This document shows positions 1 to 64,000 of a stretch of DNA of 64,000 nt, piece by piece. Source of the DNA: a virus; IMG/VR virus record IMGVR_UViG_3300023196_003770, positions 1 through 64,000 of that record. One strand, written 5' to 3'. Numbering within the stretch: position 1 is the first letter of the stretch; each line of letters starts with the position of its first letter. The notes beneath the pieces are model-generated. The model saw only the letters and a list, made by a program, of their open reading frames with translations. It did not search any database and was not told the origin of the DNA. A program made the position numbers and the translations under genes.

Positions 1-10
1 TGACACAAAA

Positions 11-82
11 CTGCTGGGGTAGGGATCGAACCTACGACCAGACGGTTAACAGCCGTCTGCACTGCCACTGTGCTACCCAGCA
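11..82 (-). tRNA. tRNA-Asn(GTT), CCA not encoded
   Basis: Reverse complement TGCTGGG...CCCAGCA-G folds as a cloverleaf; anticodon arm GACGG-CTGTTAA-CCGTC; T arm GTAGG-TTCGATC-CCTAC. Confidence 0.95.
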
Positions 83-161
83 ATATAAACCTCATAATAT
101 GAAATATATGTTTAATATATGACAAATATTGAAAATTTGTATATTTCAATTCCCCATTAAC

Positions 162-188
162 TCGCCCTACCAATTGGGCGACTCTGGA
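162..188 (-). pseudogene. tRNA 5'-half remnant (acceptor 5' strand + D arm)
   Basis: Minus strand TCCAGAG-TC-GCCC-AATTGGTA-GGGC-G then AGTTAA; no anticodon stem, T arm or 3' acceptor strand. Preceded by the same GGTTTATAT leader as tRNA-Asn. Confidence 0.6.
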
Positions 189-242
189 ATATAAACCCAG
201 CATAACACACATCGCACGTATATTATACTGAGCTCATAAAAA

Positions 243-407
243 ATTGATAGATACGAGTTTCCTCAACATAGAAAAAAAGTGGACTTTTCTCGCTTAACGC
301 TTCTATCTGCGTTCTCTTTCCCGAGAAGGGGCTTTGTCACCATATGTTCATAGAAAGGAATGTCTACTCCCTACTGGCAAATCAGGTCGCTTCTGATTTT
401 CTTCAAT
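243..407 (-). ncRNA. candidate structured non-coding RNA of unknown family
   Basis: No ORF of 60 aa or more. Nested complementary segments by eye: ATTGA/TCAAT, AAATCAG/CTGATTT, AACATA/TATGTT enclosing three hairpins, and GAG-GAAA-CTC. Lies between tRNA genes. Confidence 0.3.
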
Positions 408-618
408 CATCACGTTAAAGATAATTATATTTATATAAACCGACTTATAAGCTTTTTACACTTATTTTTCTCTATCAGCATTATACCCAATTATTAATAT
501 TAAAAAACGCACTGATAAATACTTACGGATCCTTTTATCCCATTGCCTTATCGGATCTTATACATTGATGAACGATCCATCGGATAGGATAGAAAACTTA
601 TTCATTTTTAAAGAACTA

Positions 619-636
619 TGGATCGGGTGAGATTTG
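619..636 (-). pseudogene. tRNA 3'-end remnant (Ala-like)
   Basis: Minus strand CAAAT-CTCAC-CCGATCC-A matches a T-loop end, T-stem 3' strand, acceptor 3' strand and discriminator. Shares CTCAC and U70-C71-C72-A73 with the adjacent tRNA-Ala. Confidence 0.45.
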
Positions 637-661
637 CAATACAAATCTTAACTTTTCCATA

Positions 662-677
662 TACTTATATATAAGTA
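662..677. promoter_or_regulatory. perfect 16-bp palindrome TACTTATATATAAGTA, possible bidirectional phage promoter element
   Basis: Self-complementary; carries TACTTA on both strands, resembling the ATATTTA/ATACTTA motif upstream of several genes. Confidence 0.35.
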
Positions 678-680
678 AAG

Positions 681-755
681 TGGACGTGGTGAGGGTCGAA
701 CTCACGAAACCTCCTGCGTGCAAAGCAGGCGCTCTCCCAACTGAGCTACACGCCC
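681..755 (-). tRNA. tRNA-Ala(TGC)
   Basis: GGGCGTG-TAGCTCAGTTGGGAGAGC-G-CCTGC-TTTGCAC-GCAGG...GTGAG-TTCGACC-CTCAC-CACGTCC-A; G3.U70 pair present. Confidence 0.95.
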
Positions 756-773
756 TAGAAAGAAACTATCTAT

Positions 774-1322
774 ATGAACTATATTAGTGTATGTTGTCAA
801 GAGTGTAAACTATTTTTTAATGCACCGGCTGGTGAAGTTAAAAGAGGTAATGGTAAGTATTGTTCTCGTAATTGTTCCTCTGCCGCTGTATCAAGAAAAA
901 ATAGAGATCGTTATAATGAAATAAATCAACCAAATGTAGAATGTGCATATTGTCATATAATGTTCTACAAAAATGAAACAAAGAAAAAAATATCTAGATC
1001 CGGATTATATTTTTGTTGTCGTGAACATAAAGACTTAGCACAACGTATCGGATCTGGAATAGACGATATCAAACCTTCTCATTATACAACTTCACCAACC
1101 AACTATCGTGAACATTATTCACGAAATTCATCAATGACTTCTTGTTTGCGTTGCGGTTATAACAAATATCCATCAATATTACAGATACATCACATTGATA
1201 GAAATCGTAAGAACAACGTTATGGAAAATTTGATTGTTCTATGCCCAAACTGCCATGAGGAAGATCATTGGCAAAATAAAGATGGAAAGTATGGCAATAA
1301 AAACATACCTTCCATTAAATGA
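774..1322 (+). CDS. HNH endonuclease with N-terminal Cys-rich zinc-binding repeats
   Basis: CxxC...YCSxxC repeats; C-terminal CLRCG...LQIHHIDRNRKNN...NLIVLCPNCH HNH motif. Confidence 0.88.
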   Translation: MNYISVCCQECKLFFNAPAGEVKRGNGKYCSRNCSSAAVSRKNRDRYNEINQPNVECAYCHIMFYKNETKKKISRSGLYFCCREHKDLAQRIGSGIDDIKPSHYTTSPTNYREHYSRNSSMTSCLRCGYNKYPSILQIHHIDRNRKNNVMENLIVLCPNCHEEDHWQNKDGKYGNKNIPSIK

Positions 1323-1325
1323 GTT

Positions 1326-1403
1326 TCAACCGATCAACATAGCAACGCTTACGGTTAGAAATAGAGCAGTTACGATGATAATGATCATTGTTCTATCTTG
1401 CAT
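1326..1403 (-). CDS. 25-aa single-pass membrane peptide MQDRTMIIIIVTALFLTVSVAMLIG (below ORF-track cutoff)
   Basis: Strong SD GAGGAGGT 5 nt before the ATG; hydrophobic run of about 20 aa; directly follows the 1414 ORF. Confidence 0.6.
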   Translation of the reverse strand: MQDRTMIIIIVTALFLTVSVAMLIG

Positions 1404-1413
1404 ATATACCTCC

Positions 1414-2262
1414 TCACTTCCCATTATCAGCCAAACGCTTAACACGAGCACCGCCTGGAATACGGGCATCGACGTTCAACCGCTTTACATTACGATATTG
1501 AACCCCACTTAAGCTTTGGAAAGCATTTTCTACTTCAGAAAAAAGATTTTTGGCATCTGCAACGTTTGTGATGCTACCAATACGATTACGATATGTTTCA
1601 AGCTTTGCAGTTAGATTGCTGACAGACATAGCAATATTCATAATCGCCTGGGTCTTTTCTGCACGCTTCTGAGCAACGTAATCGCCAACACTCTCTCCGT
1701 CAAGCGTAGCCTTTAGTTCTGCAACCTTACGCCTCTTAAGATTAAGCCATGCACGGTCATATTGGGACTTGAGACGGTTAAGAATAGCCACATATGCGCC
1801 ATTATTGCTCCAAGAATCGGTGGTTCCATACCGGAGCCAATCTGAAACTTTACGAGTAGCATAGGTTTGGCTATTAGGCGAATAAGTCAATGCCGACTTA
1901 TCCGTATCATCTAGCCGATAAGACAATGTAAGTGCATCAACCGGATATCTAATCATAGTTGTCTGATAGTTTGCATCCCAGAAGAAATAAAGCGGTGAGC
2001 ATGGAACCCCACACGTGTCAACAATGTGGTTAAATGTGATAGAACGTCTATACTGATCATCAACAATTTTATCGATCATTGTTGTACCATAATAATAGCG
2101 ACTATAACGAAGCTTATTGAGATAATCAATCTTATCCAGCGTTGTTTTTTCTGTAAAAATCTGGCTATTAAACAGATCTTCCAAATATTTGGAGGAATCG
2201 ATAGTAAGCGGGAGGTTATTCTTGTTTGTCTTCTTTGTGCTAGGCATCTTTTTTTTCTTCAC
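1414..2262 (-). CDS. hypothetical protein with C-terminal coiled-coil character
   Basis: 282-aa ORF overlapping the stop of the upstream gene; no family recognised. Confidence 0.75.
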   Translation of the reverse strand: MKKKKMPSTKKTNKNNLPLTIDSSKYLEDLFNSQIFTEKTTLDKIDYLNKLRYSRYYYGTTMIDKIVDDQYRRSITFNHIVDTCGVPCSPLYFFWDANYQTTMIRYPVDALTLSYRLDDTDKSALTYSPNSQTYATRKVSDWLRYGTTDSWSNNGAYVAILNRLKSQYDRAWLNLKRRKVAELKATLDGESVGDYVAQKRAEKTQAIMNIAMSVSNLTAKLETYRNRIGSITNVADAKNLFSEVENAFQSLSGVQYRNVKRLNVDARIPGGARVKRLADNGK

Positions 2263-2654
2263 TTAACAGGGGAACAATAAGAACGGGGGCTAATGTTTGA
2301 AAAAAGCTTAAACCAACCAATCTTTTCTTTGCAAAGCACCTTGATTTGATAACAGTTTTGTAGTAAGCTTTTATTATTACTGTTTATGATAGTATTATAA
2401 GATGGGGGTCGAAGCAGAATAAACAGGGATCCCTTTTCTGACAATTGATCGTTGACATCTCCGAAGCCTTCAATCCATAGCTGATTTGTCTTACGATGAT
2501 ACTTTTTAAGAGCTGGCATAATGCCAAGCTTATTCTTGAACATACATATGTTTGCCCGCAACTGATAGACGCTACCAACCTTCCAGAAACGTTTGCCGCC
2601 TGGAATATGATCAACGTGGCTAATATCACCATATTTTGCCTTGGGCTTCACCAT
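2259..2654 (-). CDS. hypothetical protein
   Basis: 131-aa ORF overlapping both neighbours (translational coupling). Confidence 0.65.
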   Translation of the reverse strand: MVKPKAKYGDISHVDHIPGGKRFWKVGSVYQLRANICMFKNKLGIMPALKKYHRKTNQLWIEGFGDVNDQLSEKGSLFILLRPPSYNTIINSNNKSLLQNCYQIKVLCKEKIGWFKLFSNISPRSYCSPVK

Positions 2655-2806
2655 GACCAGCTATCTTCGTTTCGATAAGCGTGCTTCTTCGTCTTATTAC
2701 GCCGGAAACGACGATCCCTCATAGGACCGCCCTTAAGATTAAGGATCATAAACTCCGTGATAGCGGATCGGCGCTTGGGTTCATTCTGCTTATGCTTATT
2801 GGACAT
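2648..2806 (-). CDS. 52-aa basic protein MSNKHKQNEPKRRSAITEFMILNLKGGPMRDRRFRRNKTKKHAYRNEDSWSW (below ORF-track cutoff)
   Basis: Translated by hand; stop overlaps the next ATG (ATGGTGA); sigma70-like promoter immediately upstream. Confidence 0.65.
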   Translation of the reverse strand: MSNKHKQNEPKRRSAITEFMILNLKGGPMRDRRFRRNKTKKHAYRNEDSWSW

Positions 2807-2812
2807 ATGATC

Positions 2813-2841
2813 ATAATATCACGTCACGTCAAAGATATAAA
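2813..2841 (-). promoter_or_regulatory. sigma70-like promoter
   Basis: TTTATA-17 nt-TATTAT with TG extension; predicted start at about the ATG at 2806. Confidence 0.45.
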
Positions 2842-3013
2842 GTATTTTTTTTAATCTTTAAAATCAAGCATCGCAACAATGCAAAATGGATAGATTAACC
2901 AAAATCCTGAGAAACGGATCCATTTTTGTTTTGATCTCAAAAGAAAATAACCTCCCCAAGCAAATGGAAAGGTTATAAACATAAGAAATATTGATATAAG
3001 GTAAAGCACTTGA

Positions 3014-3088
3014 TAGCCCCAACGGGGTATGATCCCGTAGTCTCACGCCTTGAAAGGGCGGTGATTTAGCCAATTAATCTATGGAGCC
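3014..3088 (-). tRNA. tRNA-Glu(TTC) with atypical T loop
   Basis: GGCTCCA...TGGGGCT-A acceptor; D arm GATT/AATC; anticodon loop CTTTCAA; T arm ACGGG-ATCATAC-CCCGT. Confidence 0.85.
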
Positions 3089-3100
3089 AGATGATGATTA

Positions 3101-3129
3101 AATATAACAAGTAACCAACAATTTGTAAA
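3101..3129 (-). promoter_or_regulatory. sigma70-like promoter for tRNA-Glu
   Basis: TTTACA-17 nt-TATATT with TG extension, ending 12 nt before the tRNA 5' end. Confidence 0.5.
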
Positions 3130-3158
3130 CTCATTTTTATTCAATCATCAAAAAACAA

Positions 3159-3809
3159 TCAGTCTGGCAAACTCCAGAATTGATTTAATGTTTCTCCGCA
3201 TTCTATAGGTGTCCAACCATTTCTGATATGTGTATTTCTACGGAAATATCTTGCACCCCAATGGTCTATACGTATACCGCAAGGATTGGACGGATTAGTT
3301 CTTAGTAACATACCGACGTGCTCATAAACTTGTCGGAAACCTTCACGTCTTGTAGACCATGGGATCGATACGGTTTCGGACCATCCCTTTGGTTCTCTAA
3401 AGTTGTGAGTTAAATGAGCAACCCATCTATGGTTGTCAGTTCTGTTTAGATTAAAAGATAAAGGCGCATAGGCTCTCATAATGCCTAAGTTAATTGTGCC
3501 GGTATTGCTTCTTGTTCTTAAAGCATGATATATCATCGTGCAATCATTTGTGCGGACTTGGAAGCCACTCTCGCTTATGCATATACGTGCAAGGGCTAAT
3601 TGGATATCTCTTGGTGCGGGTCGCTCCACCCGCACCGGACTTATAGCTGGGACTTCTAATGATGAGTCAGTTGATATATCATTAGACCGGTCTTCGCAGC
3701 TTACGTTATTTTGCAATATTGGCTCTGGTCTTACCGGCGTAGGCTCAGTTATATAACTGGCTCCGGTGAGAGCAAATAATGCTGTGAGCATTAATAGTAA
3801 TTTTCTCAT
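3159..3809 (-). CDS. secreted putative cell-wall hydrolase (SleB/Hydrolase_2-like)
   Basis: N-terminal signal peptide MRKLLLMLTALFALTGA; Pro-rich linker; LALARICISES...IYHALRTR resembles the SleB catalytic-Glu helix pair. Confidence 0.5.
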   Translation of the reverse strand: MRKLLLMLTALFALTGASYITEPTPVRPEPILQNNVSCEDRSNDISTDSSLEVPAISPVRVERPAPRDIQLALARICISESGFQVRTNDCTMIYHALRTRSNTGTINLGIMRAYAPLSFNLNRTDNHRWVAHLTHNFREPKGWSETVSIPWSTRREGFRQVYEHVGMLLRTNPSNPCGIRIDHWGARYFRRNTHIRNGWTPIECGETLNQFWSLPD

Positions 3810-3821
3810 AATTTTCTCCTT

Positions 3822-3862
3822 AAAAAAACAAAAAACAGGCTATTTTTTGGAATAGCCCGTTT
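3822..3862 (-). terminator. intrinsic terminator downstream of lysS
   Basis: Minus strand AAACGGGCTATT-CCAAAA-AATAGCCTGTTT followed by TTTGTTTTTT. Confidence 0.65.
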
Positions 3863-3897
3863 GTTGCTATTTGTTGGTTACATATAAATATAGCCCA

Positions 3898-5211
3898 TCA
3901 ATCCGAATTTGACTTTAGTGTAGGGAAGAATACTACATCACGTAGATTAGGAACGCCACAGAGAAGCGAAACCATTCTATCAATTCCAAAGCCAGCACCA
4001 CTCTGAGGAGGAATGCCATGCTCCATGCATTCAAGGAAATCTTCCTCAATCATCATAGCTTCATCATCGCCATTGGCACGCTCCTGCATCTGTTGTTCCA
4101 ATAGCTGACGTTGTAGAACCGGGTCTGTAAGCTCCGTATAACACTTAACCACTTCCCAACCATCCACAATAAACTGCCATTGCTGTACCGTATTAGGATC
4201 GTTAGAGTGTCTTGCCGCCATAGGAGACATATGAGCAGGATAATTTGTAACAAAAATAGGATCAATAAGCTTTGGACGAACCGCAGTCTTAAACAACAGA
4301 TCCGCTTCCTTAGCACTCATATCATCCGGATAACGTCCAGTATGCTCATTAAACAACTTACGATATTCTACAATCGGTGCCTTATGCCAAGCTTCAAGCT
4401 TTTCCTTAATGTCCTGATTGTGAGCAAAGGTATTATGCAGCCTATAAATCAAATCTCTAAAAAGCTTCATATTGTCGCAATAATCCCAATACGAAGCATA
4501 CCATTCAAGAGAAGTAAATTCCTGCAAATGAGAAGGATCAATACCTTCATTACGGAACTGCTTGCCAATCTCAAATACACGATCAAAGCCAGCAGCAGTC
4601 ATACGCTTAAGATATGTCTCTGGTGCAATACGCAAATAGAAGTCTGCATCAAGAGCGTTATGATGCGTTACGAATGGACGAGCCTGAGCACCGCTTGCCT
4701 GTGGAGTTAGAACAGGAGTTTCTACTTCCATAAAGTTAGTTTCTTCAAAAAAACGACGGATAGAAGAAATCAATTCGCTACGAAAACGAAACAGCTTACG
4801 GCTTGCCGGATTAATAGCACATTCCAGCCACCGCTTACGTCGCATAAGCTCTGGGTCAGTCATGCCATGCCACTTATCAGGAAAGCCACCACAAGCCTTC
4901 TGGAGCCTCTTAAAGCCCTTGTTAACCAATACGGTGCGCTCACCCGTTGAAGACGTCCAAACCTCTCCTTGGATGCCTACAATGTCTCCGATACGAGGGA
5001 TAGAAGACCATTCCTTGAACTCCTCTTCATTCATCATCTTCTTATTGAAAGAAAATTGAACCTTTACATCGCTATTGTCTGAGATATGACCAAATGCAAC
5101 GCCGCCCATCTTACGATAAGACAATACTCTGCCAACAAGAGAAATAGGAACTCCGTCCTTGAGGTAAGTAATATCATATGCCAACTGATTATTTTCGGTA
5201 TTCCAAAACAT
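3898..5211 (-). CDS. lysS: lysyl-tRNA synthetase, class II
   Basis: OB-fold N-terminus (GRVLSYRKMGGVAFG); FMEVETPVL, GAQARPFVTHHNALD, LRIAPETYLKR; motif 2 FRNEGID..H..EFT; motif 3 GAGFGIDR; DVVFFP. Confidence 0.95.
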   Translation of the reverse strand: MFWNTENNQLAYDITYLKDGVPISLVGRVLSYRKMGGVAFGHISDNSDVKVQFSFNKKMMNEEEFKEWSSIPRIGDIVGIQGEVWTSSTGERTVLVNKGFKRLQKACGGFPDKWHGMTDPELMRRKRWLECAINPASRKLFRFRSELISSIRRFFEETNFMEVETPVLTPQASGAQARPFVTHHNALDADFYLRIAPETYLKRMTAAGFDRVFEIGKQFRNEGIDPSHLQEFTSLEWYASYWDYCDNMKLFRDLIYRLHNTFAHNQDIKEKLEAWHKAPIVEYRKLFNEHTGRYPDDMSAKEADLLFKTAVRPKLIDPIFVTNYPAHMSPMAARHSNDPNTVQQWQFIVDGWEVVKCYTELTDPVLQRQLLEQQMQERANGDDEAMMIEEDFLECMEHGIPPQSGAGFGIDRMVSLLCGVPNLRDVVFFPTLKSNSD

Positions 5212-5230
5212 AATGTTCCTAAAACGTTAA

Positions 5231-5256
5231 AACCCTGCTATAAGCATAGCAGGGTT
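5231..5256 (-). terminator. 11-bp stem hairpin between the metallopeptidase gene and lysS (terminator or 5' stabiliser)
   Basis: AACCCTGCTAT-AAGC-ATAGCAGGGTT perfect inverted repeat; TTAACGTTTT follows on the minus strand. Confidence 0.5.
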
Positions 5257-5278
5257 AAGTTAGATTATAAACTGTTAA

Positions 5279-5719
5279 TCAAGCTCCCAAAAAATGACCA
5301 TTAGCATTAGAATACAATCGTTCAAAGTTATCAGGAAAAATCTTTCGGAAAAGATTAACGCTCCAACGGCACGCCTTATGTTCACTACGTCCCTTAAGAA
5401 CGTGCCCCCATTCATGCAAAAACGTAAGCACCGAAAGCTTACCATGAAGGGTAATCATATTATCAATTGGATTATAGTTTGATCGTCCACTACTTTCATT
5501 AAGCATAATGCTCGGATCAAAACAAATCTGCACATCAACATTGTAGATGCTACAAAGATCCTCATGTAGCCGTTGGAACTTTTCCATACGAGCGGGGATA
5601 ATGCCCTTCCAAGGATTAGACGTCTTAAATGCTTCGAGCGACCGAAGCGTCTCAGGCTTATAGTTTACATCAGAAATAACTTCTGCCAATGACCGAGGAT
5701 AATCAGCGCCGACAGTCAT
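5279..5719 (-). CDS. putative zinc metallopeptidase (HExxH)
   Basis: TFLHEWGHVL with downstream E (SEHKAC), typical minimal zincin layout. Confidence 0.65.
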   Translation of the reverse strand: MTVGADYPRSLAEVISDVNYKPETLRSLEAFKTSNPWKGIIPARMEKFQRLHEDLCSIYNVDVQICFDPSIMLNESSGRSNYNPIDNMITLHGKLSVLTFLHEWGHVLKGRSEHKACRWSVNLFRKIFPDNFERLYSNANGHFLGA

Positions 5720-5783
5720 ACTTCACAACCTCCAAAACAATTCCGAAAAACGTAAACGAACCAAAAAGAATAAAAAATCCCAT

Positions 5784-6251
5784 TCAATCACCGCTATCGA
5801 TATCAAAGGTGACGCCACAATCATTGCACTTGTAGCGATTATAGCAACGTCCAAGGTTAGCGAAATGGTGGTGATTATGATGCTGGCACGCAGTAAGCTG
5901 CCGATCACGGAATTCAACAAGTTCTGCGATAGCAGCCGCAGCCTGATCAAAACTGGGAACCTGCACAAAATGGTTCGAACCATGCATCGTAGCGTCAGAA
6001 ACGTGGACCGAAAGCTTAAGCCCGGCAAAACGCATAATTGCGCCGGTCTGATTAAAAAGAGGGCGGCACGAAAAGCTCCAATTAGGAACGTTAGACATTA
6101 CACGTTCGGCGGTAAATTGCGGCTGAAAATTTGAGTTATTCCAGGGCTGGGGATACCTACAAGGCAAAGAAATATCGCCAAGAGAATTAAGCTCTGCGAA
6201 AATTTCCGAAACAGCCGTAACGTATTCATTGATTGAGTTGATATTATTCAT
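5784..6251 (-). CDS. hypothetical protein with C-terminal zinc ribbon
   Basis: CQH...GRCYNRYKCNDCG...DSGD terminus; sigma70-like promoter directly upstream. Confidence 0.7.
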   Translation of the reverse strand: MNNINSINEYVTAVSEIFAELNSLGDISLPCRYPQPWNNSNFQPQFTAERVMSNVPNWSFSCRPLFNQTGAIMRFAGLKLSVHVSDATMHGSNHFVQVPSFDQAAAAIAELVEFRDRQLTACQHHNHHHFANLGRCYNRYKCNDCGVTFDIDSGD

Positions 6252-6257
6252 GTTATT

Positions 6258-6286
6258 AGAATAACATAAATAATTTGATATTTCAA
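6258..6286 (-). promoter_or_regulatory. sigma70-like promoter, probably leaderless transcript
   Basis: TTGAAA-17 nt-TATTCT with TG extension; ATG 6 nt after the -10 box. Confidence 0.55.
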
Positions 6287-6308
6287 GGTATTAAATTTCT
6301 TAATGATA

Positions 6309-6887
6309 TCATTCAATTACATTAAATTTAATATTGGAAACATGATGTGTTCCACCTGCGTCACCTGTAAAAGAAGAGAAACAAATCATGACAGGCTCTT
6401 TTATTAAATGATAAAATGGAACATCATGGAAAGCATATGCTACTATAGGCATATCGTTTACATGAACAACTACAGCTTTAAGATCATGATTGTAGATAAC
6501 GTTAACTTCTTTTTCTTCACCATCATTGAAACGTTTACGGCAGGAAGCTTGTGCAACTTTTGTTCCTTCAAAATAAACAACTACCTCATTTCCGCTATTA
6601 TTTTCAAGATTTTTAAATGTATCTAATGAAACCGCAAAAAGTTCTCCGCCTTCTTCAGAGCAAAGCTTCATACGGATACCATCGCCACCTTCTCCATCGG
6701 CATCTGATATTCCCTCTGAATCTGTTATTTTTATCAGAAAAGAACAAACCCAAGAAGCTTCGAAAAATGACAATGGAGACAATAATGTAAATTCTCCATC
6801 TGAATGAAGACCAGAAGTTAGAACAACTCCATTTCCTTTTTTCCTTGCATCACCTGTGAGTTTAAGCTTTACGTCTTTTTGTGCCAT
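6309..6887 (-). CDS. L-type (legume) lectin / ConA-like domain protein
   Basis: LTGDA start, GEGGDGI, AVSLDTF.N and FSSFTG.AGG.H.V motifs characteristic of L-type lectins. Confidence 0.7.
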   Translation of the reverse strand: MAQKDVKLKLTGDARKKGNGVVLTSGLHSDGEFTLLSPLSFFEASWVCSFLIKITDSEGISDADGEGGDGIRMKLCSEEGGELFAVSLDTFKNLENNSGNEVVVYFEGTKVAQASCRKRFNDGEEKEVNVIYNHDLKAVVVHVNDMPIVAYAFHDVPFYHLIKEPVMICFSSFTGDAGGTHHVSNIKFNVIE

Positions 6888-6925
6888 AAAATTTTAGAAA
6901 TATAATATTCTTTGTATTAAGTATA

Positions 6926-7591
6926 TTGACTTATATGAAAATATTAAAACTAATAAACCAACATATTCCGATCTGGTCAATGCTTTGTGGAGATCATGCA
7001 TTGAAAGTAGTAGTTAACAATATTAATCCAAAACTGCTATCTGAACCCAATTTCCTTGATCCTTTAGAGAATAAATTAAGATTAGATATTTTTAGAGATC
7101 GTCGTGAATGGATATGGGCTTCAATGAAAGATAATGTAGCTTTTGCTCTGGTAGAAATTGACATTGAAGAACTAATGACATTCCACACATGTTTCTCAAA
7201 AGTTTCTTTTAAAGAATTTGTTGAAGAATATGCTAAAGCACATAAAAAGGGTAAAGGGTTTATTATAAAAAGACCGAGACACGGATCCGATTTAGAAAAA
7301 GGAAAAGAATCAGTTGAATATGTTTGCAAAGAACTTGCAACCAAAATAGAGGATGCATACTCCAAAATGACATTTGTATTAAAACCAAAAAATGTTCTTG
7401 ATCCTTATTTCACTAATGAAAAAAACATATACGTAGCCAGCAATCGTAGCTTAATAATGAAATGTAAAGACACTTCGAATATAAGAATAATGGATGCCAC
7501 TCATCGTTTAACTGCATATGCGGTTAGCAAAGCGAATAAAAAAAGCCCCCTCCCAAATAAACTTTATGCGTTCTATTGGGAAGAGGCTTGA
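6926..7591 (+). CDS. hypothetical protein, possible ParB/Srx-like domain (likely start ATG ~6935)
   Basis: 221-aa ORF; IMDATHRLTA resembles the ParB/Srx DGxHR motif. Confidence 0.55.
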   Translation: MTYMKILKLINQHIPIWSMLCGDHALKVVVNNINPKLLSEPNFLDPLENKLRLDIFRDRREWIWASMKDNVAFALVEIDIEELMTFHTCFSKVSFKEFVEEYAKAHKKGKGFIIKRPRHGSDLEKGKESVEYVCKELATKIEDAYSKMTFVLKPKNVLDPYFTNEKNIYVASNRSLIMKCKDTSNIRIMDATHRLTAYAVSKANKKSPLPNKLYAFYWEEA

Positions 7592-7593
7592 AT

Positions 7594-7951
7594 TGGAGAT
7601 AGGCAGACTCGAACTGCCGTCCACAAGAGATCCAAATAATTTGTTGTATCACATAGCATAGCTCTTTTATAAATTACCCGCCATAAACTTAACCAAAGAG
7701 CAGATTGTATACGGCATGGTTTCAAAATTTAAGTCTTGGCAGTAGAAACTATCCCTACAAGACCGAGTTTGTTTAATATCAACCTAAAAGATCCTCAAAC
7801 GGCGTATCTTTTAAATTGCTAGCTGCGTTCAGGCTGCGAGAGCGTAAGAGTTATCGTTTGCACTTACTATTGTTTACGGTTTTAAACGGTCATAAACGCC
7901 CGTTGCTATGCAAATTATTCTTCCTTCCCGTGTCGAAACCAATTTATCCCC
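7594..7951 (-). ncRNA. ssrA: tmRNA, tag peptide ANDNSYALAA (7861-7829)
   Basis: 5' GGGGATAAATTGGTTTCGAC; 3' GGACGGCAGTTCGAGTCTGCC-TATCTCC-A; acceptor stem with G3.U; reading frame GCA AAC GAT AAC TCT TAC GCT CTC GCA GCC TGA. Confidence 0.96.
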
Positions 7952-8318
7952 TTTTCTTTTCCACATAAGGAAAGATACTGTAAGTAGTACCATGTTTTCT
8001 GAAAACCCATGTTCCTAAAACAGTGCCATAAACTACAGATTTACTTTTCAATATAGCAGCAAGACCACTTTGATTCATCCAGTATCTTGCTCCTGTTTCT
8101 GTGTTCTCCCAAAGTATTTTACCACCATAATACATGTTTATAAACTTTAAGTTAGCATCAAAACGAATATTCTCTCGCCAATCATATTTTTGTTCCCAAT
8201 TTGGTTTACGCATTTCATAATGAGTAATTTGGTGAGGAACACTTCCAATTGGAAGATTATTGGTTTTATCGGCTTCTTTTATAAAAGGAACCCTGTAATC
8301 TACTTTTTTTCTTGGCAT
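7944..8318 (-). CDS. hypothetical protein
   Basis: 124-aa ORF; last codons overlap the tmRNA 5' end. Confidence 0.7.
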   Translation of the reverse strand: MPRKKVDYRVPFIKEADKTNNLPIGSVPHQITHYEMRKPNWEQKYDWRENIRFDANLKFINMYYGGKILWENTETGARYWMNQSGLAAILKSKSVVYGTVLGTWVFRKHGTTYSIFPYVEKKRG

Positions 8319-8373
8319 AAAACTGCTAATACCATATCTGAGTTATCTACTTGGAATAAATAGCTAGCATATG

Positions 8374-8841
8374 TCATTCTAAAATATGGATTTTTTGCAG
8401 AGATATCCCACGGCGCTTCCACATATATCTACGCCACCGACGCATCAATCTACGTAGCCACCAAAAAGGACGACGCTGATATCCATCTTTCTTTTCATGA
8501 CAAGGAACACAAAGAGGCTGAACGTTATCTGACGTATTCGTACCTCCAGCGTTAATAGGCAAAATATGATCGAGCGTTAACTTATTCCGCCCTTTTACAT
8601 TACAAATGGCACAACGCCAGTTGCAATTCTTTAAAACTGTTAACCATTCACGAGTAGTAATACGTCCGGTATGATATCTCTTATTTCTCCTAGAACGATT
8701 ATTAGAACGTAGTCTTAGCCGTTCAGAATTCCAACATTCCCGGCATATATGTTCTGGAAATTGAGGGGCTGCCTCATGTTTACGTTTATCGCAAAAACAT
8801 AATTGACACGTATGTTCCGTTTTTCTAAACCAATAATACAT
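8374..8841 (-). CDS. HNH endonuclease
   Basis: CAIC...LTLDHILPINAGG...NVQPLCVPCH; N-terminal CxxC pairs. Confidence 0.88.
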   Translation of the reverse strand: MYYWFRKTEHTCQLCFCDKRKHEAAPQFPEHICRECWNSERLRLRSNNRSRRNKRYHTGRITTREWLTVLKNCNWRCAICNVKGRNKLTLDHILPINAGGTNTSDNVQPLCVPCHEKKDGYQRRPFWWLRRLMRRWRRYMWKRRGISLQKIHILE

Positions 8842-9281
8842 CAGTAAACAATATCCGTAGTGTCAGCGTTAGGCTTAATTAGCATCTTACCATATTGTTG
8901 TTCATTAATTGTATAATACGCCTTGCGGATACCATAGCTATACAATGCATTTTCACAGATAGGACAAGGGCGTGCCATTCCAGGGCTACCATCAAGCTTC
9001 TTTCTACGGGCTACAAAAATCTTACAACCTCGCAGATTAACTTTTCCACGTGCCTTAAGAATTGCATCTTGTTCTGCATGAGTAGAAAGGCAGAAATCTC
9101 TACCTCTACCACGGGCAATGTCGGTATAATGCTCTACGAATGCATTTGTGTTGATCTTATTAAATCCAACTGAGATTACAGATCCACCTCGGATAATAAT
9201 AGCCGCCAAATGATAGTCTGCCGCATGATCATAACGATTGTCGGTGGCATATTGCATAGCAAGTCGCAAATATCTGTGCAT
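8841..9281 (-). CDS. zinc-dependent cytidine/dCMP deaminase-family protein
   Basis: HAE and PCxxC (ARPCPIC) motifs; AAIII..G..ISVGFN; GIRKAYY. Confidence 0.88.
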   Translation of the reverse strand: MHRYLRLAMQYATDNRYDHAADYHLAAIIIRGGSVISVGFNKINTNAFVEHYTDIARGRGRDFCLSTHAEQDAILKARGKVNLRGCKIFVARRKKLDGSPGMARPCPICENALYSYGIRKAYYTINEQQYGKMLIKPNADTTDIVY

Positions 9282-9288
9282 AACTGTT

Positions 9289-9317
9289 ATATTAACAGAA
9301 TATTATAATATTTTCAA
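9289..9317 (-). promoter_or_regulatory. sigma70-like promoter, probably leaderless transcript
   Basis: TTGAAA-17 nt-TAATAT with TG extension; ATG 7 nt after the -10 box. Confidence 0.5.
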
Positions 9318-9341
9318 CTAATATCAGAGGGAACGTTTTCT

Positions 9342-11078
9342 CTATTTTAAAACCCATTCCCATTGCTTCCAATAGCTATTTCGAAAATCTTGTGAGCCGC
9401 CGCCGTGTTTTTGAGCGTCATGCTTATTTTTGATGTCTTGTAAATTTGCGTATTCTTTAATTCCATCGGAAGTCATAACCGGAGGAAGATTAATATTGTT
9501 TTGTCCGAATTGATTTCCAGTTGGAGACATAGTTGTATTTGACTTACTCATACCGGCTAGCATTGCCATGGTTAACGCTTTATCATCCCATGCGTTAACA
9601 CCTGCTGCCTCATAGAGTGAGTTACCAATTGCTAAGGCTATAATCAAATCATCATTATAGCTTTTCATAGCCTGGGCTTTATTGTTCTTCCATACGAAGG
9701 TTTTAAATTCTTCTACGGTTCTGGATGAATATATTTTAAGACGCCGAGTTCTTATTACCGTTTCAAGCTTTGCAAGGATTTCATCACGGTTCTTTGGTCC
9801 GGTTGTAAACCCTGGAAGATCATTTACAATGTCTGCCGTAGTATAATTCATGTATGCATTACTACGATGAATACGTTCATAATAAATGTTTGGATATTGA
9901 GCCTTCTTAATATCGGTTGCTACTATAAGACCGAATGAGTTAAGTTCTGGGCATAGAAGGGCTTGGTTATATTTAAATCCCAAATCCATCATCAATTCTG
10001 ATAATCTTTCTGGAGGGCACTTGCCCTGATACTCACAAACCACTTCATCTGTATTTGTATCTATAACATGAAGGGTGGAATAGTCATCAGCATCGCCACG
10101 GGACACGTCTCCGGAGATAATATATTTATGCCCTGCTTCGGCATATTTCCAAATCCATACGTCGCCTCGATCTCCGTATGTAGCTACAGGAACTTTCATT
10201 TGACGTTCCATATCCTCAATAACGTCACCTGACAAGAAGTTTTCACCAGATGCGGCGAAAGAACATAATAGTTCTTGTGCTACGCCACGTTCACCTTTAG
10301 CTGGTAAAATCTCTGCTCTTTGAGCTTCATACCATGCTTGATCTCTTTCTGGATGAACTGTCCAAGGAAGTTCGATACGATAGAAATTATTTTGACCTTT
10401 TCCGGGCAAAGGTTTTCCTTCACCATCTTCACCATCTTTAGCTCCTACCCAGATTTTGTGGAAAAGGGTTCCTACACCTGAAGGAGAAGAGATTAGGATA
10501 GCATTACCACCGGTAGACAAGGTTGGCCAAAGACCTAACCATAAATCATCTATACCATCAACGTGAGCAGCTTCGTCGATGATTAACAAAGACAAAGCTT
10601 CTGAACGACCAGCATCCGTGCCGGTAGGAACAGCTTGAACCTTTGAGCCATTAGAGAACTCAAGGTATCTGACAGAACGTGCTTTAATCTGAGGCATGAC
10701 GAGCCATTTAGGAAGGCTATCATACATTCCGTTAACCTTCTTAATGAAGTTCTTTGCAACTTCAAGACGAGTAGCAATAACGAGAATATTTTTTTCACGT
10801 TGGAATAAAGCCATCCAAAGAGAATAAGCCGCAGAGAGGGTAGATAGACCTAACTGACGGCTTTTGTTTGTGATTACGAAACGATGTGATTGGAAAGCTT
10901 TCAGGCATTTATCCTGATATGGGAAGGTTTCAAAGGGAACTGGACCTTTAATTGGATGGGAGATTTTAACGTATTTAGAAATGAAATAGGATGCATCTGT
11001 GCCACAGCGCATGATTTCTTTCATTTGCGCTGCACGATTTGGAACGGTTCCTAATGTTAAATTCTTTTTAGCGGGCAT
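9342..11078 (-). CDS. terL: terminase large subunit (T4 gp17-like)
   Basis: FPYQ, Walker A KSRQLGLST, Walker B LLIIDEAA, coupling motif SSP.G; RNase H nuclease GDVSRG..DYS and NDDLIIALAI. Confidence 0.93.
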   Translation of the reverse strand: MPAKKNLTLGTVPNRAAQMKEIMRCGTDASYFISKYVKISHPIKGPVPFETFPYQDKCLKAFQSHRFVITNKSRQLGLSTLSAAYSLWMALFQREKNILVIATRLEVAKNFIKKVNGMYDSLPKWLVMPQIKARSVRYLEFSNGSKVQAVPTGTDAGRSEALSLLIIDEAAHVDGIDDLWLGLWPTLSTGGNAILISSPSGVGTLFHKIWVGAKDGEDGEGKPLPGKGQNNFYRIELPWTVHPERDQAWYEAQRAEILPAKGERGVAQELLCSFAASGENFLSGDVIEDMERQMKVPVATYGDRGDVWIWKYAEAGHKYIISGDVSRGDADDYSTLHVIDTNTDEVVCEYQGKCPPERLSELMMDLGFKYNQALLCPELNSFGLIVATDIKKAQYPNIYYERIHRSNAYMNYTTADIVNDLPGFTTGPKNRDEILAKLETVIRTRRLKIYSSRTVEEFKTFVWKNNKAQAMKSYNDDLIIALAIGNSLYEAAGVNAWDDKALTMAMLAGMSKSNTTMSPTGNQFGQNNINLPPVMTSDGIKEYANLQDIKNKHDAQKHGGGSQDFRNSYWKQWEWVLK

Positions 11079-11488
11079 CAGTCAACTTCTACAAGGCAAC
11101 CAAAACGATAGTATGCTTTACGATTACCAGTATAATTGTAATATGATATATATTCTATATCTTCTCCAACTGTTTCTTCTTCCAAGTTAAAGTTAGGAAC
11201 TTTTTGACCTGGGAATTCTTTAGCATAATTTTCTTTTACATTTTTAAGAGCGGCTTCAATCATAGAAATGGCTTCTTGTCTATAACGAACCATTAGCTCT
11301 CGCATCATTGTATCGGAACCAAAGTTAACAATTGTAAGGTAACGGATTTTAATTAAACCATCATCAAGTATATCAAATTTAATTGATTGGGTTTGATATA
11401 CCCTATTGTGATTGCTGCTATCTGCGCCAAAGCTTGTATTTAAGAGCCTTGATAGATTGATGAATTTTTGATAATCTTTAACAAGCAT
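11078..11488 (-). CDS. hypothetical protein
   Basis: 136-aa ORF coupled to the terL start. Confidence 0.75.
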   Translation of the reverse strand: MLVKDYQKFINLSRLLNTSFGADSSNHNRVYQTQSIKFDILDDGLIKIRYLTIVNFGSDTMMRELMVRYRQEAISMIEAALKNVKENYAKEFPGQKVPNFNLEEETVGEDIEYISYYNYTGNRKAYYRFGCLVEVD

Positions 11489-11518
11489 ATTTTGCCTCTT
11501 TTTCTAATTAGAGCCCTT

Positions 11519-11812
11519 TCACCGGAAACTTATTGGAGAACGAGCACTTATTCTTCTTATCTCTATATATTCGTCCCACTCTTCCCAATCCGGATCTGGA
11601 AGCTTTTCAGTTTCCCAATCTATACGCCGGTCATTTGTCCATCTACCATCACAATGAGAACAAACTCCTATCTTACGATAGGAGATGCTATCTTCTATTG
11701 TTTTCATGGGATAACAACAAAGCTTGCAGAACAAAGGAACTATATTGCTTTGGTCTATTGGCTTAACAACTATAATTTTACCGTTATGTAAACTTTCTAT
11801 CTTCTTTTCCAT
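11519..11812 (-). CDS. hypothetical zinc-finger protein
   Basis: CKLC...CSHC; co-oriented in the operon. Confidence 0.7.
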   Translation of the reverse strand: MEKKIESLHNGKIIVVKPIDQSNIVPLFCKLCCYPMKTIEDSISYRKIGVCSHCDGRWTNDRRIDWETEKLPDPDWEEWDEYIEIRRISARSPISFR

Positions 11813-11822
11813 ATAGAAGATA

Positions 11823-12491
11823 TTATGAGAGCAAGTAAGTTAAAAGTCTTGAAACATTACTTTCCTTAAGTTGTTCATTAGGGGTCTGTAAGAATTTTTC
11901 TCCATCTGGAGTTATAGAAACGACGCTTATATGCCAATGCGGGGCGGCACCTTGAGTTTCATCTATCAGTTCATAAGTTGAATAGTTCTTTGTACCTATA
12001 TAATCAACCATTCTTTTTATGTTTTCGCCTGGATTTGTTCTAGTGCCATAGTCTAAAGCATTACCGTTTTGATGTTGTGATAATGGTCTATGTGAAATTA
12101 TATCCATGGAACTCTGAACTATATTACTTGGAACTCCACCAACTACCGGTATTTTATTTTCGTCCCATAACGTAACCAGCTCTCTAGCTATGTCTCCAGC
12201 GGTGTCACTACAGCTTTTACATTTTTCAGCGTAAAGATCAATTACATATTCAGAACCATAATTTTTCCATAAGTTAAGCATTGCTTTAACTTGACGTTCT
12301 GGAGGGCGTAACCCGCTTGTTATAATAGGTTCTGGAAGCTCCAACAATTCTGCAACCTTATCCATTAACATAGCAAACTTTTGCGTATTATTTGCTATGT
12401 TAAGATCACTATCTTTAAATGCAACAGGTGGGTCTTTCCAGGTATCGTAACTACCAAAATTAATCTTTTCTTCTTTAAGATATCTTTTCAT
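11823..12491 (-). CDS. peptidase M15-like zinc peptidoglycan hydrolase
   Basis: ITSGLR...Q, SQH..GNALD and terminal HWH motifs of the M15/LAS family. Confidence 0.75.
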   Translation of the reverse strand: MKRYLKEEKINFGSYDTWKDPPVAFKDSDLNIANNTQKFAMLMDKVAELLELPEPIITSGLRPPERQVKAMLNLWKNYGSEYVIDLYAEKCKSCSDTAGDIARELVTLWDENKIPVVGGVPSNIVQSSMDIISHRPLSQHQNGNALDYGTRTNPGENIKRMVDYIGTKNYSTYELIDETQGAAPHWHISVVSITPDGEKFLQTPNEQLKESNVSRLLTYLLS

Positions 12492-12495
12492 CCTA

Positions 12496-12840
12496 TTAAT
12501 TATGCCTTTTACCTCTAATAACCATGGGGTTTTCTTTAACTATCCAGAACTCTTTAGGCAATGGAGGCTCATCACCTTCTTTAAACCACATAAGGCGTCT
12601 ACCACCTGTACTCTTAAATACTCCGATAATGGTTATCTCGCCTACGTGTATAAGATCATGACACGAATGACATACCACGGCAAGATTATGATTGTCATTT
12701 GTGCAACGTGGATCACATTTCGGAATGATATGATGGAAATTAAGAGCGGCACTTTTATCAAAACCACATATCTCACATTTATCTTTTATTAACTTTTCTT
12801 GATTAGCTTTTCTTCTGTGTTTCATAAATGGAAAACCCAA
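12496..12840 (-). CDS. HNH endonuclease
   Basis: CEICG...LNFHHIIP...NLAVVCHSCHDLIH. Confidence 0.85.
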   Translation of the reverse strand: MGFPFMKHRRKANQEKLIKDKCEICGFDKSAALNFHHIIPKCDPRCTNDNHNLAVVCHSCHDLIHVGEITIIGVFKSTGGRRLMWFKEGDEPPLPKEFWIVKENPMVIRGKRHN

Positions 12841-12887
12841 GAGACATTATATCCCTTGGGTCTTGAATTATAACCTATATATCTTGT

Positions 12888-13214
12888 TCAGCGGTTTGTT
12901 TTAGTCTGTTGCTTCTGAATATTAAGAGCAATACGCTCGCAACCAAGAATGGTGCTTTGAAGAGAACTATCCGTATAAGCCTCGGTCATTAGAGAACCCA
13001 ATTCACGATGCATATCAAGATCAATATGCATACTAAGCTCATTTAGAATACGAGCGGCATGGGTCCAAGTTTCATCATTGTAACCCATGCATAGGGTTTC
13101 CTGATAAACTGCAATAAGCTCCAAAGCACGATCTGATGGACTTATCCTACGAACGTTATTGTTGCGGTTATGGTTGAAGTTTCGGTTTTTCTTGAAGTTG
13201 TTGTTTTTAATCAT
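12888..13214 (-). CDS. hypothetical protein with Asn/Arg-rich N-terminus
   Basis: 108-aa ORF, co-oriented. Confidence 0.65.
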   Translation of the reverse strand: MIKNNNFKKNRNFNHNRNNNVRRISPSDRALELIAVYQETLCMGYNDETWTHAARILNELSMHIDLDMHRELGSLMTEAYTDSSLQSTILGCERIALNIQKQQTKTNR

Positions 13215-13250
13215 TATAAAAAATCTTGTTAGAGGTTAATGTTTATAGGT

Positions 13251-13871
13251 TCAGAATTCAATTCCATCAACGTTAATTGTTTGATACGATAACTCAACTG
13301 CGCCTTCGCTTGGCTCGGTTTTCTCATAAGCTGCACTTCCAAAGTCAATACCTTGAATGCGAGCACCACCAAATACCCATTCAGAACTAATGTTGCCCTT
13401 TTCATCAAGCCACTTAATAGAAACCTTAACTACATTCTTCTTACAGGCTTCAAATAACTGCTTATATGGATATAACTGATTTCCCTTATCCGCTGGCATG
13501 GTATAAAAATATACCATTACCGTGCTCTTCTCTTTAATAGATTGACTATTCTTGTGTTGAGCAAAAATAATCTTCGGCAACTCTACATTCTTAATCCGAA
13601 ATGCTTCTATACCTTCAAATTGAAGAACAAAACGATCTGCAAAAACTGGCGGTCCTTCATCTTCCTTTTCTTCCTCTTCTTCCTCTTCTTCAGATGAAGC
13701 CTTCTTGCTCGTCTTTTTCCTTAGCTTTTCAAGATCCGTTGGAGGTCTTGGTTGAGGTTCTTCTTGAACTTCTTCTTCTTCTTCATCAATTGGAGGAGGT
13801 GGAATGGTTACTGTTCTACCACGACTTCGTGGAGGTCGGATTTGTGTCTTCTTTGTATTAATCGTGCTCAT
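13251..13871 (-). CDS. tail-tube (gp19)-like domain protein with acidic disordered N-terminus
   Basis: RFVLQFEGIEAF.IK.VELP...LDEKGN..SEWVF.GA.I..IDFG...Y...EP....VELSY pattern typical of myovirus tube proteins; poly-E and poly-P N-terminus. Confidence 0.6.
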   Translation of the reverse strand: MSTINTKKTQIRPPRSRGRTVTIPPPPIDEEEEEVQEEPQPRPPTDLEKLRKKTSKKASSEEEEEEEEKEDEGPPVFADRFVLQFEGIEAFRIKNVELPKIIFAQHKNSQSIKEKSTVMVYFYTMPADKGNQLYPYKQLFEACKKNVVKVSIKWLDEKGNISSEWVFGGARIQGIDFGSAAYEKTEPSEGAVELSYQTINVDGIEF

Positions 13872-16800
13872 ACTTCTACTTTCGATTCTAACCCGTCGTT
13901 GTAAATATCTATAATTTTATCTGCTACTTCTTTAATTGGGTCTACGTGTGTTATAACGAGTATTGTGCGGAAATATGATTTGAACATGGTCAACAGATCC
14001 ATACATTTTATCATACTATCTTGATCAAGAGAACCAAATCCTTCATCGATTATGAAGATATCTGGTCGAGATAGACTGGATAGATTGATAAGAGCTACTC
14101 GTAGTGCAAGAGAACATATCATCTTTTCCATTCCAGATGCCAACTCAATAATCCGTCTTGAATGGCTATCTTCTATGTATACATCCATTACATTAGAAGA
14201 TATATCAGTTTCCAAACTAACTGTGAAATCAACTACACTATCCAATATCTTTGCCAATTCCATGTTAATCGCTGGCAATTGGGTTTTTAATACCATTGCA
14301 GGTATACCATTTTTGGAAAATGCTTGTTGAACCGTCTCATATATCTTAAGCTTTTCCAAGTCAGATTTACACTCAATACGATCTTTTGTTAAAAGCTTAA
14401 GTTTCTCATTCTTTCCGCCAAGAGTTATAAACAAATCTCTTTGTTCACGCTCACGGGCTTCAATATGTTCCACTATAACATCAAGCGTTAATTTTCTTTT
14501 CTCGTATTCCTTACGTTCATTAGAAGACAATAGATCGCCAAGCGTCTTTTTCTCTACTTCAAGCTTTTCCAAAGTAGACTTAACAATGGAAATCTCTTTC
14601 TCTCTAACATTCTTATCTGAAATTATTTTATTTAGTTTTGTCTCCAACTCATGTTCAAGACGTGAAGCCTTTTCATCAAGCTTAAGACTTTCTGCAATCT
14701 TCTCTTGAATTAAGAATTGTGCAACTCTATCAAGCTCTGAAATGCTCTCTTGTAGCTCATTAACTTTTTTCTCTTGTGTAGGCTTAAGCTTCTTATCGGC
14801 ATGACTATCCTTTATAAAACGACAGGTTGGAAAACTATCTCCACAAGGAACAGTTTCAAGACGCTTAATAGATTTATTTTGCTGTTCAAGAGTTTCTGTC
14901 TCTTTAACAAAAGACTGTTTAAGAGAAGATAGATCGTTTTTTACACGATCAAGCTTTTCAAGCTCTTCATGCAATACCTTGATGTCATACTTTGAACGGG
15001 TATGCCTTACATTATCCAATTCGTTTTTAATGTTGCGAACAGTATTGTCATGTTCATCTTCAAGGCGCAATAGATAAGTAAGAGTTTTTTCCTTTGCTTC
15101 AATATCGTTTTTAAGTTCATTAAAACGATTTAATGAAACGGTCTGCATTACATTTTGATGTTGCATCATCCAAAGACGTAGTTCGTCACGCTCTTGAAGA
15201 TTGCTTTGCTGCATCAAAGTAATATCAGAAATCTTCTTTTCAATCTCTTCTATCTCCTGATGACCACGCTTAAGCGCCGACGCCCAATCAAATCCAATAT
15301 ACTTCTTGGTCTTTTCCGTTAATACCGAATAATCGTCCTTTGCATATACGTTCAGCTTATCAAACAGTTCAAGGTCAAGGAAACGAGATAGAATAGCCTT
15401 TCTCTGTGTGGCACCCTCTTCAATGAACTTATTAATGCCACCCTGATTTGATAGAGCAGTCATAAGGAAATCCTGGGGCTGACCAACAAGCTTACGGATC
15501 TCTCTATCGGTTTCATCCCTGGAAATAGAATTCTTTTCTATTAGCGTTCCATCTTTCTCAATCTTATATAGATTTAGAGAAGTAACGGTCTTATCATCAT
15601 CCTTCTTTGTAGGCTTCTTTGGAAAATTGCGGACTGTCTCTCTCTTAACAATATAATCTTCTCCACCAACTGAGAACGTTAATTCCGCAGAACAATGCTT
15701 CTTGTTCTTGTTAATAATATGAGCGCCTTTAAGAGAACCACGATCTGTTGTGTTAAACAAAGCATACATGATAGCTGCGATAATAGAACTCTTACCAATC
15801 TTATTAGGTCCAAAAATACCAACAATGCCTTCAAGTTCAGAAAAGCTTACTTGATTGCCTTCTCCATAACGAAATATATTATCAAACTTAAGCTTCTTAA
15901 GACACCATGACACGTCACGAACGGCATTATCAATGTCTTCTTGATTGAGACGATTGAGATAACCACGAATGACCGTAGAAGCCTCTACAAGCTGTTCCTC
16001 ATTTAAGATATAGCTTTCCTTGTGCGCCTCCACAAACTCTCTGTAAAGCCGGATTAGAGCGTCAGGATCGTTACGTAGATTGTTCTTAAGAACTTGTTCG
16101 CCAGTTGTTTCAATAGTTTCCATCCGATTGATAAGGTCATACTTGAATACAACCTCGGAAGCACCCTTATGCTCCTTGAGTTCATTTAGTAGCTGACGAG
16201 CTTCAACCTGTTGAACAGGTTGATTGCTGATAATACGAAACCGACTGCCGGGAATATATGAACGCTCCCTACGATCCTTTTCTATAGATCGTAAAGTTGT
16301 ATTTACGGTGCCAGACCAATTAATCGATACGTATGGAGCACGGTTCTCATGCTCTACAAAATCAACGTCCCATTCCTTCTCATTCTTTATATCCCAAACA
16401 AGAAAACCCTTGGTTTCCGCTTCTCCAAAGTTCTGTTGAATTAATGAACCTGGATATCCAACCCATGGCTTAGCAACACCCTTCTTATCAAGACGATAAG
16501 CAAGAAACTGTTGCTTATGAATATCACCAAGCATTGTGAAATCCATTCCCCTAAAGAATGAAACATCACGCTCACCATGTTCCATCTTCCATTCGGTATC
16601 GGTCTTGCAACCGCTAATAGAACCGTGAAACAAAGCAATGTTTATCTTGCCTTGAATTGGCTTAATAGCTTTCCAACCATCTTCATCAAATGGCGAGAAT
16701 ACATGAAGTGCAAAACGATTGCTACCCTTAACCTCTCTTGGAAGAGAATAAGTTCCAGACTTCTTATAAAGATAAGCATCTGAATGATTAATAGCATCAT

Positions 16801-17098
16801 GAATTGGCGATATGATATCTTGACGATCACTGTTGGTTAGATTACCGTCATGATTTCCAAGAATTGTAATAGATGGAGCAATATCAGCCAGACTACGAAA
16901 CATCCATGAAAGCTTCTCAATAACCTCGGGCGTAATACCTTGGGTCTTTGTATGGAAAGTATCTCCCGTGTTAATGATAAGATCCGGCTTAACTCTTCGC
17001 CTGAGAGTATCAAATAACCTTTCAAAGCTTTCAGTATATTCATCATGACGGGCAATACCACGCCAATGAATATCACTTATTTGAACCACTTTAGTCAT
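13868..17098 (-). CDS. Mre11-Rad50 (SbcD-SbcC, gp47-gp46) fusion
   Basis: Phosphoesterase motifs DIH, GD, GNHD, GDIH; Walker A GPNKIGKSS; long coiled coil; signature LASGMEK; Walker B IIDEGFGSLD. Confidence 0.93.
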   Translation of the reverse strand: MTKVVQISDIHWRGIARHDEYTESFERLFDTLRRRVKPDLIINTGDTFHTKTQGITPEVIEKLSWMFRSLADIAPSITILGNHDGNLTNSDRQDIISPIHDAINHSDAYLYKKSGTYSLPREVKGSNRFALHVFSPFDEDGWKAIKPIQGKINIALFHGSISGCKTDTEWKMEHGERDVSFFRGMDFTMLGDIHKQQFLAYRLDKKGVAKPWVGYPGSLIQQNFGEAETKGFLVWDIKNEKEWDVDFVEHENRAPYVSINWSGTVNTTLRSIEKDRRERSYIPGSRFRIISNQPVQQVEARQLLNELKEHKGASEVVFKYDLINRMETIETTGEQVLKNNLRNDPDALIRLYREFVEAHKESYILNEEQLVEASTVIRGYLNRLNQEDIDNAVRDVSWCLKKLKFDNIFRYGEGNQVSFSELEGIVGIFGPNKIGKSSIIAAIMYALFNTTDRGSLKGAHIINKNKKHCSAELTFSVGGEDYIVKRETVRNFPKKPTKKDDDKTVTSLNLYKIEKDGTLIEKNSISRDETDREIRKLVGQPQDFLMTALSNQGGINKFIEEGATQRKAILSRFLDLELFDKLNVYAKDDYSVLTEKTKKYIGFDWASALKRGHQEIEEIEKKISDITLMQQSNLQERDELRLWMMQHQNVMQTVSLNRFNELKNDIEAKEKTLTYLLRLEDEHDNTVRNIKNELDNVRHTRSKYDIKVLHEELEKLDRVKNDLSSLKQSFVKETETLEQQNKSIKRLETVPCGDSFPTCRFIKDSHADKKLKPTQEKKVNELQESISELDRVAQFLIQEKIAESLKLDEKASRLEHELETKLNKIISDKNVREKEISIVKSTLEKLEVEKKTLGDLLSSNERKEYEKRKLTLDVIVEHIEAREREQRDLFITLGGKNEKLKLLTKDRIECKSDLEKLKIYETVQQAFSKNGIPAMVLKTQLPAINMELAKILDSVVDFTVSLETDISSNVMDVYIEDSHSRRIIELASGMEKMICSLALRVALINLSSLSRPDIFIIDEGFGSLDQDSMIKCMDLLTMFKSYFRTILVITHVDPIKEVADKIIDIYNDGLESKVEV

Positions 17099-17102
17099 TC
17101 TT

Positions 17103-18128
17103 TTATGCCTTTAGTATTTTTGATATCTTTGCCCTTAGCAAATAGTCCTTACTAAAAGGTGTAGCAGTTTCTAATAGGTAGTTAAACTGTGTTTGAGACA
17201 GCTCTCCAACGTCTTTATATGGCACAGGAATATCTAAGATATACACCGATATGTCATATTCACTTAACATATCCGCAATCTTTAGAACCTTATCTTTTGC
17301 GTCGGGATCTAATGCCAATATCACGGGCGTCTTATGCTTCGCTAACATAAGAAACAACTTATAATCTGTAGTTAAATCAGAACCTAAAAGACACGTGGCA
17401 TTTGAATTGCATTTAATCAAATCAAATGGACCCTCAACTATAGTCAATGGCTCGTTCCAATTAATATTAATCTCATTGAATATAATATCTTCCCTATGAA
17501 TATTAGGATTTAAATATTTGGGATTAACATCAGCATATGTTCTTCCAGTAAAATAATTTAAATCACCTTCGGAAGTAAATGATGGCATAATAACACGATT
17601 AACAAATGCCCGATCTTCTAACGCAATCCCAAACTTCCAATACCAAAGATGAGAAGGATCAAGGTCTTTAGTCTCCATTCCAAATCTATAAGCAATATAG
17701 TTAAGAGCCGCCCTATAACTGATCTCCATATTAATGTCATTGTTAGGCAATGCCAATAATTGAAATCCATTGGGAAGCTTAAACTCAACTTCAGTAACAA
17801 CCTTATTAACGTTATTGTTGTTGTTAACCTTAAGCTGATGCGTTCCTACAAAACGATTAAGATATTCTACGAAATATCCAGAATGAAATCTACGAATAAG
17901 ATCCGCAAGATTACGAGATTTATAATTGCAAACCCAGCATTTAACTAAATGACCGGTATCTGTTAGTTTAATAGCTAATTTCTTTTTATTATAAGAACCG
18001 CTTTTCTGAGATGAACATATAGGACAAACAAAATTTAAGTTTGCATTTTGACCAGAGCCGGTTATTTGGCAGGTACCAAATATTTTTTCAAGAAAATCTG
18101 CTAACTGTCCTTGTGTATACATGCCCAA
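17103..18128 (-). CDS. DNA primase (zinc finger + TOPRIM)
   Basis: CPIC...CWVC; RVIMP, YFTGR, KYLNP, IVEGPFD, LDPDA, KDVGE. Confidence 0.88.
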   Translation of the reverse strand: MGMYTQGQLADFLEKIFGTCQITGSGQNANLNFVCPICSSQKSGSYNKKKLAIKLTDTGHLVKCWVCNYKSRNLADLIRRFHSGYFVEYLNRFVGTHQLKVNNNNNVNKVVTEVEFKLPNGFQLLALPNNDINMEISYRAALNYIAYRFGMETKDLDPSHLWYWKFGIALEDRAFVNRVIMPSFTSEGDLNYFTGRTYADVNPKYLNPNIHREDIIFNEININWNEPLTIVEGPFDLIKCNSNATCLLGSDLTTDYKLFLMLAKHKTPVILALDPDAKDKVLKIADMLSEYDISVYILDIPVPYKDVGELSQTQFNYLLETATPFSKDYLLRAKISKILKA

Positions 18129-18240
18129 CCCTCATAACATATTCGTTTGCCGTTTATCAACCGTCCAACTTGTTGACGATTTAATTTATGTTGAAAAGAT
18201 TTTAGTAATAAAATCTATCGCTTGACCTCTGGTATACATC

Positions 18241-18876
18241 TCACTTCTTCTTTCGAATTTTAACGTCTGTATTCCTTAGTATTTTTATCTGACCGGATCC
18301 ACTAGATCCAAAATTCTTGTTGCGATCCCAAACAAACCACGCATACTCAATACTATCAGTTCCCTTGCCATTAAATGACGGTCTATTAGGAAGAACATAG
18401 ATATCGGGAGTATATTGTCGGAGAAAATCTGACCGCTCACCACTACCCATGAAGTTAAGTCGTAATAACATACAAACATATTCTGGCTCCAACTTTATTG
18501 ATTTCTTTATAAACTCTAATGCTTTTGAAAATGGTGGGTTAGTGATAATAACATCATAATCTTTATTCAAAGGCGCATCCAAGAAGCTTTCTATATAAAC
18601 CCGGCTTGGGTCCACGGAAGCCTCTAAATCGGTTTTAAACCTATCCTGTAACTCAATAGCAGTCCAAGTAGGGGTTGTACCTAAACCAGCGTTCACAGCC
18701 CGTATAATAGCGCCGTCACCGGCTGCTGGCTCTAACCATCTTCCAACAGAACGAAGGGGATACGTATACGGAAGATTAACTTCTTCCAATAAACGATCAA
18801 CACACCAACTTGGGGTTGGATAATAATCGTTTGCTACACGCTTGTTAGAATTTTTTTTTGTTGCTGACATAATCAA
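18241..18876 (-). CDS. DNA amino-methyltransferase (m6A/m4C)
   Basis: DYYPTP, LEPAAGDG SAM-binding motif, catalytic NPPF. Confidence 0.88.
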   Translation of the reverse strand: MIMSATKKNSNKRVANDYYPTPSWCVDRLLEEVNLPYTYPLRSVGRWLEPAAGDGAIIRAVNAGLGTTPTWTAIELQDRFKTDLEASVDPSRVYIESFLDAPLNKDYDVIITNPPFSKALEFIKKSIKLEPEYVCMLLRLNFMGSGERSDFLRQYTPDIYVLPNRPSFNGKGTDSIEYAWFVWDRNKNFGSSGSGQIKILRNTDVKIRKKK

Positions 18877-19538
18877 GGATTTATTAACATTCCACCACGG
18901 CAGATAACCCAGCTATCACAAAGATCTTCATTAACTTTATCATATATCATCTGACCTTTAAACTGTCCGGATTTTGCCTCACGGATTATCCAAGGGAAAT
19001 TGGGATTTAAAGTTCTTACGTGCAAGAGAACCTTGTCCTTTGTAGATGAAGATTTATCTTTATAATCTATCTTAATGTTAAGTTTAGAGCGGGCAGAGCG
19101 AACATTAACCATAATAGGTTTAACGCCGAATAACTGATAAGCCATATAAGAAAGAATACCATTGAAACGCCCTAATGTCATTATTGTGTCAGCAGAGGAA
19201 AACCCTGGTGTAAACTTTTTGGCGGCTTCCTCAATGTATATGCGGCGAACTTTCCAAGATGGATCAATCCAATCTGAAGTAAAGTTATCTGCCTTCTCAT
19301 ATTCATCTTCAAACTTAACGAGTTTCTTATGAGTAAGCTTAATAAGCTCTCCAGTCTTACTATCTAATGCACATATGCCTACAACGGACGTTGAAATATC
19401 AAGTCCCAAATCTACTATTCTTTTTTCTCCTGTTGCTTCTCCAGAAGTAGGAAGCGAGCTCGGATTGGAAATATTACTGTCTCCGTCCAAAACTCGTATG
19501 TCGTCAATCTTCCCTTTTTTGTTAGACTTTCGCACCAT
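18873..19538 (-). CDS. RuvC-like Holliday junction resolvase (true start uncertain, possibly 19418)
   Basis: LGLDISTS..G, IYIEE, L.RFNG, K..V and DLCDS catalytic motifs. Confidence 0.82.
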   Translation of the reverse strand: MVRKSNKKGKIDDIRVLDGDSNISNPSSLPTSGEATGEKRIVDLGLDISTSVVGICALDSKTGELIKLTHKKLVKFEDEYEKADNFTSDWIDPSWKVRRIYIEEAAKKFTPGFSSADTIMTLGRFNGILSYMAYQLFGVKPIMVNVRSARSKLNIKIDYKDKSSSTKDKVLLHVRTLNPNFPWIIREAKSGQFKGQMIYDKVNEDLCDSWVICRGGMLINP

Positions 19539-19921
19539 CTTCTTGCTGCCTCTGCTTTCTTAACTACCATAGTATTATTTAACGCAGAGTTTCGTTTGAC
19601 TTCTATAATCTTCTGAGAACCATTAACATAGTTAACAACAAAATCTGGTATATAAAATCTAACCCTACCAGACTTTGTATTAGCTATATACGCTATTTTA
19701 TACGGCTCATAATCATATGATGTAATATCTGGATCTTCATCAAAATGCTTACAGACATATAACTCCCAGGAAGAACGATATTGAATAGGATGAGGAGATT
19801 TTGGCGATATATGTGTGCCCGTAATATAGTGAGATTGTCTCTTGCCCTTACGGGTTCTCTTTCTACGTTTTGTCGGGGGTTTCTTAATAGTTGTTTTAGT
19901 CATAATATCTATTAATAGCAA
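19415..19921 (-). CDS. head-completion nuclease gp4 / TnsA-N-like PD-(D/E)xK endonuclease (likely start ATG ~19903)
   Basis: YRSSWE...D.D..I..Y.YEP..I.Y...YIPDF...IIEVK. Confidence 0.8.
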   Translation of the reverse strand: MLLIDIMTKTTIKKPPTKRRKRTRKGKRQSHYITGTHISPKSPHPIQYRSSWELYVCKHFDEDPDITSYDYEPYKIAYIANTKSGRVRFYIPDFVVNYVNGSQKIIEVKRNSALNNTMVVKKAEAARRWCESLTKKGRLTTYEFWTETVIFPIRARFLLLEKQQEKKE

Positions 19922-19924
19922 TTA

Positions 19925-19956
19925 ATTGATAAGTGGAACGCTACCAATTAGAGAAG
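19925..19956. repeat. 32-bp direct repeat, copy 1 (ATTGATAAGTGGAACGCTACCAATTAGAGAAG)
   Basis: Identical to 52058-52089; intergenic. Confidence 0.9.
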
Positions 19957-20015
19957 GCTATAGGGGTATTATAGATTAACAGAGACAATAAGACTTAAAT
20001 GTATGTGTGTATCGC

Positions 20016-22376
20016 TTAATAATCCATCTTCAAGCGAAAACAAAACTTATCGCCACTTCTCTTAAGGACCGGTTGAGCTATAGATGTTCTACCAATAACA
20101 TTTAGATTATCATCATGTAATAACACATTTGATATAAAGACGTATTTCTTATCATTTTCATTTGCAAAATCATCTATATCAATATTGCCATTTTGGAACT
20201 GAGCATAGCTGGAACTAATTTCCTGCATGGGTCTTGCATACCCATTTACCGATAAAACGTGAATATTCTGAATGCCCTGGAATTCACATTGAAACTGATT
20301 AAGACCAAAGAAATAAAGCTGTGGGACTTTAAGAAGGATTATACCTTCGTTATAAAATATATTGCCTATAGAAGACCATGTTGCATGTTCACCAGAAGCA
20401 TCAGCACGATATAGATTACCATAACCATCATCTTTAATGGTCATTGATATACTACCGCTTATAGAACCGCTTATGTTTGCATCTGTTAATACGAACGTTC
20501 CTGGTTTAATACATAAACCATAATACATATTACTGATATCAAAGAATACAACCTGATTACTTGTATTATCACGTGTTCTATCGAAGATTGCATAATCTGA
20601 AGCGGGTGTAACTCCACTCTTCCAGAAGTTATCTGGATTATTTGCTCCTTGTAAAGCTACTGATATTGAATTGTCTTGATCAGCAGATTGTAAAACCTGA
20701 CCTGGGAATGAACCAGTTATCATATCTCTTAAAGAGATTGCTCCTGGCACATAATTTCCTAAATCATCAACAAATTTACTTCCGCTTAAATTGCTTAATA
20801 AACCATAGTTTGGAAAGAACTTCCCATTATCATTTGGAAGTATCGAATATAATCTCTTTACATTTGAACCGGTTGAATATAATAAAGTATTTGCTTCTGT
20901 TGCTGTTGATAACGTTGTTGTGATAGTAGAAGCTGTTAAATTCATTAATCTCGGGTAACGTCCGGTAATAAAATCTCTTACGTAATTCTCGAGATTTATA
21001 TAGTGTCCACCACAACCAAAAGCCATTTTGATATCAAACGGGTCTATAGTTGTTCCATCCTTTGCAATCAAAGGAGTTGTTAATACGCCTCCGTCATCAT
21101 TTACTACTTGTCTATATGGACTTTCTTGTGTAAAGAAAGGCGGAAGATAAAACTTAAGATCACTTGTTATTGATTTTACACCAAAACTATCAAGAGCTTT
21201 AATTTCATCGGTATTGAGATATGAATTATATAACTTTAATTCATGAACTTCTGCTTTAAGAGGATAACTGAAAGCATATGATATAGGCGCATCTTGTGCT
21301 GTGCTATTTTTCAACTCTTCTATTCCATATTTCAATGATGGGTTTGTAGAAAAAAACCATGATGTTTCATTGGATGGACCAGCGTTAGTTCCTTGAAAAT
21401 AATTGCCAACGCACAAGATATCTTGATCAAGAGATGCTGAACCAACTGTTAAGCTATTTGTTATAGCAAAGTTACCTTTATTAATTGAATTAACAATAAA
21501 TGAACCGGAACCAAAATTATAATTTGGACCTCCCCAACGTATTGTTACATGATGCCATTTATTAACTTCTAATGCATTATCATTTGATAAGAACGTATAT
21601 GCAGATGATGTTAAGGCTAAGTCTGGAGCTATATCTGCGGCTCCTGAGAGCTGTAGCAATAATTTAAAACCACTAATCTTTCCATTGATATCTCGTGCCG
21701 ATCCTGAACATAAGCTTATAGCAAATGCGCTGGACATATGCATTAAAGTCCCAGGCTTGTATATAACTTCATTTGTATATACAGGCTTTGGCTTTATCCA
21801 AAAATCAAAAGAGAATGCATTGGAATAGCTATAATCTCTATAATTGCTATTCAAAGAGTTAAGTGGGTTTGGATATAATAAGACACTTCCAGTAGGGGTA
21901 TTGCTGGAAGAGAAAAAATTTAAACTATGGTAGTTTGTATAGTTGTAATGAGCAGTAGGATACGAAGTTCTGTAATACGGCATCAATGTATTGATCGTAA
22001 CAAGCTTACGCATCGTATTCGAATTAAATCGAAATGGAGGTTCAAATCTAATAATTTCTAAACGTTGATATTGTTTAGGAGATACCGGTGTTTCTTGAAC
22101 CCCCGTTAAATAAGCAACAATTTCCGGAACAATATTTGTAGACCCAGTTGATTTAGTTATCGCATTTAGACGTAATTGATTTAAATCATAATCATTGAAA
22201 TATGATTTACTATAGTAATTTAATGGATAAGGTTCTTTCTGAAATGTAGAACGTCTTGCAAAAAGATAAAGAGAACCAGTTACACCATCTGTTGAAGAAC
22301 TGACATAAGTTCTTCTTGGATTGGTTTCAATTGTAAACGTTTCGAAATCATCTGGTGTAACTCGTTGTATTGACAT
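20016..22376 (-). CDS. virion baseplate/tail protein with LamG domain and tail-collar-like C-terminus
   Basis: FSFDFWIKP...WHHVTI...VHELKLYN..L...EI LamG pattern; C-terminal LHDDNLNVIG....QPVLK.....F.LKMDY. Confidence 0.75.
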   Translation of the reverse strand: MSIQRVTPDDFETFTIETNPRRTYVSSSTDGVTGSLYLFARRSTFQKEPYPLNYYSKSYFNDYDLNQLRLNAITKSTGSTNIVPEIVAYLTGVQETPVSPKQYQRLEIIRFEPPFRFNSNTMRKLVTINTLMPYYRTSYPTAHYNYTNYHSLNFFSSSNTPTGSVLLYPNPLNSLNSNYRDYSYSNAFSFDFWIKPKPVYTNEVIYKPGTLMHMSSAFAISLCSGSARDINGKISGFKLLLQLSGAADIAPDLALTSSAYTFLSNDNALEVNKWHHVTIRWGGPNYNFGSGSFIVNSINKGNFAITNSLTVGSASLDQDILCVGNYFQGTNAGPSNETSWFFSTNPSLKYGIEELKNSTAQDAPISYAFSYPLKAEVHELKLYNSYLNTDEIKALDSFGVKSITSDLKFYLPPFFTQESPYRQVVNDDGGVLTTPLIAKDGTTIDPFDIKMAFGCGGHYINLENYVRDFITGRYPRLMNLTASTITTTLSTATEANTLLYSTGSNVKRLYSILPNDNGKFFPNYGLLSNLSGSKFVDDLGNYVPGAISLRDMITGSFPGQVLQSADQDNSISVALQGANNPDNFWKSGVTPASDYAIFDRTRDNTSNQVVFFDISNMYYGLCIKPGTFVLTDANISGSISGSISMTIKDDGYGNLYRADASGEHATWSSIGNIFYNEGIILLKVPQLYFFGLNQFQCEFQGIQNIHVLSVNGYARPMQEISSSYAQFQNGNIDIDDFANENDKKYVFISNVLLHDDNLNVIGRTSIAQPVLKRSGDKFCFRLKMDY

Positions 22377-22398
22377 AACATACGTTCAATCTGAAATT

Positions 22399-23589
22399 TC
22401 AGAAATCAAGTCTTACTTTGAAGGTTAAATCTCTTTCAGAATCTTTAAGAACCGGTCTAGACACCTTAGCTACGCCCAATAGATTGTTGTTGTCATCGTA
22501 TAGACCAATAGAGGAAACAAATGTAAATGCTTCTTGTTCTAATTCTTGTCCTTCATCAATAACTACGATTCTATTGTTAGAATCTGTAAAGGTTGGATTC
22601 GAAGAATAATTGAATGAGTCTGGATTTGCACGACAGAAAAATATTGTGCTGTTAATGTTTGTTACGTTCTGAAATGTCATTGCAGTTTCATTCGAAGCTG
22701 TAAATCTTGTTGAACATAAATGATCAAGAAAATCATCTATAGAAGCAGATGCTCCAAACATACAAAGTGATGCCGACATATTTGGATTAATTCCGCTTGT
22801 ATATTCTACAGAACTGATGGCTCCGGAGATAAAAGTTCTTTGATCAAAACTTCTTGACATATCAAGAACCATGATGCCACGGTCAAGAAACAATAAACCA
22901 TATGGATTAGTTGTTACAGCAGAATCAACCAATACAGCAGCCTCGCCACCAACGGTATAATATTTGTTTGTGCTTGAATTGATATCGGTAAGAATAGAAG
23001 AACTGACGCCTGGAATAACAATATTATTTGTTACATCAGCCGGAGTAGGAACTAAAACACCATTGCCAGAAGCAGACATAAAAAATCTTATTGCGGTTGT
23101 TTCTCTTTTGACTTTATCACGTGCGAATAGTCTCTTGAAACATACGAAAACTGCTTCTTTGATTTCAATTGTATTGTTTGATGCTGGAGCTGTTGCTGTA
23201 AATGTTGCAGTTTCATCACCAAGAAGTTCACGTGCAAATAAACGATAGATATCTATTTTCTCTCTCATCATAACAGAGTTAGCTGGAAATATGTATTTGC
23301 CGTTTGTATCTATCGTAGGGGACCAAGCAGATACTATAGCTGAACTTGTAGCATAACCATATGTTATATCAAAAACTGGATTGGCAGTTTGTAAAGTAAA
23401 GTCTTGATCAAATACTGTTTGAAATAAAGAAGACGTTACTCCCGGTCCAAGACCTCCAGTTACGAACACTTGATATTCTCTTCTGGTTGCAGAAGAAGAA
23501 ACATCAGAACCAATGATATCAACCAATTGGTTTAAATAAGAAGTTGTTGACTTAATATCTTGATTGTCAAACGCTTGAAAAGTAGCCAT
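22399..23589 (-). CDS. virion structural protein with tail-collar-like C-terminus
   Basis: C-terminal IGLYDDNNNLLGVAKVSRPVLK...LTFKVRLDF, paralogous to the end of the 20016 ORF. Confidence 0.75.
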   Translation of the reverse strand: MATFQAFDNQDIKSTTSYLNQLVDIIGSDVSSSATRREYQVFVTGGLGPGVTSSLFQTVFDQDFTLQTANPVFDITYGYATSSAIVSAWSPTIDTNGKYIFPANSVMMREKIDIYRLFARELLGDETATFTATAPASNNTIEIKEAVFVCFKRLFARDKVKRETTAIRFFMSASGNGVLVPTPADVTNNIVIPGVSSSILTDINSSTNKYYTVGGEAAVLVDSAVTTNPYGLLFLDRGIMVLDMSRSFDQRTFISGAISSVEYTSGINPNMSASLCMFGASASIDDFLDHLCSTRFTASNETAMTFQNVTNINSTIFFCRANPDSFNYSSNPTFTDSNNRIVVIDEGQELEQEAFTFVSSIGLYDDNNNLLGVAKVSRPVLKDSERDLTFKVRLDF

Positions 23590-23604
23590 TATACCTTGTC
23601 CTTA

Positions 23605-24330
23605 TCAGGTTAATTTGTTGATCTGAACCAATATGTCTAATGTAGCTCCGGATTGTAATCCGGTAACTTTCATATACGTATTGATTGTGGTCTTAGTGCT
23701 GGTACCATTTACAGCGCCATATATTTGAAACTGAGATGTTGTGATAGAACGAGTTCTTAAAGTAAAGTTAAGAACTGAACCATTTGTGTCAGAAGACTTG
23801 CCAGCGGTAGATGCTATTAGATATGATGATGTTTGATTTTGAGACTCTGTATATTCCGGTGTTTCTTTATCTATATCTAAAAATTGTGAGTTGATTTGAA
23901 TCATATATGTAGCGTCTACTAACTCACTATTAACATTAAGCGGATCAGCAAATACTTGTTGGATTGATACGTTTGAAGTTTTTGCATTTGACGCACCAAT
24001 TTGAATATTCGTTAAATTACCAACAAGACTAATGCTTGGTAGGTATATTAGATTTGGATCAGAAACCGATATACAACGATATTTTTGCGCCAAAGAACCA
24101 TTTGTAAGTGCTTCAAAGATTGGTGTATTTTTTTCAATCTTTTCTTTACCTACTGTACGACCATATTTTTGAATGATGCCGTAATCGATTTCATCATCGC
24201 CAAGAGCAAATTTGCTAATTTTAAAGCTTTGATTGTTTTGTGAAAGAAATTTTCTTCCAGTATCGGTTAGAACAGCATCTAATATGATGTTATTTGTATC
24301 ACCTTGTAAAAATCCCATATGTATCTCCAA
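23605..24330 (-). CDS. virion structural protein with tail-collar-like N-terminus (likely start MGFL)
   Basis: ILDAVLTDTGRKFLS....FKISKFALGDDE resembles the N-terminus of P2 gpH-type collar domains. Confidence 0.7.
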   Translation of the reverse strand: MEIHMGFLQGDTNNIILDAVLTDTGRKFLSQNNQSFKISKFALGDDEIDYGIIQKYGRTVGKEKIEKNTPIFEALTNGSLAQKYRCISVSDPNLIYLPSISLVGNLTNIQIGASNAKTSNVSIQQVFADPLNVNSELVDATYMIQINSQFLDIDKETPEYTESQNQTSSYLIASTAGKSSDTNGSVLNFTLRTRSITTSQFQIYGAVNGTSTKTTINTYMKVTGLQSGATLDILVQINKLT

Positions 24331-24333
24331 ACC

Positions 24334-26265
24334 TTATTTTATTAAACTAAGCTTGTCGGTGGTTAAGCTTCCTATATTATTATTTATTGAAGTAGTTGAA
24401 TTTTTTGATATGTTATTTATTCCAGGCTTATTACTTTGATTTCTCGTATCTTGTAATGCAATATCAATAGTTTGTTCGCTTTGAAGGTCAATATTAATCA
24501 TTTGTAGTTTATAGATAGAATTTGAATCTGTCTTCAATAATTGTAAATCTGTCGGTGGGCTACCCTGACTCGTGACTTTTAAGTATTCCGGATTGAAGAT
24601 TATTTGTAACTTTTTAGAACCACTTGTTCTTATCGAGTCAACAAATGCATCTTTTTGTAAGAAAAAGTTTGGATATGCTTTTGGAGCGCCTTGCTTAGAT
24701 ATTGATCTTTTAATTAATTTATTTTGATTTCTATCAAAAGATATCTGTAATTGAACCGAATAATTTGAACTGTTTCCATGAGCATCTATAGAAGCCAGCG
24801 CATATATAGCGTTACTTTCCTTCGTAAACTCATCATCTCTATAGTATTTTATTGGTAATGCTGTGCCATTTGCGCTACGTAAATTATCAACTAAGACTTG
24901 ATCTATAAAATTTTCAGACATCTCTATTGCAGACAAAGGAGTTTGACTATCATTGAAATCATAAACTTTATATAATTGAAATGGTTCATTGACTCCATTT
25001 CTTTTGAATACTTGAACATATTTTATGTCACGTTGTGGATTCACTGGTAGATTCCATGATAAAAAGGGGATATTGTTTTGATAATCCCATGTGATATCAA
25101 AATCTACAGGTGGCGGCGGAGGAATATTTTCTTTGCACGTTATATAGACTTCAGGACTTCTTTGAGATGCCACCAGATAAGTTGTCATACCAAATTCAAT
25201 ACTATCGTCAGTAATGTTATAAGTTGGTATTTCTAATAAGAATACTGACTTGACTGTGTAGCCATATTGTGTTCCATATTTGACATTATAATCAATACAC
25301 TCAGAAACGTTAATAGATTCAACTATAACTGGAGGTTTAGTTATAGGTTGTCCGGTTGTTGGATATTCTGTTTTTTCTACGATGTAGCCAATTAGTTGAA
25401 AATCTGTTTTATATACTCCTGGTTGAACTTCTGTATTGTAGCTGATATAATTTGGCATATTCATTTGGTAATCAACAGCATCAATTATAGAGTTTGATCT
25501 CGCTACAATAGCATTTTCCTGCACTGTGTTTGCCAAAGGCAAAGTGGCATAGGTTTCATTACCATATATGTTGTCTGGTTGTTGAACCGAGGATCTTAGT
25601 AGAGTGGCAATTCTTTTATTATTGAAAGAAGCCTTAAGCTTAACGTTTCTAATTTGATTGATTATACTTTCAGTTATAGCCGCTTTGTTTTCATTGTTGA
25701 TATATTTAACACCATTTTTTTCCAAATCAATAAAAGATTCAGCTAAGAAGCTTGATTCAATTTGATTAGAAGTATTTGCATTTAATATTTTTACTATATC
25801 AAGTTGAGATAGACTATTAGTATCTATAGATTGTTGAACTATAATGGAGTTAATTGCTTTATTAATAGCATATAGAACTTTTCCATCTGCTCCATTATCT
25901 TTGAATAAGATGCTTGTAAAAAAATCTGATGATAGCGTTTCTTCATCCAATATTTTATCTAAGTTATTTTTTATTGATACGGTGCCAATCCAATCGGGTC
26001 TGTTTCCAAGTATTATTGGATTCCATTTGAGATTAACGTAACGTGGAACAAATCGTTCAATTTTTCTTTTTAACTGTTGTCTCAACGTAATGTTTTGATA
26101 ATTTTGAAGATCATTTTGTAGACGATTTGGGGTTGCATTAAGAGGATTTTCATTCTTATATTCATCAGGCAAATAAAAATTGTATACAAACGAAGCCTCT
26201 GGAATTTGTATTTCTCCGGGAGCATCTATGATTACAGCTTTGTTAGATGGATATGATTTCGTCAT
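24334..26265 (-). CDS. virion structural protein with FN3/Ig-like domains
   Basis: IGYIVEK...DYNVKYG.QYGY.VKSV; PPPP.DF...LSW..P; Y.LASIDAHG.SSNYS. Confidence 0.7.
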   Translation of the reverse strand: MTKSYPSNKAVIIDAPGEIQIPEASFVYNFYLPDEYKNENPLNATPNRLQNDLQNYQNITLRQQLKRKIERFVPRYVNLKWNPIILGNRPDWIGTVSIKNNLDKILDEETLSSDFFTSILFKDNGADGKVLYAINKAINSIIVQQSIDTNSLSQLDIVKILNANTSNQIESSFLAESFIDLEKNGVKYINNENKAAITESIINQIRNVKLKASFNNKRIATLLRSSVQQPDNIYGNETYATLPLANTVQENAIVARSNSIIDAVDYQMNMPNYISYNTEVQPGVYKTDFQLIGYIVEKTEYPTTGQPITKPPVIVESINVSECIDYNVKYGTQYGYTVKSVFLLEIPTYNITDDSIEFGMTTYLVASQRSPEVYITCKENIPPPPPVDFDITWDYQNNIPFLSWNLPVNPQRDIKYVQVFKRNGVNEPFQLYKVYDFNDSQTPLSAIEMSENFIDQVLVDNLRSANGTALPIKYYRDDEFTKESNAIYALASIDAHGNSSNYSVQLQISFDRNQNKLIKRSISKQGAPKAYPNFFLQKDAFVDSIRTSGSKKLQIIFNPEYLKVTSQGSPPTDLQLLKTDSNSIYKLQMINIDLQSEQTIDIALQDTRNQSNKPGINNISKNSTTSINNNIGSLTTDKLSLIK

Positions 26266-26275
26266 GTAGTATCCT

Positions 26276-29200
26276 TCAGAATATCTTTTTTCTTGTGATA
26301 TTATTGTTCAAACCCTGTGTCACCAAAGCGTTCCGCAACGTTGATCTTAAACGTGACATACTATTGCCATTAGCGGTCTGCGTTATGGTTGGAACTATAG
26401 TTCCTTGTCTCGTATCTTCTGCGGTTTCTATCTGAACAAATATGTCCTTAAGAATAAACTCGGATGCCTTCCCATCAATAAGATAATATTTGTTATTTTG
26501 ACCTTCTTTTCTGTATATAATTTTATTTCCCAATGGTGTTAACAATGCATTGATGTCTGGATTTAGTAATTTTGTTTTTTCAATATCAATTTCCATTACA
26601 TACATTTGTATTGGCAAATAAAATATTCTGTCAAAGACTTTTGGATACAAAACACGACTAACAACTTCGCCTTGATTAAAAACCAAACTTCCATATGTGA
26701 ATATTCTATATAAGTCTTTTACATCATCAGCTATGTCCGTATTAGCTAATATTTGTGCTGTTGAACTTTGTCCAGAAGGAACAGATAGATTCAATTGCTT
26801 TATATAAGCATCTATTAAATTTCTTGCTTTTGGATTGAGAATACGAGATGGCGCCGTGGGGAAAACAAATGTATCTTCCGATGGTTTAACACCGGTTGTC
26901 ATACTCATATACAAACCAAACAAATAGCTATTTGTATGATTGACAATAAGCTCTTTAATTTGTTCTTCATTTAAGAAATTATATTTTGGATCTTTTTTAA
27001 GAGAATCATATGATACTTCTTTTGGATTGAAAGGTTCTTCAAAATCTGTAATCGATAATCTGTTAAGAACATCAATATATCTTTCGCCAACTTGAGGTTT
27101 TGTATCAATCAAATTCTTTTTTGTTGTAAAAAGGCTGGCATCAAAAATAAGCTTCGTTGGTTTAAATATCAAATTTGGATACTTGGCATTACGCACATAA
27201 ACGTTAACGTATATGATGTCTCCTTGACGATCTCTAAACGTTTTATCATTAACGTTTCTAATGCTTATTTTATCCGTCAGATACTTAGTAAACCCGGAAG
27301 GAAGACCAACCGTTAGTATCTTATAATTTCTTTTTATATCCGCTTCACCAAAGCCTGTTGTTGGTTTATAGTTTTCTAACATCTTTTCTAATGCAGAATA
27401 TTCTTCCGGAACTATAACGTCTGACACTATCATCTCAATATCTTTAATATTCGTATTTGAGTTAGTGCCGCCACCAGGATTTGACACAAATGTAAGTGGA
27501 ACATTTGTTTTTTGTTTTATGTCTTGAAATGTTTGTGCTGATATACGAAGCTGAGAAAGATTTTTAATTAAATTTAAGTTTGTTATTGGACTTGATTTCA
27601 AAAAAGCTTTTAATCCATCTTGAGTGAAGAATTGTTTTACTTGATTTAGTGAAAGATTTAAGTTGTCTCCAATAACTTTATATATTCCCAATATGTTGCT
27701 TATATCATCATATTCTTGTTGAATTTTTTTCTTATTATTTTCCAATGCAACAAAGTATACATTGTTACTTCTTTCGGTTTGCAAGTCTTCTTCTTTAGAA
27801 TCCGAAGTAAGAAGACCTATAGCCTTTTGTGTCATTCCAGTATTTGTTAAATCAATAGCTAAATTAACGACGTTGATAACTCCCGTTTTTGTTTCCGAAG
27901 AAACAGCCGCCGTGAAACTAACATTTACTGTTCCATCTGGTCCAGGTTGGTCACCTTGCTTATCTGCTTGAACTTGATAAGACCCTGATACTCTTGTTTC
28001 TGTTAGTTGTATTTTTCCAAAAACATCTTGACTTAAACTTCCCTTTATTTTTATGAATGAATACTTTTTGGCATATTGACAAAATATTTCATAAAGCATG
28101 AAAAGTTGTGTGCTGCAACTAAGAGAACTCAATCTTGTTCTTCCGGAATTGTCATTTAGTAAATGCACATTTGAACCGTTGACTTGTGCCGACTCAAAAA
28201 AAATGTTGACAAGCTTAATATATTGATATATTAAATTAATACTTCCAAATGGTCCTTGACCTAAAACAGCTTTTTGCAAAACGTTTGATATATCAGTGAT
28301 GCTTATAAATGTTGTAATCTCTTTGCCGCTATTAAATCCAGAAACATATGGATTGTCTGGAGATTCAGATTTTATTCCTTGTTGATATCTGGATGATATT
28401 GCATCGGCAGATTGTTTAAGTAAATTAAAAAGCTTAGAACCATCTACGGTACTTGTGTCTTCAGTAAAATCTGTCAGTATAGATTTATACAAAGAAGAAA
28501 GTTTTGAGACTGTATCTATCTCATTTCTTGCCAATATATTGAACAGACCTGTTTTTTGTTCTGGCAAGTTTCTTATAAGTCCAGCTAATATACAGAATTG
28601 AAAAAGCTCAACCTTTAAATCCGGATCTGAATTGGCAGCATTGAATATGCTCATTATTAAAGCTTGTTCGGTGGTTACTTCAAGAATTCCTGGGTCTGGT
28701 ACATTAAGTTCATTAATCTGTCTTGTGAGATCGTCAATTCTTTTTTGTAGAGCTTTGACAATAGGAGGGTTCTTGATTTCATCAATTGCTTTGTCAATCC
28801 CAGACTCAGTAGCCTGATATGCATTATCCCGGTCCCCCGACGAGTTTAGACCGCCTCCCTGGCGTGATACTTCGATCTCACCAGCCGGAATATTTTTTTG
28901 CTCTTCTGTCAACTGTTCTGTAGCTTCTTTCTTGTTTTGTTCCAGAGCCAGTTTCTTAAGATATTTTGCAGGATCTAATCTACTTGCAACCTCTTCTTCG
29001 GTTTCAGTAACTTTATCAAATGCAACATAAAAAGCTTGCAAGATTTTCTTTTGAAGATCAATCGGATTCAACAGTTTATCTATTGTTTGACCAGCAGTTG
29101 TGGTATCTTCAACGTTGAAAAGAGTAGTAATGATATCAGAAGCATTTTGAATTATTGAAGTGTAATTGCTTATATACGTCGTATAAGGTTCTGTATTCCA

Positions 29201-30628
29201 TTCTGTCCCAGAGGGTTTTATAATTTGTTCAGAATAATAAGAATCACCAGGAATCCAAACCAAATTTGAATTGTTGGGATCGTTGATATATTTTGTTTCA
29301 AAAGGCAATACATTGACATTTGATTGTCCTTGTAATGGAACATATGTTAACGACGATATTCCATTTCTATTTTGTGGCGCTTGTAGTATGTTATTTGAGA
29401 TATCTCCTAATATAGCTACAAATGGATTTCCGGAATTTGGTGCATTAAATTTTCTAAGTAATGTTTGATTTTTTGAATTTCCAAGTCCGCTTGAGATAAC
29501 GTATTCTTTGGCTAAAACATATGTAAGTAAATTAATTCTTGAATCTGTCTCTGTTGGTAATAAGCTTAAGAACTTGTTAAAAGTAGCAGGGTCAGATGCA
29601 TTAATAACAGCATTATTTTGAGGCTGAAAGTTTGATATATCAAAGTTATAACCAACTGTTTCTTGGCTAAGATCTAAATTGATAGGGCTCCTGTCGCCCA
29701 GCCGTGCCAAGTTTAATCTATCCAAAAATCCAAATGAATAGTTTTTAAGTCTTATATTGAAATCATATAAAAGTTGCAAAAATAGCTTTGTTTCAGAAAA
29801 TATTGAATATTGTTCTTCTGTATATTTCATGTTTTCAATGAAAAACTTCTTAAGAGAAGGAATATTCTTTTGATTAATTTTATAATTTTCTTCTGGTATT
29901 AATCTTATCTCAAGTGATTTCTTGATCGTATTGATATTATCTAATACGTTTTTATAAAAATTTAGGTTATTTTGAACGAGTTGAATTTCTCCAAGATAAT
30001 CATTGCGAACCGGTCCAAATACATTGTTTTGAGTATTAGCCGCTTTAACGTTTTTAATAACGCTTAATAATGTATCTTGTCTTAACTGTTTGGTCTGATA
30101 TTGAAACTTTAAAAACAAACCAGAATCCGTGTATTGTCTCTGTAGTATAGAATCTGCGTTCGCTGAATTAGTTAAAGCTTTCCACATTGGAGCTAAATCC
30201 AAAACAGAGATCAGTTCTGGACGCAAATCTTGTCCGGAGACACCTGCGCTCGCCGCAAATTGAAGTTGATTATCTGTTGACGTTAACGTCGCAACATTTA
30301 ATGAATCTTGAGATAGCTTGGCGCTTGTTTGTTCAAGAGGAGGAGAATAAGAAATGAGCGAGGGGACAGTCCTGCCGCCTTGTAACGGCTTTTGATTTAG
30401 TAATGTGTATAAGGTATTAGTATTAATTTTGCGAGCGTTATAGCTGACATTAGGAGGAGCAACAAAATTAAAGTTTTTTGTATTTGGTATACGATTTATT
30501 AAATTTGCAAATGTGATATCAACGGTTTCATTAACACCAGAAGCAATAGAATCACCAAGTGTTTCTTTTGCTGGATTGGTAACAATACCTGCATCGTTTC
30601 CAGTTGTTTTTCTTATATTGACTGACAT
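26276..30628 (-). CDS. large virion structural protein (1450 aa), function unknown
   Basis: Long N/Q/S/T-rich ORF in the structural module; no family recognised. Confidence 0.75.
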   Translation of the reverse strand: MSVNIRKTTGNDAGIVTNPAKETLGDSIASGVNETVDITFANLINRIPNTKNFNFVAPPNVSYNARKINTNTLYTLLNQKPLQGGRTVPSLISYSPPLEQTSAKLSQDSLNVATLTSTDNQLQFAASAGVSGQDLRPELISVLDLAPMWKALTNSANADSILQRQYTDSGLFLKFQYQTKQLRQDTLLSVIKNVKAANTQNNVFGPVRNDYLGEIQLVQNNLNFYKNVLDNINTIKKSLEIRLIPEENYKINQKNIPSLKKFFIENMKYTEEQYSIFSETKLFLQLLYDFNIRLKNYSFGFLDRLNLARLGDRSPINLDLSQETVGYNFDISNFQPQNNAVINASDPATFNKFLSLLPTETDSRINLLTYVLAKEYVISSGLGNSKNQTLLRKFNAPNSGNPFVAILGDISNNILQAPQNRNGISSLTYVPLQGQSNVNVLPFETKYINDPNNSNLVWIPGDSYYSEQIIKPSGTEWNTEPYTTYISNYTSIIQNASDIITTLFNVEDTTTAGQTIDKLLNPIDLQKKILQAFYVAFDKVTETEEEVASRLDPAKYLKKLALEQNKKEATEQLTEEQKNIPAGEIEVSRQGGGLNSSGDRDNAYQATESGIDKAIDEIKNPPIVKALQKRIDDLTRQINELNVPDPGILEVTTEQALIMSIFNAANSDPDLKVELFQFCILAGLIRNLPEQKTGLFNILARNEIDTVSKLSSLYKSILTDFTEDTSTVDGSKLFNLLKQSADAISSRYQQGIKSESPDNPYVSGFNSGKEITTFISITDISNVLQKAVLGQGPFGSINLIYQYIKLVNIFFESAQVNGSNVHLLNDNSGRTRLSSLSCSTQLFMLYEIFCQYAKKYSFIKIKGSLSQDVFGKIQLTETRVSGSYQVQADKQGDQPGPDGTVNVSFTAAVSSETKTGVINVVNLAIDLTNTGMTQKAIGLLTSDSKEEDLQTERSNNVYFVALENNKKKIQQEYDDISNILGIYKVIGDNLNLSLNQVKQFFTQDGLKAFLKSSPITNLNLIKNLSQLRISAQTFQDIKQKTNVPLTFVSNPGGGTNSNTNIKDIEMIVSDVIVPEEYSALEKMLENYKPTTGFGEADIKRNYKILTVGLPSGFTKYLTDKISIRNVNDKTFRDRQGDIIYVNVYVRNAKYPNLIFKPTKLIFDASLFTTKKNLIDTKPQVGERYIDVLNRLSITDFEEPFNPKEVSYDSLKKDPKYNFLNEEQIKELIVNHTNSYLFGLYMSMTTGVKPSEDTFVFPTAPSRILNPKARNLIDAYIKQLNLSVPSGQSSTAQILANTDIADDVKDLYRIFTYGSLVFNQGEVVSRVLYPKVFDRIFYLPIQMYVMEIDIEKTKLLNPDINALLTPLGNKIIYRKEGQNNKYYLIDGKASEFILKDIFVQIETAEDTRQGTIVPTITQTANGNSMSRLRSTLRNALVTQGLNNNITRKKIF

Positions 30629-30646
30629 AGGCTTTTATAAGTAGTA

Positions 30647-33103
30647 TTATATGACAATTCTATTTGTTTGTGATGGTGTTCCTTGTATATCATTGTAATA
30701 AACTGGAGTTATAAAGTATGTGGCCGGTCCCTTTTCGTTATTGTTTAGCTGATCTAGATACGTATATTTGCCTGTAGAGTTCATACTGTGAGCTGCTCCA
30801 ACAATTGTTTTAAGTCCAGACATATCACGAGTTATTATAAAATAGTCAATTTTTTTATGATTTCCGGATACGCTCCATTCTATTAAGCAACCCCTGTTTC
30901 TAATGAAGTTAACAACAGAGTTGATAATTTTAGGAAGGTCTTCAAGCACCGATATTGACGTTTCTTTTATATCAATTACCGGACCAAATTCAAATGATGG
31001 TAACGTTTGAGGATAGCTTCTTATGATAGATGTGTCGCTATATAAAGTGCCATTTCTAAAAGTTACCGGCTGGCTCCATTCATATGGATAATATTCATAA
31101 CTTTTTAAAAGATTTGAGTTTTTTCTACTTTCCTTAACCGTCTTTGAAACAGTTCTGTGGATAGTAGGATACAAAGTTTCCGGATCCCTTAAAAGAGTTG
31201 TAATTGTATACTTGTATTCTATCCCAGGAACTAATGGTTTTATGCCTTTTGATGTCCCTTGCTTTCTATCAGAAAAATTAACATCAGTTATAACGCCAAA
31301 ATCTTCAATCTCATTAGAATATTTATTAAGTCTTATAACCTTATAAGCAAATAAATTTTGTAATTTTTGTTTGTTGTTAATTATTTCTTGACCATATTCT
31401 GCTAATAGATTTTGATCAGTAAAAAGTTTCTTAAGATCCTCTGCTTGGTTACTGTTGATGCTATAGGAAACAGTAAACGTTACGTCAGGGATACCATTGC
31501 CATACGTAGTGTTTTGTATGTTTGTTATATTGGCGGTTGCTATATTCTTATCAATTGGTCTAAACTCAATAGTCAATAACTGAGGAGCCATCTGTTCGAT
31601 GCCGTCTAAATATATAATCCCAATCTTGTATTCATAAACGTTATATTTTTTAACATTCGTATCCACCAATCTCATAGGCAAAATACTGTTAGATTGAACA
31701 CGAATTATGTTTGAAATGCGAGCGAATTTTTCTTGATTAACAGTCTTATTTCTTCTATAAAAACAAATAGCTACAGCTTCAACTGGAACATCGGTCGCTT
31801 TAATAATTAACGAATCAACATCGGTAGAATAATCTAAGACACAGAAGCTTCTTCTGTTGGTGATTTTTCTTGAAAGAGCCCGACTGTGATTTGGTATTAG
31901 AATAGTGCTAAACACAGAAGATAAAGATTTATTTTCATCATATGGAATAAATCTATAAATGATATCATTATTTGTTTGCACCGCATCTCTGAAAGTATAT
32001 GGATCCATTCCAGAGGTCAAAGGGATATCAGCAATTTTAACATAATTAGCTGCGGTATCATTAGCCTGTGAAAACAAGGTTCTACGATAAACGGAAATTC
32101 CTTTTGCGACTGGATCTAATTGTTCTACCATTATAGTAGTTCCTGATGAACCAGGATTATTTTTCTTATTAATTCTTGGAGGTATAGTGATGAATAAAGT
32201 ATTGACATTTGTGTTATGGGATACGAATACCTCAAATCTTTGAAGTCTTATTTGATTGTTATCAAACAACTCAAATATTAATTTGAAATCTGATTTTCCA
32301 AATATACTAACGGGGATTATGATTTTATCTGAAACGTTAATTGTTTCTGTTGCAACTTTTTTAATGGTTGTTACAAATGTGTCTTTTGGTAAACTTTCTT
32401 GTGTTTTGATTGTAGTTTTAGAAAGTGCTGAAGATATGATATTTTTAACTCTTGAGTTTTGAGAGAACAATGAGGTTTGAGTAAAATTTAAAAGCGGTTT
32501 AACGCCAGCAAAAGTTTTTGCCAATGGAACAATAGCATTAGTTCCGCCAATATACAAACTCGCCGGATCAATCTTCTGTGTATATCTAAGATTATTTAGT
32601 TGCTTTCTTATATTGAACTTACTTGGAGCAATGTTCTGTAATAAGTTGGCATTGATATTAAGATTATTAGTATTTGTATTTTGATTTAGCGCATTCATTG
32701 CGCCAACATTTTCACTAACAAACACACGTGTATATAGATCGTTATTTTTAACATCACTAACAGAATAATATTTGCGGATATCTCGTCTTACGGAAAAAGC
32801 ATAATTGTTTCTGGCATAAGATAAATTTTGATATATATTGACTTGCTGCAATATGTTATCAACCATCGTTTCTGCCGATGATCCTTTTATGATTTGAGGT
32901 TTTCTATTGTTGTTTCCAAGTTCTGTAGAAATGCTTATCGTTAACGATGTTGCCTTTAAAGCATCTGCCAACTTAGGATTAAAGGAATACGTTAAACGAT
33001 ATATAGCTAAACCACTTATAACTTTATTAAGAACTGGATTTACTGTATCTTGTTTTATTATTGCGGATTGCGGAGATTGCTTGCTTAAAACCGGTAATAC
33101 CAT
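30647..33103 (-). CDS. virion structural protein with repeated FN3/Ig-like domains
   Basis: Repeated VYRR...D......Y.Y patterns (DTNVKKYNVYEYKI, LVPGIEYKYTI, YTYLD...YFITPV). Confidence 0.7.
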   Translation of the reverse strand: MVLPVLSKQSPQSAIIKQDTVNPVLNKVISGLAIYRLTYSFNPKLADALKATSLTISISTELGNNNRKPQIIKGSSAETMVDNILQQVNIYQNLSYARNNYAFSVRRDIRKYYSVSDVKNNDLYTRVFVSENVGAMNALNQNTNTNNLNINANLLQNIAPSKFNIRKQLNNLRYTQKIDPASLYIGGTNAIVPLAKTFAGVKPLLNFTQTSLFSQNSRVKNIISSALSKTTIKTQESLPKDTFVTTIKKVATETINVSDKIIIPVSIFGKSDFKLIFELFDNNQIRLQRFEVFVSHNTNVNTLFITIPPRINKKNNPGSSGTTIMVEQLDPVAKGISVYRRTLFSQANDTAANYVKIADIPLTSGMDPYTFRDAVQTNNDIIYRFIPYDENKSLSSVFSTILIPNHSRALSRKITNRRSFCVLDYSTDVDSLIIKATDVPVEAVAICFYRRNKTVNQEKFARISNIIRVQSNSILPMRLVDTNVKKYNVYEYKIGIIYLDGIEQMAPQLLTIEFRPIDKNIATANITNIQNTTYGNGIPDVTFTVSYSINSNQAEDLKKLFTDQNLLAEYGQEIINNKQKLQNLFAYKVIRLNKYSNEIEDFGVITDVNFSDRKQGTSKGIKPLVPGIEYKYTITTLLRDPETLYPTIHRTVSKTVKESRKNSNLLKSYEYYPYEWSQPVTFRNGTLYSDTSIIRSYPQTLPSFEFGPVIDIKETSISVLEDLPKIINSVVNFIRNRGCLIEWSVSGNHKKIDYFIITRDMSGLKTIVGAAHSMNSTGKYTYLDQLNNNEKGPATYFITPVYYNDIQGTPSQTNRIVI

Positions 33104-33110
33104 ATTAATC

Positions 33111-34082
33111 CTATAGCTCCCAAACCAAAGTAAACATATTGACGAAAGTTGGGGTATTGTTGCTGTCTATAAATACTTTACCAACGAAAAATACATGATG
33201 GGCATTTCCGTTTCGGTCTGGAGGAAATATGCCATAGTCAACAACATCAAGCTTCTTCATCCCATCTGAATATACTTCAAAGAATTGACATAACAAGTTA
33301 TTTTGACGTGAGGTTTCCGTAAAATCAATATCGTAGCTATAACCAGTCTGTTGAGATGCGCTCAGTTCCGTAGCTAAATCTTGATAAGAAACATATGGAG
33401 CTTGATTTAAGTTTTTATATGATCCAATCACTAAAGAATTTGTTTTGCCAATTCTTGGCTTGTTAATTGGTGGCAGATATTGAAAGTTTGGTACGTGGGA
33501 AAGTCTCTTGTCAAAGAATATACTTTCTACTTTATCAATATCAATTTCCTGTATGCCAGCAGATGATATTGGATTGGTATCATTAATCTTATATGTTAAT
33601 TGTTTTTTGTCGAGAATGAATTCATTAAAGTTTATGTCTAACGGATCTGGGCTGGCTAATATTGAAAGCTTCTTAAAGTTTTCTAAAGATGAACTTAGCA
33701 GAGTTGTTGCTAATGAGGCAAACTGTGATCCACTTATAAACGGTGCTTCAAATCTTGTTGAACCGGTAAGAACAGGAAATACTTTTCCAGCTCTTACTCT
33801 ATAGCCGCTATTACCATCAACAAAGTTAGCTAAGAGATTGCCACTATCATCTGTTTCAAATACAATGACATCTTGCGGCAGATTACCGGCTTCAAATGTC
33901 AATCTTGAGGTGAAGTCTGGTCCGCCTGATACAAGCGTGTCTAAAGCGTATATGGCGCTTGCATCACTGAAAGATACGTATTCTACATTCATCTTTCCTG
34001 TGGCAGCTTGGCGTCTGCCTTCATTGGTGATGATGGTATCTAAAACCCTGCTGCGATTGTCAAGTATACCAGCCATTTTCAA
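33111..34082 (-). CDS. virion structural protein with tail-collar-like N-terminus
   Basis: GILD...RVLDTIITNEGRRQ...M.VEYVSFSD parallels the N-terminus of the 23605 ORF. Confidence 0.7.
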   Translation of the reverse strand: MKMAGILDNRSRVLDTIITNEGRRQAATGKMNVEYVSFSDASAIYALDTLVSGGPDFTSRLTFEAGNLPQDVIVFETDDSGNLLANFVDGNSGYRVRAGKVFPVLTGSTRFEAPFISGSQFASLATTLLSSSLENFKKLSILASPDPLDINFNEFILDKKQLTYKINDTNPISSAGIQEIDIDKVESIFFDKRLSHVPNFQYLPPINKPRIGKTNSLVIGSYKNLNQAPYVSYQDLATELSASQQTGYSYDIDFTETSRQNNLLCQFFEVYSDGMKKLDVVDYGIFPPDRNGNAHHVFFVGKVFIDSNNTPTFVNMFTLVWEL

Positions 34083-37069
34083 TCCTCATTTGGTCTATCA
34101 AAGAATGGTTGACCACTCCGATATTCTAAATCATAAATACCGCTATCATAAGGATTATAACTTGGATTTGTTGCAGTTACGTAATCTATAGTATCTGCAT
34201 ATATTGCAGTGCCGCTTACAAACTCAACACTAACTGGTCCATCAACAGTTCTCTTGAGAAACTGTTTTGGAAAGTTATATGGGTTTTCACCTTGTATTTG
34301 GATATATTTTGTAAAAATTCTTTGCTCCAACATATCTCGAAACTGTCCATATTTTCCTCGGCGCCAAATTGCAGAAGTTGGCGTGTTTATGCCGCTATAT
34401 AGTCCATATTTCCAGCCACGTATTTGCGGATTATATAGATTAAATTGAGGAATATCAACATGACCATATAAATCATATGGACTCCAATCAAGAAAGCTTG
34501 GTGTTTTACCTTTGCGCCCTACATTCAAAACTCCACCATATTGCCATTCAGTTAAATCTAACGAGAAACCATCTCCATAACCAAAAAAAGCCTTACTATA
34601 ATCATAGTTTGTTGGTTTTATAAAAGAACCTACTGGTTTATTAATCTTAACAAGAGGAGTAACAGTATATTGATCAATAAAATCAAATTTTGAATTTAGT
34701 GTTGTACTTCCGGATACATCTGCCAAACGACATATGAGCACGGTGTCATAAGTAATTGGAGGCATCATAATTGGGGTGTCATATATGTTTTCGTTAAAAT
34801 CATGAGTGGTGACGCCGCCTACAGTCATTGTAAATGGTGGTATTGAGATGTTGCTGACGTTAGATATTAATGTTCTTTCTATAGAACCAGCATAATAACT
34901 TCTAAAAGAGTTATTTCTATTTGTTGATGTATATACAACATTTTTAGAACCAGAACCATATGTTTGACTTGAATATATTACGTTTCCTAGTCCAGACGAT
35001 CCAGATAATCTATTTGGATAATCCAAGTCACCTCCATTTGTTCTTAAACTTACCCAATTGTTACCATCATCAGAACTAATTTGTATTTCCCCGTCATCTC
35101 CAACAATTACCCAATCATATGCCTCTAAGCCCTGATTTGAATTAAGGGAATACATTTTCTTAACATCTACAAAAGTGCCGTCATAGCTATTGGCTGGCGT
35201 TTTTTTAAGCCAATTTCCGCTCGAAACACCACCGTTTGTGTTTTTTAATATAGTCCCATTAGCACCAACGCATATTACAGTTCTGTTGCTTGCTAATCCG
35301 AGCGCACCGCTAATATGAGAATACGCTATTGAATATAATGGAGGAACATCGTCCTGGTCTGCCCAAATATTTACAAGATTAACATGACTATACGTATTTG
35401 TTGTAGCACTACCATTTGAACCAAATGATCGAGCAATATAACCAGAACCAGTCGGTGATAGGGTAGTGCAATCCAATCCACAAACCCAACTATAAGGGAA
35501 TGTCCCGGTTCTATCATCCCATTTTCCGCACGTAGTAGAAAACCATATAGTATCTGGTCGATCAGCTTGCCCAGCAGTATTTACTGTAAATGTATTTGCT
35601 TCGCAGCTTGCATATGCAGAAGCACCATCGTTTCCTCCGACACCTATTAACGCCCTCGTGTTTCTTGTAATGCCAAATTCATCATATGTATCTACCTTGC
35701 CAACAACAAATATTTGCTGAATTGTGGCAGTTATATTCTGCCCAGCAGGATTTTTAGTAGAAAAAGAATATAGATCAATATCAATTGGAGTAGTGCCGCC
35801 CGCACCCATGTTAGATTCTTGATCTAAGTTAACTAATTCCCAGTCGTCTCTTGAGGGAACTTTATTCTGCCATCTACTGGATTTAGTTCGAACCAATTTC
35901 CCTCTTCTGTTTCCGTTTGTATCAATAGCTTCTACAATTAATAACCATTGCAAATGACTGCCATCTGTATTAATAAGTGCTGAATTATATGCTATAGGCA
36001 TCGCATCACGAATAGAGCCAGTTGCATTTGTATATGACGGTATTATGCCTTGCCCGGCGCTATATATAGTCGGCGGCCAATTATCTATTTGCAATGGCAA
36101 GTTAAATGCATTTGGGTCCACGGCGCTCGCCAAGGCATGAATCGAAGAAATAGTGTTCCACGTATGGGACAGCCCAGTTGAGCTTGTTAATATTGTTCCA
36201 TTTTCTCCAAAAGCAACATAAGCTGGATTTACAGACCCAGAATAGTTGCTCAGGTATACTTTTTGTAATGGATTATAAGATTTTGTATATACGTGCTTAT
36301 GTGATATATTAGATGGTAAACTGGTTTTCGAACCAAGACCCACCCATATCTGAGAATATTGAGCATATCTTTTAAATGTTCCATCTCCATATGCATAAAA
36401 CAAAGAGCCTAATTTATTTGTTTGAAATGGAGGACTATAAAAACTACTACTATATATATCAGTTTCTATGCTCTCATTATCTAATGAAGTTCCTAGATAC
36501 TTTTGCAGATTCTTGAACTTGGATTGAAAAGGATATTGATATAACCAATCTGGGTTTGTAAAAGAATTAATTGGGACTGTCAATATATTATTGTTTAATG
36601 CATTTGGAACAGGAATATTTGTTCCTTGTGCTGTTAAAAATATGTGTGCGCTAGCTTCTATCAACGATGTTCTATTAAGAACTGGTGATGCATTTAAACT
36701 GGAAGAAAATACTTGTTTCCAACTTGAAGTAGTCTGCAAATAAGGCAACATCTGTTGATTAATATTTGCAATTCCTATAGGAGAAGGCGTAATAGAATTA
36801 TATATAATTTCATTATCACTAAATAATTTTATATTTCTATTTTGAGTTTTGGAAGGAATATAAGAGCCAGAGATATACCCAAATGCATCTGATCTAGAGA
36901 TATCCTTTGCAAAAAAGGAAGAAGATATTAATCCAGTTGTTTTTAAAGCTATTGTGCTACGAGTTGCGGCATATTCATTCTTAAAAATAGAGCCATAAAT
37001 ATACCGGTCAGTATATGATCCAGAATATGTTGCGTAAGTTTCAATTTCAAATTGATCAAAGATAGGCAT
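34079..37069 (-). CDS. virion protein with beta-propeller (YCF48/BNR-like) region, candidate receptor-binding protein
   Basis: Repeats VAFGENGTILTS...TW, CVGANGTILK.TNGG...W, IVGDDGEIQISSDDGNNW. Confidence 0.7.
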   Translation of the reverse strand: MPIFDQFEIETYATYSGSYTDRYIYGSIFKNEYAATRSTIALKTTGLISSSFFAKDISRSDAFGYISGSYIPSKTQNRNIKLFSDNEIIYNSITPSPIGIANINQQMLPYLQTTSSWKQVFSSSLNASPVLNRTSLIEASAHIFLTAQGTNIPVPNALNNNILTVPINSFTNPDWLYQYPFQSKFKNLQKYLGTSLDNESIETDIYSSSFYSPPFQTNKLGSLFYAYGDGTFKRYAQYSQIWVGLGSKTSLPSNISHKHVYTKSYNPLQKVYLSNYSGSVNPAYVAFGENGTILTSSTGLSHTWNTISSIHALASAVDPNAFNLPLQIDNWPPTIYSAGQGIIPSYTNATGSIRDAMPIAYNSALINTDGSHLQWLLIVEAIDTNGNRRGKLVRTKSSRWQNKVPSRDDWELVNLDQESNMGAGGTTPIDIDLYSFSTKNPAGQNITATIQQIFVVGKVDTYDEFGITRNTRALIGVGGNDGASAYASCEANTFTVNTAGQADRPDTIWFSTTCGKWDDRTGTFPYSWVCGLDCTTLSPTGSGYIARSFGSNGSATTNTYSHVNLVNIWADQDDVPPLYSIAYSHISGALGLASNRTVICVGANGTILKNTNGGVSSGNWLKKTPANSYDGTFVDVKKMYSLNSNQGLEAYDWVIVGDDGEIQISSDDGNNWVSLRTNGGDLDYPNRLSGSSGLGNVIYSSQTYGSGSKNVVYTSTNRNNSFRSYYAGSIERTLISNVSNISIPPFTMTVGGVTTHDFNENIYDTPIMMPPITYDTVLICRLADVSGSTTLNSKFDFIDQYTVTPLVKINKPVGSFIKPTNYDYSKAFFGYGDGFSLDLTEWQYGGVLNVGRKGKTPSFLDWSPYDLYGHVDIPQFNLYNPQIRGWKYGLYSGINTPTSAIWRRGKYGQFRDMLEQRIFTKYIQIQGENPYNFPKQFLKRTVDGPVSVEFVSGTAIYADTIDYVTATNPSYNPYDSGIYDLEYRSGQPFFDRPNED

Positions 37070-37070
37070 A

Positions 37071-39872
37071 TTATTCTATGACCTCGTGTATAGTTTCTGA
37101 TGATAGAAGTTGATTTGTTCCGTCATTATATTCTTTATTTGCTCTTATATAAGAACCGTAAAGAACTAATTTAGCTGGAAGGTTTTCTGATACGGTTTCA
37201 TGTATTGTAAAGGTGCTCTCGACACCAGCGGCAGAAGTATTGATATAAGCTACTGGAAATTGAGATACTGGCATTTGAAACCCTAATATTAGTTTATCTT
37301 TTGGATTAAGAATATATGGATTTATTTTAAGCTTTTCTGCTGGCCATTGTCTGTCGATACTTGATATAGCAGTTAGTTGCGGCTGAAGGTTATATGAAGC
37401 AAACAGATCATTTGTTAACCCACGTGTTGTTGGTTGTAACATTGAAAGTCCATTTCGGTATCCATCATAGCCAAAAATTTGTTTTCTAGTGGTTCCAGCA
37501 AGATTATTATAATATTGTAACAAATTAATGCCAATTTGATTTGGTCCTAAAGTTGGGGATCCCATACTCATGGAAAAAACCGGTCTTACGTTAACATATT
37601 GCACGCCCAAATAATTTGTTACTTGACTTCGAACTACAAAGTCATTTGAAGTAATTGGTAAAAGATCTTGAAGATTTGAAGTTAGAAATCCTAAATCTTT
37701 AAGTGGAGTAAGGCTGGCAACAGAGAATAATTGAGAAAATCCAACTATATCTCTTACTGTATCGACACGTGTAGTTACATTTAAATCAAAATCATCTTTT
37801 GTAAGAGAATAATCAATTGGTACTGACGCACTAACTGGCGTGCTCCCAACGTCATTGAATGTAAAATTATAATTAAAGTTCTGATTATAACGTTGATTTA
37901 ATATAAAAAACGTAGCGCATGAAGCTGAAATAGGTTTTACTGTTGAAATGACAGTCGGATCAATATCGGACAATTCATAACTTAAATTACCCATTTGCAA
38001 CACTGCCTTTTCCAAAACAAAAGGTTCAGTTATGTAGTTTGATATATCTAAAGTTTGAGATCCGGTTGCATGAAATTTTGGATGAAATGGAAAACCAAAA
38101 CCATTTCCAGTATATGCAATATTCGATACGTCACCTTTTGTTACGGCGATGGGCAATAACGAGTTTGGATATCCAATTGGATAATATCCGTAATAATCTT
38201 CCAAGGTTGTTATAACATTTAATGGCAATCCAACTCCGATTGGTTCCCAAACGTTTGTTTGAAAGTTATAGTAAGCCATTGGAGAGCTGTATGTAGTTTC
38301 GAAACCGTTTCCTAACATGCCGGTGTTAACAGACAACTCTGTATTTGTTGCAACCGGTATAGGTATTTCAATCTTATTTTTGCTCCAAAGTGGAGAACTA
38401 AATCCTTCACCAACATGAGCAATTGCGCTACCAGTTGCAAAAAAAGGATTTTGAACTACGGCTCCCTTAGCATCAGCAGCAAACTGCTGTTGATCATGGA
38501 ATGGTTGCATCTCCTGACCTGGAGAGAAATGAACCCATTCCTGGTTGTCTCCAACCCCTTTAACAATAGAACCAGTAACTAACATACCATCTCTGTTAAA
38601 GGTGGTCATGTATTCTCCAGCATCTACTGGATATGGATCATTGTCAAGGTCGATAGAGGTTCCGGCTATCACACGTCGTTTCTTATTCCATGGAACTTGA
38701 GAATAATATAGCTCTGCAATTTCTGTAACGGTTAATACTCTATCAAATACTGACATTTCTCCAATAGAACCGGTTAAGTCTGCATTAAAACTATACAAAA
38801 ATCCTGTTCCAAGTCCTAATTCTACTGGAGTACCAGTATTGTATCCGTTAAATCCGCCGCCCTGAGATGTTATTGCATTAGGATTAACGTATTCTCCATT
38901 CACATACACTTTAATAGAATTAATGTCAAATACCGGATCAGTATATGTGCCTCCTCCATTGTAGGTAAAAGCAAAATGATACCAGTTTCCAACTAAATCT
39001 GAAACTGGATCTGTATCTAACTGAATGGAGTCTGCCGAATAACTAGTACTTATAAATGCGACTTGAAATTTAAGTTCTCCAGCCCCATCTTCAACTGCTG
39101 CGGCGTAATAATCAACATTCTCTACGTTCCATGGATTTGCTCTGCAAGGTCCAGTTACTAGAACATGAGAGTTGATTGTATTCTGATTTGAGCTGCTATA
39201 ATAAAACCATCCAGCTACAGTAAAGTTATCAAATTTTCCTTTTGGATACGGTCCAGTAAAATTGGAAAACTCAAATAAAGATTTGTTAGAATCTAAATTT
39301 TGTGCTAGCAACGGATAAGTTGAAGTGACAAGGTTTACCGGATCTCCCTCTAAAGTTGCATATGCACTAAAACTTGGTTTAAAATCGTATGATTTATTTG
39401 GTTGTATATATGGAAATTCAATATTTGTAGTTATTCCTTGGCTTGGAGTTGCTTTATCAATATCTACATTATAAGCTTTGCCATTATGTGGAAAAGATTG
39501 ACTAACGCCAATAAAATTAAAATTAGTTAAAGGATCGTCAGCCAGATTAAAATCTAAATATGGGAATGTTCCTTCTTTAAGAGAACCAGATATTTCCGAT
39601 TCAAAAGTAATATTACCTGCCGCTGAACCGGTTGGTCCTAATCTTTGCATGGTCCAATAGCCAACCATATTATCTTGCCATGAAGTTCCATTTGAACGAT
39701 GACCGAATACAACCGTCTGAACGTCGTTATAACCTACTTTATAGTTACCAGTACGTCCGTCCAGGGAGAAGCGCACGTTGGTTGGATAAGAGCCTGTAAG
39801 AGCATCCTGACCACGTAATTGTAGCTTTGGAGAAATAACTCTTATTCTTGTCCTTTTCTCTTGCCTGCTCAT
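37071..39872 (-). CDS. virion protein with LamG domain
   Basis: MVGYW; FTVAGWF; WYHFAFTYNG; KVYVNG; GSIGEMSVFDRVLT..EI.ELY. Confidence 0.78.
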   Translation of the reverse strand: MSRQEKRTRIRVISPKLQLRGQDALTGSYPTNVRFSLDGRTGNYKVGYNDVQTVVFGHRSNGTSWQDNMVGYWTMQRLGPTGSAAGNITFESEISGSLKEGTFPYLDFNLADDPLTNFNFIGVSQSFPHNGKAYNVDIDKATPSQGITTNIEFPYIQPNKSYDFKPSFSAYATLEGDPVNLVTSTYPLLAQNLDSNKSLFEFSNFTGPYPKGKFDNFTVAGWFYYSSSNQNTINSHVLVTGPCRANPWNVENVDYYAAAVEDGAGELKFQVAFISTSYSADSIQLDTDPVSDLVGNWYHFAFTYNGGGTYTDPVFDINSIKVYVNGEYVNPNAITSQGGGFNGYNTGTPVELGLGTGFLYSFNADLTGSIGEMSVFDRVLTVTEIAELYYSQVPWNKKRRVIAGTSIDLDNDPYPVDAGEYMTTFNRDGMLVTGSIVKGVGDNQEWVHFSPGQEMQPFHDQQQFAADAKGAVVQNPFFATGSAIAHVGEGFSSPLWSKNKIEIPIPVATNTELSVNTGMLGNGFETTYSSPMAYYNFQTNVWEPIGVGLPLNVITTLEDYYGYYPIGYPNSLLPIAVTKGDVSNIAYTGNGFGFPFHPKFHATGSQTLDISNYITEPFVLEKAVLQMGNLSYELSDIDPTVISTVKPISASCATFFILNQRYNQNFNYNFTFNDVGSTPVSASVPIDYSLTKDDFDLNVTTRVDTVRDIVGFSQLFSVASLTPLKDLGFLTSNLQDLLPITSNDFVVRSQVTNYLGVQYVNVRPVFSMSMGSPTLGPNQIGINLLQYYNNLAGTTRKQIFGYDGYRNGLSMLQPTTRGLTNDLFASYNLQPQLTAISSIDRQWPAEKLKINPYILNPKDKLILGFQMPVSQFPVAYINTSAAGVESTFTIHETVSENLPAKLVLYGSYIRANKEYNDGTNQLLSSETIHEVIE

Positions 39873-40801
39873 GAACCTCTACTCCATCCAGCATATGCTA
39901 TGCTATCAGTTCCATAACGACCTTGTTCTGGTCCATATACAGAATATCCAGCAGTAGCCGATTTTTGAGTATACGTTTCTCTTATGTCCTCGTCTAAATT
40001 GATATCTAATAACTCAAGACGACTCAAGAAAGTTTGATTAGAAACAGTATTTGAATTAATACTCAGTTGCTTAACTATTTCTTCGTTTTCTGTATCGTCA
40101 AATGGGTTGCCCAATCTTTGAACGAATTTAACATAACCTTCTATTATAATATCGTCTTCAATTGCACCGGCTCCAATATATTGCTGTCCACCATCAAAAA
40201 ATGGTGCCGCCGTCAATGGTTGCTCATATTGTATGAATTGCAATACACGATTATTAGATTGCACAGCGTCTGAAGTTGGATTGCCATCTTCAAGATTTCC
40301 TTTTGGACGATGAATTGGAAAGGCACCTTCGATATATGATGTTTCTGCCCTGAATGGAATAGTAAGAGGCTCCATAATAGCTTCTTGTCCCTGTTGCGGA
40401 CCATCATTGAAATATATTGGATAAGGATAATCGTTATTGCTTGTTATATATTGAATAGGGTTGAAAGGAATAGTATTATCATAATATTCCGTAGTGTTTT
40501 CATATTCTGTCCACGTTCGAGCTTCTCCATATGGAATAAACTCTTGAGGACGATGCAATAGATTTCCTGCCCAAAGCTTTGGTTGAGTAGAACCATATAC
40601 GTGAACAGGACGCCTCATTTCAACGCCTTGTCTCAACTTGTCAAAAGCCGAGGTATCCATCCCAGAACCCGATTGGGTATAAATGGCTATAACGTCTTCT
40701 GGCATTGAACCTATACGAAGCACTGGTGAAGAAATTGATGTGGAGTCATTATACGGAAAAAATTCCGTACCACTTAACCCTTGCGTTTCATTTAAAGACA
40801 T
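39869..40801 (-). CDS. virion structural protein, hypothetical
   Basis: 310-aa ORF coupled to its neighbour within the structural module. Confidence 0.7.
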   Translation of the reverse strand: MSLNETQGLSGTEFFPYNDSTSISSPVLRIGSMPEDVIAIYTQSGSGMDTSAFDKLRQGVEMRRPVHVYGSTQPKLWAGNLLHRPQEFIPYGEARTWTEYENTTEYYDNTIPFNPIQYITSNNDYPYPIYFNDGPQQGQEAIMEPLTIPFRAETSYIEGAFPIHRPKGNLEDGNPTSDAVQSNNRVLQFIQYEQPLTAAPFFDGGQQYIGAGAIEDDIIIEGYVKFVQRLGNPFDDTENEEIVKQLSINSNTVSNQTFLSRLELLDINLDEDIRETYTQKSATAGYSVYGPEQGRYGTDSIAYAGWSRGS

Positions 40802-40843
40802 ATGTCACCTGGTCATAGTATAGATATATTGCAGATCAAAATT

Positions 40844-43800
40844 TTAATATTTAGCAAAAGTTGCCACAAACATTTGTAATAATATTCTATCTCTAAGTCC
40901 GGTGCGATTGCTATCTCCAAGATATAACTCACTAAATAGATATTCAAACTTTGGACGTTCTAACATATGGCTTTCAATAACAAAGTTAGTTCCAAAAAAC
41001 TTTGTCTTTTTAGGAATTAGTTGAGAAACAAATGTTCCTATATTATTGTCAAACCACTTATAAAACTCAAAGAATTGTTTTAAGTTTAGTTTGTCAGTTA
41101 ATCTATTGAAATAAACGTTTCTTAAATTTTCAAGACCAGGATAATCTGGTGAAAATACCAACTCTGGAGCGCCAAGTATATTGTCAAGTTCATCCAACGT
41201 TGCAAATATGTTCACTATATCTTGATTCAATGATTCAACTACGCTGAAGTCTATCGTAAACTTTGTGCTATCAGTAGGTTGTTCATTTCTTGGTATTTCA
41301 TATACAGGAGCGACTTGTGCCCACGGTGTAGACTGAACGTTCTCGTATTGCTCAAATGAACGGATTCGAACTTTGTTTGTAGTGCTTGCTTCATCAAATT
41401 TTGGAGATATAAAGCTGTAATGATATCTTTCCGGGTCAATAACTTGACGACTTATCGGAAATAACGTTCCAGATAGATGTAAGTTATTTTGTGAAAAGTC
41501 AAATATATTGATCTCTCCGCTTACGTTAGATTGAGTAACGATCTGATCTGTATTTGCATCAATACGTAGCCGCTCCCAAGAACTGCTTTTGTTTGTTATA
41601 AAATTGAAATTTGTAAGAGGATCTTGAACGCCTATAGATTTAAAGTTTCTAACGTGTTCAGGATATTCTTCCTCGGTTATATTTTTGCTCCAAAACCTTA
41701 TTTGAGAAACATCGCCTTTAAAACTTGTTTCTCTTGCTATAGCTGGTGCAATAGCAGGATCATTTAGAAATTTGCTTATACTTGTATTGATAGAACTGGA
41801 ACCAATAACAAAGAAAGAACCACTACTGTTTGTTGTAGCAGATTTCTCATTCCATATATTAATACCGCCACCATCGGTGTCATTAAACCAAGAACTTGTT
41901 ACGTAATTGTCATATATTTCGCCATATATGTTTTTGACAACCCTCAAGAAATAAGAACTTGATATTACAGAATTAAGTCCATCATCATTTCTTTGTTTTC
42001 CAAAAGAAATATACCATTTATCTCCGTCAAATATATCTACACCAGACATATAAAGTCTCATGTATGGAGCAGCTACATTGTCATTTGGACGAACAAAAAG
42101 GGTAATAGAACTCGTTGTGGTAGAGGTAAAGTCTAAGCTTCCGGAATAGGCTATTAGATTTGCTATTAATCCGCCGCTGGCAGCTAAACTGCTTCCTGTA
42201 GTTATAAATCTAACTAAGCTTTGATTTGGATCATAGGTTAGATTGGTTGGAAATTTGTATGTTGCTTCATAAGTCCATGAACCTGAAGTAAAAAGACCGT
42301 CGTTAGCAGTTCCAGTAATTTCTGGATATCCAGGTTCTATTCTGCTTGCTGAAAGATACGGGCTTGTTATAAGACCGCCAGAAACAAAATTTAAAACCGA
42401 TGCTATTTCGTTACGTTTATCTCTTACGAAACCAAGATTTTGTTTTGTAGGTCCACCATATTCTCTTATGCGGAAATTTTGATCTGGATCAATACCAGTT
42501 GATCTAATGAATGTTTTTACAGCGTGAACTGTTCCTTTTGAAGTAACTATTTCTCTTAAGTTAATCAATATTCTGCGCCATATTTGGTTCTGTATGTATT
42601 GCAAAGAATATTGATTAACCCCTGGTGTATCTTGGATATTTTGAGCATTTATAAATTGAGCTACGCTGGCACCAGTAAACATAGGAGGTAATTCAATACC
42701 TTGATTTCTTGCTAATTGCTGCAAAAACTGATCAGGCACAGTATCAATATTATTATAATCAACAAATTGATTATCGGCAAACGATTGCGTATATAGCTTT
42801 ATTTCATCAAAAAATTTAGCCCAAGTATACAGGAACAAAAGAAATACTTGTGTATCTCCTAATCTTGTTGAACGTGGATCAGTTCCGGAAGTTAAAGAAT
42901 TGACAATCTCTCCTTCTTCCGTCTCTAAAGCACTTTCAACTTGACCTTCTAACAAATAATGTCTTGGAATTAACTTGGTTATAATGTTTGGATTCTCATT
43001 GTCATATATACTTGCGCTTGTATATAATGAAGTTCTATAGTTGTAAACTTGTATTTGATTTCCAAATAGGATAGGGCACAATTCTAATTGTTCATATGTA
43101 ACCGGAGATGGACCAGCTATGGAAGAAGTTGGCACCTGTCTAACATATGAACTGCGATCACCACTTAAGTTTCCATGTAAGCTATTTGAAGATGCATCAA
43201 TAACAATTGGCGCATTACTTCCAGATGGTTCATTAAACTTATAATATAGCTTTAAGTTTGAATCTGCAAATATTGACTTTTGATAATTGTTATATATATC
43301 TTCTTTAGAACGAACTGAATGCCATATTCTTAAATCATCTAAAGCGCCGGACAAAGTGTTTGTTGGGGTATAACCGACTGTAGATAAGTCGCTGCCAGAA
43401 CCAATATATAAATTGCTTGTAGTGTCTATTGTTTCAAATTCAACAGACATAGAACTTGAAGCATAATATCGTCCATTCAAATATGCATATATGCCATTAT
43501 ATCCTGGCGTTCTGTCCCAAACCCAAGCTATGTGGTTCCATTGTCCTTTTGTCAAAGAAACGCTTATTTGTTCATAAGCAGAGCCTGAAGATATATAAAA
43601 AGTGTTTGTTGTTGATGTGGTAGAGACTGTCGAGTTTAGTCCACTTAAAAATCCAAAAGAACCACTATGTTTGTCTAATACGACTTGATCGCTATTTGCT
43701 TGACTTGGAACATATAACCAATACTCAATCGTCATAGGATTAAGTTTTGGATTGATTATATTTTTACCATCAGTAGTTTTTGATAAATTAACATATGCAG

Positions 43801-44275
43801 CGCCCGCTTGATCTACTACTGTTACATAAGTTCCATAAGCTATAGATGATGGTGCTACTGTTCCTGAGAAAAACAAATATCCTTTGTTCTTAGGATAATT
43901 GTCATATATATATTTTTCGTGTCCGGTTAGCTTATCAAGATATATTTCAGTCTCTTTTTGCGTCCCATCAAAAGGAAAGCCATTTTGTATCTTATCAAAA
44001 GCAACATTGACTTTTACTTGTGCAGAGTTGAAAAAAGTGTGATTGGAAAAATCTGACCAATCAACGTTTAACTGTTGAGTTGAACGTAAACCAGTTTCCG
44101 GATCATTATAACGAAATGAAGATGTATTATCGATGCTGGTGTCCGATATTACTTTTGCTTCATATAAATTGAAGCTTACACTTTCATGAGCTTGATCTTG
44201 AATGTTTCTTACTATTATTGGTCTAAAAAGAGCTGGTGAATTTCTTTGTAGATTTCTTGTGTTGTTAATAGGCAT
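40844..44275 (-). CDS. baseplate wedge gp7/P2-I-like protein with LamG domains
   Basis: VPDQFLQQLA..G and IWRRILINL..I..SKGT...V baseplate motifs; LamG TIEYW...WNHIAW...LDDLRIW. Confidence 0.75.
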   Translation of the reverse strand: MPINNTRNLQRNSPALFRPIIVRNIQDQAHESVSFNLYEAKVISDTSIDNTSSFRYNDPETGLRSTQQLNVDWSDFSNHTFFNSAQVKVNVAFDKIQNGFPFDGTQKETEIYLDKLTGHEKYIYDNYPKNKGYLFFSGTVAPSSIAYGTYVTVVDQAGAAYVNLSKTTDGKNIINPKLNPMTIEYWLYVPSQANSDQVVLDKHSGSFGFLSGLNSTVSTTSTTNTFYISSGSAYEQISVSLTKGQWNHIAWVWDRTPGYNGIYAYLNGRYYASSSMSVEFETIDTTSNLYIGSGSDLSTVGYTPTNTLSGALDDLRIWHSVRSKEDIYNNYQKSIFADSNLKLYYKFNEPSGSNAPIVIDASSNSLHGNLSGDRSSYVRQVPTSSIAGPSPVTYEQLELCPILFGNQIQVYNYRTSLYTSASIYDNENPNIITKLIPRHYLLEGQVESALETEEGEIVNSLTSGTDPRSTRLGDTQVFLLFLYTWAKFFDEIKLYTQSFADNQFVDYNNIDTVPDQFLQQLARNQGIELPPMFTGASVAQFINAQNIQDTPGVNQYSLQYIQNQIWRRILINLREIVTSKGTVHAVKTFIRSTGIDPDQNFRIREYGGPTKQNLGFVRDKRNEIASVLNFVSGGLITSPYLSASRIEPGYPEITGTANDGLFTSGSWTYEATYKFPTNLTYDPNQSLVRFITTGSSLAASGGLIANLIAYSGSLDFTSTTTSSITLFVRPNDNVAAPYMRLYMSGVDIFDGDKWYISFGKQRNDDGLNSVISSSYFLRVVKNIYGEIYDNYVTSSWFNDTDGGGINIWNEKSATTNSSGSFFVIGSSSINTSISKFLNDPAIAPAIARETSFKGDVSQIRFWSKNITEEEYPEHVRNFKSIGVQDPLTNFNFITNKSSSWERLRIDANTDQIVTQSNVSGEINIFDFSQNNLHLSGTLFPISRQVIDPERYHYSFISPKFDEASTTNKVRIRSFEQYENVQSTPWAQVAPVYEIPRNEQPTDSTKFTIDFSVVESLNQDIVNIFATLDELDNILGAPELVFSPDYPGLENLRNVYFNRLTDKLNLKQFFEFYKWFDNNIGTFVSQLIPKKTKFFGTNFVIESHMLERPKFEYLFSELYLGDSNRTGLRDRILLQMFVATFAKY

Positions 44276-45879
44276 TATGGCATCACCTTAAATCGGAATC
44301 CGTTATTGCTAATCAAAAATTCCTTGCCACCATAAGTAATCATCAACTCAATTTCATAAACTTCTCCTTGTGCGAAGTCTTGCATCCAAATATCAAAATA
44401 CATTCCCTCGGCATCATATGAACAAAGAGTAGCTGAATTGTCAAATGGAATAATAACCTTACGTGAATAAGCATTAATTAATCTCCATTTTATATTATCT
44501 AAGATAACGCTCTTTGGTTGAAGAGCTAATCTACTTGCAGATTGTTCCGTATTGTAATCTAACACAAAGATACGTAATCTTGCCTGCTCAGAGGCTTTGT
44601 ATTGTTGTTTAAGATTGGTTATGTTGACTACCCAGTTCTCCTCTTCAACGTTGCTTGGCGAGCCTTGTGGGAGCTTGTAGAGGGTCTTACCGGATGCATA
44701 CGTAAGAGTACCATCTAAACTGGTCCATGCATATCTAAACTCTTGACTTGTAGATCCGGTTAGGAAATTTTTTAGAGCCGTATTCTCTACAGTATTGAAG
44801 TTAACACTAGCTGAATATATACCGGTCTGTGGAACGCTACCAATTAGATACTGACTACCTAGGAAACTCTGAGTTATAGCATAAAGACTGCGAGTTAAAT
44901 GATTGATACTTGCACTATGCGATATGGAGAAGCTGGAAGTTGTATATGTGATATATTTTGCGCCATATAGATTTAGTAATAGGCTATTGGCTCCGGTAAT
45001 CTCTGTGCTACCAGAGAAGAAGCTTTGATAACCACCATTAATACGATTATAAGCAAACAAGCTTTGAGATACGTTAAAAAGAGTGTTCCCTAAATCATCT
45101 CCTATTTGATCATTATATTTGATAATAAGTTGTGGATGAAGGTCAGGATTTTTGGCTTGTTTAGAGCCAAATCTTTTTACGAAACGTGTTATGTTATCAT
45201 TTTCTTGTGCATCGATGAATGATAATCTCCAGCCATAATTTGGGATTTGACCTGCTATAGCCGCACTAACAAGAGTAGTAACATCTATATATAGATTTTC
45301 ATCGCCACGAGCAAACTGCTGAGTTACTGTCAAATCTTGCGATCCACCACCGAGATTACCAGAAACTATTATATCAATATTTGGCGCACTAAGGGAACCG
45401 CTTTGTGCTGCTCCTTCCAATGTCCAAGCGATTGGAGTACCGGTTATAATAGAAGCAGTAAGAAAGTTTGCTGTATCTAAATCACGGAATGCCACGACAT
45501 CAAAGCCCCTACCTTCATCCCAGCTTTTAGAGAGCGCCATAAGCCTTATAGAGAAGTTTGAAGGGGTAGTTTGACCACCATATACATCCTTCAAATTAAG
45601 AAAGGCTTTAAAGCTCGTGTCGTCAATATTGAGAAATGATGCAGTTATTTGTTGTAAAGGTTCATAATCAAATTGAAGAAGAAAACGACTTAATTCAATT
45701 ACGCCACTTACTATAGTTGAACCACTATATACAGTAGTTTCATCATAAAGTTTGAATAGATCCAACGTTCCAGCTTGTCCTACGTTAGACGTAGTAGAAG
45801 GAGAACCTGCAATTATTTTATTTGTGATATATGTATCTTTGCTTGCTGATAATAATCTATACATAATATCACCTATCAA
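44275..45879 (-). CDS. baseplate-associated structural protein (likely start MYRLL)
   Basis: ASKDTYI...SRFLLQFD...SWDEG.G...IDVT..V...NYG...PQLIIKY pattern; located next to the gp6-like gene. Confidence 0.65.
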   Translation of the reverse strand: MIGDIMYRLLSASKDTYITNKIIAGSPSTTSNVGQAGTLDLFKLYDETTVYSGSTIVSGVIELSRFLLQFDYEPLQQITASFLNIDDTSFKAFLNLKDVYGGQTTPSNFSIRLMALSKSWDEGRGFDVVAFRDLDTANFLTASIITGTPIAWTLEGAAQSGSLSAPNIDIIVSGNLGGGSQDLTVTQQFARGDENLYIDVTTLVSAAIAGQIPNYGWRLSFIDAQENDNITRFVKRFGSKQAKNPDLHPQLIIKYNDQIGDDLGNTLFNVSQSLFAYNRINGGYQSFFSGSTEITGANSLLLNLYGAKYITYTTSSFSISHSASINHLTRSLYAITQSFLGSQYLIGSVPQTGIYSASVNFNTVENTALKNFLTGSTSQEFRYAWTSLDGTLTYASGKTLYKLPQGSPSNVEEENWVVNITNLKQQYKASEQARLRIFVLDYNTEQSASRLALQPKSVILDNIKWRLINAYSRKVIIPFDNSATLCSYDAEGMYFDIWMQDFAQGEVYEIELMITYGGKEFLISNNGFRFKVMP

Positions 45880-47717
45880 ACGGCTGTGCCGACAATATCA
45901 TAATCGGAATATTTTAGTTCAAACATTGAACCTGGAGGTCCAAACACAATACCACGACTGGTATTGGCTCTAATATCAAACTGTTGATCGGAATACAGTC
46001 TTCCATCCAAAACGTTATAAACGTTGCCGACTTCTAAGTTGGTTACAGAAGCAACTCCTTCTGTGTTGAATATAATATTTTGTATGTCATTTATTACAAT
46101 TGGTTGATTGATTTCAAAGTTTTTAATGTTAAAGTAGTTTTTTATTTTATTTAAGGTATTGCGAAGAACCAATTCTCTATTTTGCGTTGGGTCTATGACA
46201 ATGGTATATTTTACCGTAACGTTAATTACTCTGGCATCTAAGATGTCTATAGCATCACTTATAAGACGATATTCGTTTAGATATTTGGCTAAGTTTTTCT
46301 TAAGAGTATCTGGAGCCACAATCAACTGATTATCTTGGTTTCTACAAATAATAAAAAGTTCAGAAGACATTGGGTTATTTGGATTTGGTTCTATAGCAGC
46401 TCTGAATACACGACCAAAATTTGATGGAAGCGTATAAACACGAGCTAGCAAATCTTCTTTAGAGACAATACGATTTTGCATTCCTTGGAATGCAGGTATC
46501 TTACTCTTTAGTTCACTCGTAGTTGGAGGATCTTCCCCACCAGAAGCATCTTTAAGATTTATAACGTCAATTGAATTTCTTACGTAAGCGGCTACAGTTG
46601 GATTTGGATTTTGCGGGAAAAATATATTAAGAGTAGATAATGCAGTAATTGTTTCCGCATCAACATTATGCTCTAAGCCGCCGCCAACTCGATATGTGAT
46701 GTTTAATGTTGTATTTTCTGATATTACTCCAAAGGTCGTTGTCTGCAATAAGTTCCCAGGATTTAAATTAAATCTGGCAAATGTTTTCTTGCCATAAAGA
46801 GGCAGAGAGTATTCGCTTGGATCTGGGATTATATCATCATTAATGGTGTTTGCAGATCCGCCTCCAAATATCAATGTTGTTGTTCTTGTTTGAAGTGCAG
46901 TGTTTTTTGTAAAACGATATGGAGCCGGAATTGGAACAATGTTTTCCGGAACAAGCTTGTTATCATAACTTAGATTTGTAACTCTTTTATATATCGTATC
47001 CTGAGTTAAGGATTCAACTTCATAGTATTCATTACCCAGCACGTCTGAAACGCTTATAATTTCAGTAACATTTGGGTTTGTCAATGCAATATTTCTATAT
47101 GGAATGAAAGTCCCAACTGTAAATGATTCAGTAGCTCTTTTACCAGATATACATATTCCATTAAGACTAAGAATATAATTTTGTGGAATGTTATTTGCAT
47201 TAGTAGTGCCAACCACTACGGATGCGGCGAATGAATTATCAGCACGACGAGAAGAGAAATCTAGATTTTCTGTTAATTCAAACTCAATACCGCTTGTTGA
47301 TCTTACAATCGTGCCTTCTTTTATTATTGGCAATGATGTAATGTCTGGATTTCCAGTATTTGTTCCATCAGTAGGAACTCTTATATAAAAAGTAACACTA
47401 ACAACAGCAGGTGCAGCACCTACAATTGGAACTCCTGCCTTTCTTAAATGTCTCTCTATATTGTTTGGTTCAACAGAGGACTCTGGAAATGATTCATGAA
47501 ATTGATGATCCAAATAATAACTTTGAACGTCACCAACATACGCAGCCATATCTAAAAGCAATCCGCCTAAACTGGCTTCGGAAAAATCTCTGATATTATT
47601 AGGAAAGTAACTTCTGGCGTAGTCTAATAAATCATTACGTAACGCATCAAAATCTTTATTAAGATACCGGCGCTGTCTTACTTGTTTTAAAGCATTTTTT
47701 TTATTATCTTCAGCCAT
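45876..47717 (-). CDS. baseplate wedge subunit (T4 gp6 / baseplate J-like)
   Basis: YLNKDFD.LR..L..YA..YFP....DFSE...G..LLDM.AYVGD; YRVGGG..HNV; A.GG.D; QNRIVS.ED. Confidence 0.9.
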   Translation of the reverse strand: MAEDNKKNALKQVRQRRYLNKDFDALRNDLLDYARSYFPNNIRDFSEASLGGLLLDMAAYVGDVQSYYLDHQFHESFPESSVEPNNIERHLRKAGVPIVGAAPAVVSVTFYIRVPTDGTNTGNPDITSLPIIKEGTIVRSTSGIEFELTENLDFSSRRADNSFAASVVVGTTNANNIPQNYILSLNGICISGKRATESFTVGTFIPYRNIALTNPNVTEIISVSDVLGNEYYEVESLTQDTIYKRVTNLSYDNKLVPENIVPIPAPYRFTKNTALQTRTTTLIFGGGSANTINDDIIPDPSEYSLPLYGKKTFARFNLNPGNLLQTTTFGVISENTTLNITYRVGGGLEHNVDAETITALSTLNIFFPQNPNPTVAAYVRNSIDVINLKDASGGEDPPTTSELKSKIPAFQGMQNRIVSKEDLLARVYTLPSNFGRVFRAAIEPNPNNPMSSELFIICRNQDNQLIVAPDTLKKNLAKYLNEYRLISDAIDILDARVINVTVKYTIVIDPTQNRELVLRNTLNKIKNYFNIKNFEINQPIVINDIQNIIFNTEGVASVTNLEVGNVYNVLDGRLYSDQQFDIRANTSRGIVFGPPGSMFELKYSDYDIVGTAV

Positions 47718-47724
47718 ATTAATA

Positions 47725-48192
47725 TCACGCTATAAATAAACTTATTTCTAACAATTGCTCCGGAAAAGTGGAGACTTTATACGCAAGTATGATGTATATA
47801 ATACCAGTATATACATTTTGCGTTTTTTCAACTTTGGATTCATACCCTAATAAGTTAACAAATGGCATAAATTTTCCAACAGTTGTCTTAATTCTACGCA
47901 TCGCCTCCTGATCAAAGTTATCTTTATTACTATAATCAGTTAAAAGAGGACGAAGATTAGCTCCAAAATCATACATTGCTAATCTTTCTCCATGATTAGT
48001 TAGGATGATATTTCTTAAATTATCGCTCATTTGTTCAAGAAGACTATAATTCATCTTGAATATCGATACAGAATTTCCTTCATCTAATTCTAATGGAGTT
48101 TTGATACCAAATGGTGTGGGAGCAACTGACGCAACTATACTACGTTCAATTGAATTCTGTATTCCAACATCTTTAAAAGATAATCTCGCCAT
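47725..48192 (-). CDS. baseplate wedge gp25-like protein
   Basis: EQ..DNLRNIILTNHGER....DFGANLR.LL...I...V..FMPFV.L. Confidence 0.88.
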   Translation of the reverse strand: MARLSFKDVGIQNSIERSIVASVAPTPFGIKTPLELDEGNSVSIFKMNYSLLEQMSDNLRNIILTNHGERLAMYDFGANLRPLLTDYSNKDNFDQEAMRRIKTTVGKFMPFVNLLGYESKVEKTQNVYTGIIYIILAYKVSTFPEQLLEISLFIA

Positions 48193-48199
48193 ACTGGAT

Positions 48200-48208
48200 T
48201 AAATATAT
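48200..48208 (-). promoter_or_regulatory. putative phage late-promoter motif ATATATTTA
   Basis: 7 nt upstream of the gp25-like ATG; identical copies at 52016-52024 and 56976-56984. Confidence 0.5.
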
Positions 48209-48212
48209 GTCT

Positions 48213-48482
48213 TCATGGAATCCCAGGAGTATATGGAGCTATTCCTGGCGCTGTTACCACAACAACTCCGGTCCCTGCTCCTGTAAATGCTCCAGGTGTC
48301 ACCAAAAACGTTTTCAATATTGTTAGCTCATTAACAACGTAAGCCGCAACTGCTTCAGATATGGCGGTTGATATCGTGTCTATCTGTGCATTCCCGGTTC
48401 CCGTATTACCTTCAGCTTTACCAAGTTCAGATTGCAATATTGATTTAATTGTATTTTTCATTGCTGCTTTTGACATAATCAT
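48213..48482 (-). CDS. small baseplate-associated protein (possible spike tip)
   Basis: 89-aa ORF between the gp5-like and gp25-like genes; Gly/Pro/Ala-rich C-terminus. Confidence 0.55.
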   Translation of the reverse strand: MIMSKAAMKNTIKSILQSELGKAEGNTGTGNAQIDTISTAISEAVAAYVVNELTILKTFLVTPGAFTGAGTGVVVVTAPGIAPYTPGIP

Positions 48483-50191
48483 TCTCCATATATTTTTGTA
48501 GATTTGACCGTATTGTTATACGTATTTTTAATTTTATCATCAGCCTCTGTTATAGTTTGATCTAAGTTAGAAAACTGCACCTGATCTCTTAATGCATTGT
48601 TAGCCAAAGCATAAAGTGATGGTATGTTTGAATATGGAACCCCAATTGCAGTTTGAAAAGCAGTTTCTAAAGTTTCTTCAAGAGTTTTTATGTGATCTCT
48701 TAAAGAATTGATTTGATCTTGTAACGTTTCTATCGTTTGTTTATATACGGAGTATCTAACATATGGCTGCGATAAATCTCCTGCTCTTCCAAGATATATT
48801 TCGTTTGCCTCAACTTGAAGCTTGCCTTGTTTATTAAGATATATGTAAGCCAAGTTTCCGTCCGGAACTGTTGGTAACGTATCTGGATCTGCTGATATAC
48901 TATTAGAGTTAAACTTTCCTTCACGAATTATAAGAACAGTCCCAGGAATATTTTCGCTGGCAGCAGTTTGCGGTTCCCTGCGAGCAATTATACGTATATG
49001 ATCTGCCTTATTAACAACATAACTTCTACCTAATGTTCCATTCTCAACCGGTTGCTCATTTGCAAGACATTCTGGAGGATAAGATATCCCTCGAGTTCCG
49101 TTAAAAACTAAACCATAATTTTCATCAACACGACTTTGTTGAACAACATATACTCTCGCAGCATCAAATATTGGATTAGGATTTCCTTCATTAGTATTGG
49201 CTATAGATTCACGTGAGTTTCTAAAAGGATTTTTATCTGTTTCTTTATAACCACGTATATTATCAATTATTAATGGCGCATTTGAAGAAGGACCGGAAGG
49301 ATTGCCAACATATGATTTGGGATCATTTCCAGTTTCTGGCAGATATCTACCTCGTCCAACTACGATATCAATTGCGGCTGCTTGTCTTGGAGCTCCACCA
49401 AGTTTTATAGTGTCAACAGGATTTTCGTTAATCGCACCATCAATTGGTCCATTCCGATCTTCGCCTAACATTATCAATGCATTGTTGGCTCCTTGTAATA
49501 CTAACTCTTGAGGGCGTTTCTTCCATCTTGGAACCGGTTCGGGCGTAACAAATGCAGTTGCACGGGCTTCATTGAATATGGCATCATAAGGATTTTCTGC
49601 CATGTTTCTTTCATTGACTGGCAATGTCGCAGTATCTATACTATTGCCACCATTTTGAAAAGTTTCAGGACCGTTGCCTGCATTTCTGTTAGTTATCTCC
49701 CTTGTGGTATATGTGCCTTCGTTAATAGTAGGATCATATCTTCTGTCATGATGAGTGTAGTTTGGATCCTCATAAGTTCCATATCCGGATACTCTGGACA
49801 TCCAATAACCAACCTTTGTTCCCAATCCTTGCATGTCTTCATATATGACATATACCTGTTCTCCAGGCATAACAGGTAACATGAAATGAGAAGAATAAAA
49901 TGGGAATAATATTGTATTAGAATTTGAACCGTTGCCATCATTAGATGACACCATTCTAGCAATAATACAATTAACAGACATAACATCAAGCAACTCCGCA
50001 TTGTTAATGGTTGCGGTTAATGCTTCTTTGTATTCTTCAGTTATAAGAGATAAATCGGTTATAACATCTACAACAACAGCTCTTTGTAATGTTGGAGTTT
50101 GACCGGAAGTTAATGTTTGCGCTGTTAACGCAGCATTAATACCTGCTGCACCCATCAAACTACGGGATATATTTGTTCCGGCTCTGGGCAT
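48479..50191 (-). CDS. baseplate hub/spike protein (gp5-like OB fold)
   Basis: AVVVDV...FP....F.LPV.PGEQVYV...YW.SR OB-fold pattern; ELVLQG.NN..I.LG; position upstream of the gp25/gp6-like genes. Confidence 0.65.
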   Translation of the reverse strand: MPRAGTNISRSLMGAAGINAALTAQTLTSGQTPTLQRAVVVDVITDLSLITEEYKEALTATINNAELLDVMSVNCIIARMVSSNDGNGSNSNTILFPFYSSHFMLPVMPGEQVYVIYEDMQGLGTKVGYWMSRVSGYGTYEDPNYTHHDRRYDPTINEGTYTTREITNRNAGNGPETFQNGGNSIDTATLPVNERNMAENPYDAIFNEARATAFVTPEPVPRWKKRPQELVLQGANNALIMLGEDRNGPIDGAINENPVDTIKLGGAPRQAAAIDIVVGRGRYLPETGNDPKSYVGNPSGPSSNAPLIIDNIRGYKETDKNPFRNSRESIANTNEGNPNPIFDAARVYVVQQSRVDENYGLVFNGTRGISYPPECLANEQPVENGTLGRSYVVNKADHIRIIARREPQTAASENIPGTVLIIREGKFNSNSISADPDTLPTVPDGNLAYIYLNKQGKLQVEANEIYLGRAGDLSQPYVRYSVYKQTIETLQDQINSLRDHIKTLEETLETAFQTAIGVPYSNIPSLYALANNALRDQVQFSNLDQTITEADDKIKNTYNNTVKSTKIYGE

Positions 50192-50238
50192 ATTCTATAG
50201 ATATAAGCTAAAACAATTTTTGAATTATGGCTTCTTTA

Positions 50239-51531
50239 TTATACGCCGTATTTGGCTATTCCAAGCAACTGATTAACAGGAGCAAATGCTCCAGTAAACT
50301 TGTATAGCTTTCCATTGTATTTAAAAGCTATGCCTTCCATGGAACTTGTAACGTTATCAATGCTACCAAGTTGGGTTAACTCTCTTTCCATTACTTCTTT
50401 AGCTTCAGCAGTTCCTGCCGATTTAATCTTTTCTATCGCCTGCGTGACACTTTGCTTAAGTCTCTGTATTTCTTGATTTGGGTTTATTACAAGATAGCTT
50501 TCAACAGCTTTTAATATCTCAATCGCAAACCCCTTTACAATATCTCTTACCGGCTCAACTAACATCTTATAAAATGCTACGTTTTGCCTTATAAGCTCAA
50601 GAACTTTTGGTGCATCTTCTTTTTGCAATAACCCTTCAGCAACTAAATCTTTTATTACAGGTTTTTTACTGGTAATGTTGGTATCAAAATCAGAAACCAA
50701 TCCGGCAATATAGCTTTTCGTATCATCGTCTGCAACAACGTCTTTTAGCTTATGTGTAAGAACATACTCTTCAACCATATCTCCTAATGAGTTGTCATTG
50801 CTCATATTATTCTTATTCATAATTTCGTTTAAAGAAGCTAATGCGTGTTCAAGCGGTTCATTGTTTGAAAGCTTTTGTAATGAAACCATTACCGGTCCCA
50901 GGACTTTCCAACCGGTATCTTTAATAGCCGTCTGCATACGATTAACAGAGGCAATCAATTTGGCAAAGTTGGCGCTGGCATCTATAGCTAATGGTTCGCC
51001 ATTCTCGTCATACACTGTGCCACTCTCATGAAACACAACAGCGTCTTGATCATAATTTATGACATTCGGATTTATTGTTCCAACTATTTCTGCTGAATAC
51101 CAAATCTTACCATTATTGAATATAGCTTCACGATCCTCCGGGGAGAGCACCGCAACACCGGCAGATAATACCTTATAAGCTTTACCAAATGCACGGGCTA
51201 CTAAAGGTTTATCCGCCCAACGACTTTCAATATCGTCAGCTCCCATTCCATTTGTTTTAATATGAGCAGTATTACGAGCAAATCTCAATCCTTCATTTGG
51301 ATTGAATGTAAAAAACACATTCTGACCATCAAGCTTTTCAGAAGAACTTTCAAGCTTGCCCTTACTGGCTTGATGAAATATTGCTTTTAATTCTCCAAAA
51401 GTTAAATCGGAATCTTCATATAAATGAGACATATGCCCACCAAGACCACCTTCTTGCATTTGTTCCATTATGGCGGGTAACAAAACAGTCTTAATGTTAG
51501 CAATAACTTTTTGTCTTTTTACTGAGCTCAT
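50239..51531 (-). CDS. ATP-dependent ligase-fold nucleotidyltransferase (RNA-ligase-like)
   Basis: Motif I EKLDGQN, III AEIVG, IIIa VVFH, IV EGIAF, V LYKF; N-terminal GG.GGHM.H. Confidence 0.6.
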   Translation of the reverse strand: MSSVKRQKVIANIKTVLLPAIMEQMQEGGLGGHMSHLYEDSDLTFGELKAIFHQASKGKLESSSEKLDGQNVFFTFNPNEGLRFARNTAHIKTNGMGADDIESRWADKPLVARAFGKAYKVLSAGVAVLSPEDREAIFNNGKIWYSAEIVGTINPNVINYDQDAVVFHESGTVYDENGEPLAIDASANFAKLIASVNRMQTAIKDTGWKVLGPVMVSLQKLSNNEPLEHALASLNEIMNKNNMSNDNSLGDMVEEYVLTHKLKDVVADDDTKSYIAGLVSDFDTNITSKKPVIKDLVAEGLLQKEDAPKVLELIRQNVAFYKMLVEPVRDIVKGFAIEILKAVESYLVINPNQEIQRLKQSVTQAIEKIKSAGTAEAKEVMERELTQLGSIDNVTSSMEGIAFKYNGKLYKFTGAFAPVNQLLGIAKYGV

Positions 51532-52010
51532 TGTTTCATACCTGTTGTTTTTTGAATTTTGTCATATATGTCTTCTTCAGACATCATATCATCTAAGTCT
51601 TCTTCGCTTGCCTTAGATACCAATTCAGTTAACTTAAGTATTTGATCATTTGCCTTACTCATACGTTCCATGTAACGAGATAAGTTTTGACCATGAATAG
51701 CGTGCTCATTAGGGTTCGCATGGACATAACCATAAAGGTCTATCCACATGATGTAGGCATTCTTACGGTCTTGCACCGAGTTCTCATAGATTTGCTTCCA
51801 GAGCGCCTTCTGCTTATCTTCTACAGATGATATCTGATTAAGAAGAGAAGAAAAATCATGGAGCTGTTGATTAATCTTATTGTCCAATTCATCTATATTT
51901 GGACGACGAAATCCAACCTCTAATCCAGTTGTGTCAGGTTCTTCTGGAGGAGTAGATAGCTCAAATGATGGAGCGGCGGGTTGATAAACAGGTATATTTT
52001 TCTTTGCCAT
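51528..52010 (-). CDS. hypothetical protein (start moved to ATG 52010)
   Basis: Helical ORF; ATATATTTA motif 5 nt upstream of the in-frame ATG at 52010. Confidence 0.7.
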   Translation of the reverse strand: MAKKNIPVYQPAAPSFELSTPPEEPDTTGLEVGFRRPNIDELDNKINQQLHDFSSLLNQISSVEDKQKALWKQIYENSVQDRKNAYIMWIDLYGYVHANPNEHAIHGQNLSRYMERMSKANDQILKLTELVSKASEEDLDDMMSEEDIYDKIQKTTGMKQ

Positions 52011-52015
52011 ATCCC

Positions 52016-52024
52016 TAAATATAT
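52016..52024 (-). promoter_or_regulatory. putative phage late-promoter motif ATATATTTA
   Basis: Exact copy, 5 nt upstream of an ATG. Confidence 0.5.
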
Positions 52025-52057
52025 AAAGGTATACCACTTATTTCTATAATCAAATAT

Positions 52058-52089
52058 ATTGATAAGTGGAACGCTACCAATTAGAGAAG
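52058..52089. repeat. 32-bp direct repeat, copy 2
   Basis: Identical to 19925-19956; lies immediately downstream of the sigma-like gene stop codon. Confidence 0.9.
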
Positions 52090-52091
52090 CT

Positions 52092-52931
52092 CTATATACT
52101 AAACTCGTCGCTGTTCTTTACATCACGATAATGTCTCTTAAGAGAACTCAATACAATTGATAGCTGTTTAGAACTAAGAGTTGTGAGTTCCCTTACATAG
52201 AGTAATATCGCCCTCTTACTTAAAAGATCAACGTCTTCAAGATTACTAATAAGAACTTTAATAGCATTAACTACCATTTTTTCATTATCTGTCTTAGTCT
52301 TGTCCTCTATAGCAGCAACAAGCTTAATCAGATAATCGTGAGTATTGACTATAGTATAAAGTTCTTCAAATCCAGGTTGAAACTGTTGCGTCTCAATCTG
52401 TTCAACGTCTTCCTTAGATAAATTATCACGATCATCTATTGAGATATAATTCTGAACACGTTTGATGTTCTGTTTACTCTTAATAGTTAACCAGTTTTTA
52501 GCTACAACGTTGAAATAAGAAAATGCTTTACTACCCTTTTCAGCGTTAAACTTCTCTACAGCAGAATATAGGAACTGTAAACACTCATGCTTAAGGTCTT
52601 GCTTACTCTCATATATTACTGAAAAGCCATAGACGTTTATCAGATTTTCTACAAGGCTATCAAAGGCAGGAAGTATCTCCTTTACGTAAACCTTTTTCTT
52701 TTTTTCCGTATCGGCTTCCTGCTGATAGATTATAATTTGTTCTTGTGTTTTTTCTGTAAAATAATTGATAAGGGTAGGTTGATCGCCTTTACGTTTAATC
52801 TTCCTTCTGCCTTTTTTTTCTAAAATACCAATTGGAGGTATGGAATCGGTACGTGGAGCTACCGTTAATAAGTCACCAATATCATTAATTTCTGCTGATA
52901 TATCAACGGTTGAAGTCTTGCGTATTCTCAT
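52092..52931 (-). CDS. phage sigma factor (T4 gp55-like, late transcription)
   Basis: NYFT..T...I..Y; DL..E....L.....KFN.EKGSKAFSYF..VAKN region-2 pattern. Confidence 0.75.
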   Translation of the reverse strand: MRIRKTSTVDISAEINDIGDLLTVAPRTDSIPPIGILEKKGRRKIKRKGDQPTLINYFTEKTQEQIIIYQQEADTEKKKKVYVKEILPAFDSLVENLINVYGFSVIYESKQDLKHECLQFLYSAVEKFNAEKGSKAFSYFNVVAKNWLTIKSKQNIKRVQNYISIDDRDNLSKEDVEQIETQQFQPGFEELYTIVNTHDYLIKLVAAIEDKTKTDNEKMVVNAIKVLISNLEDVDLLSKRAILLYVRELTTLSSKQLSIVLSSLKRHYRDVKNSDEFSI

Positions 52932-53310
52932 CTAACATTTCTCCTCGGAGTATACGCTCTCTCATTATTCTCTCTTGCAATTCACGAATATTAGGTTCTT
53001 CTTCAACAACCATGTTATATTTTTGTTTGCTACGATCAACAAATTTAAGAGCCACACGATTAACAGCCATTTTATTTTTCTTAATCTCTGCCATGGCTTC
53101 ATGAACAACCATTTGAACTTCTTTGCTATCAAAGAATAATTTCATTTCTAAAATTTTATCTAATGCCTGTTCGGTATCCTCTAATGCCTCTACAGCATCA
53201 GAAAAATCATCTTCAATAATCATGATAATCCGTGCAAAACGAATTAGATAAAATAATGATGAAATTAGTAGAAATAATAATACCAGAGTTATTAATCCAA
53301 ATATAATCAT
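52903..53310 (-). CDS. membrane-anchored hypothetical protein
   Basis: N-terminal hydrophobic helix followed by a charged helical region. Confidence 0.7.
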   Translation of the reverse strand: MIIFGLITLVLLFLLISSLFYLIRFARIIMIIEDDFSDAVEALEDTEQALDKILEMKLFFDSKEVQMVVHEAMAEIKKNKMAVNRVALKFVDRSKQKYNMVVEEEPNIRELQERIMRERILRGEMLDENTQDFNR

Positions 53311-54503
53311 CCTAATACTTCCTTAAGTGCTTCTGTGTATTGAGCAGCTACTGCCTCATAAGAATATTCCTTCTTAAGAGTTGCAGCTAAATCTTTAGCC
53401 CATTGTTGAGGCATCTGTGGGCTTTCTACAAACTTCTTTACACGATGCTTGAAATCGTCTTCTTTAACATTTGCCCACTTGGCTTTTTCCATCCAAATCT
53501 GATTATCAACTCGGGTTTGATGAATTTGCTCTAAACGATAGTCAAGCTTTACATACTTTCCTTTACCAAGGAACTCTGTATGGGCACTCCAGCCCGTAGC
53601 AATAACTGGAAGACCAGAAGCTGCTGCTTCAAGGATTGGAAGACCAAAACCTTCACCACGAGTTGGAGCAACAAGAGCCTTAATCTTTGGATGCCTATAA
53701 AGAGCAGCTACTTCATTATCACTCATATCTCCATGAAGAAGATAGAACTTTGGAAACTCTGCGCCTTTCTTAATCTCCATCGTAAGTTGCGCCAATAGAT
53801 TTGTAGTTCTAAGACGATCAACTACTGTATGACGCCCAGTATTTGTCTTTATTACAACGCCAACGTCTGGATTATCTTTGAACTGTTCTGCTAACCACTT
53901 AACCGTATAAAATATATTCTTACGATCATTTTCTGGATTATTACCAGTTATCTGTCCAAATACAAGAAAGTTAAAATCTGTCTTGAGTTCTAAATCAATT
54001 TCTGATAGCTCAGGTGTAGCTACAGCATCAATAAATGCTTCTGGAATAACAACAACCTTGGTCTTTACTTCGCCGCTATTTGCAAATACTTCCTTAACAA
54101 ACTCTGAAGGAACAATTATAAGATCCATGCGATTAATAGCTGATATCCATGCAGGATTACATACGTCGCCTTCAACACCTGCCGTTATTCCAACGTTATA
54201 GTCTGCAAGAAAAGGGTTCCATTCATTTGGTAACTGTAGCTGTAAAGAAACGTCATATTTATCTCTCTTGCCAGCAGCTTGCAATAAACGACCAATCAAT
54301 CCATCTTGAGCATATGCATCAACGTGCCAAGGAGTAGCGCCCCATGGAAGAGGCTCTGTAACAATATCAATATTTCCAGTCTTATCTGCCAAATCAAATA
54401 GCCAACGAGCTATCTGACGAGCATGAACTCCATAACCGCTAGCCGTTAATACTGGACCACGAAGAATTACTGTTTTCTTTGTCATTGCTATATCCCTTAT
54501 CAC
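53307..54503 (-). CDS. glycosyltransferase, GT-B / GT4 family
   Basis: SGYG.HAR, IIVPSEF, RKNI, TRGEGFGLPILEAAASGLPVIATGWS. Confidence 0.9.
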   Translation of the reverse strand: MIRDIAMTKKTVILRGPVLTASGYGVHARQIARWLFDLADKTGNIDIVTEPLPWGATPWHVDAYAQDGLIGRLLQAAGKRDKYDVSLQLQLPNEWNPFLADYNVGITAGVEGDVCNPAWISAINRMDLIIVPSEFVKEVFANSGEVKTKVVVIPEAFIDAVATPELSEIDLELKTDFNFLVFGQITGNNPENDRKNIFYTVKWLAEQFKDNPDVGVVIKTNTGRHTVVDRLRTTNLLAQLTMEIKKGAEFPKFYLLHGDMSDNEVAALYRHPKIKALVAPTRGEGFGLPILEAAASGLPVIATGWSAHTEFLGKGKYVKLDYRLEQIHQTRVDNQIWMEKAKWANVKEDDFKHRVKKFVESPQMPQQWAKDLAATLKKEYSYEAVAAQYTEALKEVLG

Positions 54504-56104
54504 TTAATATTGATCAACTTGTTAGCAGGAGCTGGATTAATACCGGTAAGCTTCCAACGCTTAAGAGCACCGGTTTCTTTCCTTGTCTTATAATCTTCTA
54601 CACACTTTAACATCGTATCATGCCAGCTTTGAACCATATTTTCATACTTGAACTCATGGTCAAGATATTCAGCAGCCTTCTCTCTAAACTCTGCCTTCTT
54701 CTCAGGCGTCCAACCATATACTTCCATAAAAGCATCTGCCACTTGACGTTCCGTGCAATAGTCTTCAAAGATATAAGGAACCATTTGTGAACCAACCAAT
54801 GAACGCTTTGCTGGTTCAATAGCAACGCCGTATTGATAACCATTGCGATAATCTTCTGCTTGACGTGTTTCGCCACCGGTCTTAAGAGCAATGATTGGCT
54901 TGCCAACCTGTAATGAAATAAGAGTAGAAAGACCAAACCCTTCATTCTTAGCTATGTTAACACAAACGTCTGCAAGGTTATGCATAACATTCATTTGTTC
55001 AAATTGAAGACGATCATTTGAGAACCAAACGTTATCGTTTAATCCAAGCATATCAGACACGGCAAGAAGATTTGGACCTTCCATATCATTTGGATCTGTA
55101 TGCATGATTAGTACTGCATTACGGTGTCCTTCTTTCTTCTCAAGGTCATCAAGAAAGGTCTTCCAACCAAGAAGAACATCGTTTGGCATTTTGCGTGTAG
55201 CATTACGATTAATCCAAAGAGCCTTAAACCAGTCAGCTTTTGCGCCAAAGTTCTGTTGCTTAAGATGATTAATTTGTTCTTCTGGAAGAGGGTTATAAAC
55301 CTGCTTTGGGAATGTATGGGGAATGTAGTTAGTCTTCTCTGGGAAATGAGGTTTAACCATTTCAAACGTTTTATATGAAAGGCAATTGATTAGATCGGTG
55401 CTTTCATACCATGGGAAGTTAAATGCTGGATATGGATCATTATCCCAAACGTGCCAATAGACGATTGGGCATACTTGATGGATTTCATCTTCCATTTCCC
55501 AAAGCCACGTAAACTGACGAGGATCTGTAAACAAGAAAATTGCGTCTGGTTGTTCTGTAATAAGAAGCTGACGAATGAGTTCCTTGCTTCCAAAGCCGTC
55601 TACAGGCTTTACAATGAAGTCAGGATTGACAGCTATCGTATCATACTTTGCGTGCTTCATAGCGCCGCCTAAGCAGCGGAATGACCATTGACCGGTCTTG
55701 ATAAGACCATCAATCAGGAAACGTGCTTGGACGCCTACACCCGAGGGAGCTACATAACTTATATTATTTCTAATATAACCAGACTATATCATCATATGAT
55801 TATCATATGCTGGGCGCTGTCGGATCATTACCATAAGCTTTTAAGCTTTTAGGTTAACCGTAGTCGTTGAACCTTTCTCACCGTTTCCGGACAGAGACTT
55901 GGCTGCTGATTGTCCAATCATCATATTTTTTAAACATTCACGTTTGTCGTTTCCAACTGCGTTGTAGTATATGATACTTAAGGAGTTTCCAGCAATTCAC
56001 CCAGTTTTACATCCACTAACTCAACTCAATGGATGATCACTTAACGTGATTACTTTATATTTCTTTTTGAAATTGAATGCGGTCAAGAAATCATTATCAC
56101 TCAT
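54500..56104 (-). CDS. glycosyltransferase, GT4 family; two exons (56104-56029 and 55752-54500), 442 aa after splicing
   Basis: Splicing gives MSDNDFLTAFNFKKKYKVITLSDHP-L-APSGVGVQAR..., in frame with the track ORF 54500..55660; motifs NRN..RK and EGFGLS.L.SL..GKPII. Confidence 0.9.
55753..56028 (-). mobile_element. group I intron, 276 nt, no internal ORF
   Basis: P1 exon CAUCCAU pairs with GUGGAUG (terminal U.G); P10 GAGUUA/UAGCUC; P3 CUGGGUG/CGCCCAG; P4 UUGCUG/CAGCAG; P7 GACUA/UAGUC; terminal G; removal restores the reading frame. Confidence 0.93.
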
Positions 56105-56969
56105 GTATAAAATCCTTTATTTTTTTTAGCATATCTTCTTTATTTTTTTGCATTTCATAAGCCCATACTATCATGATAGAATAACCTGCTTCTTTTATTA
56201 TGTTTTTTCTTTTTTCATCTGATAACCATATATCTTCAGCAGTTTTGTTTTTTACTTTATGAAAGTAATTTGCCGGATATAACTTTGGGTTTGCGTGCCA
56301 ATAATCGCCATGATATTCAATTATCTTATTTGAGTCTGGTAAAAGTATATCTGCAAAATATTTTACTTCTTTTATTGGTAGTTTTACTTCCAATTCTGCT
56401 GTTGAATTAATGCTTTGAACATAATCAAAAAGCTCTTGTTGTGGCTTTGATATTTTTCTGCGTTGAGCCAACATATATGCATTAGTGACTCCATATTTTT
56501 TACTCAAAGACGTTTTCTGTTTATCTTTTTGAGCTTTTGTAAGGCAGCGCCCAAACATGGGATTATTAGTTCCGGAAAATAAAACTTTCATATATTCTTT
56601 TTTACATTCCGAGCTGCATACTCTATGCTTTGCGGTTTTTTTATATCTCGGCGGATAATACATCTCAGTATCACAACAAAAACATTTAGCTACAAAACCA
56701 GATTTATCATTAGTATGAGATGTCCATTTGCTATAGGCTCCAATTAGAACATAGTGTTTTGAAGCACATGAACGATTACAAAAATTTCCTTTTTTATATC
56801 TAATACGTTCAAAGCTTTTTTTACAACATAGACAAGTTCTTGTTTCTAATATATTTTTATTACTTTTTTCTCTTCTGTTTTTACGATGTTTTACGAGACA
56901 GGCACGAGAACAAGTCTTTTTTTGAGGATTTCCTTCAAATTCTTTACGGCAGATATTACATGTATTCAT
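56097..56969 (-). CDS. free-standing putative homing endonuclease: zinc-ribbon repeats + NUMOD3-like + Vsr/DUF559-like nuclease domain
   Basis: Three CxxC...CSxxC repeats; GTNNPMFG; S.PQ..L, FADI....IIEYHGDYWH, D..R...GY....VW.YE. Confidence 0.85.
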   Translation of the reverse strand: MNTCNICRKEFEGNPQKKTCSRACLVKHRKNRREKSNKNILETRTCLCCKKSFERIRYKKGNFCNRSCASKHYVLIGAYSKWTSHTNDKSGFVAKCFCCDTEMYYPPRYKKTAKHRVCSSECKKEYMKVLFSGTNNPMFGRCLTKAQKDKQKTSLSKKYGVTNAYMLAQRRKISKPQQELFDYVQSINSTAELEVKLPIKEVKYFADILLPDSNKIIEYHGDYWHANPKLYPANYFHKVKNKTAEDIWLSDEKRKNIIKEAGYSIMIVWAYEMQKNKEDMLKKIKDFIHE

Positions 56970-56975
56970 ACACGA

Positions 56976-56984
56976 TAAATATAT
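56976..56984 (-). promoter_or_regulatory. putative phage late-promoter motif ATATATTTA carried by the endonuclease cassette
   Basis: Exact copy, 6 nt upstream of the endonuclease ATG. Confidence 0.5.
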
Positions 56985-56997
56985 GTGGAGTAAGAGT

Positions 56998-57063
56998 TCA
57001 CGTGATTACCTTATACTTCTTCTTAAAATTAAAAGGGGTGAGAAATGTGTTCTCTTCTGACAT
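56998..57063 (-). pseudogene. stranded original 5' end of the GT4 gene (MSEENTFLTPFNFKKKYKVIT*)
   Basis: SD AGGAG 6 nt upstream; 14 of the last 15 residues match the N-terminus encoded from 56104; ends at the shared GTAATCACGT. Confidence 0.88.
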
Positions 57064-57128
57064 TACTATCTCCTACTATGATGATGATATTTTCACTAAT
57101 AATGACGCATATGTTTAGAATTACAATA

Positions 57129-58112
57129 TCAAAGATTTAATGCTCTATCATAATCTGCGTCATACATCATATGTGCTAAATCTTTAAATGTGGTCTTCGG
57201 TTTCCAGCCCAATATTCTTTGAGCTTTGGCACTATCACCAAGTAATATTGGAACCTCATGGGGACGATATAAACGTGCATCAATCTTAAGATGCTCTTCA
57301 ATATTTAAACCGGCGTGTTCAAATACAACTTCAAGAAATTCTTTAACCGTATGCGTCTCGCCAGTTGATATAACAAAATCATCACCTTTTGGTTGCTGAA
57401 GCATTAACCACATTGCCTCAACATAATCTCCAGCAAATCCCCAATCTCTCTTTGCTTCAAGATTTCCAAGATACAACGTTTCCTGTTTCCCAAGCTTTAT
57501 ATTAGCTGCTGCAAGAGTAATCTTGCGAGTAACGAACGTCTCACCTCTTACTGGACTTTCGTGATTAAAAAGAATGCCCGAAGAGATATGAAGCCCATAA
57601 CCTTCACGATAGTTGCGGCAAAGATTATGTGCATATAATTTAGCAGCCGCATAAGGTGAAGCCGGTGTCATGCGAGTTTCTTCATTTTGAGGAACTTGTA
57701 TATTGTCACCATACATCTCTGATGATGATGCTTGATAGAACTTAGCTTCTGGACAGATTAGCCTATAAGCCTCTAGAAGCTTCAATACGCCGCCACCTAC
57801 TACGTCCAGGGTTTCCTCTGGAACCTCGAAAGAAACCCGCACGTGGCTCTGTGCAGCCAGGTTATATATCTCGTCTGGTTTATACTTGGCGAGAAGAGAA
57901 TAGATGGAACTTGAATCGGTCATATTTCCATATTCAAGTTTAAAATTTGGATGACTGAATATGTTAATATCATCAAGACGATCTGTTGTTATAAGAGAAG
58001 TTCGCCGCTTCATTCCTATAACACGATAACCTTTATCAAGAAGAAACTTTGCTAAATAAGAGCCATCCTGACCTGTTACGCCAGTTATAAACGCAGTCTT
58101 TTGTGTTGACAT
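57129..58112 (-). CDS. gmd: GDP-mannose 4,6-dehydratase
   Basis: ITGVTGQDGSYLA, YNLAAQSHVRVSF, QASSSEMYG, SPYAAAK, GILFNHESP.RGETFVTRKI, RDWG.A.DYV. Confidence 0.96.
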   Translation of the reverse strand: MSTQKTAFITGVTGQDGSYLAKFLLDKGYRVIGMKRRTSLITTDRLDDINIFSHPNFKLEYGNMTDSSSIYSLLAKYKPDEIYNLAAQSHVRVSFEVPEETLDVVGGGVLKLLEAYRLICPEAKFYQASSSEMYGDNIQVPQNEETRMTPASPYAAAKLYAHNLCRNYREGYGLHISSGILFNHESPVRGETFVTRKITLAAANIKLGKQETLYLGNLEAKRDWGFAGDYVEAMWLMLQQPKGDDFVISTGETHTVKEFLEVVFEHAGLNIEEHLKIDARLYRPHEVPILLGDSAKAQRILGWKPKTTFKDLAHMMYDADYDRALNL

Positions 58113-59086
58113 TATACTCCTCTTACATTTGGATATGCCACTTTAAACCAATCACAGGTCTTCTTTAAAGCAATATCAAATGGAGTATAGTCTTCTAGCC
58201 GCCAACTAGTTTTTTCTAATAATCTTTTATTTGAAGATGGTTTTCGAAACTGTCCAGATGGCTTATCTGTATTAAAAACAAGATCCCCCTCATATTCTAA
58301 ATATTCTAAGAGTTTCTTGGCAACTGAACCTATTGAGTGTTCTTCTGTATTGCCAATATTAAGAGGTTGATCTTCGTTATATTCTTCTGAAACCTTAACG
58401 AGAATACGGGCTATATCACCAGCATATGTAAACTCTCTTAATGGACGACCATCTCCCCATATTTCTACCGTAGGTTTATTATTAAGTTTAGCTTCCCATA
58501 TCTTTCTCATTAGAGCTGGGATAACGTGCCCATCCTCTAAATGGAAGTTATCATATTCTCCAAATAGATTATTTGGAATGACAGTGATATAGTTCACCCC
58601 ATACTGCTTACGATAAGCCCTTGTTTGAACGTCTAGCATCCTTTTAGCGTAAGCATAGCCAAAGTTGCTATCGTGCGGTGGTCCCATGTGAAGCTGGTCT
58701 TCTGTAAGCGGATAGGAGACATATGGAGCATCTGGATAAACACAGGTTGATAATACGGAAACTACTTTAGGAACAGAATATTTCAAACATGCATATAAAA
58801 CGTTTGTATTAATGGCAATATTTTCGTCATAAAAACTACCAACAAAATCTGTATTTGCTTTAACACCGCCGACTCGTGCAGCTAAGTGAAAGACGCATTT
58901 AATTTTGCTATATAATCCTTGTCCATCAGCCGCTTCATGCAATTGAAAATATCTTTCAGTTTCTTCTTTATATAAGAAATTCACTTCTTTTCTTGTAGGG
59001 GAAATGACTTGAGCGTTTGAATTGCTAAGATGGGAAATTAAAGCTTGTCCGACCAAACCAGCGCCCCCGGTAATTAAAATAGTCAT
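58112..59086 (-). CDS. fcl: GDP-L-fucose synthase-like epimerase/reductase
   Basis: TGGAGLVG, HLAARVGG..AN, STCVYP, YAYAKR, HVIPAL, WGDG.PLREF. Confidence 0.9.
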   Translation of the reverse strand: MTILITGGAGLVGQALISHLSNSNAQVISPTRKEVNFLYKEETERYFQLHEAADGQGLYSKIKCVFHLAARVGGVKANTDFVGSFYDENIAINTNVLYACLKYSVPKVVSVLSTCVYPDAPYVSYPLTEDQLHMGPPHDSNFGYAYAKRMLDVQTRAYRKQYGVNYITVIPNNLFGEYDNFHLEDGHVIPALMRKIWEAKLNNKPTVEIWGDGRPLREFTYAGDIARILVKVSEEYNEDQPLNIGNTEEHSIGSVAKKLLEYLEYEGDLVFNTDKPSGQFRKPSSNKRLLEKTSWRLEDYTPFDIALKKTCDWFKVAYPNVRGV

Positions 59087-59088
59087 AA

Positions 59089-59214
59089 TTATTCCAAGAT
59101 GATGAAAGCGAAATGTTTTTTCTCAGTGGTATCAATTCCTGTTTCTTTAACTTTATAATTGTTTTCTATCCAACGATAAACATTATAATTAATTGCCCAT
59201 ATGCCAAAAGTCAT
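59089..59214 (-). CDS. 41-aa ORF MTFGIWAINYNVYRWIENNYKVKETGIDTTEKKHFAFIILE (below track cutoff)
   Basis: SD AGGAGGT upstream; fills the gap between the FdtA-like gene and fcl; stop 2 nt before the fcl ATG. Confidence 0.5.
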   Translation of the reverse strand: MTFGIWAINYNVYRWIENNYKVKETGIDTTEKKHFAFIILE

Positions 59215-59236
59215 GTTAATACCTCCTGTAATCCTC

Positions 59237-59620
59237 TCATATTGAATTCAAGTAAGTTTGATAGTCCCTGATATAATCATTCGGATCATATTCTTCCGAA
59301 GATAATGCTAGTAGTGTAGTATTTTTTTCTAGAAATGTTAAAGTAGTCCAGGTCATTCGTTTTTCAAACACATACATTCCTTCTTTAAGGATAAAACTCT
59401 GTGTTTCTTTGCCGTCAAACAAATCGATTTTTATTCCGCCTGATAAACAAAATAATACTTGATCTGTTGCTTTATGGGCATGTTGTCCTCTAACATCATT
59501 AATTGGGACATCTTTAACATAAAACATTCTTTTAGGGACAAAAGTAAGATTGTGAAAATCAAAAGGAAACAATGCTCCTCTTGCATCACGATTACTTTTT
59601 AGTTCAGATAATATATTCAT
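59237..59620 (-). CDS. FdtA/QdtA-family sugar 3,4-ketoisomerase (cupin)
   Basis: DARGAL, KRMFYV, RGQHAHK..Q...C, L.L.S..YD..DYIRDY. Confidence 0.9.
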   Translation of the reverse strand: MNILSELKSNRDARGALFPFDFHNLTFVPKRMFYVKDVPINDVRGQHAHKATDQVLFCLSGGIKIDLFDGKETQSFILKEGMYVFEKRMTWTTLTFLEKNTTLLALSSEEYDPNDYIRDYQTYLNSI

Positions 59621-60647
59621 TGTTTCTAACTGAGAAAAGAAATTCTTCTACTCTCTGTATATCTGATTCACTTAAAAATGGATGACAAGGTATCGATATA
59701 ATTTTATCGGACACTCTCACTCCAGTTATGTTAGCATTTATACCATGCAGAGCCGGAATATCTGTGATATGGTTTTGATAATGAATCATATGAGGAATTT
59801 CTCGCTCATTCATTTCTTTTATAACCGATGCTCTGTCTTCAAACATTGATGTAAACAAATGATAAACAGACTTTGTGTTAACTTTGTATCCTTGAATTAT
59901 TTTCTTGTATCTAGAAGCTATTTCTACTCTACGATCATTTAAGGATTCAAAATGATTTAGCTTTGCCAACACAACAGACGACTGAAACTCGTCCATTCTG
60001 CTATTGATTCCAACAAATTCTATGTTGCCTTTGTTCTGACCATAGAATCTGAACTTTTTATAAAACTCAGACTGTTCTTTATCGTTCAAACATATCATCC
60101 CACCATCGCCCATGGAACCAAGAGGCTTTGTTGGATAAAAACTGAAAACAGAATAGTCTCCGACCTTACCAGAGCCAGAGCCAGTTGATTGAGCGCAATC
60201 TTCTATTAAGATATGATTGTTATCTTTACAGTATCTTTTGATACTCTCAATGTCGCAGTTGTTTCCAAATAAATGAACCGGTATAACTATTCCATTTTTA
60301 ACTTCCGGAAGTTTACTTGGATCAATTGTCATTGATGCATCAACATCTACATAATGAATATTGTCCGTAAGATTTCGACACGCCACAGATGTTGGATATG
60401 CTCCAAAGTTTGGCAGTATTACTGGCATACCAGGCTTAATTAAAGTTTTTACTAACATCATTATGGCATCAGTGCAATTTTTAACACCAACACCATAAGA
60501 CATTCCTATTCTTTTCGAAAACTCGAATTCTAGTCTTTCAAGCTGCGGTCCTAAAAGGTAAAACCCGGCTTCATACACTTTAGCTAATTCAGAATTAATT
60601 TGTTCCTTATATAGCTCATTTTCAGTTTTGAGATCCGTAAATTTCAT
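59604..60647 (-). CDS. DegT/DnrJ/FdtB-family PLP-dependent sugar aminotransferase
   Basis: IPVHLFG, IEDCAQ, SFYPTK.LG..GDGG, GINSRMDE.Q. Confidence 0.92.
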   Translation of the reverse strand: MKFTDLKTENELYKEQINSELAKVYEAGFYLLGPQLERLEFEFSKRIGMSYGVGVKNCTDAIMMLVKTLIKPGMPVILPNFGAYPTSVACRNLTDNIHYVDVDASMTIDPSKLPEVKNGIVIPVHLFGNNCDIESIKRYCKDNNHILIEDCAQSTGSGSGKVGDYSVFSFYPTKPLGSMGDGGMICLNDKEQSEFYKKFRFYGQNKGNIEFVGINSRMDEFQSSVVLAKLNHFESLNDRRVEIASRYKKIIQGYKVNTKSVYHLFTSMFEDRASVIKEMNEREIPHMIHYQNHITDIPALHGINANITGVRVSDKIISIPCHPFLSESDIQRVEEFLFSVRNNEYII

Positions 60648-61561
60648 AGTGCTTCTTTCAAATAGAGATCTAAATTTTTAATTAAACCATATGGCGAAAA
60701 ATATTCGTCATAAAGCTTTTTATTTGAGTAACATACTTCTATGACATTATGAGTACTCAAGTAATGTTCTATTATTTCATGGAGAAATGAAATTTGATTA
60801 GCCTCTATCACTATAGAATGTTTGCGCCAGTCAACAGATTTTTCTAACGGCAGCTTTAAATCAGAATTGATTATAATTGGTATTCTTCCTAAAGCCAATG
60901 TTTCGTATAAGCGATAAGAAAAATTTCCATTCCCTCTTATACAGATTCCAAACAATCCACTTAATAGATTTTCAACAAACTGTTTACGTGCTACATTTTT
61001 ATCTGAAACTTCTGGCGCCCAAAACCCATTACGATATAAAAAGTTTCTGCAAAGATGAAAATTTTCTTCTAAAGCTTTAAAGATATGATATCTGTGTGGT
61101 TCATTAAAATTTCCACAAAAGCTAATGGCAGAAAGTTTTAAGGCTTTTACGGTAGGTTCAACAAAATCAAATTCTTCACAGAAAGCTGGCATTATAATTT
61201 CATTCTGTTTAATTGTGCTTTTATAAGCTGATGTTCTAAACAAAAAGACTTTATCATTCGGAATGATAATCTCTCCATCATAATCATCATTATAAAAAGC
61301 TATGATAATTTTATCATTTGAAATTGCTTCTTTAAATGTTTTTGTTTGTAAATCCTTATGCCCATTTGACCATTTATAAGGAATCATAACAAAGTCCGCA
61401 GCTTGAATATCTGTTAATTCTAGAAGCTCCGCTCGGTGACGTAAGAAAGATATATACTCGGGCTTATCTTCAATCCGATCATGTGTCCAAAAATTTTCAG
61501 ATTTTGCAACCGGATCTCTGTCTTCAAGATTGTAATATATATTATGCATATCACAGCTCAC
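60644..61561 (-). CDS. exostosin-like glycosyltransferase (GT47)
   Basis: ISFCG, F.ICIRG.GNFSYRLYETLALGRIPIII....LP....DW. Confidence 0.8.
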   Translation of the reverse strand: MSCDMHNIYYNLEDRDPVAKSENFWTHDRIEDKPEYISFLRHRAELLELTDIQAADFVMIPYKWSNGHKDLQTKTFKEAISNDKIIIAFYNDDYDGEIIIPNDKVFLFRTSAYKSTIKQNEIIMPAFCEEFDFVEPTVKALKLSAISFCGNFNEPHRYHIFKALEENFHLCRNFLYRNGFWAPEVSDKNVARKQFVENLLSGLFGICIRGNGNFSYRLYETLALGRIPIIINSDLKLPLEKSVDWRKHSIVIEANQISFLHEIIEHYLSTHNVIEVCYSNKKLYDEYFSPYGLIKNLDLYLKEAL

Positions 61562-62156
61562 GTTCTAAAAGAAAACTATAGTAATCATTCGTCCACGAAT
61601 GTTGTTGTTTTATTTTAAAGCCATTAGAACTCAATAGTCTTTTAAAGCTAGAGATCGCTAAAACTAATTGATATGTTTTCCCAAAATAAGGAGAATCAAT
61701 TAAATTTAATTCATGATTTTTTCGAATACATTGACGATGTAATATTACTTTTGATGTTGCTTTTTTTAAAACTCTATCTAAAACTTGTTCACCATTTTCC
61801 AGAACATCAATAAATGCATTCATAAGAACTGTATCATACTCTTTCACGAATTCAAAATCAGAATCTTTAGCATCAAAAGCCACATATGATAGTTCTGGGT
61901 GCATAACCATTGAAACGTTTTTTATAGTACCTTCAAGGTCTGCACCAACATATTTAAAATTATTTACTAACAAGCTGGCTTCCGCAGAACAACAACCTAA
62001 ATCGATCATTTTTTTAGGCTGTGCAATGTCTATTAGATTTTTTAATATGCCAACATGATCTGAACTCAAAAGCTTAGGAAATAAAATGCCTCGGGCACCA
62101 TCTAACATTCTTGCATAAGAATCTTCGTTGGTCCAACATGATTTATCACTTTGCAT
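61551..62156 (-). CDS. class I SAM-dependent methyltransferase
   Basis: MIDLGC motif I, YVGAD, YD.VL. Confidence 0.7.
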   Translation of the reverse strand: MQSDKSCWTNEDSYARMLDGARGILFPKLLSSDHVGILKNLIDIAQPKKMIDLGCCSAEASLLVNNFKYVGADLEGTIKNVSMVMHPELSYVAFDAKDSDFEFVKEYDTVLMNAFIDVLENGEQVLDRVLKKATSKVILHRQCIRKNHELNLIDSPYFGKTYQLVLAISSFKRLLSSNGFKIKQQHSWTNDYYSFLLEREL

Positions 62157-63045
62157 TATATTCCTCTAATTCGTCCATAAATCTTTTTTGCAAGATATCG
62201 ATATTCTTTTTTATAGTATCTGGATGTTCAAGGTTAAATTTTTTAGTAAAAGCTTCTCCACGGACTTGAGGCTTGAACTCATGAACTCCAAGAAATTTCT
62301 TTTCTACTTCAAAGCGTTCATAGTCATTCTTTGCATTAACCCATTGCATATAAACGTTTTCAAAGTAGTTATCTAAGCAATTTTCTCTACTAACCTTTGC
62401 TTTATAATATTCTATTTTATTTGCAACTTGCTTTGGAAAAACATAGGAGTAATGATACATCTGAATTCCATGATCATAATACAATGTATCGCTATCTAAA
62501 TGTTTTTTAGGAAGAGGAGTTATACCTGATGGTGGATTAATAGTTGGTGGTCTATGAGTTAGCCACGTGGCACCTGGATAATATTTGAAGACTCTTAAGA
62601 AGTTATCTTTCTTCTCTTCAAATCCTCCTATAACACGATTTAAACCACCATAGAAACTGGCGCTACGTATTCCTACGCTTGTATATTTTTCCTTCTCCAA
62701 TAAAGAATAAAGCTTTAATATGTCTTCGCCTTTAAAAACTTCATCAGAATCTAGATTCCATATATAATCAATGTCCGAATCAATGTTTTTCATGTAAGCT
62801 TTACATTGATCGTCTTTTTCTTCAAATTGCCCATGAACAATTTTTATTTTCTTTTCTGGATCTGGAAAGTTATGAATGATATCGTTTGTTTTATCGGTTG
62901 AAGTACAACGACCTTTTTGTTGCCAAAACTTAACCGGTCCTTCTGCAATTAAAATTTGTTTAGCATATGGATATACAGATTCCAATGCTTCATGCAAAAC
63001 ATAATCACCTTCAAATACAATCATACCAAATGCAACTTTAAGCAT
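62146..63045 (-). CDS. glycosyltransferase, GT-A / GT2-like
   Basis: L.SVYPYA.QILIAEG, STD.T, DYIW.LDSDE (DxD), YHYSYV. Confidence 0.82.
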   Translation of the reverse strand: MLKVAFGMIVFEGDYVLHEALESVYPYAKQILIAEGPVKFWQQKGRCTSTDKTNDIIHNFPDPEKKIKIVHGQFEEKDDQCKAYMKNIDSDIDYIWNLDSDEVFKGEDILKLYSLLEKEKYTSVGIRSASFYGGLNRVIGGFEEKKDNFLRVFKYYPGATWLTHRPPTINPPSGITPLPKKHLDSDTLYYDHGIQMYHYSYVFPKQVANKIEYYKAKVSRENCLDNYFENVYMQWVNAKNDYERFEVEKKFLGVHEFKPQVRGEAFTKKFNLEHPDTIKKNIDILQKRFMDELEEYNAK

Positions 63046-63046
63046 A

Positions 63047-63985
63047 TCACTTTTTCTCCTGACGTTTTTTTACTAGTAATGCCATATCTTTTGTGAGGTC
63101 AAAATATTGATCATAAAGTTGCTTGATATATTCTGACGTTTTTTCTGGCACGCCCCAGATCCACTCATTTCTATATGATGAACGATACGTATTATTTTGT
63201 AAATCTGGAACAAAATGAGCAAAATGAAAGAAATATAAATCCTGTTCTCTTCCTTCCCAAACTAGCTTACTATCTTTGTATCTATGAAATGTTACATTCC
63301 AAGGCGCCAGATGCCCGACCAACTTATCAATAATACAAATTTTATCTTTTCCAAATATTAATGGAAATAGCTCTAAATATTTTTGGTCCCCACATTTTCC
63401 ATATTCATTAGCATATGGATTATTTGGATAGAGTAACAAATCTTTCCATAATTTTGCACAAGAATTTCCGTTAAAATCGTTCTTAAAGTAAACAATCCCA
63501 ACGTTATATTCTCCAACAGATGGTATGTATGTAATTCTGTGTCTTACAATTCCGATGCTTCTGTTTGCTATCTCTTCATAGATGCCCGATAGATCACGAT
63601 AGAAACACAAATCAGAATCAGCATACATTATATGCTCTAGACGAAGTATGTCCAAACAGTACCAGCAAAGATAGGGCGCTAGCGCCCAGCAATATTGAAC
63701 GTATCTTGGGTCTTTATTTTGATTAGATGCATTTGAAATAGCCTCTTGTGAAGCTGGCATACTTTCTTTGCAATATTTTAAGAAAAAGTCTGCGTTCTCA
63801 ACTTCTTCTAATGATAAAGCTATGAGTCTAGAATCATTCAGTCCGTTGACAATATTTTCAGCTGTTTTATCTAAGCAAAGGACGTATAAAGAAAAAGGAT
63901 TATTTTGTGTTTTCTTAAGAGACTCAAAAAGACACAATAACTTGATTATGTAATCTTTGTCTGATATGGCACAAAGATTTTTCAT
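63047..63985 (-). CDS. glycosyltransferase, GT-A fold
   Basis: L..SL, LYVLCLD, YADSDL.FY (DxD), YNVG.VYF, GDQKYLE, APWN, FFHF. Confidence 0.82.
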   Translation of the reverse strand: MKNLCAISDKDYIIKLLCLFESLKKTQNNPFSLYVLCLDKTAENIVNGLNDSRLIALSLEEVENADFFLKYCKESMPASQEAISNASNQNKDPRYVQYCWALAPYLCWYCLDILRLEHIMYADSDLCFYRDLSGIYEEIANRSIGIVRHRITYIPSVGEYNVGIVYFKNDFNGNSCAKLWKDLLLYPNNPYANEYGKCGDQKYLELFPLIFGKDKICIIDKLVGHLAPWNVTFHRYKDSKLVWEGREQDLYFFHFAHFVPDLQNNTYRSSYRNEWIWGVPEKTSEYIKQLYDQYFDLTKDMALLVKKRQEKK

Positions 63986-64000
63986 TTTAATCCTTCTATG

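What the first reader, a model, noticed from the sequence alone, without database searches (positions are those of the whole stretch)
20016..45879. [ST]-[GA]-S tripeptide enrichment in a subset of virion proteins: candidate glycosylation sequon
Seen (hand counts, approximate): SGS/TGS/SAS/TAS occurs about 12 times in the 786-aa protein, 8 in the 996-aa, 9 in the 933-aa, 10 in the 1143-aa and 10 in the 534-aa protein. It occurs only about 0-1 times in the 1450-, 818- and 643-aa neighbours (also S/T-rich) and in the gp6- and gp5-like proteins. The motifs are scattered, often after a hydrophobic or aromatic residue, and are not tandem repeats. The genome carries at least five glycosyltransferases and sugar-synthesis genes a few kb away. 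Inference: a phage-encoded, sequon-directed O-glycosylation system that coats exposed baseplate/LamG proteins.
Basis: partly seen in the sequence, partly recalled or inferred. Interest (0 to 1): 0.8.

Follow-up and report, generated by a model that had tools for sequence, protein, structure and literature searches.

The report
Ser/Thr-Gly-Ser tag on phage tail proteins
The outer tail, baseplate and fibre proteins of this large uncultured aquatic phage and hundreds of relatives carry the tripeptide Ser/Thr-Gly-Ser about five times too often, and this excess goes together with one phage sugar-transferase gene, so it may mark where a phage-made sugar coat attaches, though no chemistry shows this yet.

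Summary
Observation confirmed. The hand counts are exact (12, 8, 9, 10, 10). In an unbiased scan of all tripeptides, SGS (22 vs 3.3) and TGS (15 vs 2.65) rank first and second. SAS is weaker and TAS is not enriched in this window. Codons vary, so the signal is at protein level.

The excess recurs in the same protein families in 138 related loci (pooled 4.9-6.6x). These include two cultured phages: Flavobacterium phage immuto and Microcystis phage Mel-JY01. It is absent from T4 tail proteins (7 vs 9.0).

It marks sheath outer regions, distal baseplate proteins and fibres. It does not mark capsid, gp6-, gp25- or gp5-like proteins. Specificity is sharp: only S/T before G, and S after.

One glycosyltransferase, GT4-A (53307-54503), has an ortholog in every near-complete genome that shows the excess. 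The nested 484-kb phage LR756508 lacks GT4-A and has no enriched protein.

A sequon for phage-encoded cytoplasmic O-glycosylation is the best reading (about 0.5), but the evidence is correlative and rests on one loss event. A lineage-specific structural hairpin motif remains a serious rival.

This scan has noted the same motif before on other DNA: 182 notes in at least 166 genomes.

The parts
44275..45879 (-). 534-aa baseplate protein directly after the gp6-like gene; a chain of beta-sandwich domains; motif-rich
   Evidence: 10 [ST][GA]S vs 1.49. 49 orthologs average 5.2 [ST]GS vs 0.88. AF2 pLDDT 80, all-beta. Foldseek matches are macroglobulin/CBM-like sandwiches.
40844..44275 (-). 1143-aa LamG-containing baseplate protein; motif-rich
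   Evidence: 10 vs 2.33. Laminin_G_3 E 3.6e-18. 45 orthologs average 11.1 [ST]GS vs 1.70. SGS is invariant at residue 664 in 46 of 46 sequences.
37071..39872 (-). 933-aa LamG-containing protein; motif-rich
   Evidence: 9 vs 1.73. Laminin_G_3 E 1.8e-12. 14 orthologs average 7.4 vs 1.55.
34079..37069 (-). 996-aa virion-module protein; motif-rich
   Evidence: 8 vs 2.90, p 0.012. 6 orthologs average 6.8 [ST]GS vs 1.71.
33111..34082 (-). 323-aa protein; mildly motif-rich
   Evidence: 3 vs 0.55. 21 orthologs show a ratio of 5.0.
22399..23589 (-). 396-aa protein sharing its last ~100 residues with the 786-aa protein; mildly enriched (SAS/TAS type)
   Evidence: 4 vs 1.12. BLASTP 29% identity over 101 residues to the C-terminus of the 786-aa protein.
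20016..22376 (-). 786-aa LamG-like distal protein; the most motif-rich in the window
   Evidence: 12 vs 1.81, z 7.9. Laminin_G_3 E 2.8e-5, below Pfam's cut-off. The ortholog in the complete relative G003 has 9 [ST]GS vs 1.48.
24334..33103 (-). Three large Ser/Thr-rich neighbours (643, 1450 and 818 aa) that lack the motif; internal contrast, unexplained
   Evidence: 1, 1 and 0 sites vs 0.62, 1.78 and 0.93 expected. The 818-aa family has ratio 0.40 in 20 orthologs. No Pfam family passing cut-off, no PHROG and no PDB match.
45876..47717 (-). gp6-like baseplate wedge protein (Baseplate_J); motif-free; used as the phylogenetic marker
   Evidence: 0 vs 0.66. PF04865 E 1e-6. 48 orthologs show ratio 0.33.
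53307..54503 (-). GT4-A, a soluble GT4 glycosyltransferase; the candidate reader of the motif
   Evidence: Glycos_transf_1 E 4.4e-9 and GT4-conflict E 3e-8. Orthologs in 12 of 15 and 11 of 20 related records, including 4 of 4 that are >=90% complete, and in immuto and Mel-JY01. None in LR756508.
54500..55660 (-).
   Evidence: Glycos_transf_1 E 2.3e-6. Homologs in 5 of 5 genomes tested, including LR756508. Weak PDB match to chlorovirus glycosyltransferase B736L (E 2.9e-4).
57129..63985 (-). Nucleotide-sugar and transferase genes of the island: Gmd, epimerase/reductase, DegT aminotransferase, GT47-like, methyltransferase, GT2, GT8-like
   Evidence: Pfam hits. The island runs on to about 68.3 kb of the contig. 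None of 19 ORFs from 51528 to 69909 has a 19-residue window with Kyte-Doolittle mean >=1.6.

Best explanation
[S/T]-G-S (more weakly [S/T]-A-S) is a short recognition tag, a sequon, displayed on outward-facing parts of the tail: sheath outer regions, distal baseplate proteins and fibres. Non-acidic, often hydrophobic residues sit on either side of it.

Proposed mechanism (inferred, not shown):
1. During late infection a soluble phage glycosyltransferase, most likely GT4-A (53307-54503), attaches a first sugar in the cytoplasm to a Ser/Thr hydroxyl of the tag. GT4-B may work with it.
2. The other soluble transferases of the adjacent, lineage-variable island extend that sugar. They use GDP-sugar derivatives made by Gmd, the epimerase and the DegT aminotransferase.
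3. The tail surface ends up sugar-coated. Likely uses are shielding against proteases, host surface traps or grazers, or tuning adsorption.

Shown here: the motif statistics, its specificity, its conservation and turnover, which proteins carry it, the absence of membrane proteins in the island, and the co-distribution with GT4-A.

Inferred: that the tag is modified at all, that the modification is a sugar, and which enzyme reads it.
For: (1) Sharp specificity. In 334 proteins (234,509 aa) from 72 representative loci, SGS is 1019 vs 198.6 and TGS is 707 vs 145.8. Among xGS only S (5.1x) and T (4.8x) exceed 1.5x. Among SGx, S is 5.1x, T 2.0x and A 1.7x. D at -1 is 0.1x; P, E and D at +1 are 0.2-0.3x. 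This is narrower than a generic tight turn would require.

(2) Not one fold. The five window proteins are not paralogs. The carriers include LamG proteins, a chain of beta-sandwich domains, a fibre with SHAEG repeats and two sheath paralogs.

(3) Outward-facing set only. In the complete relative G003 the enriched proteins are the distal baseplate module, both sheath paralogs and a fibre. In the sheaths all 13 sites lie at residues 114-776, outside the Pfam sheath core at 822-1009. The major capsid protein has 2 vs 1.19 and the gp6-like protein 0.

(4) Hairpin tips. 5 of 10 [ST]G[ST] sites in model blocks with pLDDT >=60 have the pattern strand-end S/T followed by a two-residue G-S turn.

(5) Conservation plus turnover. 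The 1143-aa family has 5.7 sites per protein at conserved columns, 2.5 at mid-frequency columns and 2.7 at rare columns, against 1.69 expected for the whole protein.

(6) Controls. T4 gp7-12, wac, gp18 and gp34-37 together have 7 vs 9.0. N-x-[ST] (50 vs 60.9) and D-[ST]-[AILVMT] (9 vs 16.0) are not enriched.

(7) Link to GT4-A.
- Orthologs are present in 4 of 4 IMG/VR genomes >=90% complete and in both cultured relatives that show the excess.
- LR756508 is nested in the enriched clade. None of its 484 ORFs has p<1e-3.
- Of 29 genes shared by G003 and immuto, LR756508 lacks only 3, one of them GT4-A. It keeps GT4-B, Gmd and the epimerase.
- At the 9 columns where >=30% of 26 relatives have [ST]GS, LR756508 reads NQD, SDK, gap, DED, KNG, NGD, KDP, DNE, RRV. 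The fold therefore does not need the tag, and the sites tolerate charged residues.

(8) The island has no membrane protein, which fits a soluble acceptor.

(9) DNA is an unlikely acceptor in immuto. Passages of PMC10516641 report three canonical nucleosides plus fdPreQ1 replacing dG.

(10) The hosts of the cultured relatives differ at phylum level (Flavobacterium, Microcystis). This favours a phage-encoded reader over a host-encoded one.
Against: - No chemistry: nothing shows that any of these proteins is modified.
- The link to GT4-A is largely shared ancestry. Only one independent contrast (LR756508) was found, and that lineage keeps a weak residual excess downstream of gp6 (6 vs 2.5, p 0.04).
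- One record that is 70% complete (G016, locus L169, ratio 7.3) shows no GT4-A. The gene may lie in the missing 30%, or this may be a counter-example.
- GT4-A and GT4-B match no characterised protein O-glycosyltransferase. Their best NCBIfam and PDB matches are weak, generic GT4 hits.
- Three large Ser/Thr-rich neighbours (643, 1450 and 818 aa) carry no motif, and I cannot say whether they are buried.
- Half of the well-modelled sites sit in a recurring hairpin geometry, which a structural reading also predicts.
- The 1143-aa model is poor outside two domains (mean pLDDT 57.7).
- The LR756508 alignment is at about 27% identity, so the column assignments are uncertain.
- The tree is a quick search rooted on a very long T4 branch.
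Confidence: 0.5

Rival explanations
1. Lineage-specific structural micro-motif. [S/T]-G-S is a favoured way to end one beta-strand and start the next (a two-residue G-S hairpin turn with a capping Ser/Thr). It was inherited and multiplied in the beta-rich outer tail proteins of this clade, and there is no modification. The glycan island would serve something else, such as host surface glycans.
For: 5 of 10 well-modelled [ST]G[ST] sites show exactly the strand / G-S turn / strand pattern. Several sites are positionally invariant, for example SGS in 46 of 46 at residue 664 of the 1143-aa family. All carriers are beta-rich. The flanks are hydrophobic, like strand residues. The motif is a trait of the whole lineage, as deep as about 25-30% identity of the marker proteins.
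Against: - From recalled turn statistics (not a call), tight turns accept N, D, T or G at these positions. Here only S/T-G-S is enriched, while SGN, SGD, NGS and DGS are about 1x.
- The motif occurs in unrelated folds.
- T4 tail proteins have none.
- The LR756508 ortholog replaces the sites with ordinary polar or charged turn residues.
- Lineage-specific sites exceed chance.
- Three beta-candidate Ser/Thr-rich neighbours lack it. The fn3 lead for the 818-aa protein is weak.
Confidence: 0.27
2. The tag is read by something other than a glycosyltransferase. Candidates are another modification (phosphorylation, acylation, nucleotidylation) or non-covalent binding by an assembly chaperone or a decoration protein. 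The co-occurrence with GT4-A would then be coincidental.
For: The sharp three-residue specificity and the conservation-plus-turnover pattern point to a reader but do not identify it. Two other genes shared by G003 and immuto are also missing from LR756508: a 207-aa phosphohydrolase-like protein and a 675-aa head-module protein.
Against: No kinase or acyltransferase was seen among the proteins scanned in the window. Of the three genes lost in LR756508, GT4-A is the only one with strong matches in both cultured relatives (E 3.8e-49 and 7.9e-49). It lies in a 15-kb soluble sugar island next to the tail genes.
Confidence: 0.18
3. Chance, or a composition or low-complexity artefact of Ser/Gly-rich proteins.
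For: The carriers are richer in S, T and G than their neighbours. Whole proteomes show a mild baseline excess even in LR756508 (112 vs 80.7).
Against: Within-protein shuffles keep composition, and 0 of 1000 reach the pooled count. SGS and TGS are the top 2 of all tripeptides. The order matters: SGT is 4 vs 2.6. The excess recurs in 138 loci.
Confidence: 0.02

Closest known systems
Mycobacteriophage virion glycosylation by phage-encoded glycosyltransferases (Freeman et al. 2023, Cell Host Microbe). The paper is not held; I know it from passages citing it in PMC12619734 and PMC12582341 and from recall.
   Same: Phage-encoded glycosyltransferases next to structural genes. The proposed target is the phage's own virion proteins, modified in the cytoplasm.
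   Different: As cited, the glycans there sit at the C-termini of capsid and tail-tube subunits. Here the capsid is not enriched. The candidate sites are scattered internal tripeptides on sheath, baseplate and fibres. A defined sequon and a 15-kb sugar island are involved. The hosts are Gram-negative or cyanobacterial. Nothing has been shown chemically.
GtfA/GtfB O-GlcNAc glycosylation of serine-rich repeat adhesins, and the SASSAS O-glucosylation motif of Lactobacillus buchneri S-layer protein (recalled, not from a call)
   Same: A pair of adjacent GT4-type genes. The targets are Ser flanked by small residues (S-A-S / S-G-S). The first sugar is added in the cytoplasm by soluble enzymes.
   Different: Those substrates are long tandem Ser-rich repeats that are later exported. 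Here the sites are isolated tripeptides in folded beta domains. GT4-A and GT4-B share only a 32-residue stretch and match no GtfA/GtfB model.
Bacterial autotransporter heptosyltransferases (Aah/TibC acting on AIDA-I/TibA; recalled)
   Same: A cytoplasmic enzyme decorates many Ser residues at a short structural motif on a beta-rich surface protein.
   Different: No such enzyme family matched the 10 island proteins scanned against NCBIfam. The substrates here are not 19-residue beta-helix repeats.
Chlorovirus and giant-virus capsid or fibril glycosylation by virus-encoded soluble enzymes (recalled). Chlorovirus NY-2A glycosyltransferase B736L is the best PDB match of GT4-B (3oy2, E 2.9e-4 over 63 residues).
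   Same: A virus-encoded, membrane-independent glycan pathway acting on the virus's own structural proteins, with atypical attachment motifs.
   Different: Those are eukaryotic viruses with other target proteins and other motifs. The sequence match is weak and generic.
Two-residue beta-hairpin turns with Gly at the first loop position (type II'-like; recalled from turn statistics)
   Same: Half of the well-modelled sites have this geometry.
   Different: The observed residue specificity is much narrower than the turn requires, and relatives form the same hairpins with other residues.

Membership tests
Mycobacteriophage-type virion glycosylation | Phage-encoded glycosyltransferases adjacent to virion structural genes | tested here: met
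   GT4-A and GT4-B lie at 53307-55660, about 1.8 kb upstream of the next virion-module ORFs and 7.4 kb from the 534-aa protein. The arrangement is conserved in relatives.
Mycobacteriophage-type virion glycosylation | Glycans on the C-termini of capsid and tail-tube subunits | tested here: not met
   The major capsid protein of the complete relative has 2 [ST]GS vs 1.19. Candidate sites are internal and lie on sheath, baseplate and fibres.
Mycobacteriophage-type virion glycosylation | Sugar chemically detected on virion proteins | not testable with these tools
   Needs virions. Cultured relatives exist.
Serine-rich-repeat adhesin glycosylation (GtfA/GtfB) | Substrate with long tandem Ser-rich dipeptide repeats | tested here: not met
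   The sites are scattered singles with irregular spacing.
Serine-rich-repeat adhesin glycosylation (GtfA/GtfB) | Enzymes belong to the GtfA/GtfB families | tested here: not met
   Only weak generic GT4 matches, far below the NCBIfam cut-offs. PDB best matches are MshA-like 7qsg and B736L 3oy2.
Autotransporter heptosyltransferase (BAHT) systems | A BAHT-family enzyme is encoded | tested here: not met
   No such family appears among the NCBIfam hits of the 10 island proteins. The rest of the genome was not scanned.
Bacteroidota general O-glycosylation | Sequon D-[ST]-[AILVMT] | tested here: not met
   9 vs 16.0 expected in the five proteins. D directly before the motif is depleted to 0.1x.
N-glycosylation (N-x-S/T sequon) | N-x-[ST] enriched in the targets | tested here: not met
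   50 vs 60.9.
Generic tight beta-turn motif | Gly at the turn with interchangeable polar neighbours (N, D, S, T, G) | tested here: not met
   Only S/T-G-S is enriched. SGN is 1.3x, SGD 0.8x, NGS 0.9x and DGS 1.1x.
Generic tight beta-turn motif | Sites lie at strand-turn-strand positions | tested here: inconclusive
   5 of 10 well-modelled sites do; the other 5 lie at strand edges, after a helix or within a strand. No coordinates were available for geometry or exposure.

The most novel reading that the evidence does not exclude
A sequon-directed, membrane-independent O-glycosylation system of phages. One conserved soluble GT4 enzyme reads [S/T]-G-S on folded or folding tail proteins. A fast-evolving island of soluble transferases and sugar-nucleotide enzymes builds a lineage-specific glycan on it. 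The result would be a sugar coat on the sheath, baseplate and fibres of a very large clade of aquatic myoviruses that infect hosts as far apart as Flavobacterium and Microcystis.
Probability: 0.45. Interest if true: 0.85.

Novelty: new variant of a known kind. Interest (0 to 1): 0.7.

Why it matters
If the tag is a sugar-attachment site, it would be the first defined sequon for virion glycosylation in phages. It would also extend virion glycosylation from actinobacteriophage capsids and tail tubes to the tails of an abundant group of freshwater and marine myoviruses.

It would explain why these phages carry large soluble glycan islands without flippases or polymerases. It would make phage glycosylation predictable from sequence. 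It would also give a short portable tag for glyco-engineering.

The hypothesis can be tested directly, because two cultured phages (vB_FspM_immuto_2-6A and Mel-JY01) show both the motif excess and the GT4-A gene.

If it is instead a structural motif, it is still an unusually strict, clade-wide sequence rule for outer tail proteins.

Tried and rejected
- DNA-level motif: rejected. The 57 sites use many codons.
- Paralogy of the five proteins: rejected. BLASTP finds only a shared ~100-residue C-terminus between the 786- and 396-aa proteins.
- Known sequons N-x-[ST] and D-[ST]-[AILVMT]: not enriched.
- PHROGs gave nothing for 10 proteins.
- tblastn of the 1143-aa protein against cultured phages found nothing. 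The gp6-like protein found 7 records.
- A profile search with the gp6 alignment returned only close relatives, because the best 80 of 560 were kept. I reached outgroups through L050 and LR756508 queries instead.
- Function of the motif-free 1450-, 818- and 643-aa neighbours: no PDB sequence match. The ESM Atlas gave nothing for the 1450-aa protein and only sub-0.9 fn3 leads for the 818-aa protein.
- Solvent exposure could not be computed, because structure prediction returns no coordinates (one search shows no model file). I used the DSSP strings instead.
- GT4-A versus GT4-B as recent duplicates: rejected. They share only a 32-residue nucleotide-sugar-binding stretch.
- DNA glycosylation as the role of the GT4 pair: made unlikely for immuto by passages of PMC10516641, not excluded for this phage.
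- Literature: searches listed no paper describing an [S/T]-G-S sequon or glycosylated phage tail proteins. The review PMC11139210 has 0 occurrences of 'phage'. PMC13419713 is held only as 1,865 characters with no 'glycan'.
- Whether this phage is a 'moraphage' (PMC12619734; passages only) was not settled.

Rows dropped:
- One search kept one hit per locus with >=60% coverage and 0.7-1.4x length.
- One search kept 138 of 211 loci (those with >=1500 aa downstream of gp6).
- reduced 140 gp6 sequences to 76 at 80% identity.
- One search used 72 loci, leaving out L151, L157, the window and T4.

Full report
WHAT IS IN THE WINDOW. The window is part of an 89,093-base IMG/VR virus record, estimated 24% complete. 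It therefore comes from a jumbo myovirus of roughly 300-370 kb. Nearly all genes are on the minus strand.

Pfam identifies the following:
- a T4-type terminase (9342-11078);
- a class II aminoacyl-tRNA synthetase (3898-5211);
- a gp25-like protein (47725-48192, weak hit);
- a gp6-like Baseplate_J protein (45876-47717);
- LamG domains in the 786-, 933- and 1143-aa proteins.

Upstream of the tail genes lies a sugar island with two GT4 enzymes (53307-54503 and 54500-55660), Gmd, an epimerase, a DegT aminotransferase, a GT47-like protein, a methyltransferase, a GT2 and a weak GT8-like protein. The island continues outside the window to about 68.3 kb, with a UDP-Glc/GDP-Man dehydrogenase and a GT2-like gene. 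It ends at a PD-(D/E)XK nuclease gene.

They survive 2000 within-protein shuffles each (z 3.0 to 7.9, weakest for the 996-aa protein at p 0.012). The named neighbours have 0-1 sites.

To avoid judging a motif that was picked after looking, I scored all tripeptides in the five proteins. SGS (22 vs 3.34, p 1.2e-11) and TGS (15 vs 2.65, p 1.4e-7) came first and second. SAS was 9 vs 2.41. TAS (3 vs 1.89) was not enriched. The best tripeptide in nine neighbouring proteins reached only p 9e-4.

Order matters: SGT is 4 vs 2.6. The 57 sites use varied codons. The five proteins are not detectable paralogs.

IT IS CONSERVED, DEEP AND WIDESPREAD. Fifty IMG/VR loci encode relatives of the 1143-aa protein. 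The same families keep a 4.0-6.5-fold excess:
- 1143 aa: 11.1 vs 1.70 in 45 orthologs;
- 534 aa: 5.2 vs 0.88 in 49;
- 933 aa: 7.4 vs 1.55 in 14;
- 996 aa: 6.8 vs 1.71 in 6;
- 323 aa: 1.8 vs 0.36 in 21.

The gp6-like, gp25-like and 818-aa families stay at or below expectation.

Some sites are fixed: SGS in 46 of 46 at residue 664, 42 of 46 at 293, and TGS/SGS in 40 of 46 at 693. Substitutions stay within [ST]-[GAS]-[STA]. Sites also turn over. In the 1143-aa family each protein has on average 5.7 sites at conserved columns, 2.5 at mid-frequency columns and 2.7 at rare columns. Only 1.69 are expected for the whole protein.

At 25% identity (L050) the 489-aa ortholog has 10 vs 0.86 and the next protein, of 2736 aa, has 28 vs 3.7.

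I used the gp6-like protein as marker. Of 211 loci, 138 have at least 1500 aa of ORFs downstream of gp6. Their pooled ratios are 4.9 (89 loci), 5.3 (45 loci) and 6.6 (4 loci).

Two cultured phages belong to this group:
- Microcystis phage Mel-JY01: 45 vs 6.3.

T4 is a clean negative. Its gp7-12, wac, gp18 and gp34-37 together have 7 vs 9.0.

WHICH PROTEINS CARRY IT. Outside the window, on the same contig, an 889-aa fibre-like protein with SHAEG repeats has 24 [ST]GS vs 4.5.

In the complete relative G003 (305,036 bp, terminal repeats) I scanned 308 ORFs.
- The enriched ones are the distal baseplate module, a 465-aa fibre (10 vs 3.0) and two tail-sheath paralogs (7 vs 1.16 and 6 vs 1.20).
- All 13 sheath sites lie at residues 114-776, outside the Pfam sheath core at 822-1009.
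- The major capsid protein (2 vs 1.19), the gp6-like protein and the non-structural genes are not enriched.

The immuto sheath (7 vs 1.28) and, more weakly, the Mel-JY01 sheath (4 vs 0.95) agree. The carrier set is therefore the outer tail surface, and it spans several folds.

SPECIFICITY. I pooled 334 proteins (234,509 aa) from 72 loci whose gp6 proteins are under 80% identical.
- SGS is 1019 vs 198.6 and TGS is 707 vs 145.8.
- Before G-S only S (5.1x) and T (4.8x) exceed 1.5x.
- After S-G, S is 5.1x, T 2.0x and A 1.7x.
- In the middle position G is 5.1x and A 2.6x.
- D at -1 falls to 0.1x. P, E, D and K at +1 fall to 0.2-0.3x. M, F, V, L and A are favoured at -1, and W, F, L and Y at +1.

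These ratios come from related sequences. The fold-changes are meaningful, but p-values would not be.

STRUCTURE. AlphaFold2 models the 534-aa protein (35-row alignment) as an all-beta chain of sandwich domains (pLDDT 80). Foldseek finds macroglobulin-like and carbohydrate-binding-module-like sandwiches.

The 1143-aa model is good only for the LamG domain and a second beta domain (mean pLDDT 57.7).

Ten [ST]G[ST] sites lie in blocks with pLDDT of at least 60. Five show a strand-end S/T followed by a two-residue G-S turn and a new strand. The rest lie at strand edges, after a helix or within a strand. SAS sites tend to lie inside strands or helices. Hairpin tips are normally exposed, but I could not compute exposure.

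THE LINK TO THE SUGAR GENES. None of the 19 island ORFs has a membrane-like segment. The island therefore has no flippase, polymerase or lipid-priming enzyme, which fits a soluble acceptor.

GT4-A orthologs occur in 12 of 15 and 11 of 20 related records. These include all four that are at least 90% complete (G003, G017, G018, G019). The records without an ortholog are 8-70% complete. Immuto (E 5e-55) and Mel-JY01 have GT4-A, next to GT4-B and a PD-(D/E)XK nuclease gene.

The informative case is the 484-kb uncultured phage LR756508.
- On a gp6 tree rooted with T4 it is sister to an 18-row enriched clade that contains immuto and Mel-JY01 (SH-aLRT 99 for the 19 rows). The other major clade of 55 rows is also enriched. 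Parsimony therefore says LR756508 lost the trait (quick search, long outgroup branch).
- None of its 484 ORFs reaches p<1e-3. The module after gp6 has 6 vs 2.5.
- It has no GT4-A by three searches. It keeps a full-length GT4-B (E 7e-62 to immuto's), Gmd and the epimerase.
- Of the 29 G003 proteins with an immuto homolog at E<=1e-8, only 3 lack any LR756508 hit, and GT4-A is one of them.
- Its 1400-aa baseplate protein is homologous to Mel-JY01's 1336-aa protein over 1136 residues. At the nine columns where at least 30% of 26 relatives carry [ST]GS, it reads NQD, SDK, gap, DED, KNG, NGD, KDP, DNE, RRV.

In that lineage the same positions are ordinary charged or polar loop residues.

AGAINST THE DNA RIVAL. 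Passages of PMC10516641 report that digested immuto DNA shows three canonical nucleosides plus 7-(formylamino)methyl-7-deazaguanine replacing dG. The conserved GT4 pair is therefore unlikely to glycosylate DNA in that phage. I saw passages only, and the supplements are closed.

WHAT REMAINS OPEN.
- No chemistry exists.
- The phyletic link is one joint loss on top of shared ancestry.
- G016 (70% complete) has a strong excess and no GT4-A was found in it.
- LR756508 keeps a weak residual excess.
- GT4-A resembles no characterised protein glycosyltransferase.
- The 643-, 1450- and 818-aa neighbours are unexplained.
- The hairpin geometry is what a structural motif would also show.

I put the glycosylation-sequon reading at about 0.5, a purely structural motif at about 0.27, another reader or modification at about 0.18, and artefact at about 0.02.

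COMPARISON WITH WHAT IS KNOWN. Virion glycosylation by phage-encoded enzymes is known for mycobacteriophages, at the C-termini of capsid and tail-tube subunits (as cited in PMC12619734; the primary paper is not held). The present case differs in targets, in having a defined tripeptide, in the size of the sugar island and in hosts.

It works most like cytoplasmic Ser-directed systems such as GtfA/GtfB on serine-rich adhesins or the autotransporter heptosyltransferases (both recalled). It fails their membership tests. Five literature searches listed no description of this motif.

EARLIER NOTES OF THIS SCAN. I consulted these after my main tests. They report the same motif on many other genomes, with the same cautious reading. 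None mentions LR756508, so the joint-loss contrast and the 3-of-29 gene profile appear to be new within the scan.

Noticed in passing
own contig beyond the window, G000 81480-84146 (-) = L054:6480-9146:-: An 889-aa fibre-like protein with SHAEG-type repeats carries 24 [ST]GS (4.5 expected) and 31 [ST][GA]S (6.8 expected). This is the densest carrier on the contig.
   Followed up: partly
G003 204828-207833 and 207874-210930 (L067:12828-15833:-, L067:15874-18930:-): The complete relative has two adjacent ~1000-aa tail-sheath paralogs, each with a large non-core region that carries all the motif sites. Two sheath genes in one phage is unusual.
   Followed up: partly
window 24334-33103 (-): Three large Ser/Thr-rich proteins (643, 1450 and 818 aa) inside the tail module have no motif and no family, PDB or usable Atlas match. 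Their role, and why they escape the motif, is unexplained.
   Followed up: partly
LR756508 305.4-306.7 kb and 320.0-322.0 kb (L248): This 484-kb phage keeps GT4-B, Gmd and the epimerase but has no GT4-A and no homolog of the other island transferases. GT4-B therefore probably has a role that does not need GT4-A or the motif.
   Followed up: partly
window 68932-69909 of the contig (L053:4932-5909:-); immuto 48008-48949; Mel-JY01 81375-82271: A PD-(D/E)XK nuclease gene borders the sugar island in all three phages. In immuto and Mel-JY01 it sits just upstream of GT4-B and GT4-A. In this contig it is at the far end of the island, so the GT4 pair has changed ends.
   Followed up: no
window 13868-17098 (-): A 1076-aa fusion of a calcineurin-like phosphoesterase with an SMC/Rad50-type ATPase, that is, SbcD and SbcC in one polypeptide.
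   Followed up: no
window 6309-6887 (-): A 192-aa protein with a legume-lectin-like domain (PF00139, E 7e-6, just under the Pfam cut-off), outside the virion module.
   Followed up: no
window 20016-22376 and 22399-23589 (-): The 786- and 396-aa proteins share their last ~100 residues (29% identity). This may be a common C-terminal attachment or receptor-binding module.
   Followed up: no
phage database: Beyond immuto and Mel-JY01, the only cultured-phage matches of GT4-A are weak ones (24-28% identity) to glycosyltransferases of about 60 Streptomyces phages with ~130-kb genomes.
   Followed up: no
whole window: The lineage may be the freshwater 'moraphages' of PMC12619734, which have four core glycosyltransferases, a sigma factor and a Lys-tRNA-ligase VOG. 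I read passages only and did not test membership.
   Followed up: no

Follow-up and report, generated by a model that had tools for sequence, protein, structure and literature searches.

In the window, the 64,000-nt stretch of viral DNA analysed here, an endonuclease gene lies between two N-terminal coding segments of one glycosyltransferase (GT) gene (Table 1). This duplication is real, and the upstream, dead copy is most likely the original start of the GT gene, stranded when a mobile unit was copied in. We regard it as probable that this unit is a composite selfish element, made up of a free-standing Vsr-like nuclease gene, the exon 1 that belongs to it and a group I intron without an ORF, which spreads by collaborative homing, with the upstream copy representing the exon 1 of the resident gene.

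Table 1. Features of the cassette and its GT host gene, in window coordinates
Feature	Position	Length	Strand	Remarks
Relic of resident exon 1 (copy A)	56998..57074		(-)	native Shine-Dalgarno and ATG (57063); TGA at the junction
Spacer, left edge of the cassette	56970..56997	28 nt	(-)	between relic stop and nuclease ATG
Predicted free-standing homing endonuclease gene	56097..56969	290 aa	(-)	
Working exon 1 (copy B)	56029..56104	76 nt	(-)	MSDNDFLTAFNFKKKYKVITLSDHP plus first base of a Leu codon
ORF-less group I intron	55753..56028	276 nt	(-)	5′ splice site after U56029; terminal G 55753
Internal guide	56011..56022		(-)	P1 and P10 pairing
GT exon 2, body of a GT4-type glycosyltransferase	54500..55752		(-)	

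As an earlier annotation of the sequence alone (the first-pass annotation) had described, copy A consists of a GGAG motif and an ATG followed by codons for MSEENTFLTPFNFKKKYKVIT, and closes at TGA 57000-56998. It keeps 21 of the 26 full codons of a resident exon 1, the final 16 nt of which are absent, and is 96.8% identical over 62 nt to exon 1 of four intron-free alleles (L002, L003, L004 and L009). Copy B opens at a second ATG (56104), encodes MSDNDFLTAFNFKKKYKVIT... and overlaps the nuclease stop by 8 nt, an overlap that is also present in relatives. The two copies share 42 of 60 aligned nt, and their local alignment score of 49 compares with a maximum of 25 in 200 shuffles, placing the duplication beyond chance. 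They converge on an identical GTAATCACGT (57009-57000 and 56053-56044), and the differences between them fall mostly at synonymous positions (∼9.8 of 10.2 synonymous versus 8.2 of 49.8 non-synonymous sites), again as first described. Lysine codons (AAA/AAG) number 39/6 in the nuclease gene and 3/1 in copy B, versus 6/25 in GT exon 2 and 0/4 in copy A, and the GC content is 30% in the nuclease gene versus 41% in the GT gene. This agrees with the earlier view of copy B as the working start, with a composition that resembles the nuclease gene. Overall, an endonuclease ORF is thus placed between a native-like remnant and a diverged, inserted gene end, here the 5′ end. The same annotation had let the second copy run open into the GT gene. 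Its frame in fact closes at TGA 56023-56021 after 27 codons; the group I intron intervenes, and the GT body restarts in a different frame.

The intron matched Rfam RF00028 over the full model (1-253) with 85.3 bits (gathering score 50; E = 1.1e-21), the intron start given by Rfam itself being misplaced by 25 nt upstream. Among the seven introns compared, 40 of the 82 consensus pairs show compensatory changes. In P1, GUGGAU (56016-56011) pairs with AUCCAU at the end of exon 1, leaving a U.G at the splice site; this U.G is present in all seven introns, next to an A-U pair in four and a G-C pair in three. As read from the sequence, GAGUUA (56022-56017) can form P10 with the first six bases of exon 2, UAGCUC, and P10 covaries, with UAAUGC facing GCAUUG in L106. 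The terminal G of the intron stands immediately before exon 2, and the boundaries agree with intron-free alleles in two lineages. Indeed, the proposed splice, 76 nt into the GT gene, restores ...SDHPLAPSGVG..., which is uninterrupted in nine intron-free close relatives, and the same rule is valid when L055 is compared with the intron-free L015. The spliced product has 442 aa. Because exon 2 is under strong purifying selection (dN/dS 0.058) and the motif is restored, GT production must, as far as the sequence can tell, require removal of the intron. The cassette had initially been taken for a splicing-free element, a view that does not hold with the intron as part of the unit.

Other ways of splicing were considered and discarded. 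Copy A cannot serve as the 5′ exon, as it has no AUCCAU strand for P1 and ends in TGA. The UCCAC at 56986-56982, as an alternative guide partner, lies after that stop and would give C-G instead of U.G, and the exon 1 hairpin AUCAC-GUUAA-GUGAU that Rfam takes as P1 is not conserved in L055, L097, L106 and L108. At its gathering threshold, Rfam detected the intron in three of 20 related loci; the other seven intron calls come from a custom nhmmer profile.

The nuclease is predicted to be a free-standing homing endonuclease of the Vsr-like (EDxHD) type. It combines three Cys-rich modules, a NUMOD3-like motif and a C-terminal Vsr-like domain, bearing out the initial description of a Vsr/DUF559-like enzyme with Cys-rich N-terminal modules. 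A profile of 21 homologues matched E. coli Vsr at E = 0.008-0.011, a weak match at the sequence level, and the I-Bth0305I chain 3r3p, also weakly, at E = 0.058. Matches to Pfam families among these homologues were to MTES_1575 (13), DUF559 (9) and NUMOD3 (6), and the window nuclease alone reached 16.5 bits against MTES_1575, below the 38.2-bit threshold. A single-sequence search of solved structures returned only chance matches to the ryanodine receptor (E about 0.5). Residues D207, E218, H225 and D251 are invariant in the 21 homologues and align to Vsr Asp51, the Phe62 position, His69 and Asp97, which PMC2677866 gives as the catalytic positions of Vsr-like homing endonucleases, with Glu at the Phe62 position in the family. 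Among three intact 290-codon copies of the gene, dN/dS is 0.15-0.21. Tails like ...SSADVKLGELLE in the homologues P0007, P0009, P0021 and P0024 had suggested a nuclease encoded inside the intron, a reading ruled out by frame translations of L106 and L108, in which the ORFs cross exon 1 out of frame into the intron.

Alleles without the cassette had been predicted to join the MSEENTF start directly to LSDHPL, and such alleles were found. All nine close cassette-free relatives that keep the 5′ end (L002-L007, L009, L011 and L018; 89-96% GT identity) lack the nuclease, the second start and the intron, and run from MSEENTF directly into LSDHPLAPSGVG. Relative to them, the window carries a 956-bp insertion after codon 21. 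The 12 close relatives of the window lineage that keep the 5′ end thus divide into nine with neither nuclease nor intron and three, including the window, with nuclease, intron and relic. More widely, intron and nuclease are both absent from 74 of the 77 GT loci with a retained 5′ end. Our family survey took in the best 80 of 561 family loci, and among its 14 loci with a near full-length nuclease (L096-L109) the intron follows directly in 11, is missing from two (L102 and L105) and is ambiguous in one (L109). At all 12 loci inspected, the nuclease gene either adjoins GT exon 1 or overlaps it, and 11 other loci from relatives have it 5′ of the complete exon 1 and lack a relic. This tight linkage recurs across lineages whose nucleases are only 35-45% identical. 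What the family presents is therefore a free-standing endonuclease beside an ORF-less intron, with the two co-varying among relatives, as in collaborative homing.

The relatives also show what may follow invasion. In L055 the nuclease is frameshifted and in L014 only a 44-aa remnant is retained, with the intron persisting in both; these are the expected decay stages of the nuclease gene. L102 and L105 carry an intact nuclease directly upstream of an intron-free GT gene, which means either that the intron is not required for self-protection in every lineage or that the enzymes there have another cut site. In both loci Leu-Ser is written TTA AGT, as in the working exon 1 of the window, and this fits the idea of recoding.

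The ancestry of the cassette is younger than that of its flanks. Between the window and the cassette carrier L010, synonymous divergence is 0.37 in the nuclease gene and 1.63 in GT exon 2, and the window flanks are 93-95% identical to the intron-free L002 and ∼80% identical to L010. Likewise, the first ∼11 nt of exon 2 (55752-55742) resemble other cassette carriers and the remainder resembles cassette-free relatives. At the protein level the nucleases are 11-24% apart, which gives no sign of a very recent transfer. Among the nuclease homologues, P0002 and P0003 are 87% and 77% identical. A DNA search of named phage genomes returned no close relative; the only matches were of gmd to cyanophages and of the intron core to Staphylococcus and Lactococcus phage introns.

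The layout is shared by three contigs, each from a different sample, namely the window, IMG/VR 3300035670_008805 (L010) and Ga0172363_10099617 (L176), and in all three the relic stops at the same junction, 16 nt short of the intron insertion site. Each of the other two has substitutions of its own: L010 has lost 6 nt in frame, and L176 differs by 1 nt at the junction. All three preserve an intact relic ORF, and in L176 it extends further and closes in an ATGA overlap with the nuclease start. L097 is an independent case: its relic is full-length (…LMLSEHPFH*) and stops approximately where the intron inserts, and after it come two nuclease genes in tandem, another exon 1 and the intron. A stranded resident exon is thus present in at least four contigs and has two independent origins. 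The window relic resembles cassette-free genomes up to the junction, with no donor-like tract, so common descent together with recombination of the flanks may be enough to account for the arrangement in the window, L010 and L176.

The spacer contains ACTCCAC and ATATATTTA, with no Shine-Dalgarno sequence for the nuclease. Related elements lie upstream of nuclease genes in L010, L097 (twice), L098, L099, L104 and L106, and nothing resembling the spacer was found elsewhere in the window. The cassette had been credited with a promoter of its own, for which the window offers no support: ATATATTTA (56984-56976) was dropped as a promoter candidate since it is not enriched (six copies in the window versus 3.6 expected; 16 of 100 shuffles reach six), and a sigma-70 scan of the window gave 11 sites versus 8.7 expected, and a single terminator-like site, which falls within gmd. 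For the consensus of the element that precedes the nuclease genes of relatives, no match was found in the window at up to three mismatches, and a looser pattern had two versus 0.46 expected, equalled in nine of 100 shuffles. In L098, the hairpin 5′ of the nuclease start is strong (-20.9 kcal/mol; none of 200 shuffles as good); a hairpin of this type upstream of the nuclease start is absent from the window, L010, L176 and L097, and no significant spacer hairpin was found.

If the unit moves by collaborative homing, the target of the nuclease would be the conserved ...LSDHPL/APSGVG coding stretch of GT alleles that lack the intron, with the cut at or close to the point of intron insertion, a position suggested by analogy with I-Bth0305I and by where the relics end. 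In the carrier genome the intron would interrupt the cut site, and synonymous changes in the flanking exon bases may add protection. A 12-nt near-palindrome after the insertion site in the intron-free allele, altered by three synonymous carrier changes, was rejected as the core target, as it is not conserved among the nine intron-free alleles. Repair from the carrier would then copy intron, exon 1 and nuclease gene together. From the layout we also infer how the unit was founded here. On first entry into the lineage, good homology would have been available on the exon 2 side only, and the left break end, trimmed by 16 nt, would have been fused, by an illegitimate join, to the donor sequence that precedes the nuclease gene. 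Because no donor with an MSDNDF exon 1 and without a relic was found among the loci examined, this founding join cannot be reconstructed. The relic would now provide a near-identical left homology arm for homing into MSEENTF-type genomes. Since the nuclease has no ribosome-binding site of its own, the Shine-Dalgarno sequence, ATG and short ORF of the relic may drive its translation as a leader ORF. Finally, the strong synonymous divergence of the two copies would prevent recombination from deleting the nuclease gene. A more far-reaching version, which we put forward only tentatively, is a one-armed homing element that needs homology on the exon 2 side alone, because the cassette brings its own start codon, exon 1 and intron. 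Such an element would swap the 5′ end of its target and reuse the stranded start as a nuclease leader, with the divergence of the copies selected against both recombination and self-cutting.

The first-pass annotation had proposed that the cassette homes into exon 1 between codons 21 and 22, that the recoded start keeps the gene intact and immune, and that the intron is an unrelated neighbour. We consider this unlikely. The insertion does fall after codon 21 relative to cassette-free alleles, but the position of the nuclease upstream of the entire exon 1 in relatives (12 loci; no relic in 11 loci other than the window) argues against the exon interior as its normal site, and the relic of L097 reaches the intron site, not codon 21. 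Because the usual place of the nuclease is upstream of exon 1, the relic is better read as a capture scar at the intron insertion site than as an insertion target at codon 21/22. The 16 nt between the codon-21 point and the intron differ at six positions, all synonymous (TTAAGTGATCATCCAT versus CTTTCGGATCATCCAC in L002), as would be expected of recoding; yet divergence runs through the whole of exon 1 from the ATG onwards, with one codon fewer in the inserted copy, and looks like a diverged donor instead of local recoding. Similarly, the Ser before Asp-His is encoded by AGY in 12 of 17 nuclease-linked exon 1 copies versus nine of 68 Ser codons in the 74 nuclease-free alleles, a difference that lends immunity by recoding some indirect support but that shared cassette descent explains equally well. 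L102 and L105, with a nuclease and no intron, speak for this proposal; the linkage of nuclease and intron in 11 of the 14 loci drawn from the best 80 of 561 speaks against it. Endonuclease ORFs that bring a substitute gene end do have a published precedent in fungal mitochondria (PMC3630166).

It is also conceivable, though improbable, that the intron was already resident in a diverged GT lineage and that the nuclease landed later by intronless homing, the exon 1 duplication being a by-product of phage recombination that serves neither mobility nor expression. It is common for free-standing endonucleases to cleave hundreds of bp away from the gene that encodes them and to carry flanking DNA along (PMC2988022), and layouts like this one have been proposed to arise by endonuclease turnover (PMC10448857); moreover, the intron outlasts nuclease decay in L014 and L055. 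Against this, the 12 close relatives of the window lineage include no intron-only or nuclease-only locus, the 5′ linkage recurs between lineages with strongly diverged nucleases, and relics end near the intron site in two independent cases. An origin of the duplicated segment in chimeric assembly or sequencing error can practically be dismissed: the window is a metagenome-derived virus contig with an estimated completeness of 24%, but the order of parts and the junction are repeated in L010 and L176, each with independent substitutions.

Collaborative homing is already known in phages, where it has been described for the free-standing endonuclease mobE of T4 with the nrdB intron (PMC2790892) and for the ICP1 terminase, T3/T7-like phages and a cyanophage (PMC10448857). 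The unit described here is like these systems in that the nuclease gene lies outside the intron, beside the 5′ exon, and the intron has no ORF; in addition, presence and absence vary among relatives, and co-inheritance of intron and nuclease is expected. The cyanophage case in that list we take to be F-CphI with the psbA intron. Unlike the known cases, the window nuclease is Vsr-like/EDxHD and not of the HNH, T5orf172 or Endo VII type, the host gene encodes a glycosyltransferase, and the nuclease ORF overlaps a very short exon 1, so that the gene start travels with the element. Furthermore, the window keeps a resident exon 1 relic upstream, and cleavage at the intron site is here a prediction.

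Known Vsr-like enzymes include the 'fractured gene' endonucleases (PMC2677866) and I-Bth0305I, encoded in the recA intron of phage 0305phi8-36; the latter enzyme cleaves beside the insertion site of its own intron (PMC3239194). The window nuclease shares with this family a Vsr-like domain at the C terminus, in which the Asp, Glu, His and Asp positions are present, a DNA-binding region set apart at the N terminus, a phage origin and an association with a group I intron, at weak sequence similarity to solved Vsr-type chains (profile E 0.008-0.06). In contrast to I-Bth0305I, which is encoded inside its intron, in the P1 loop, it is free-standing upstream of exon 1.

Gene-end-replacing endonuclease ORFs are likewise known from fungal mitochondria, where mORFs bring in a foreign gene end on insertion while the native end persists as a remnant (Glomus atp6, atp9, cox2 and nad3; Allomyces atp6; PMC3630166). 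The likeness extends to an endonuclease gene flanked on one side by a diverged copy of a gene end that works and on the other by a native-like copy that is dead, with the native copy matching element-free relatives and the inserted copy far more diverged. The window layout differs from them in being mirrored to the 5′ end, in occurring in a phage and in having no in-frame fusion to the host gene. It is also coupled to a group I intron and does not work without a splicing element. A limited literature search, covering listings and abstracts, found no description of a free-standing endonuclease that lies next to a phage intron and is enclosed by two copies of the 5′ exon, nor of an intron in a phage glycosyltransferase.

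For annotation, the arrangement means that gene callers will miss 56 GT residues and may report a false 21-aa gene. It extends the Vsr-like/EDxHD family to a free-standing, exon-overlapping position and makes a sugar-transferase gene a further host of phage group I introns. More generally, the case bears on the question of how an intron and a free-standing endonuclease become partners. The GT family provides a natural series in uncultivated aquatic phages, with 74 never-invaded loci, 11 with nuclease and intron, two with a nuclease and no intron, two with an intron and a decaying nuclease, and four contigs with a stranded resident exon from two independent origins. The stranded exons would mark the point of break repair, which gives a concrete prediction for the cut site, and suggest a route of entry without upstream homology. 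If the one-armed element is true, it would explain the origin of endonuclease-intron pairs and their spread between phages with differing upstream genes.

The window belongs to an 89-kb virus contig whose genes include a terminase, a primase and a baseplate wedge, and the invaded gene, a GT4-type glycosyltransferase (GT), is located within a glycan gene cluster. This cluster (53307–63985) holds sugar-nucleotide and glycosyltransferase genes, among them gmd, an epimerase/reductase-like gene, an aminotransferase-like gene and a second GT4 gene immediately downstream of the invaded one. All genes in the region described are on the minus strand.

Features of the invaded glycosyltransferase locus in the window
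Feature	Position	Strand	Remarks
GDP-mannose 4,6-dehydratase gene (gmd)	58112-57129	minus	Pfam E 3e-127
Short ORF (relic), 21 codons, MSEENTFLTPFNFKKKYKVIT	ATG 57063, TGA 57000-56998	minus	GGAG precedes ATG
Nuclease ORF, 290 codons	56969-56097	minus	starts 28 bases past relic stop
Second ATG (working exon 1), encodes MSDNDFLTAFNFKKKYKVITLSDHPL...	56104	minus	8-nt overlap with nuclease stop
Exon 1	56104-56029	minus	follows from intron boundaries
Intron, 276 nt	56028-55753	minus	intron-free relatives, helix AUCCAU/GUGGAU, terminal G
Exon 2 start	55752	minus	follows from intron boundaries
GT body ORF	55660-54500	minus	other frame than second short ORF

The first-pass annotation had the second short segment run directly into the GT gene. 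This does not hold: the frame opened by its ATG closes at a TGA (56023-56021), the GT frame differs, and a group I intron lies between them (Rfam RF00028, 85.3 bits, E 1.1e-21). We placed the intron boundaries from nine close relatives that encode ...KKKYKVITLSDHPLAPSGVGVQARF... uninterrupted, from the U.G at the splice site of the helix AUCCAU/GUGGAU, present in seven of seven related introns with the neighbouring pair alternating between A-U (four introns) and G-C (three), and from the intron-terminal G at 55753. Applied to a second lineage (L055 compared with L015), the same rule again gave the intron-free protein, and 40 of the 82 consensus pairs of the intron showed covariation. GAGUUA, the six bases immediately ahead of the guide, can pair with UAGCUC, the first six bases of exon 2; the counterpart pair in relative L106 differs yet matches (GCAUUG with UAAUGC). 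The Rfam alignment starts 25 nt too far upstream, at a hairpin that arises by chance within working exon 1 (56036-56050). This small hairpin, AUCAC-GUUAA-GUGAU, is perfectly paired and depends on the exon's TTA AGT spelling; Rfam took it for P1, a placement we rejected as the hairpin is not kept in other lineages. Elsewhere, L166:1629-1775 matches part of the intron profile weakly (E 1e-6, core positions 138-291); an unrelated gene with a Vsr domain lies ∼1.2 kb downstream.

In all, 79 GT loci were compared, two of which had no 5′ end. Of the remaining 77, 74 were uninterrupted and three (L010, L014 and L055) were interrupted by an intron of the window type. The predicted cassette-free allele was found exactly: in the nine closest 5′-complete loci (L002–L007, L009, L011 and L018), the MSEENTF start joins LSDHPLAPSGVG directly, and none of these nine has a nuclease gene or a second exon 1 copy.

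The relationship between the two short coding segments is clear: 42 of 60 aligned nucleotides are identical, and the local alignment score is 49 (200 shuffles reached at most 25). The segments differ at about 9.8 of 10.2 synonymous sites, compared with only 8.2 of 49.8 non-synonymous sites. The coordinates first given for the common GTAATCACGT are correct, and codon counts bore out the reported lysine-codon contrast: the relic resembles the GT body in its use of AAG, and working exon 1 resembles the nuclease gene in its low GC and preference for AAA. Over 62 nt, the relic is 96.8% identical to exon 1 of the nine closest intron-free loci, the final 16 nt of which are missing from it. Our preferred reading is that the relic represents the resident exon 1.

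The window layout was also present in L010 and in the metagenome contig L176, with essentially one junction in all three: ...GTAATCAC(G/A/AC) followed by T(G/A)AACTC.... The L010 relic has a 6-nt in-frame deletion, whereas that of L176 has one extra base, so that its ORF extends to an ATGA overlap with the nuclease start. In L010:2810-4635 and L176:1-560, two extra genes (a 455-aa HAD/nucleotidyltransferase-like protein and a 171-aa protein) separate gmd from the relic, and intron-free L003 likewise has ∼2.8 kb between gmd and GT; the ∼50 nt ahead of the relic ATG stay alike although this upstream context differs. An independent case, L097:2071-4217, contains in order a full-length relic (MIEESDLISIPNVIVPQKSKTLMLSEHPFH*), two tandem Vsr-like nuclease genes (239 and 295 aa), a second exon 1 (MPIEQDDLQLITIPPKKHKILMLSDHPL) and an intron, suggesting repeated invasion or nuclease turnover at one site. 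Its relic was recognisable as protein (in a small database, tblastn matched it to exon 1 of L064 with E 9e-4), but not at the DNA level (score 27, shuffle maximum 28). None of the remaining 11 loci tested showed a relic.

Over its Cys-rich first 186 residues, the nuclease matches a PHROGs 'HNH endonuclease' family (E 4e-12), and at the C-terminus an unnamed PHROGs family (E 7e-17). Several of the 31 homologues found are named very-short-patch-repair endonuclease by their sources, and 21 aligned members gave Pfam matches to MTES_1575 (13), DUF559 (nine) and NUMOD3 (six). The alignment profile matches E. coli Vsr (1odg, 1vsr, 1cw0; E 0.008–0.011) and 3r3p, 'Mobile intron protein' (E 0.058). Its invariant residues D207, E218, H225 and D251 coincide with catalytic positions listed for Vsr-like homing endonucleases in PMC2677866, and dN/dS was 0.15–0.21 across three intact 290-codon genes. 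For the studied member I-Bth0305I, PMC3239194 describes cleavage adjoining its own intron insertion site and a ∼60 bp footprint. Upstream of nuclease start codons, a conserved 20–25-nt element, roughly CCACNCTACTATTTATAA, was seen in L098:2940-2975, L099, L104, L097 and L106; it folds into an 8-bp hairpin in L098 (−20.9 kcal/mol; none of 200 shuffles as good), and the window version (56970-56997) is degenerate, with no such fold. PMC2677866 also mentions hairpins that precede genes for Vsr-like endonucleases.

Among the best 80 of 561 confirmed nuclease-family loci, 14 (L096–L109) had homology over most of the protein. With an nhmmer intron profile, 11 of these 14 had the intron directly after the nuclease gene; Rfam at its gathering threshold reported it in only three of those, among 20 loci. 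In L102 and L105, an intact nuclease gene abuts an intron-free GT, and L109 was counted neither with nor without intron. The nuclease gene end reaches or overlaps the start of the short GT exon 1 in all loci with settled layout, and some nuclease ORFs continue through exon 1 into the intron, which explains their odd C-terminal tails. Four such ORFs (P0007, P0009, P0021 and P0024; example tail ...SSADVKLGELLE) cross exon 1 in another frame into the intron core, so that gene, exon and ribozyme physically overlap. Beside conserved introns, L055:4728-5683 has a frameshifted nuclease gene (frames of 231 and 87 aa) and L014:5549-5683 only a 44-aa C-terminal remnant; these are decay stages of the same gene.

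In favour of the original proposal of a cassette made immune by a recoded start, L102 and L105 show that the nuclease can exist without the intron. In both (L102:1644-2790, L105:2995-4010), the Leu-Ser preceding Asp-His is spelled TTA AGT, as in the window's working exon, and AGY encodes that serine in 12 of the 17 exon 1 copies linked to a nuclease gene, compared with nine of 68 Ser codons in nuclease-free alleles (74 alleles; rows not independent). Given this pattern, recoding may contribute to self-protection or merely mark the cassettes' common descent.

The unit that comes and goes is the nuclease gene, exon 1 and the intron, with ∼11 nt of exon 2. Several comparisons point to mobility: synonymous divergence between the window and L010 is 0.37 for the nuclease gene and 1.63 for GT exon 2; exon 2 and the next gene are 93–95% identical to intron-free L002 and ∼80% to L010. 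Carrier spelling in exon 2 (GCT CCC TCG versus GCA CCA TCT or TCA) is limited to the first ∼11 nt, the bases fitting the intron guide. Such a unit fits collaborative homing as described for the T4 mobE/nrdB intron (PMC2790892), and in PMC10448857 for ICP1, T3/T7-like phages and a cyanophage. We infer that a break would occur at or near the intron insertion site, and that its left end was linked, with no homology involved, to donor DNA lying upstream of the nuclease gene; in two independent cases the relic ends within ∼16 nt of that site, as would be expected from such events. Once formed, the relic would provide a near-identical left arm when the unit homes into genomes of the MSEENTF type. 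A role as leader ORF for the nuclease is plausible but unproven: the window nuclease start has no Shine–Dalgarno sequence, all three carriers (window, L010 and L176) keep an intact relic ORF, and in L176 this ORF is ATGA-coupled. Fungal mitochondrial endonuclease ORFs provide a mirror-image precedent (PMC3630166): on insertion they bring along a foreign C-terminal gene end, and the native end persists as a remnant, whereas here the GT start is affected. The feature is real: it is a new variant form of a selfish element whose kind is known, with its mechanism inferred, and the cassette and its relatives provide a good comparative series.
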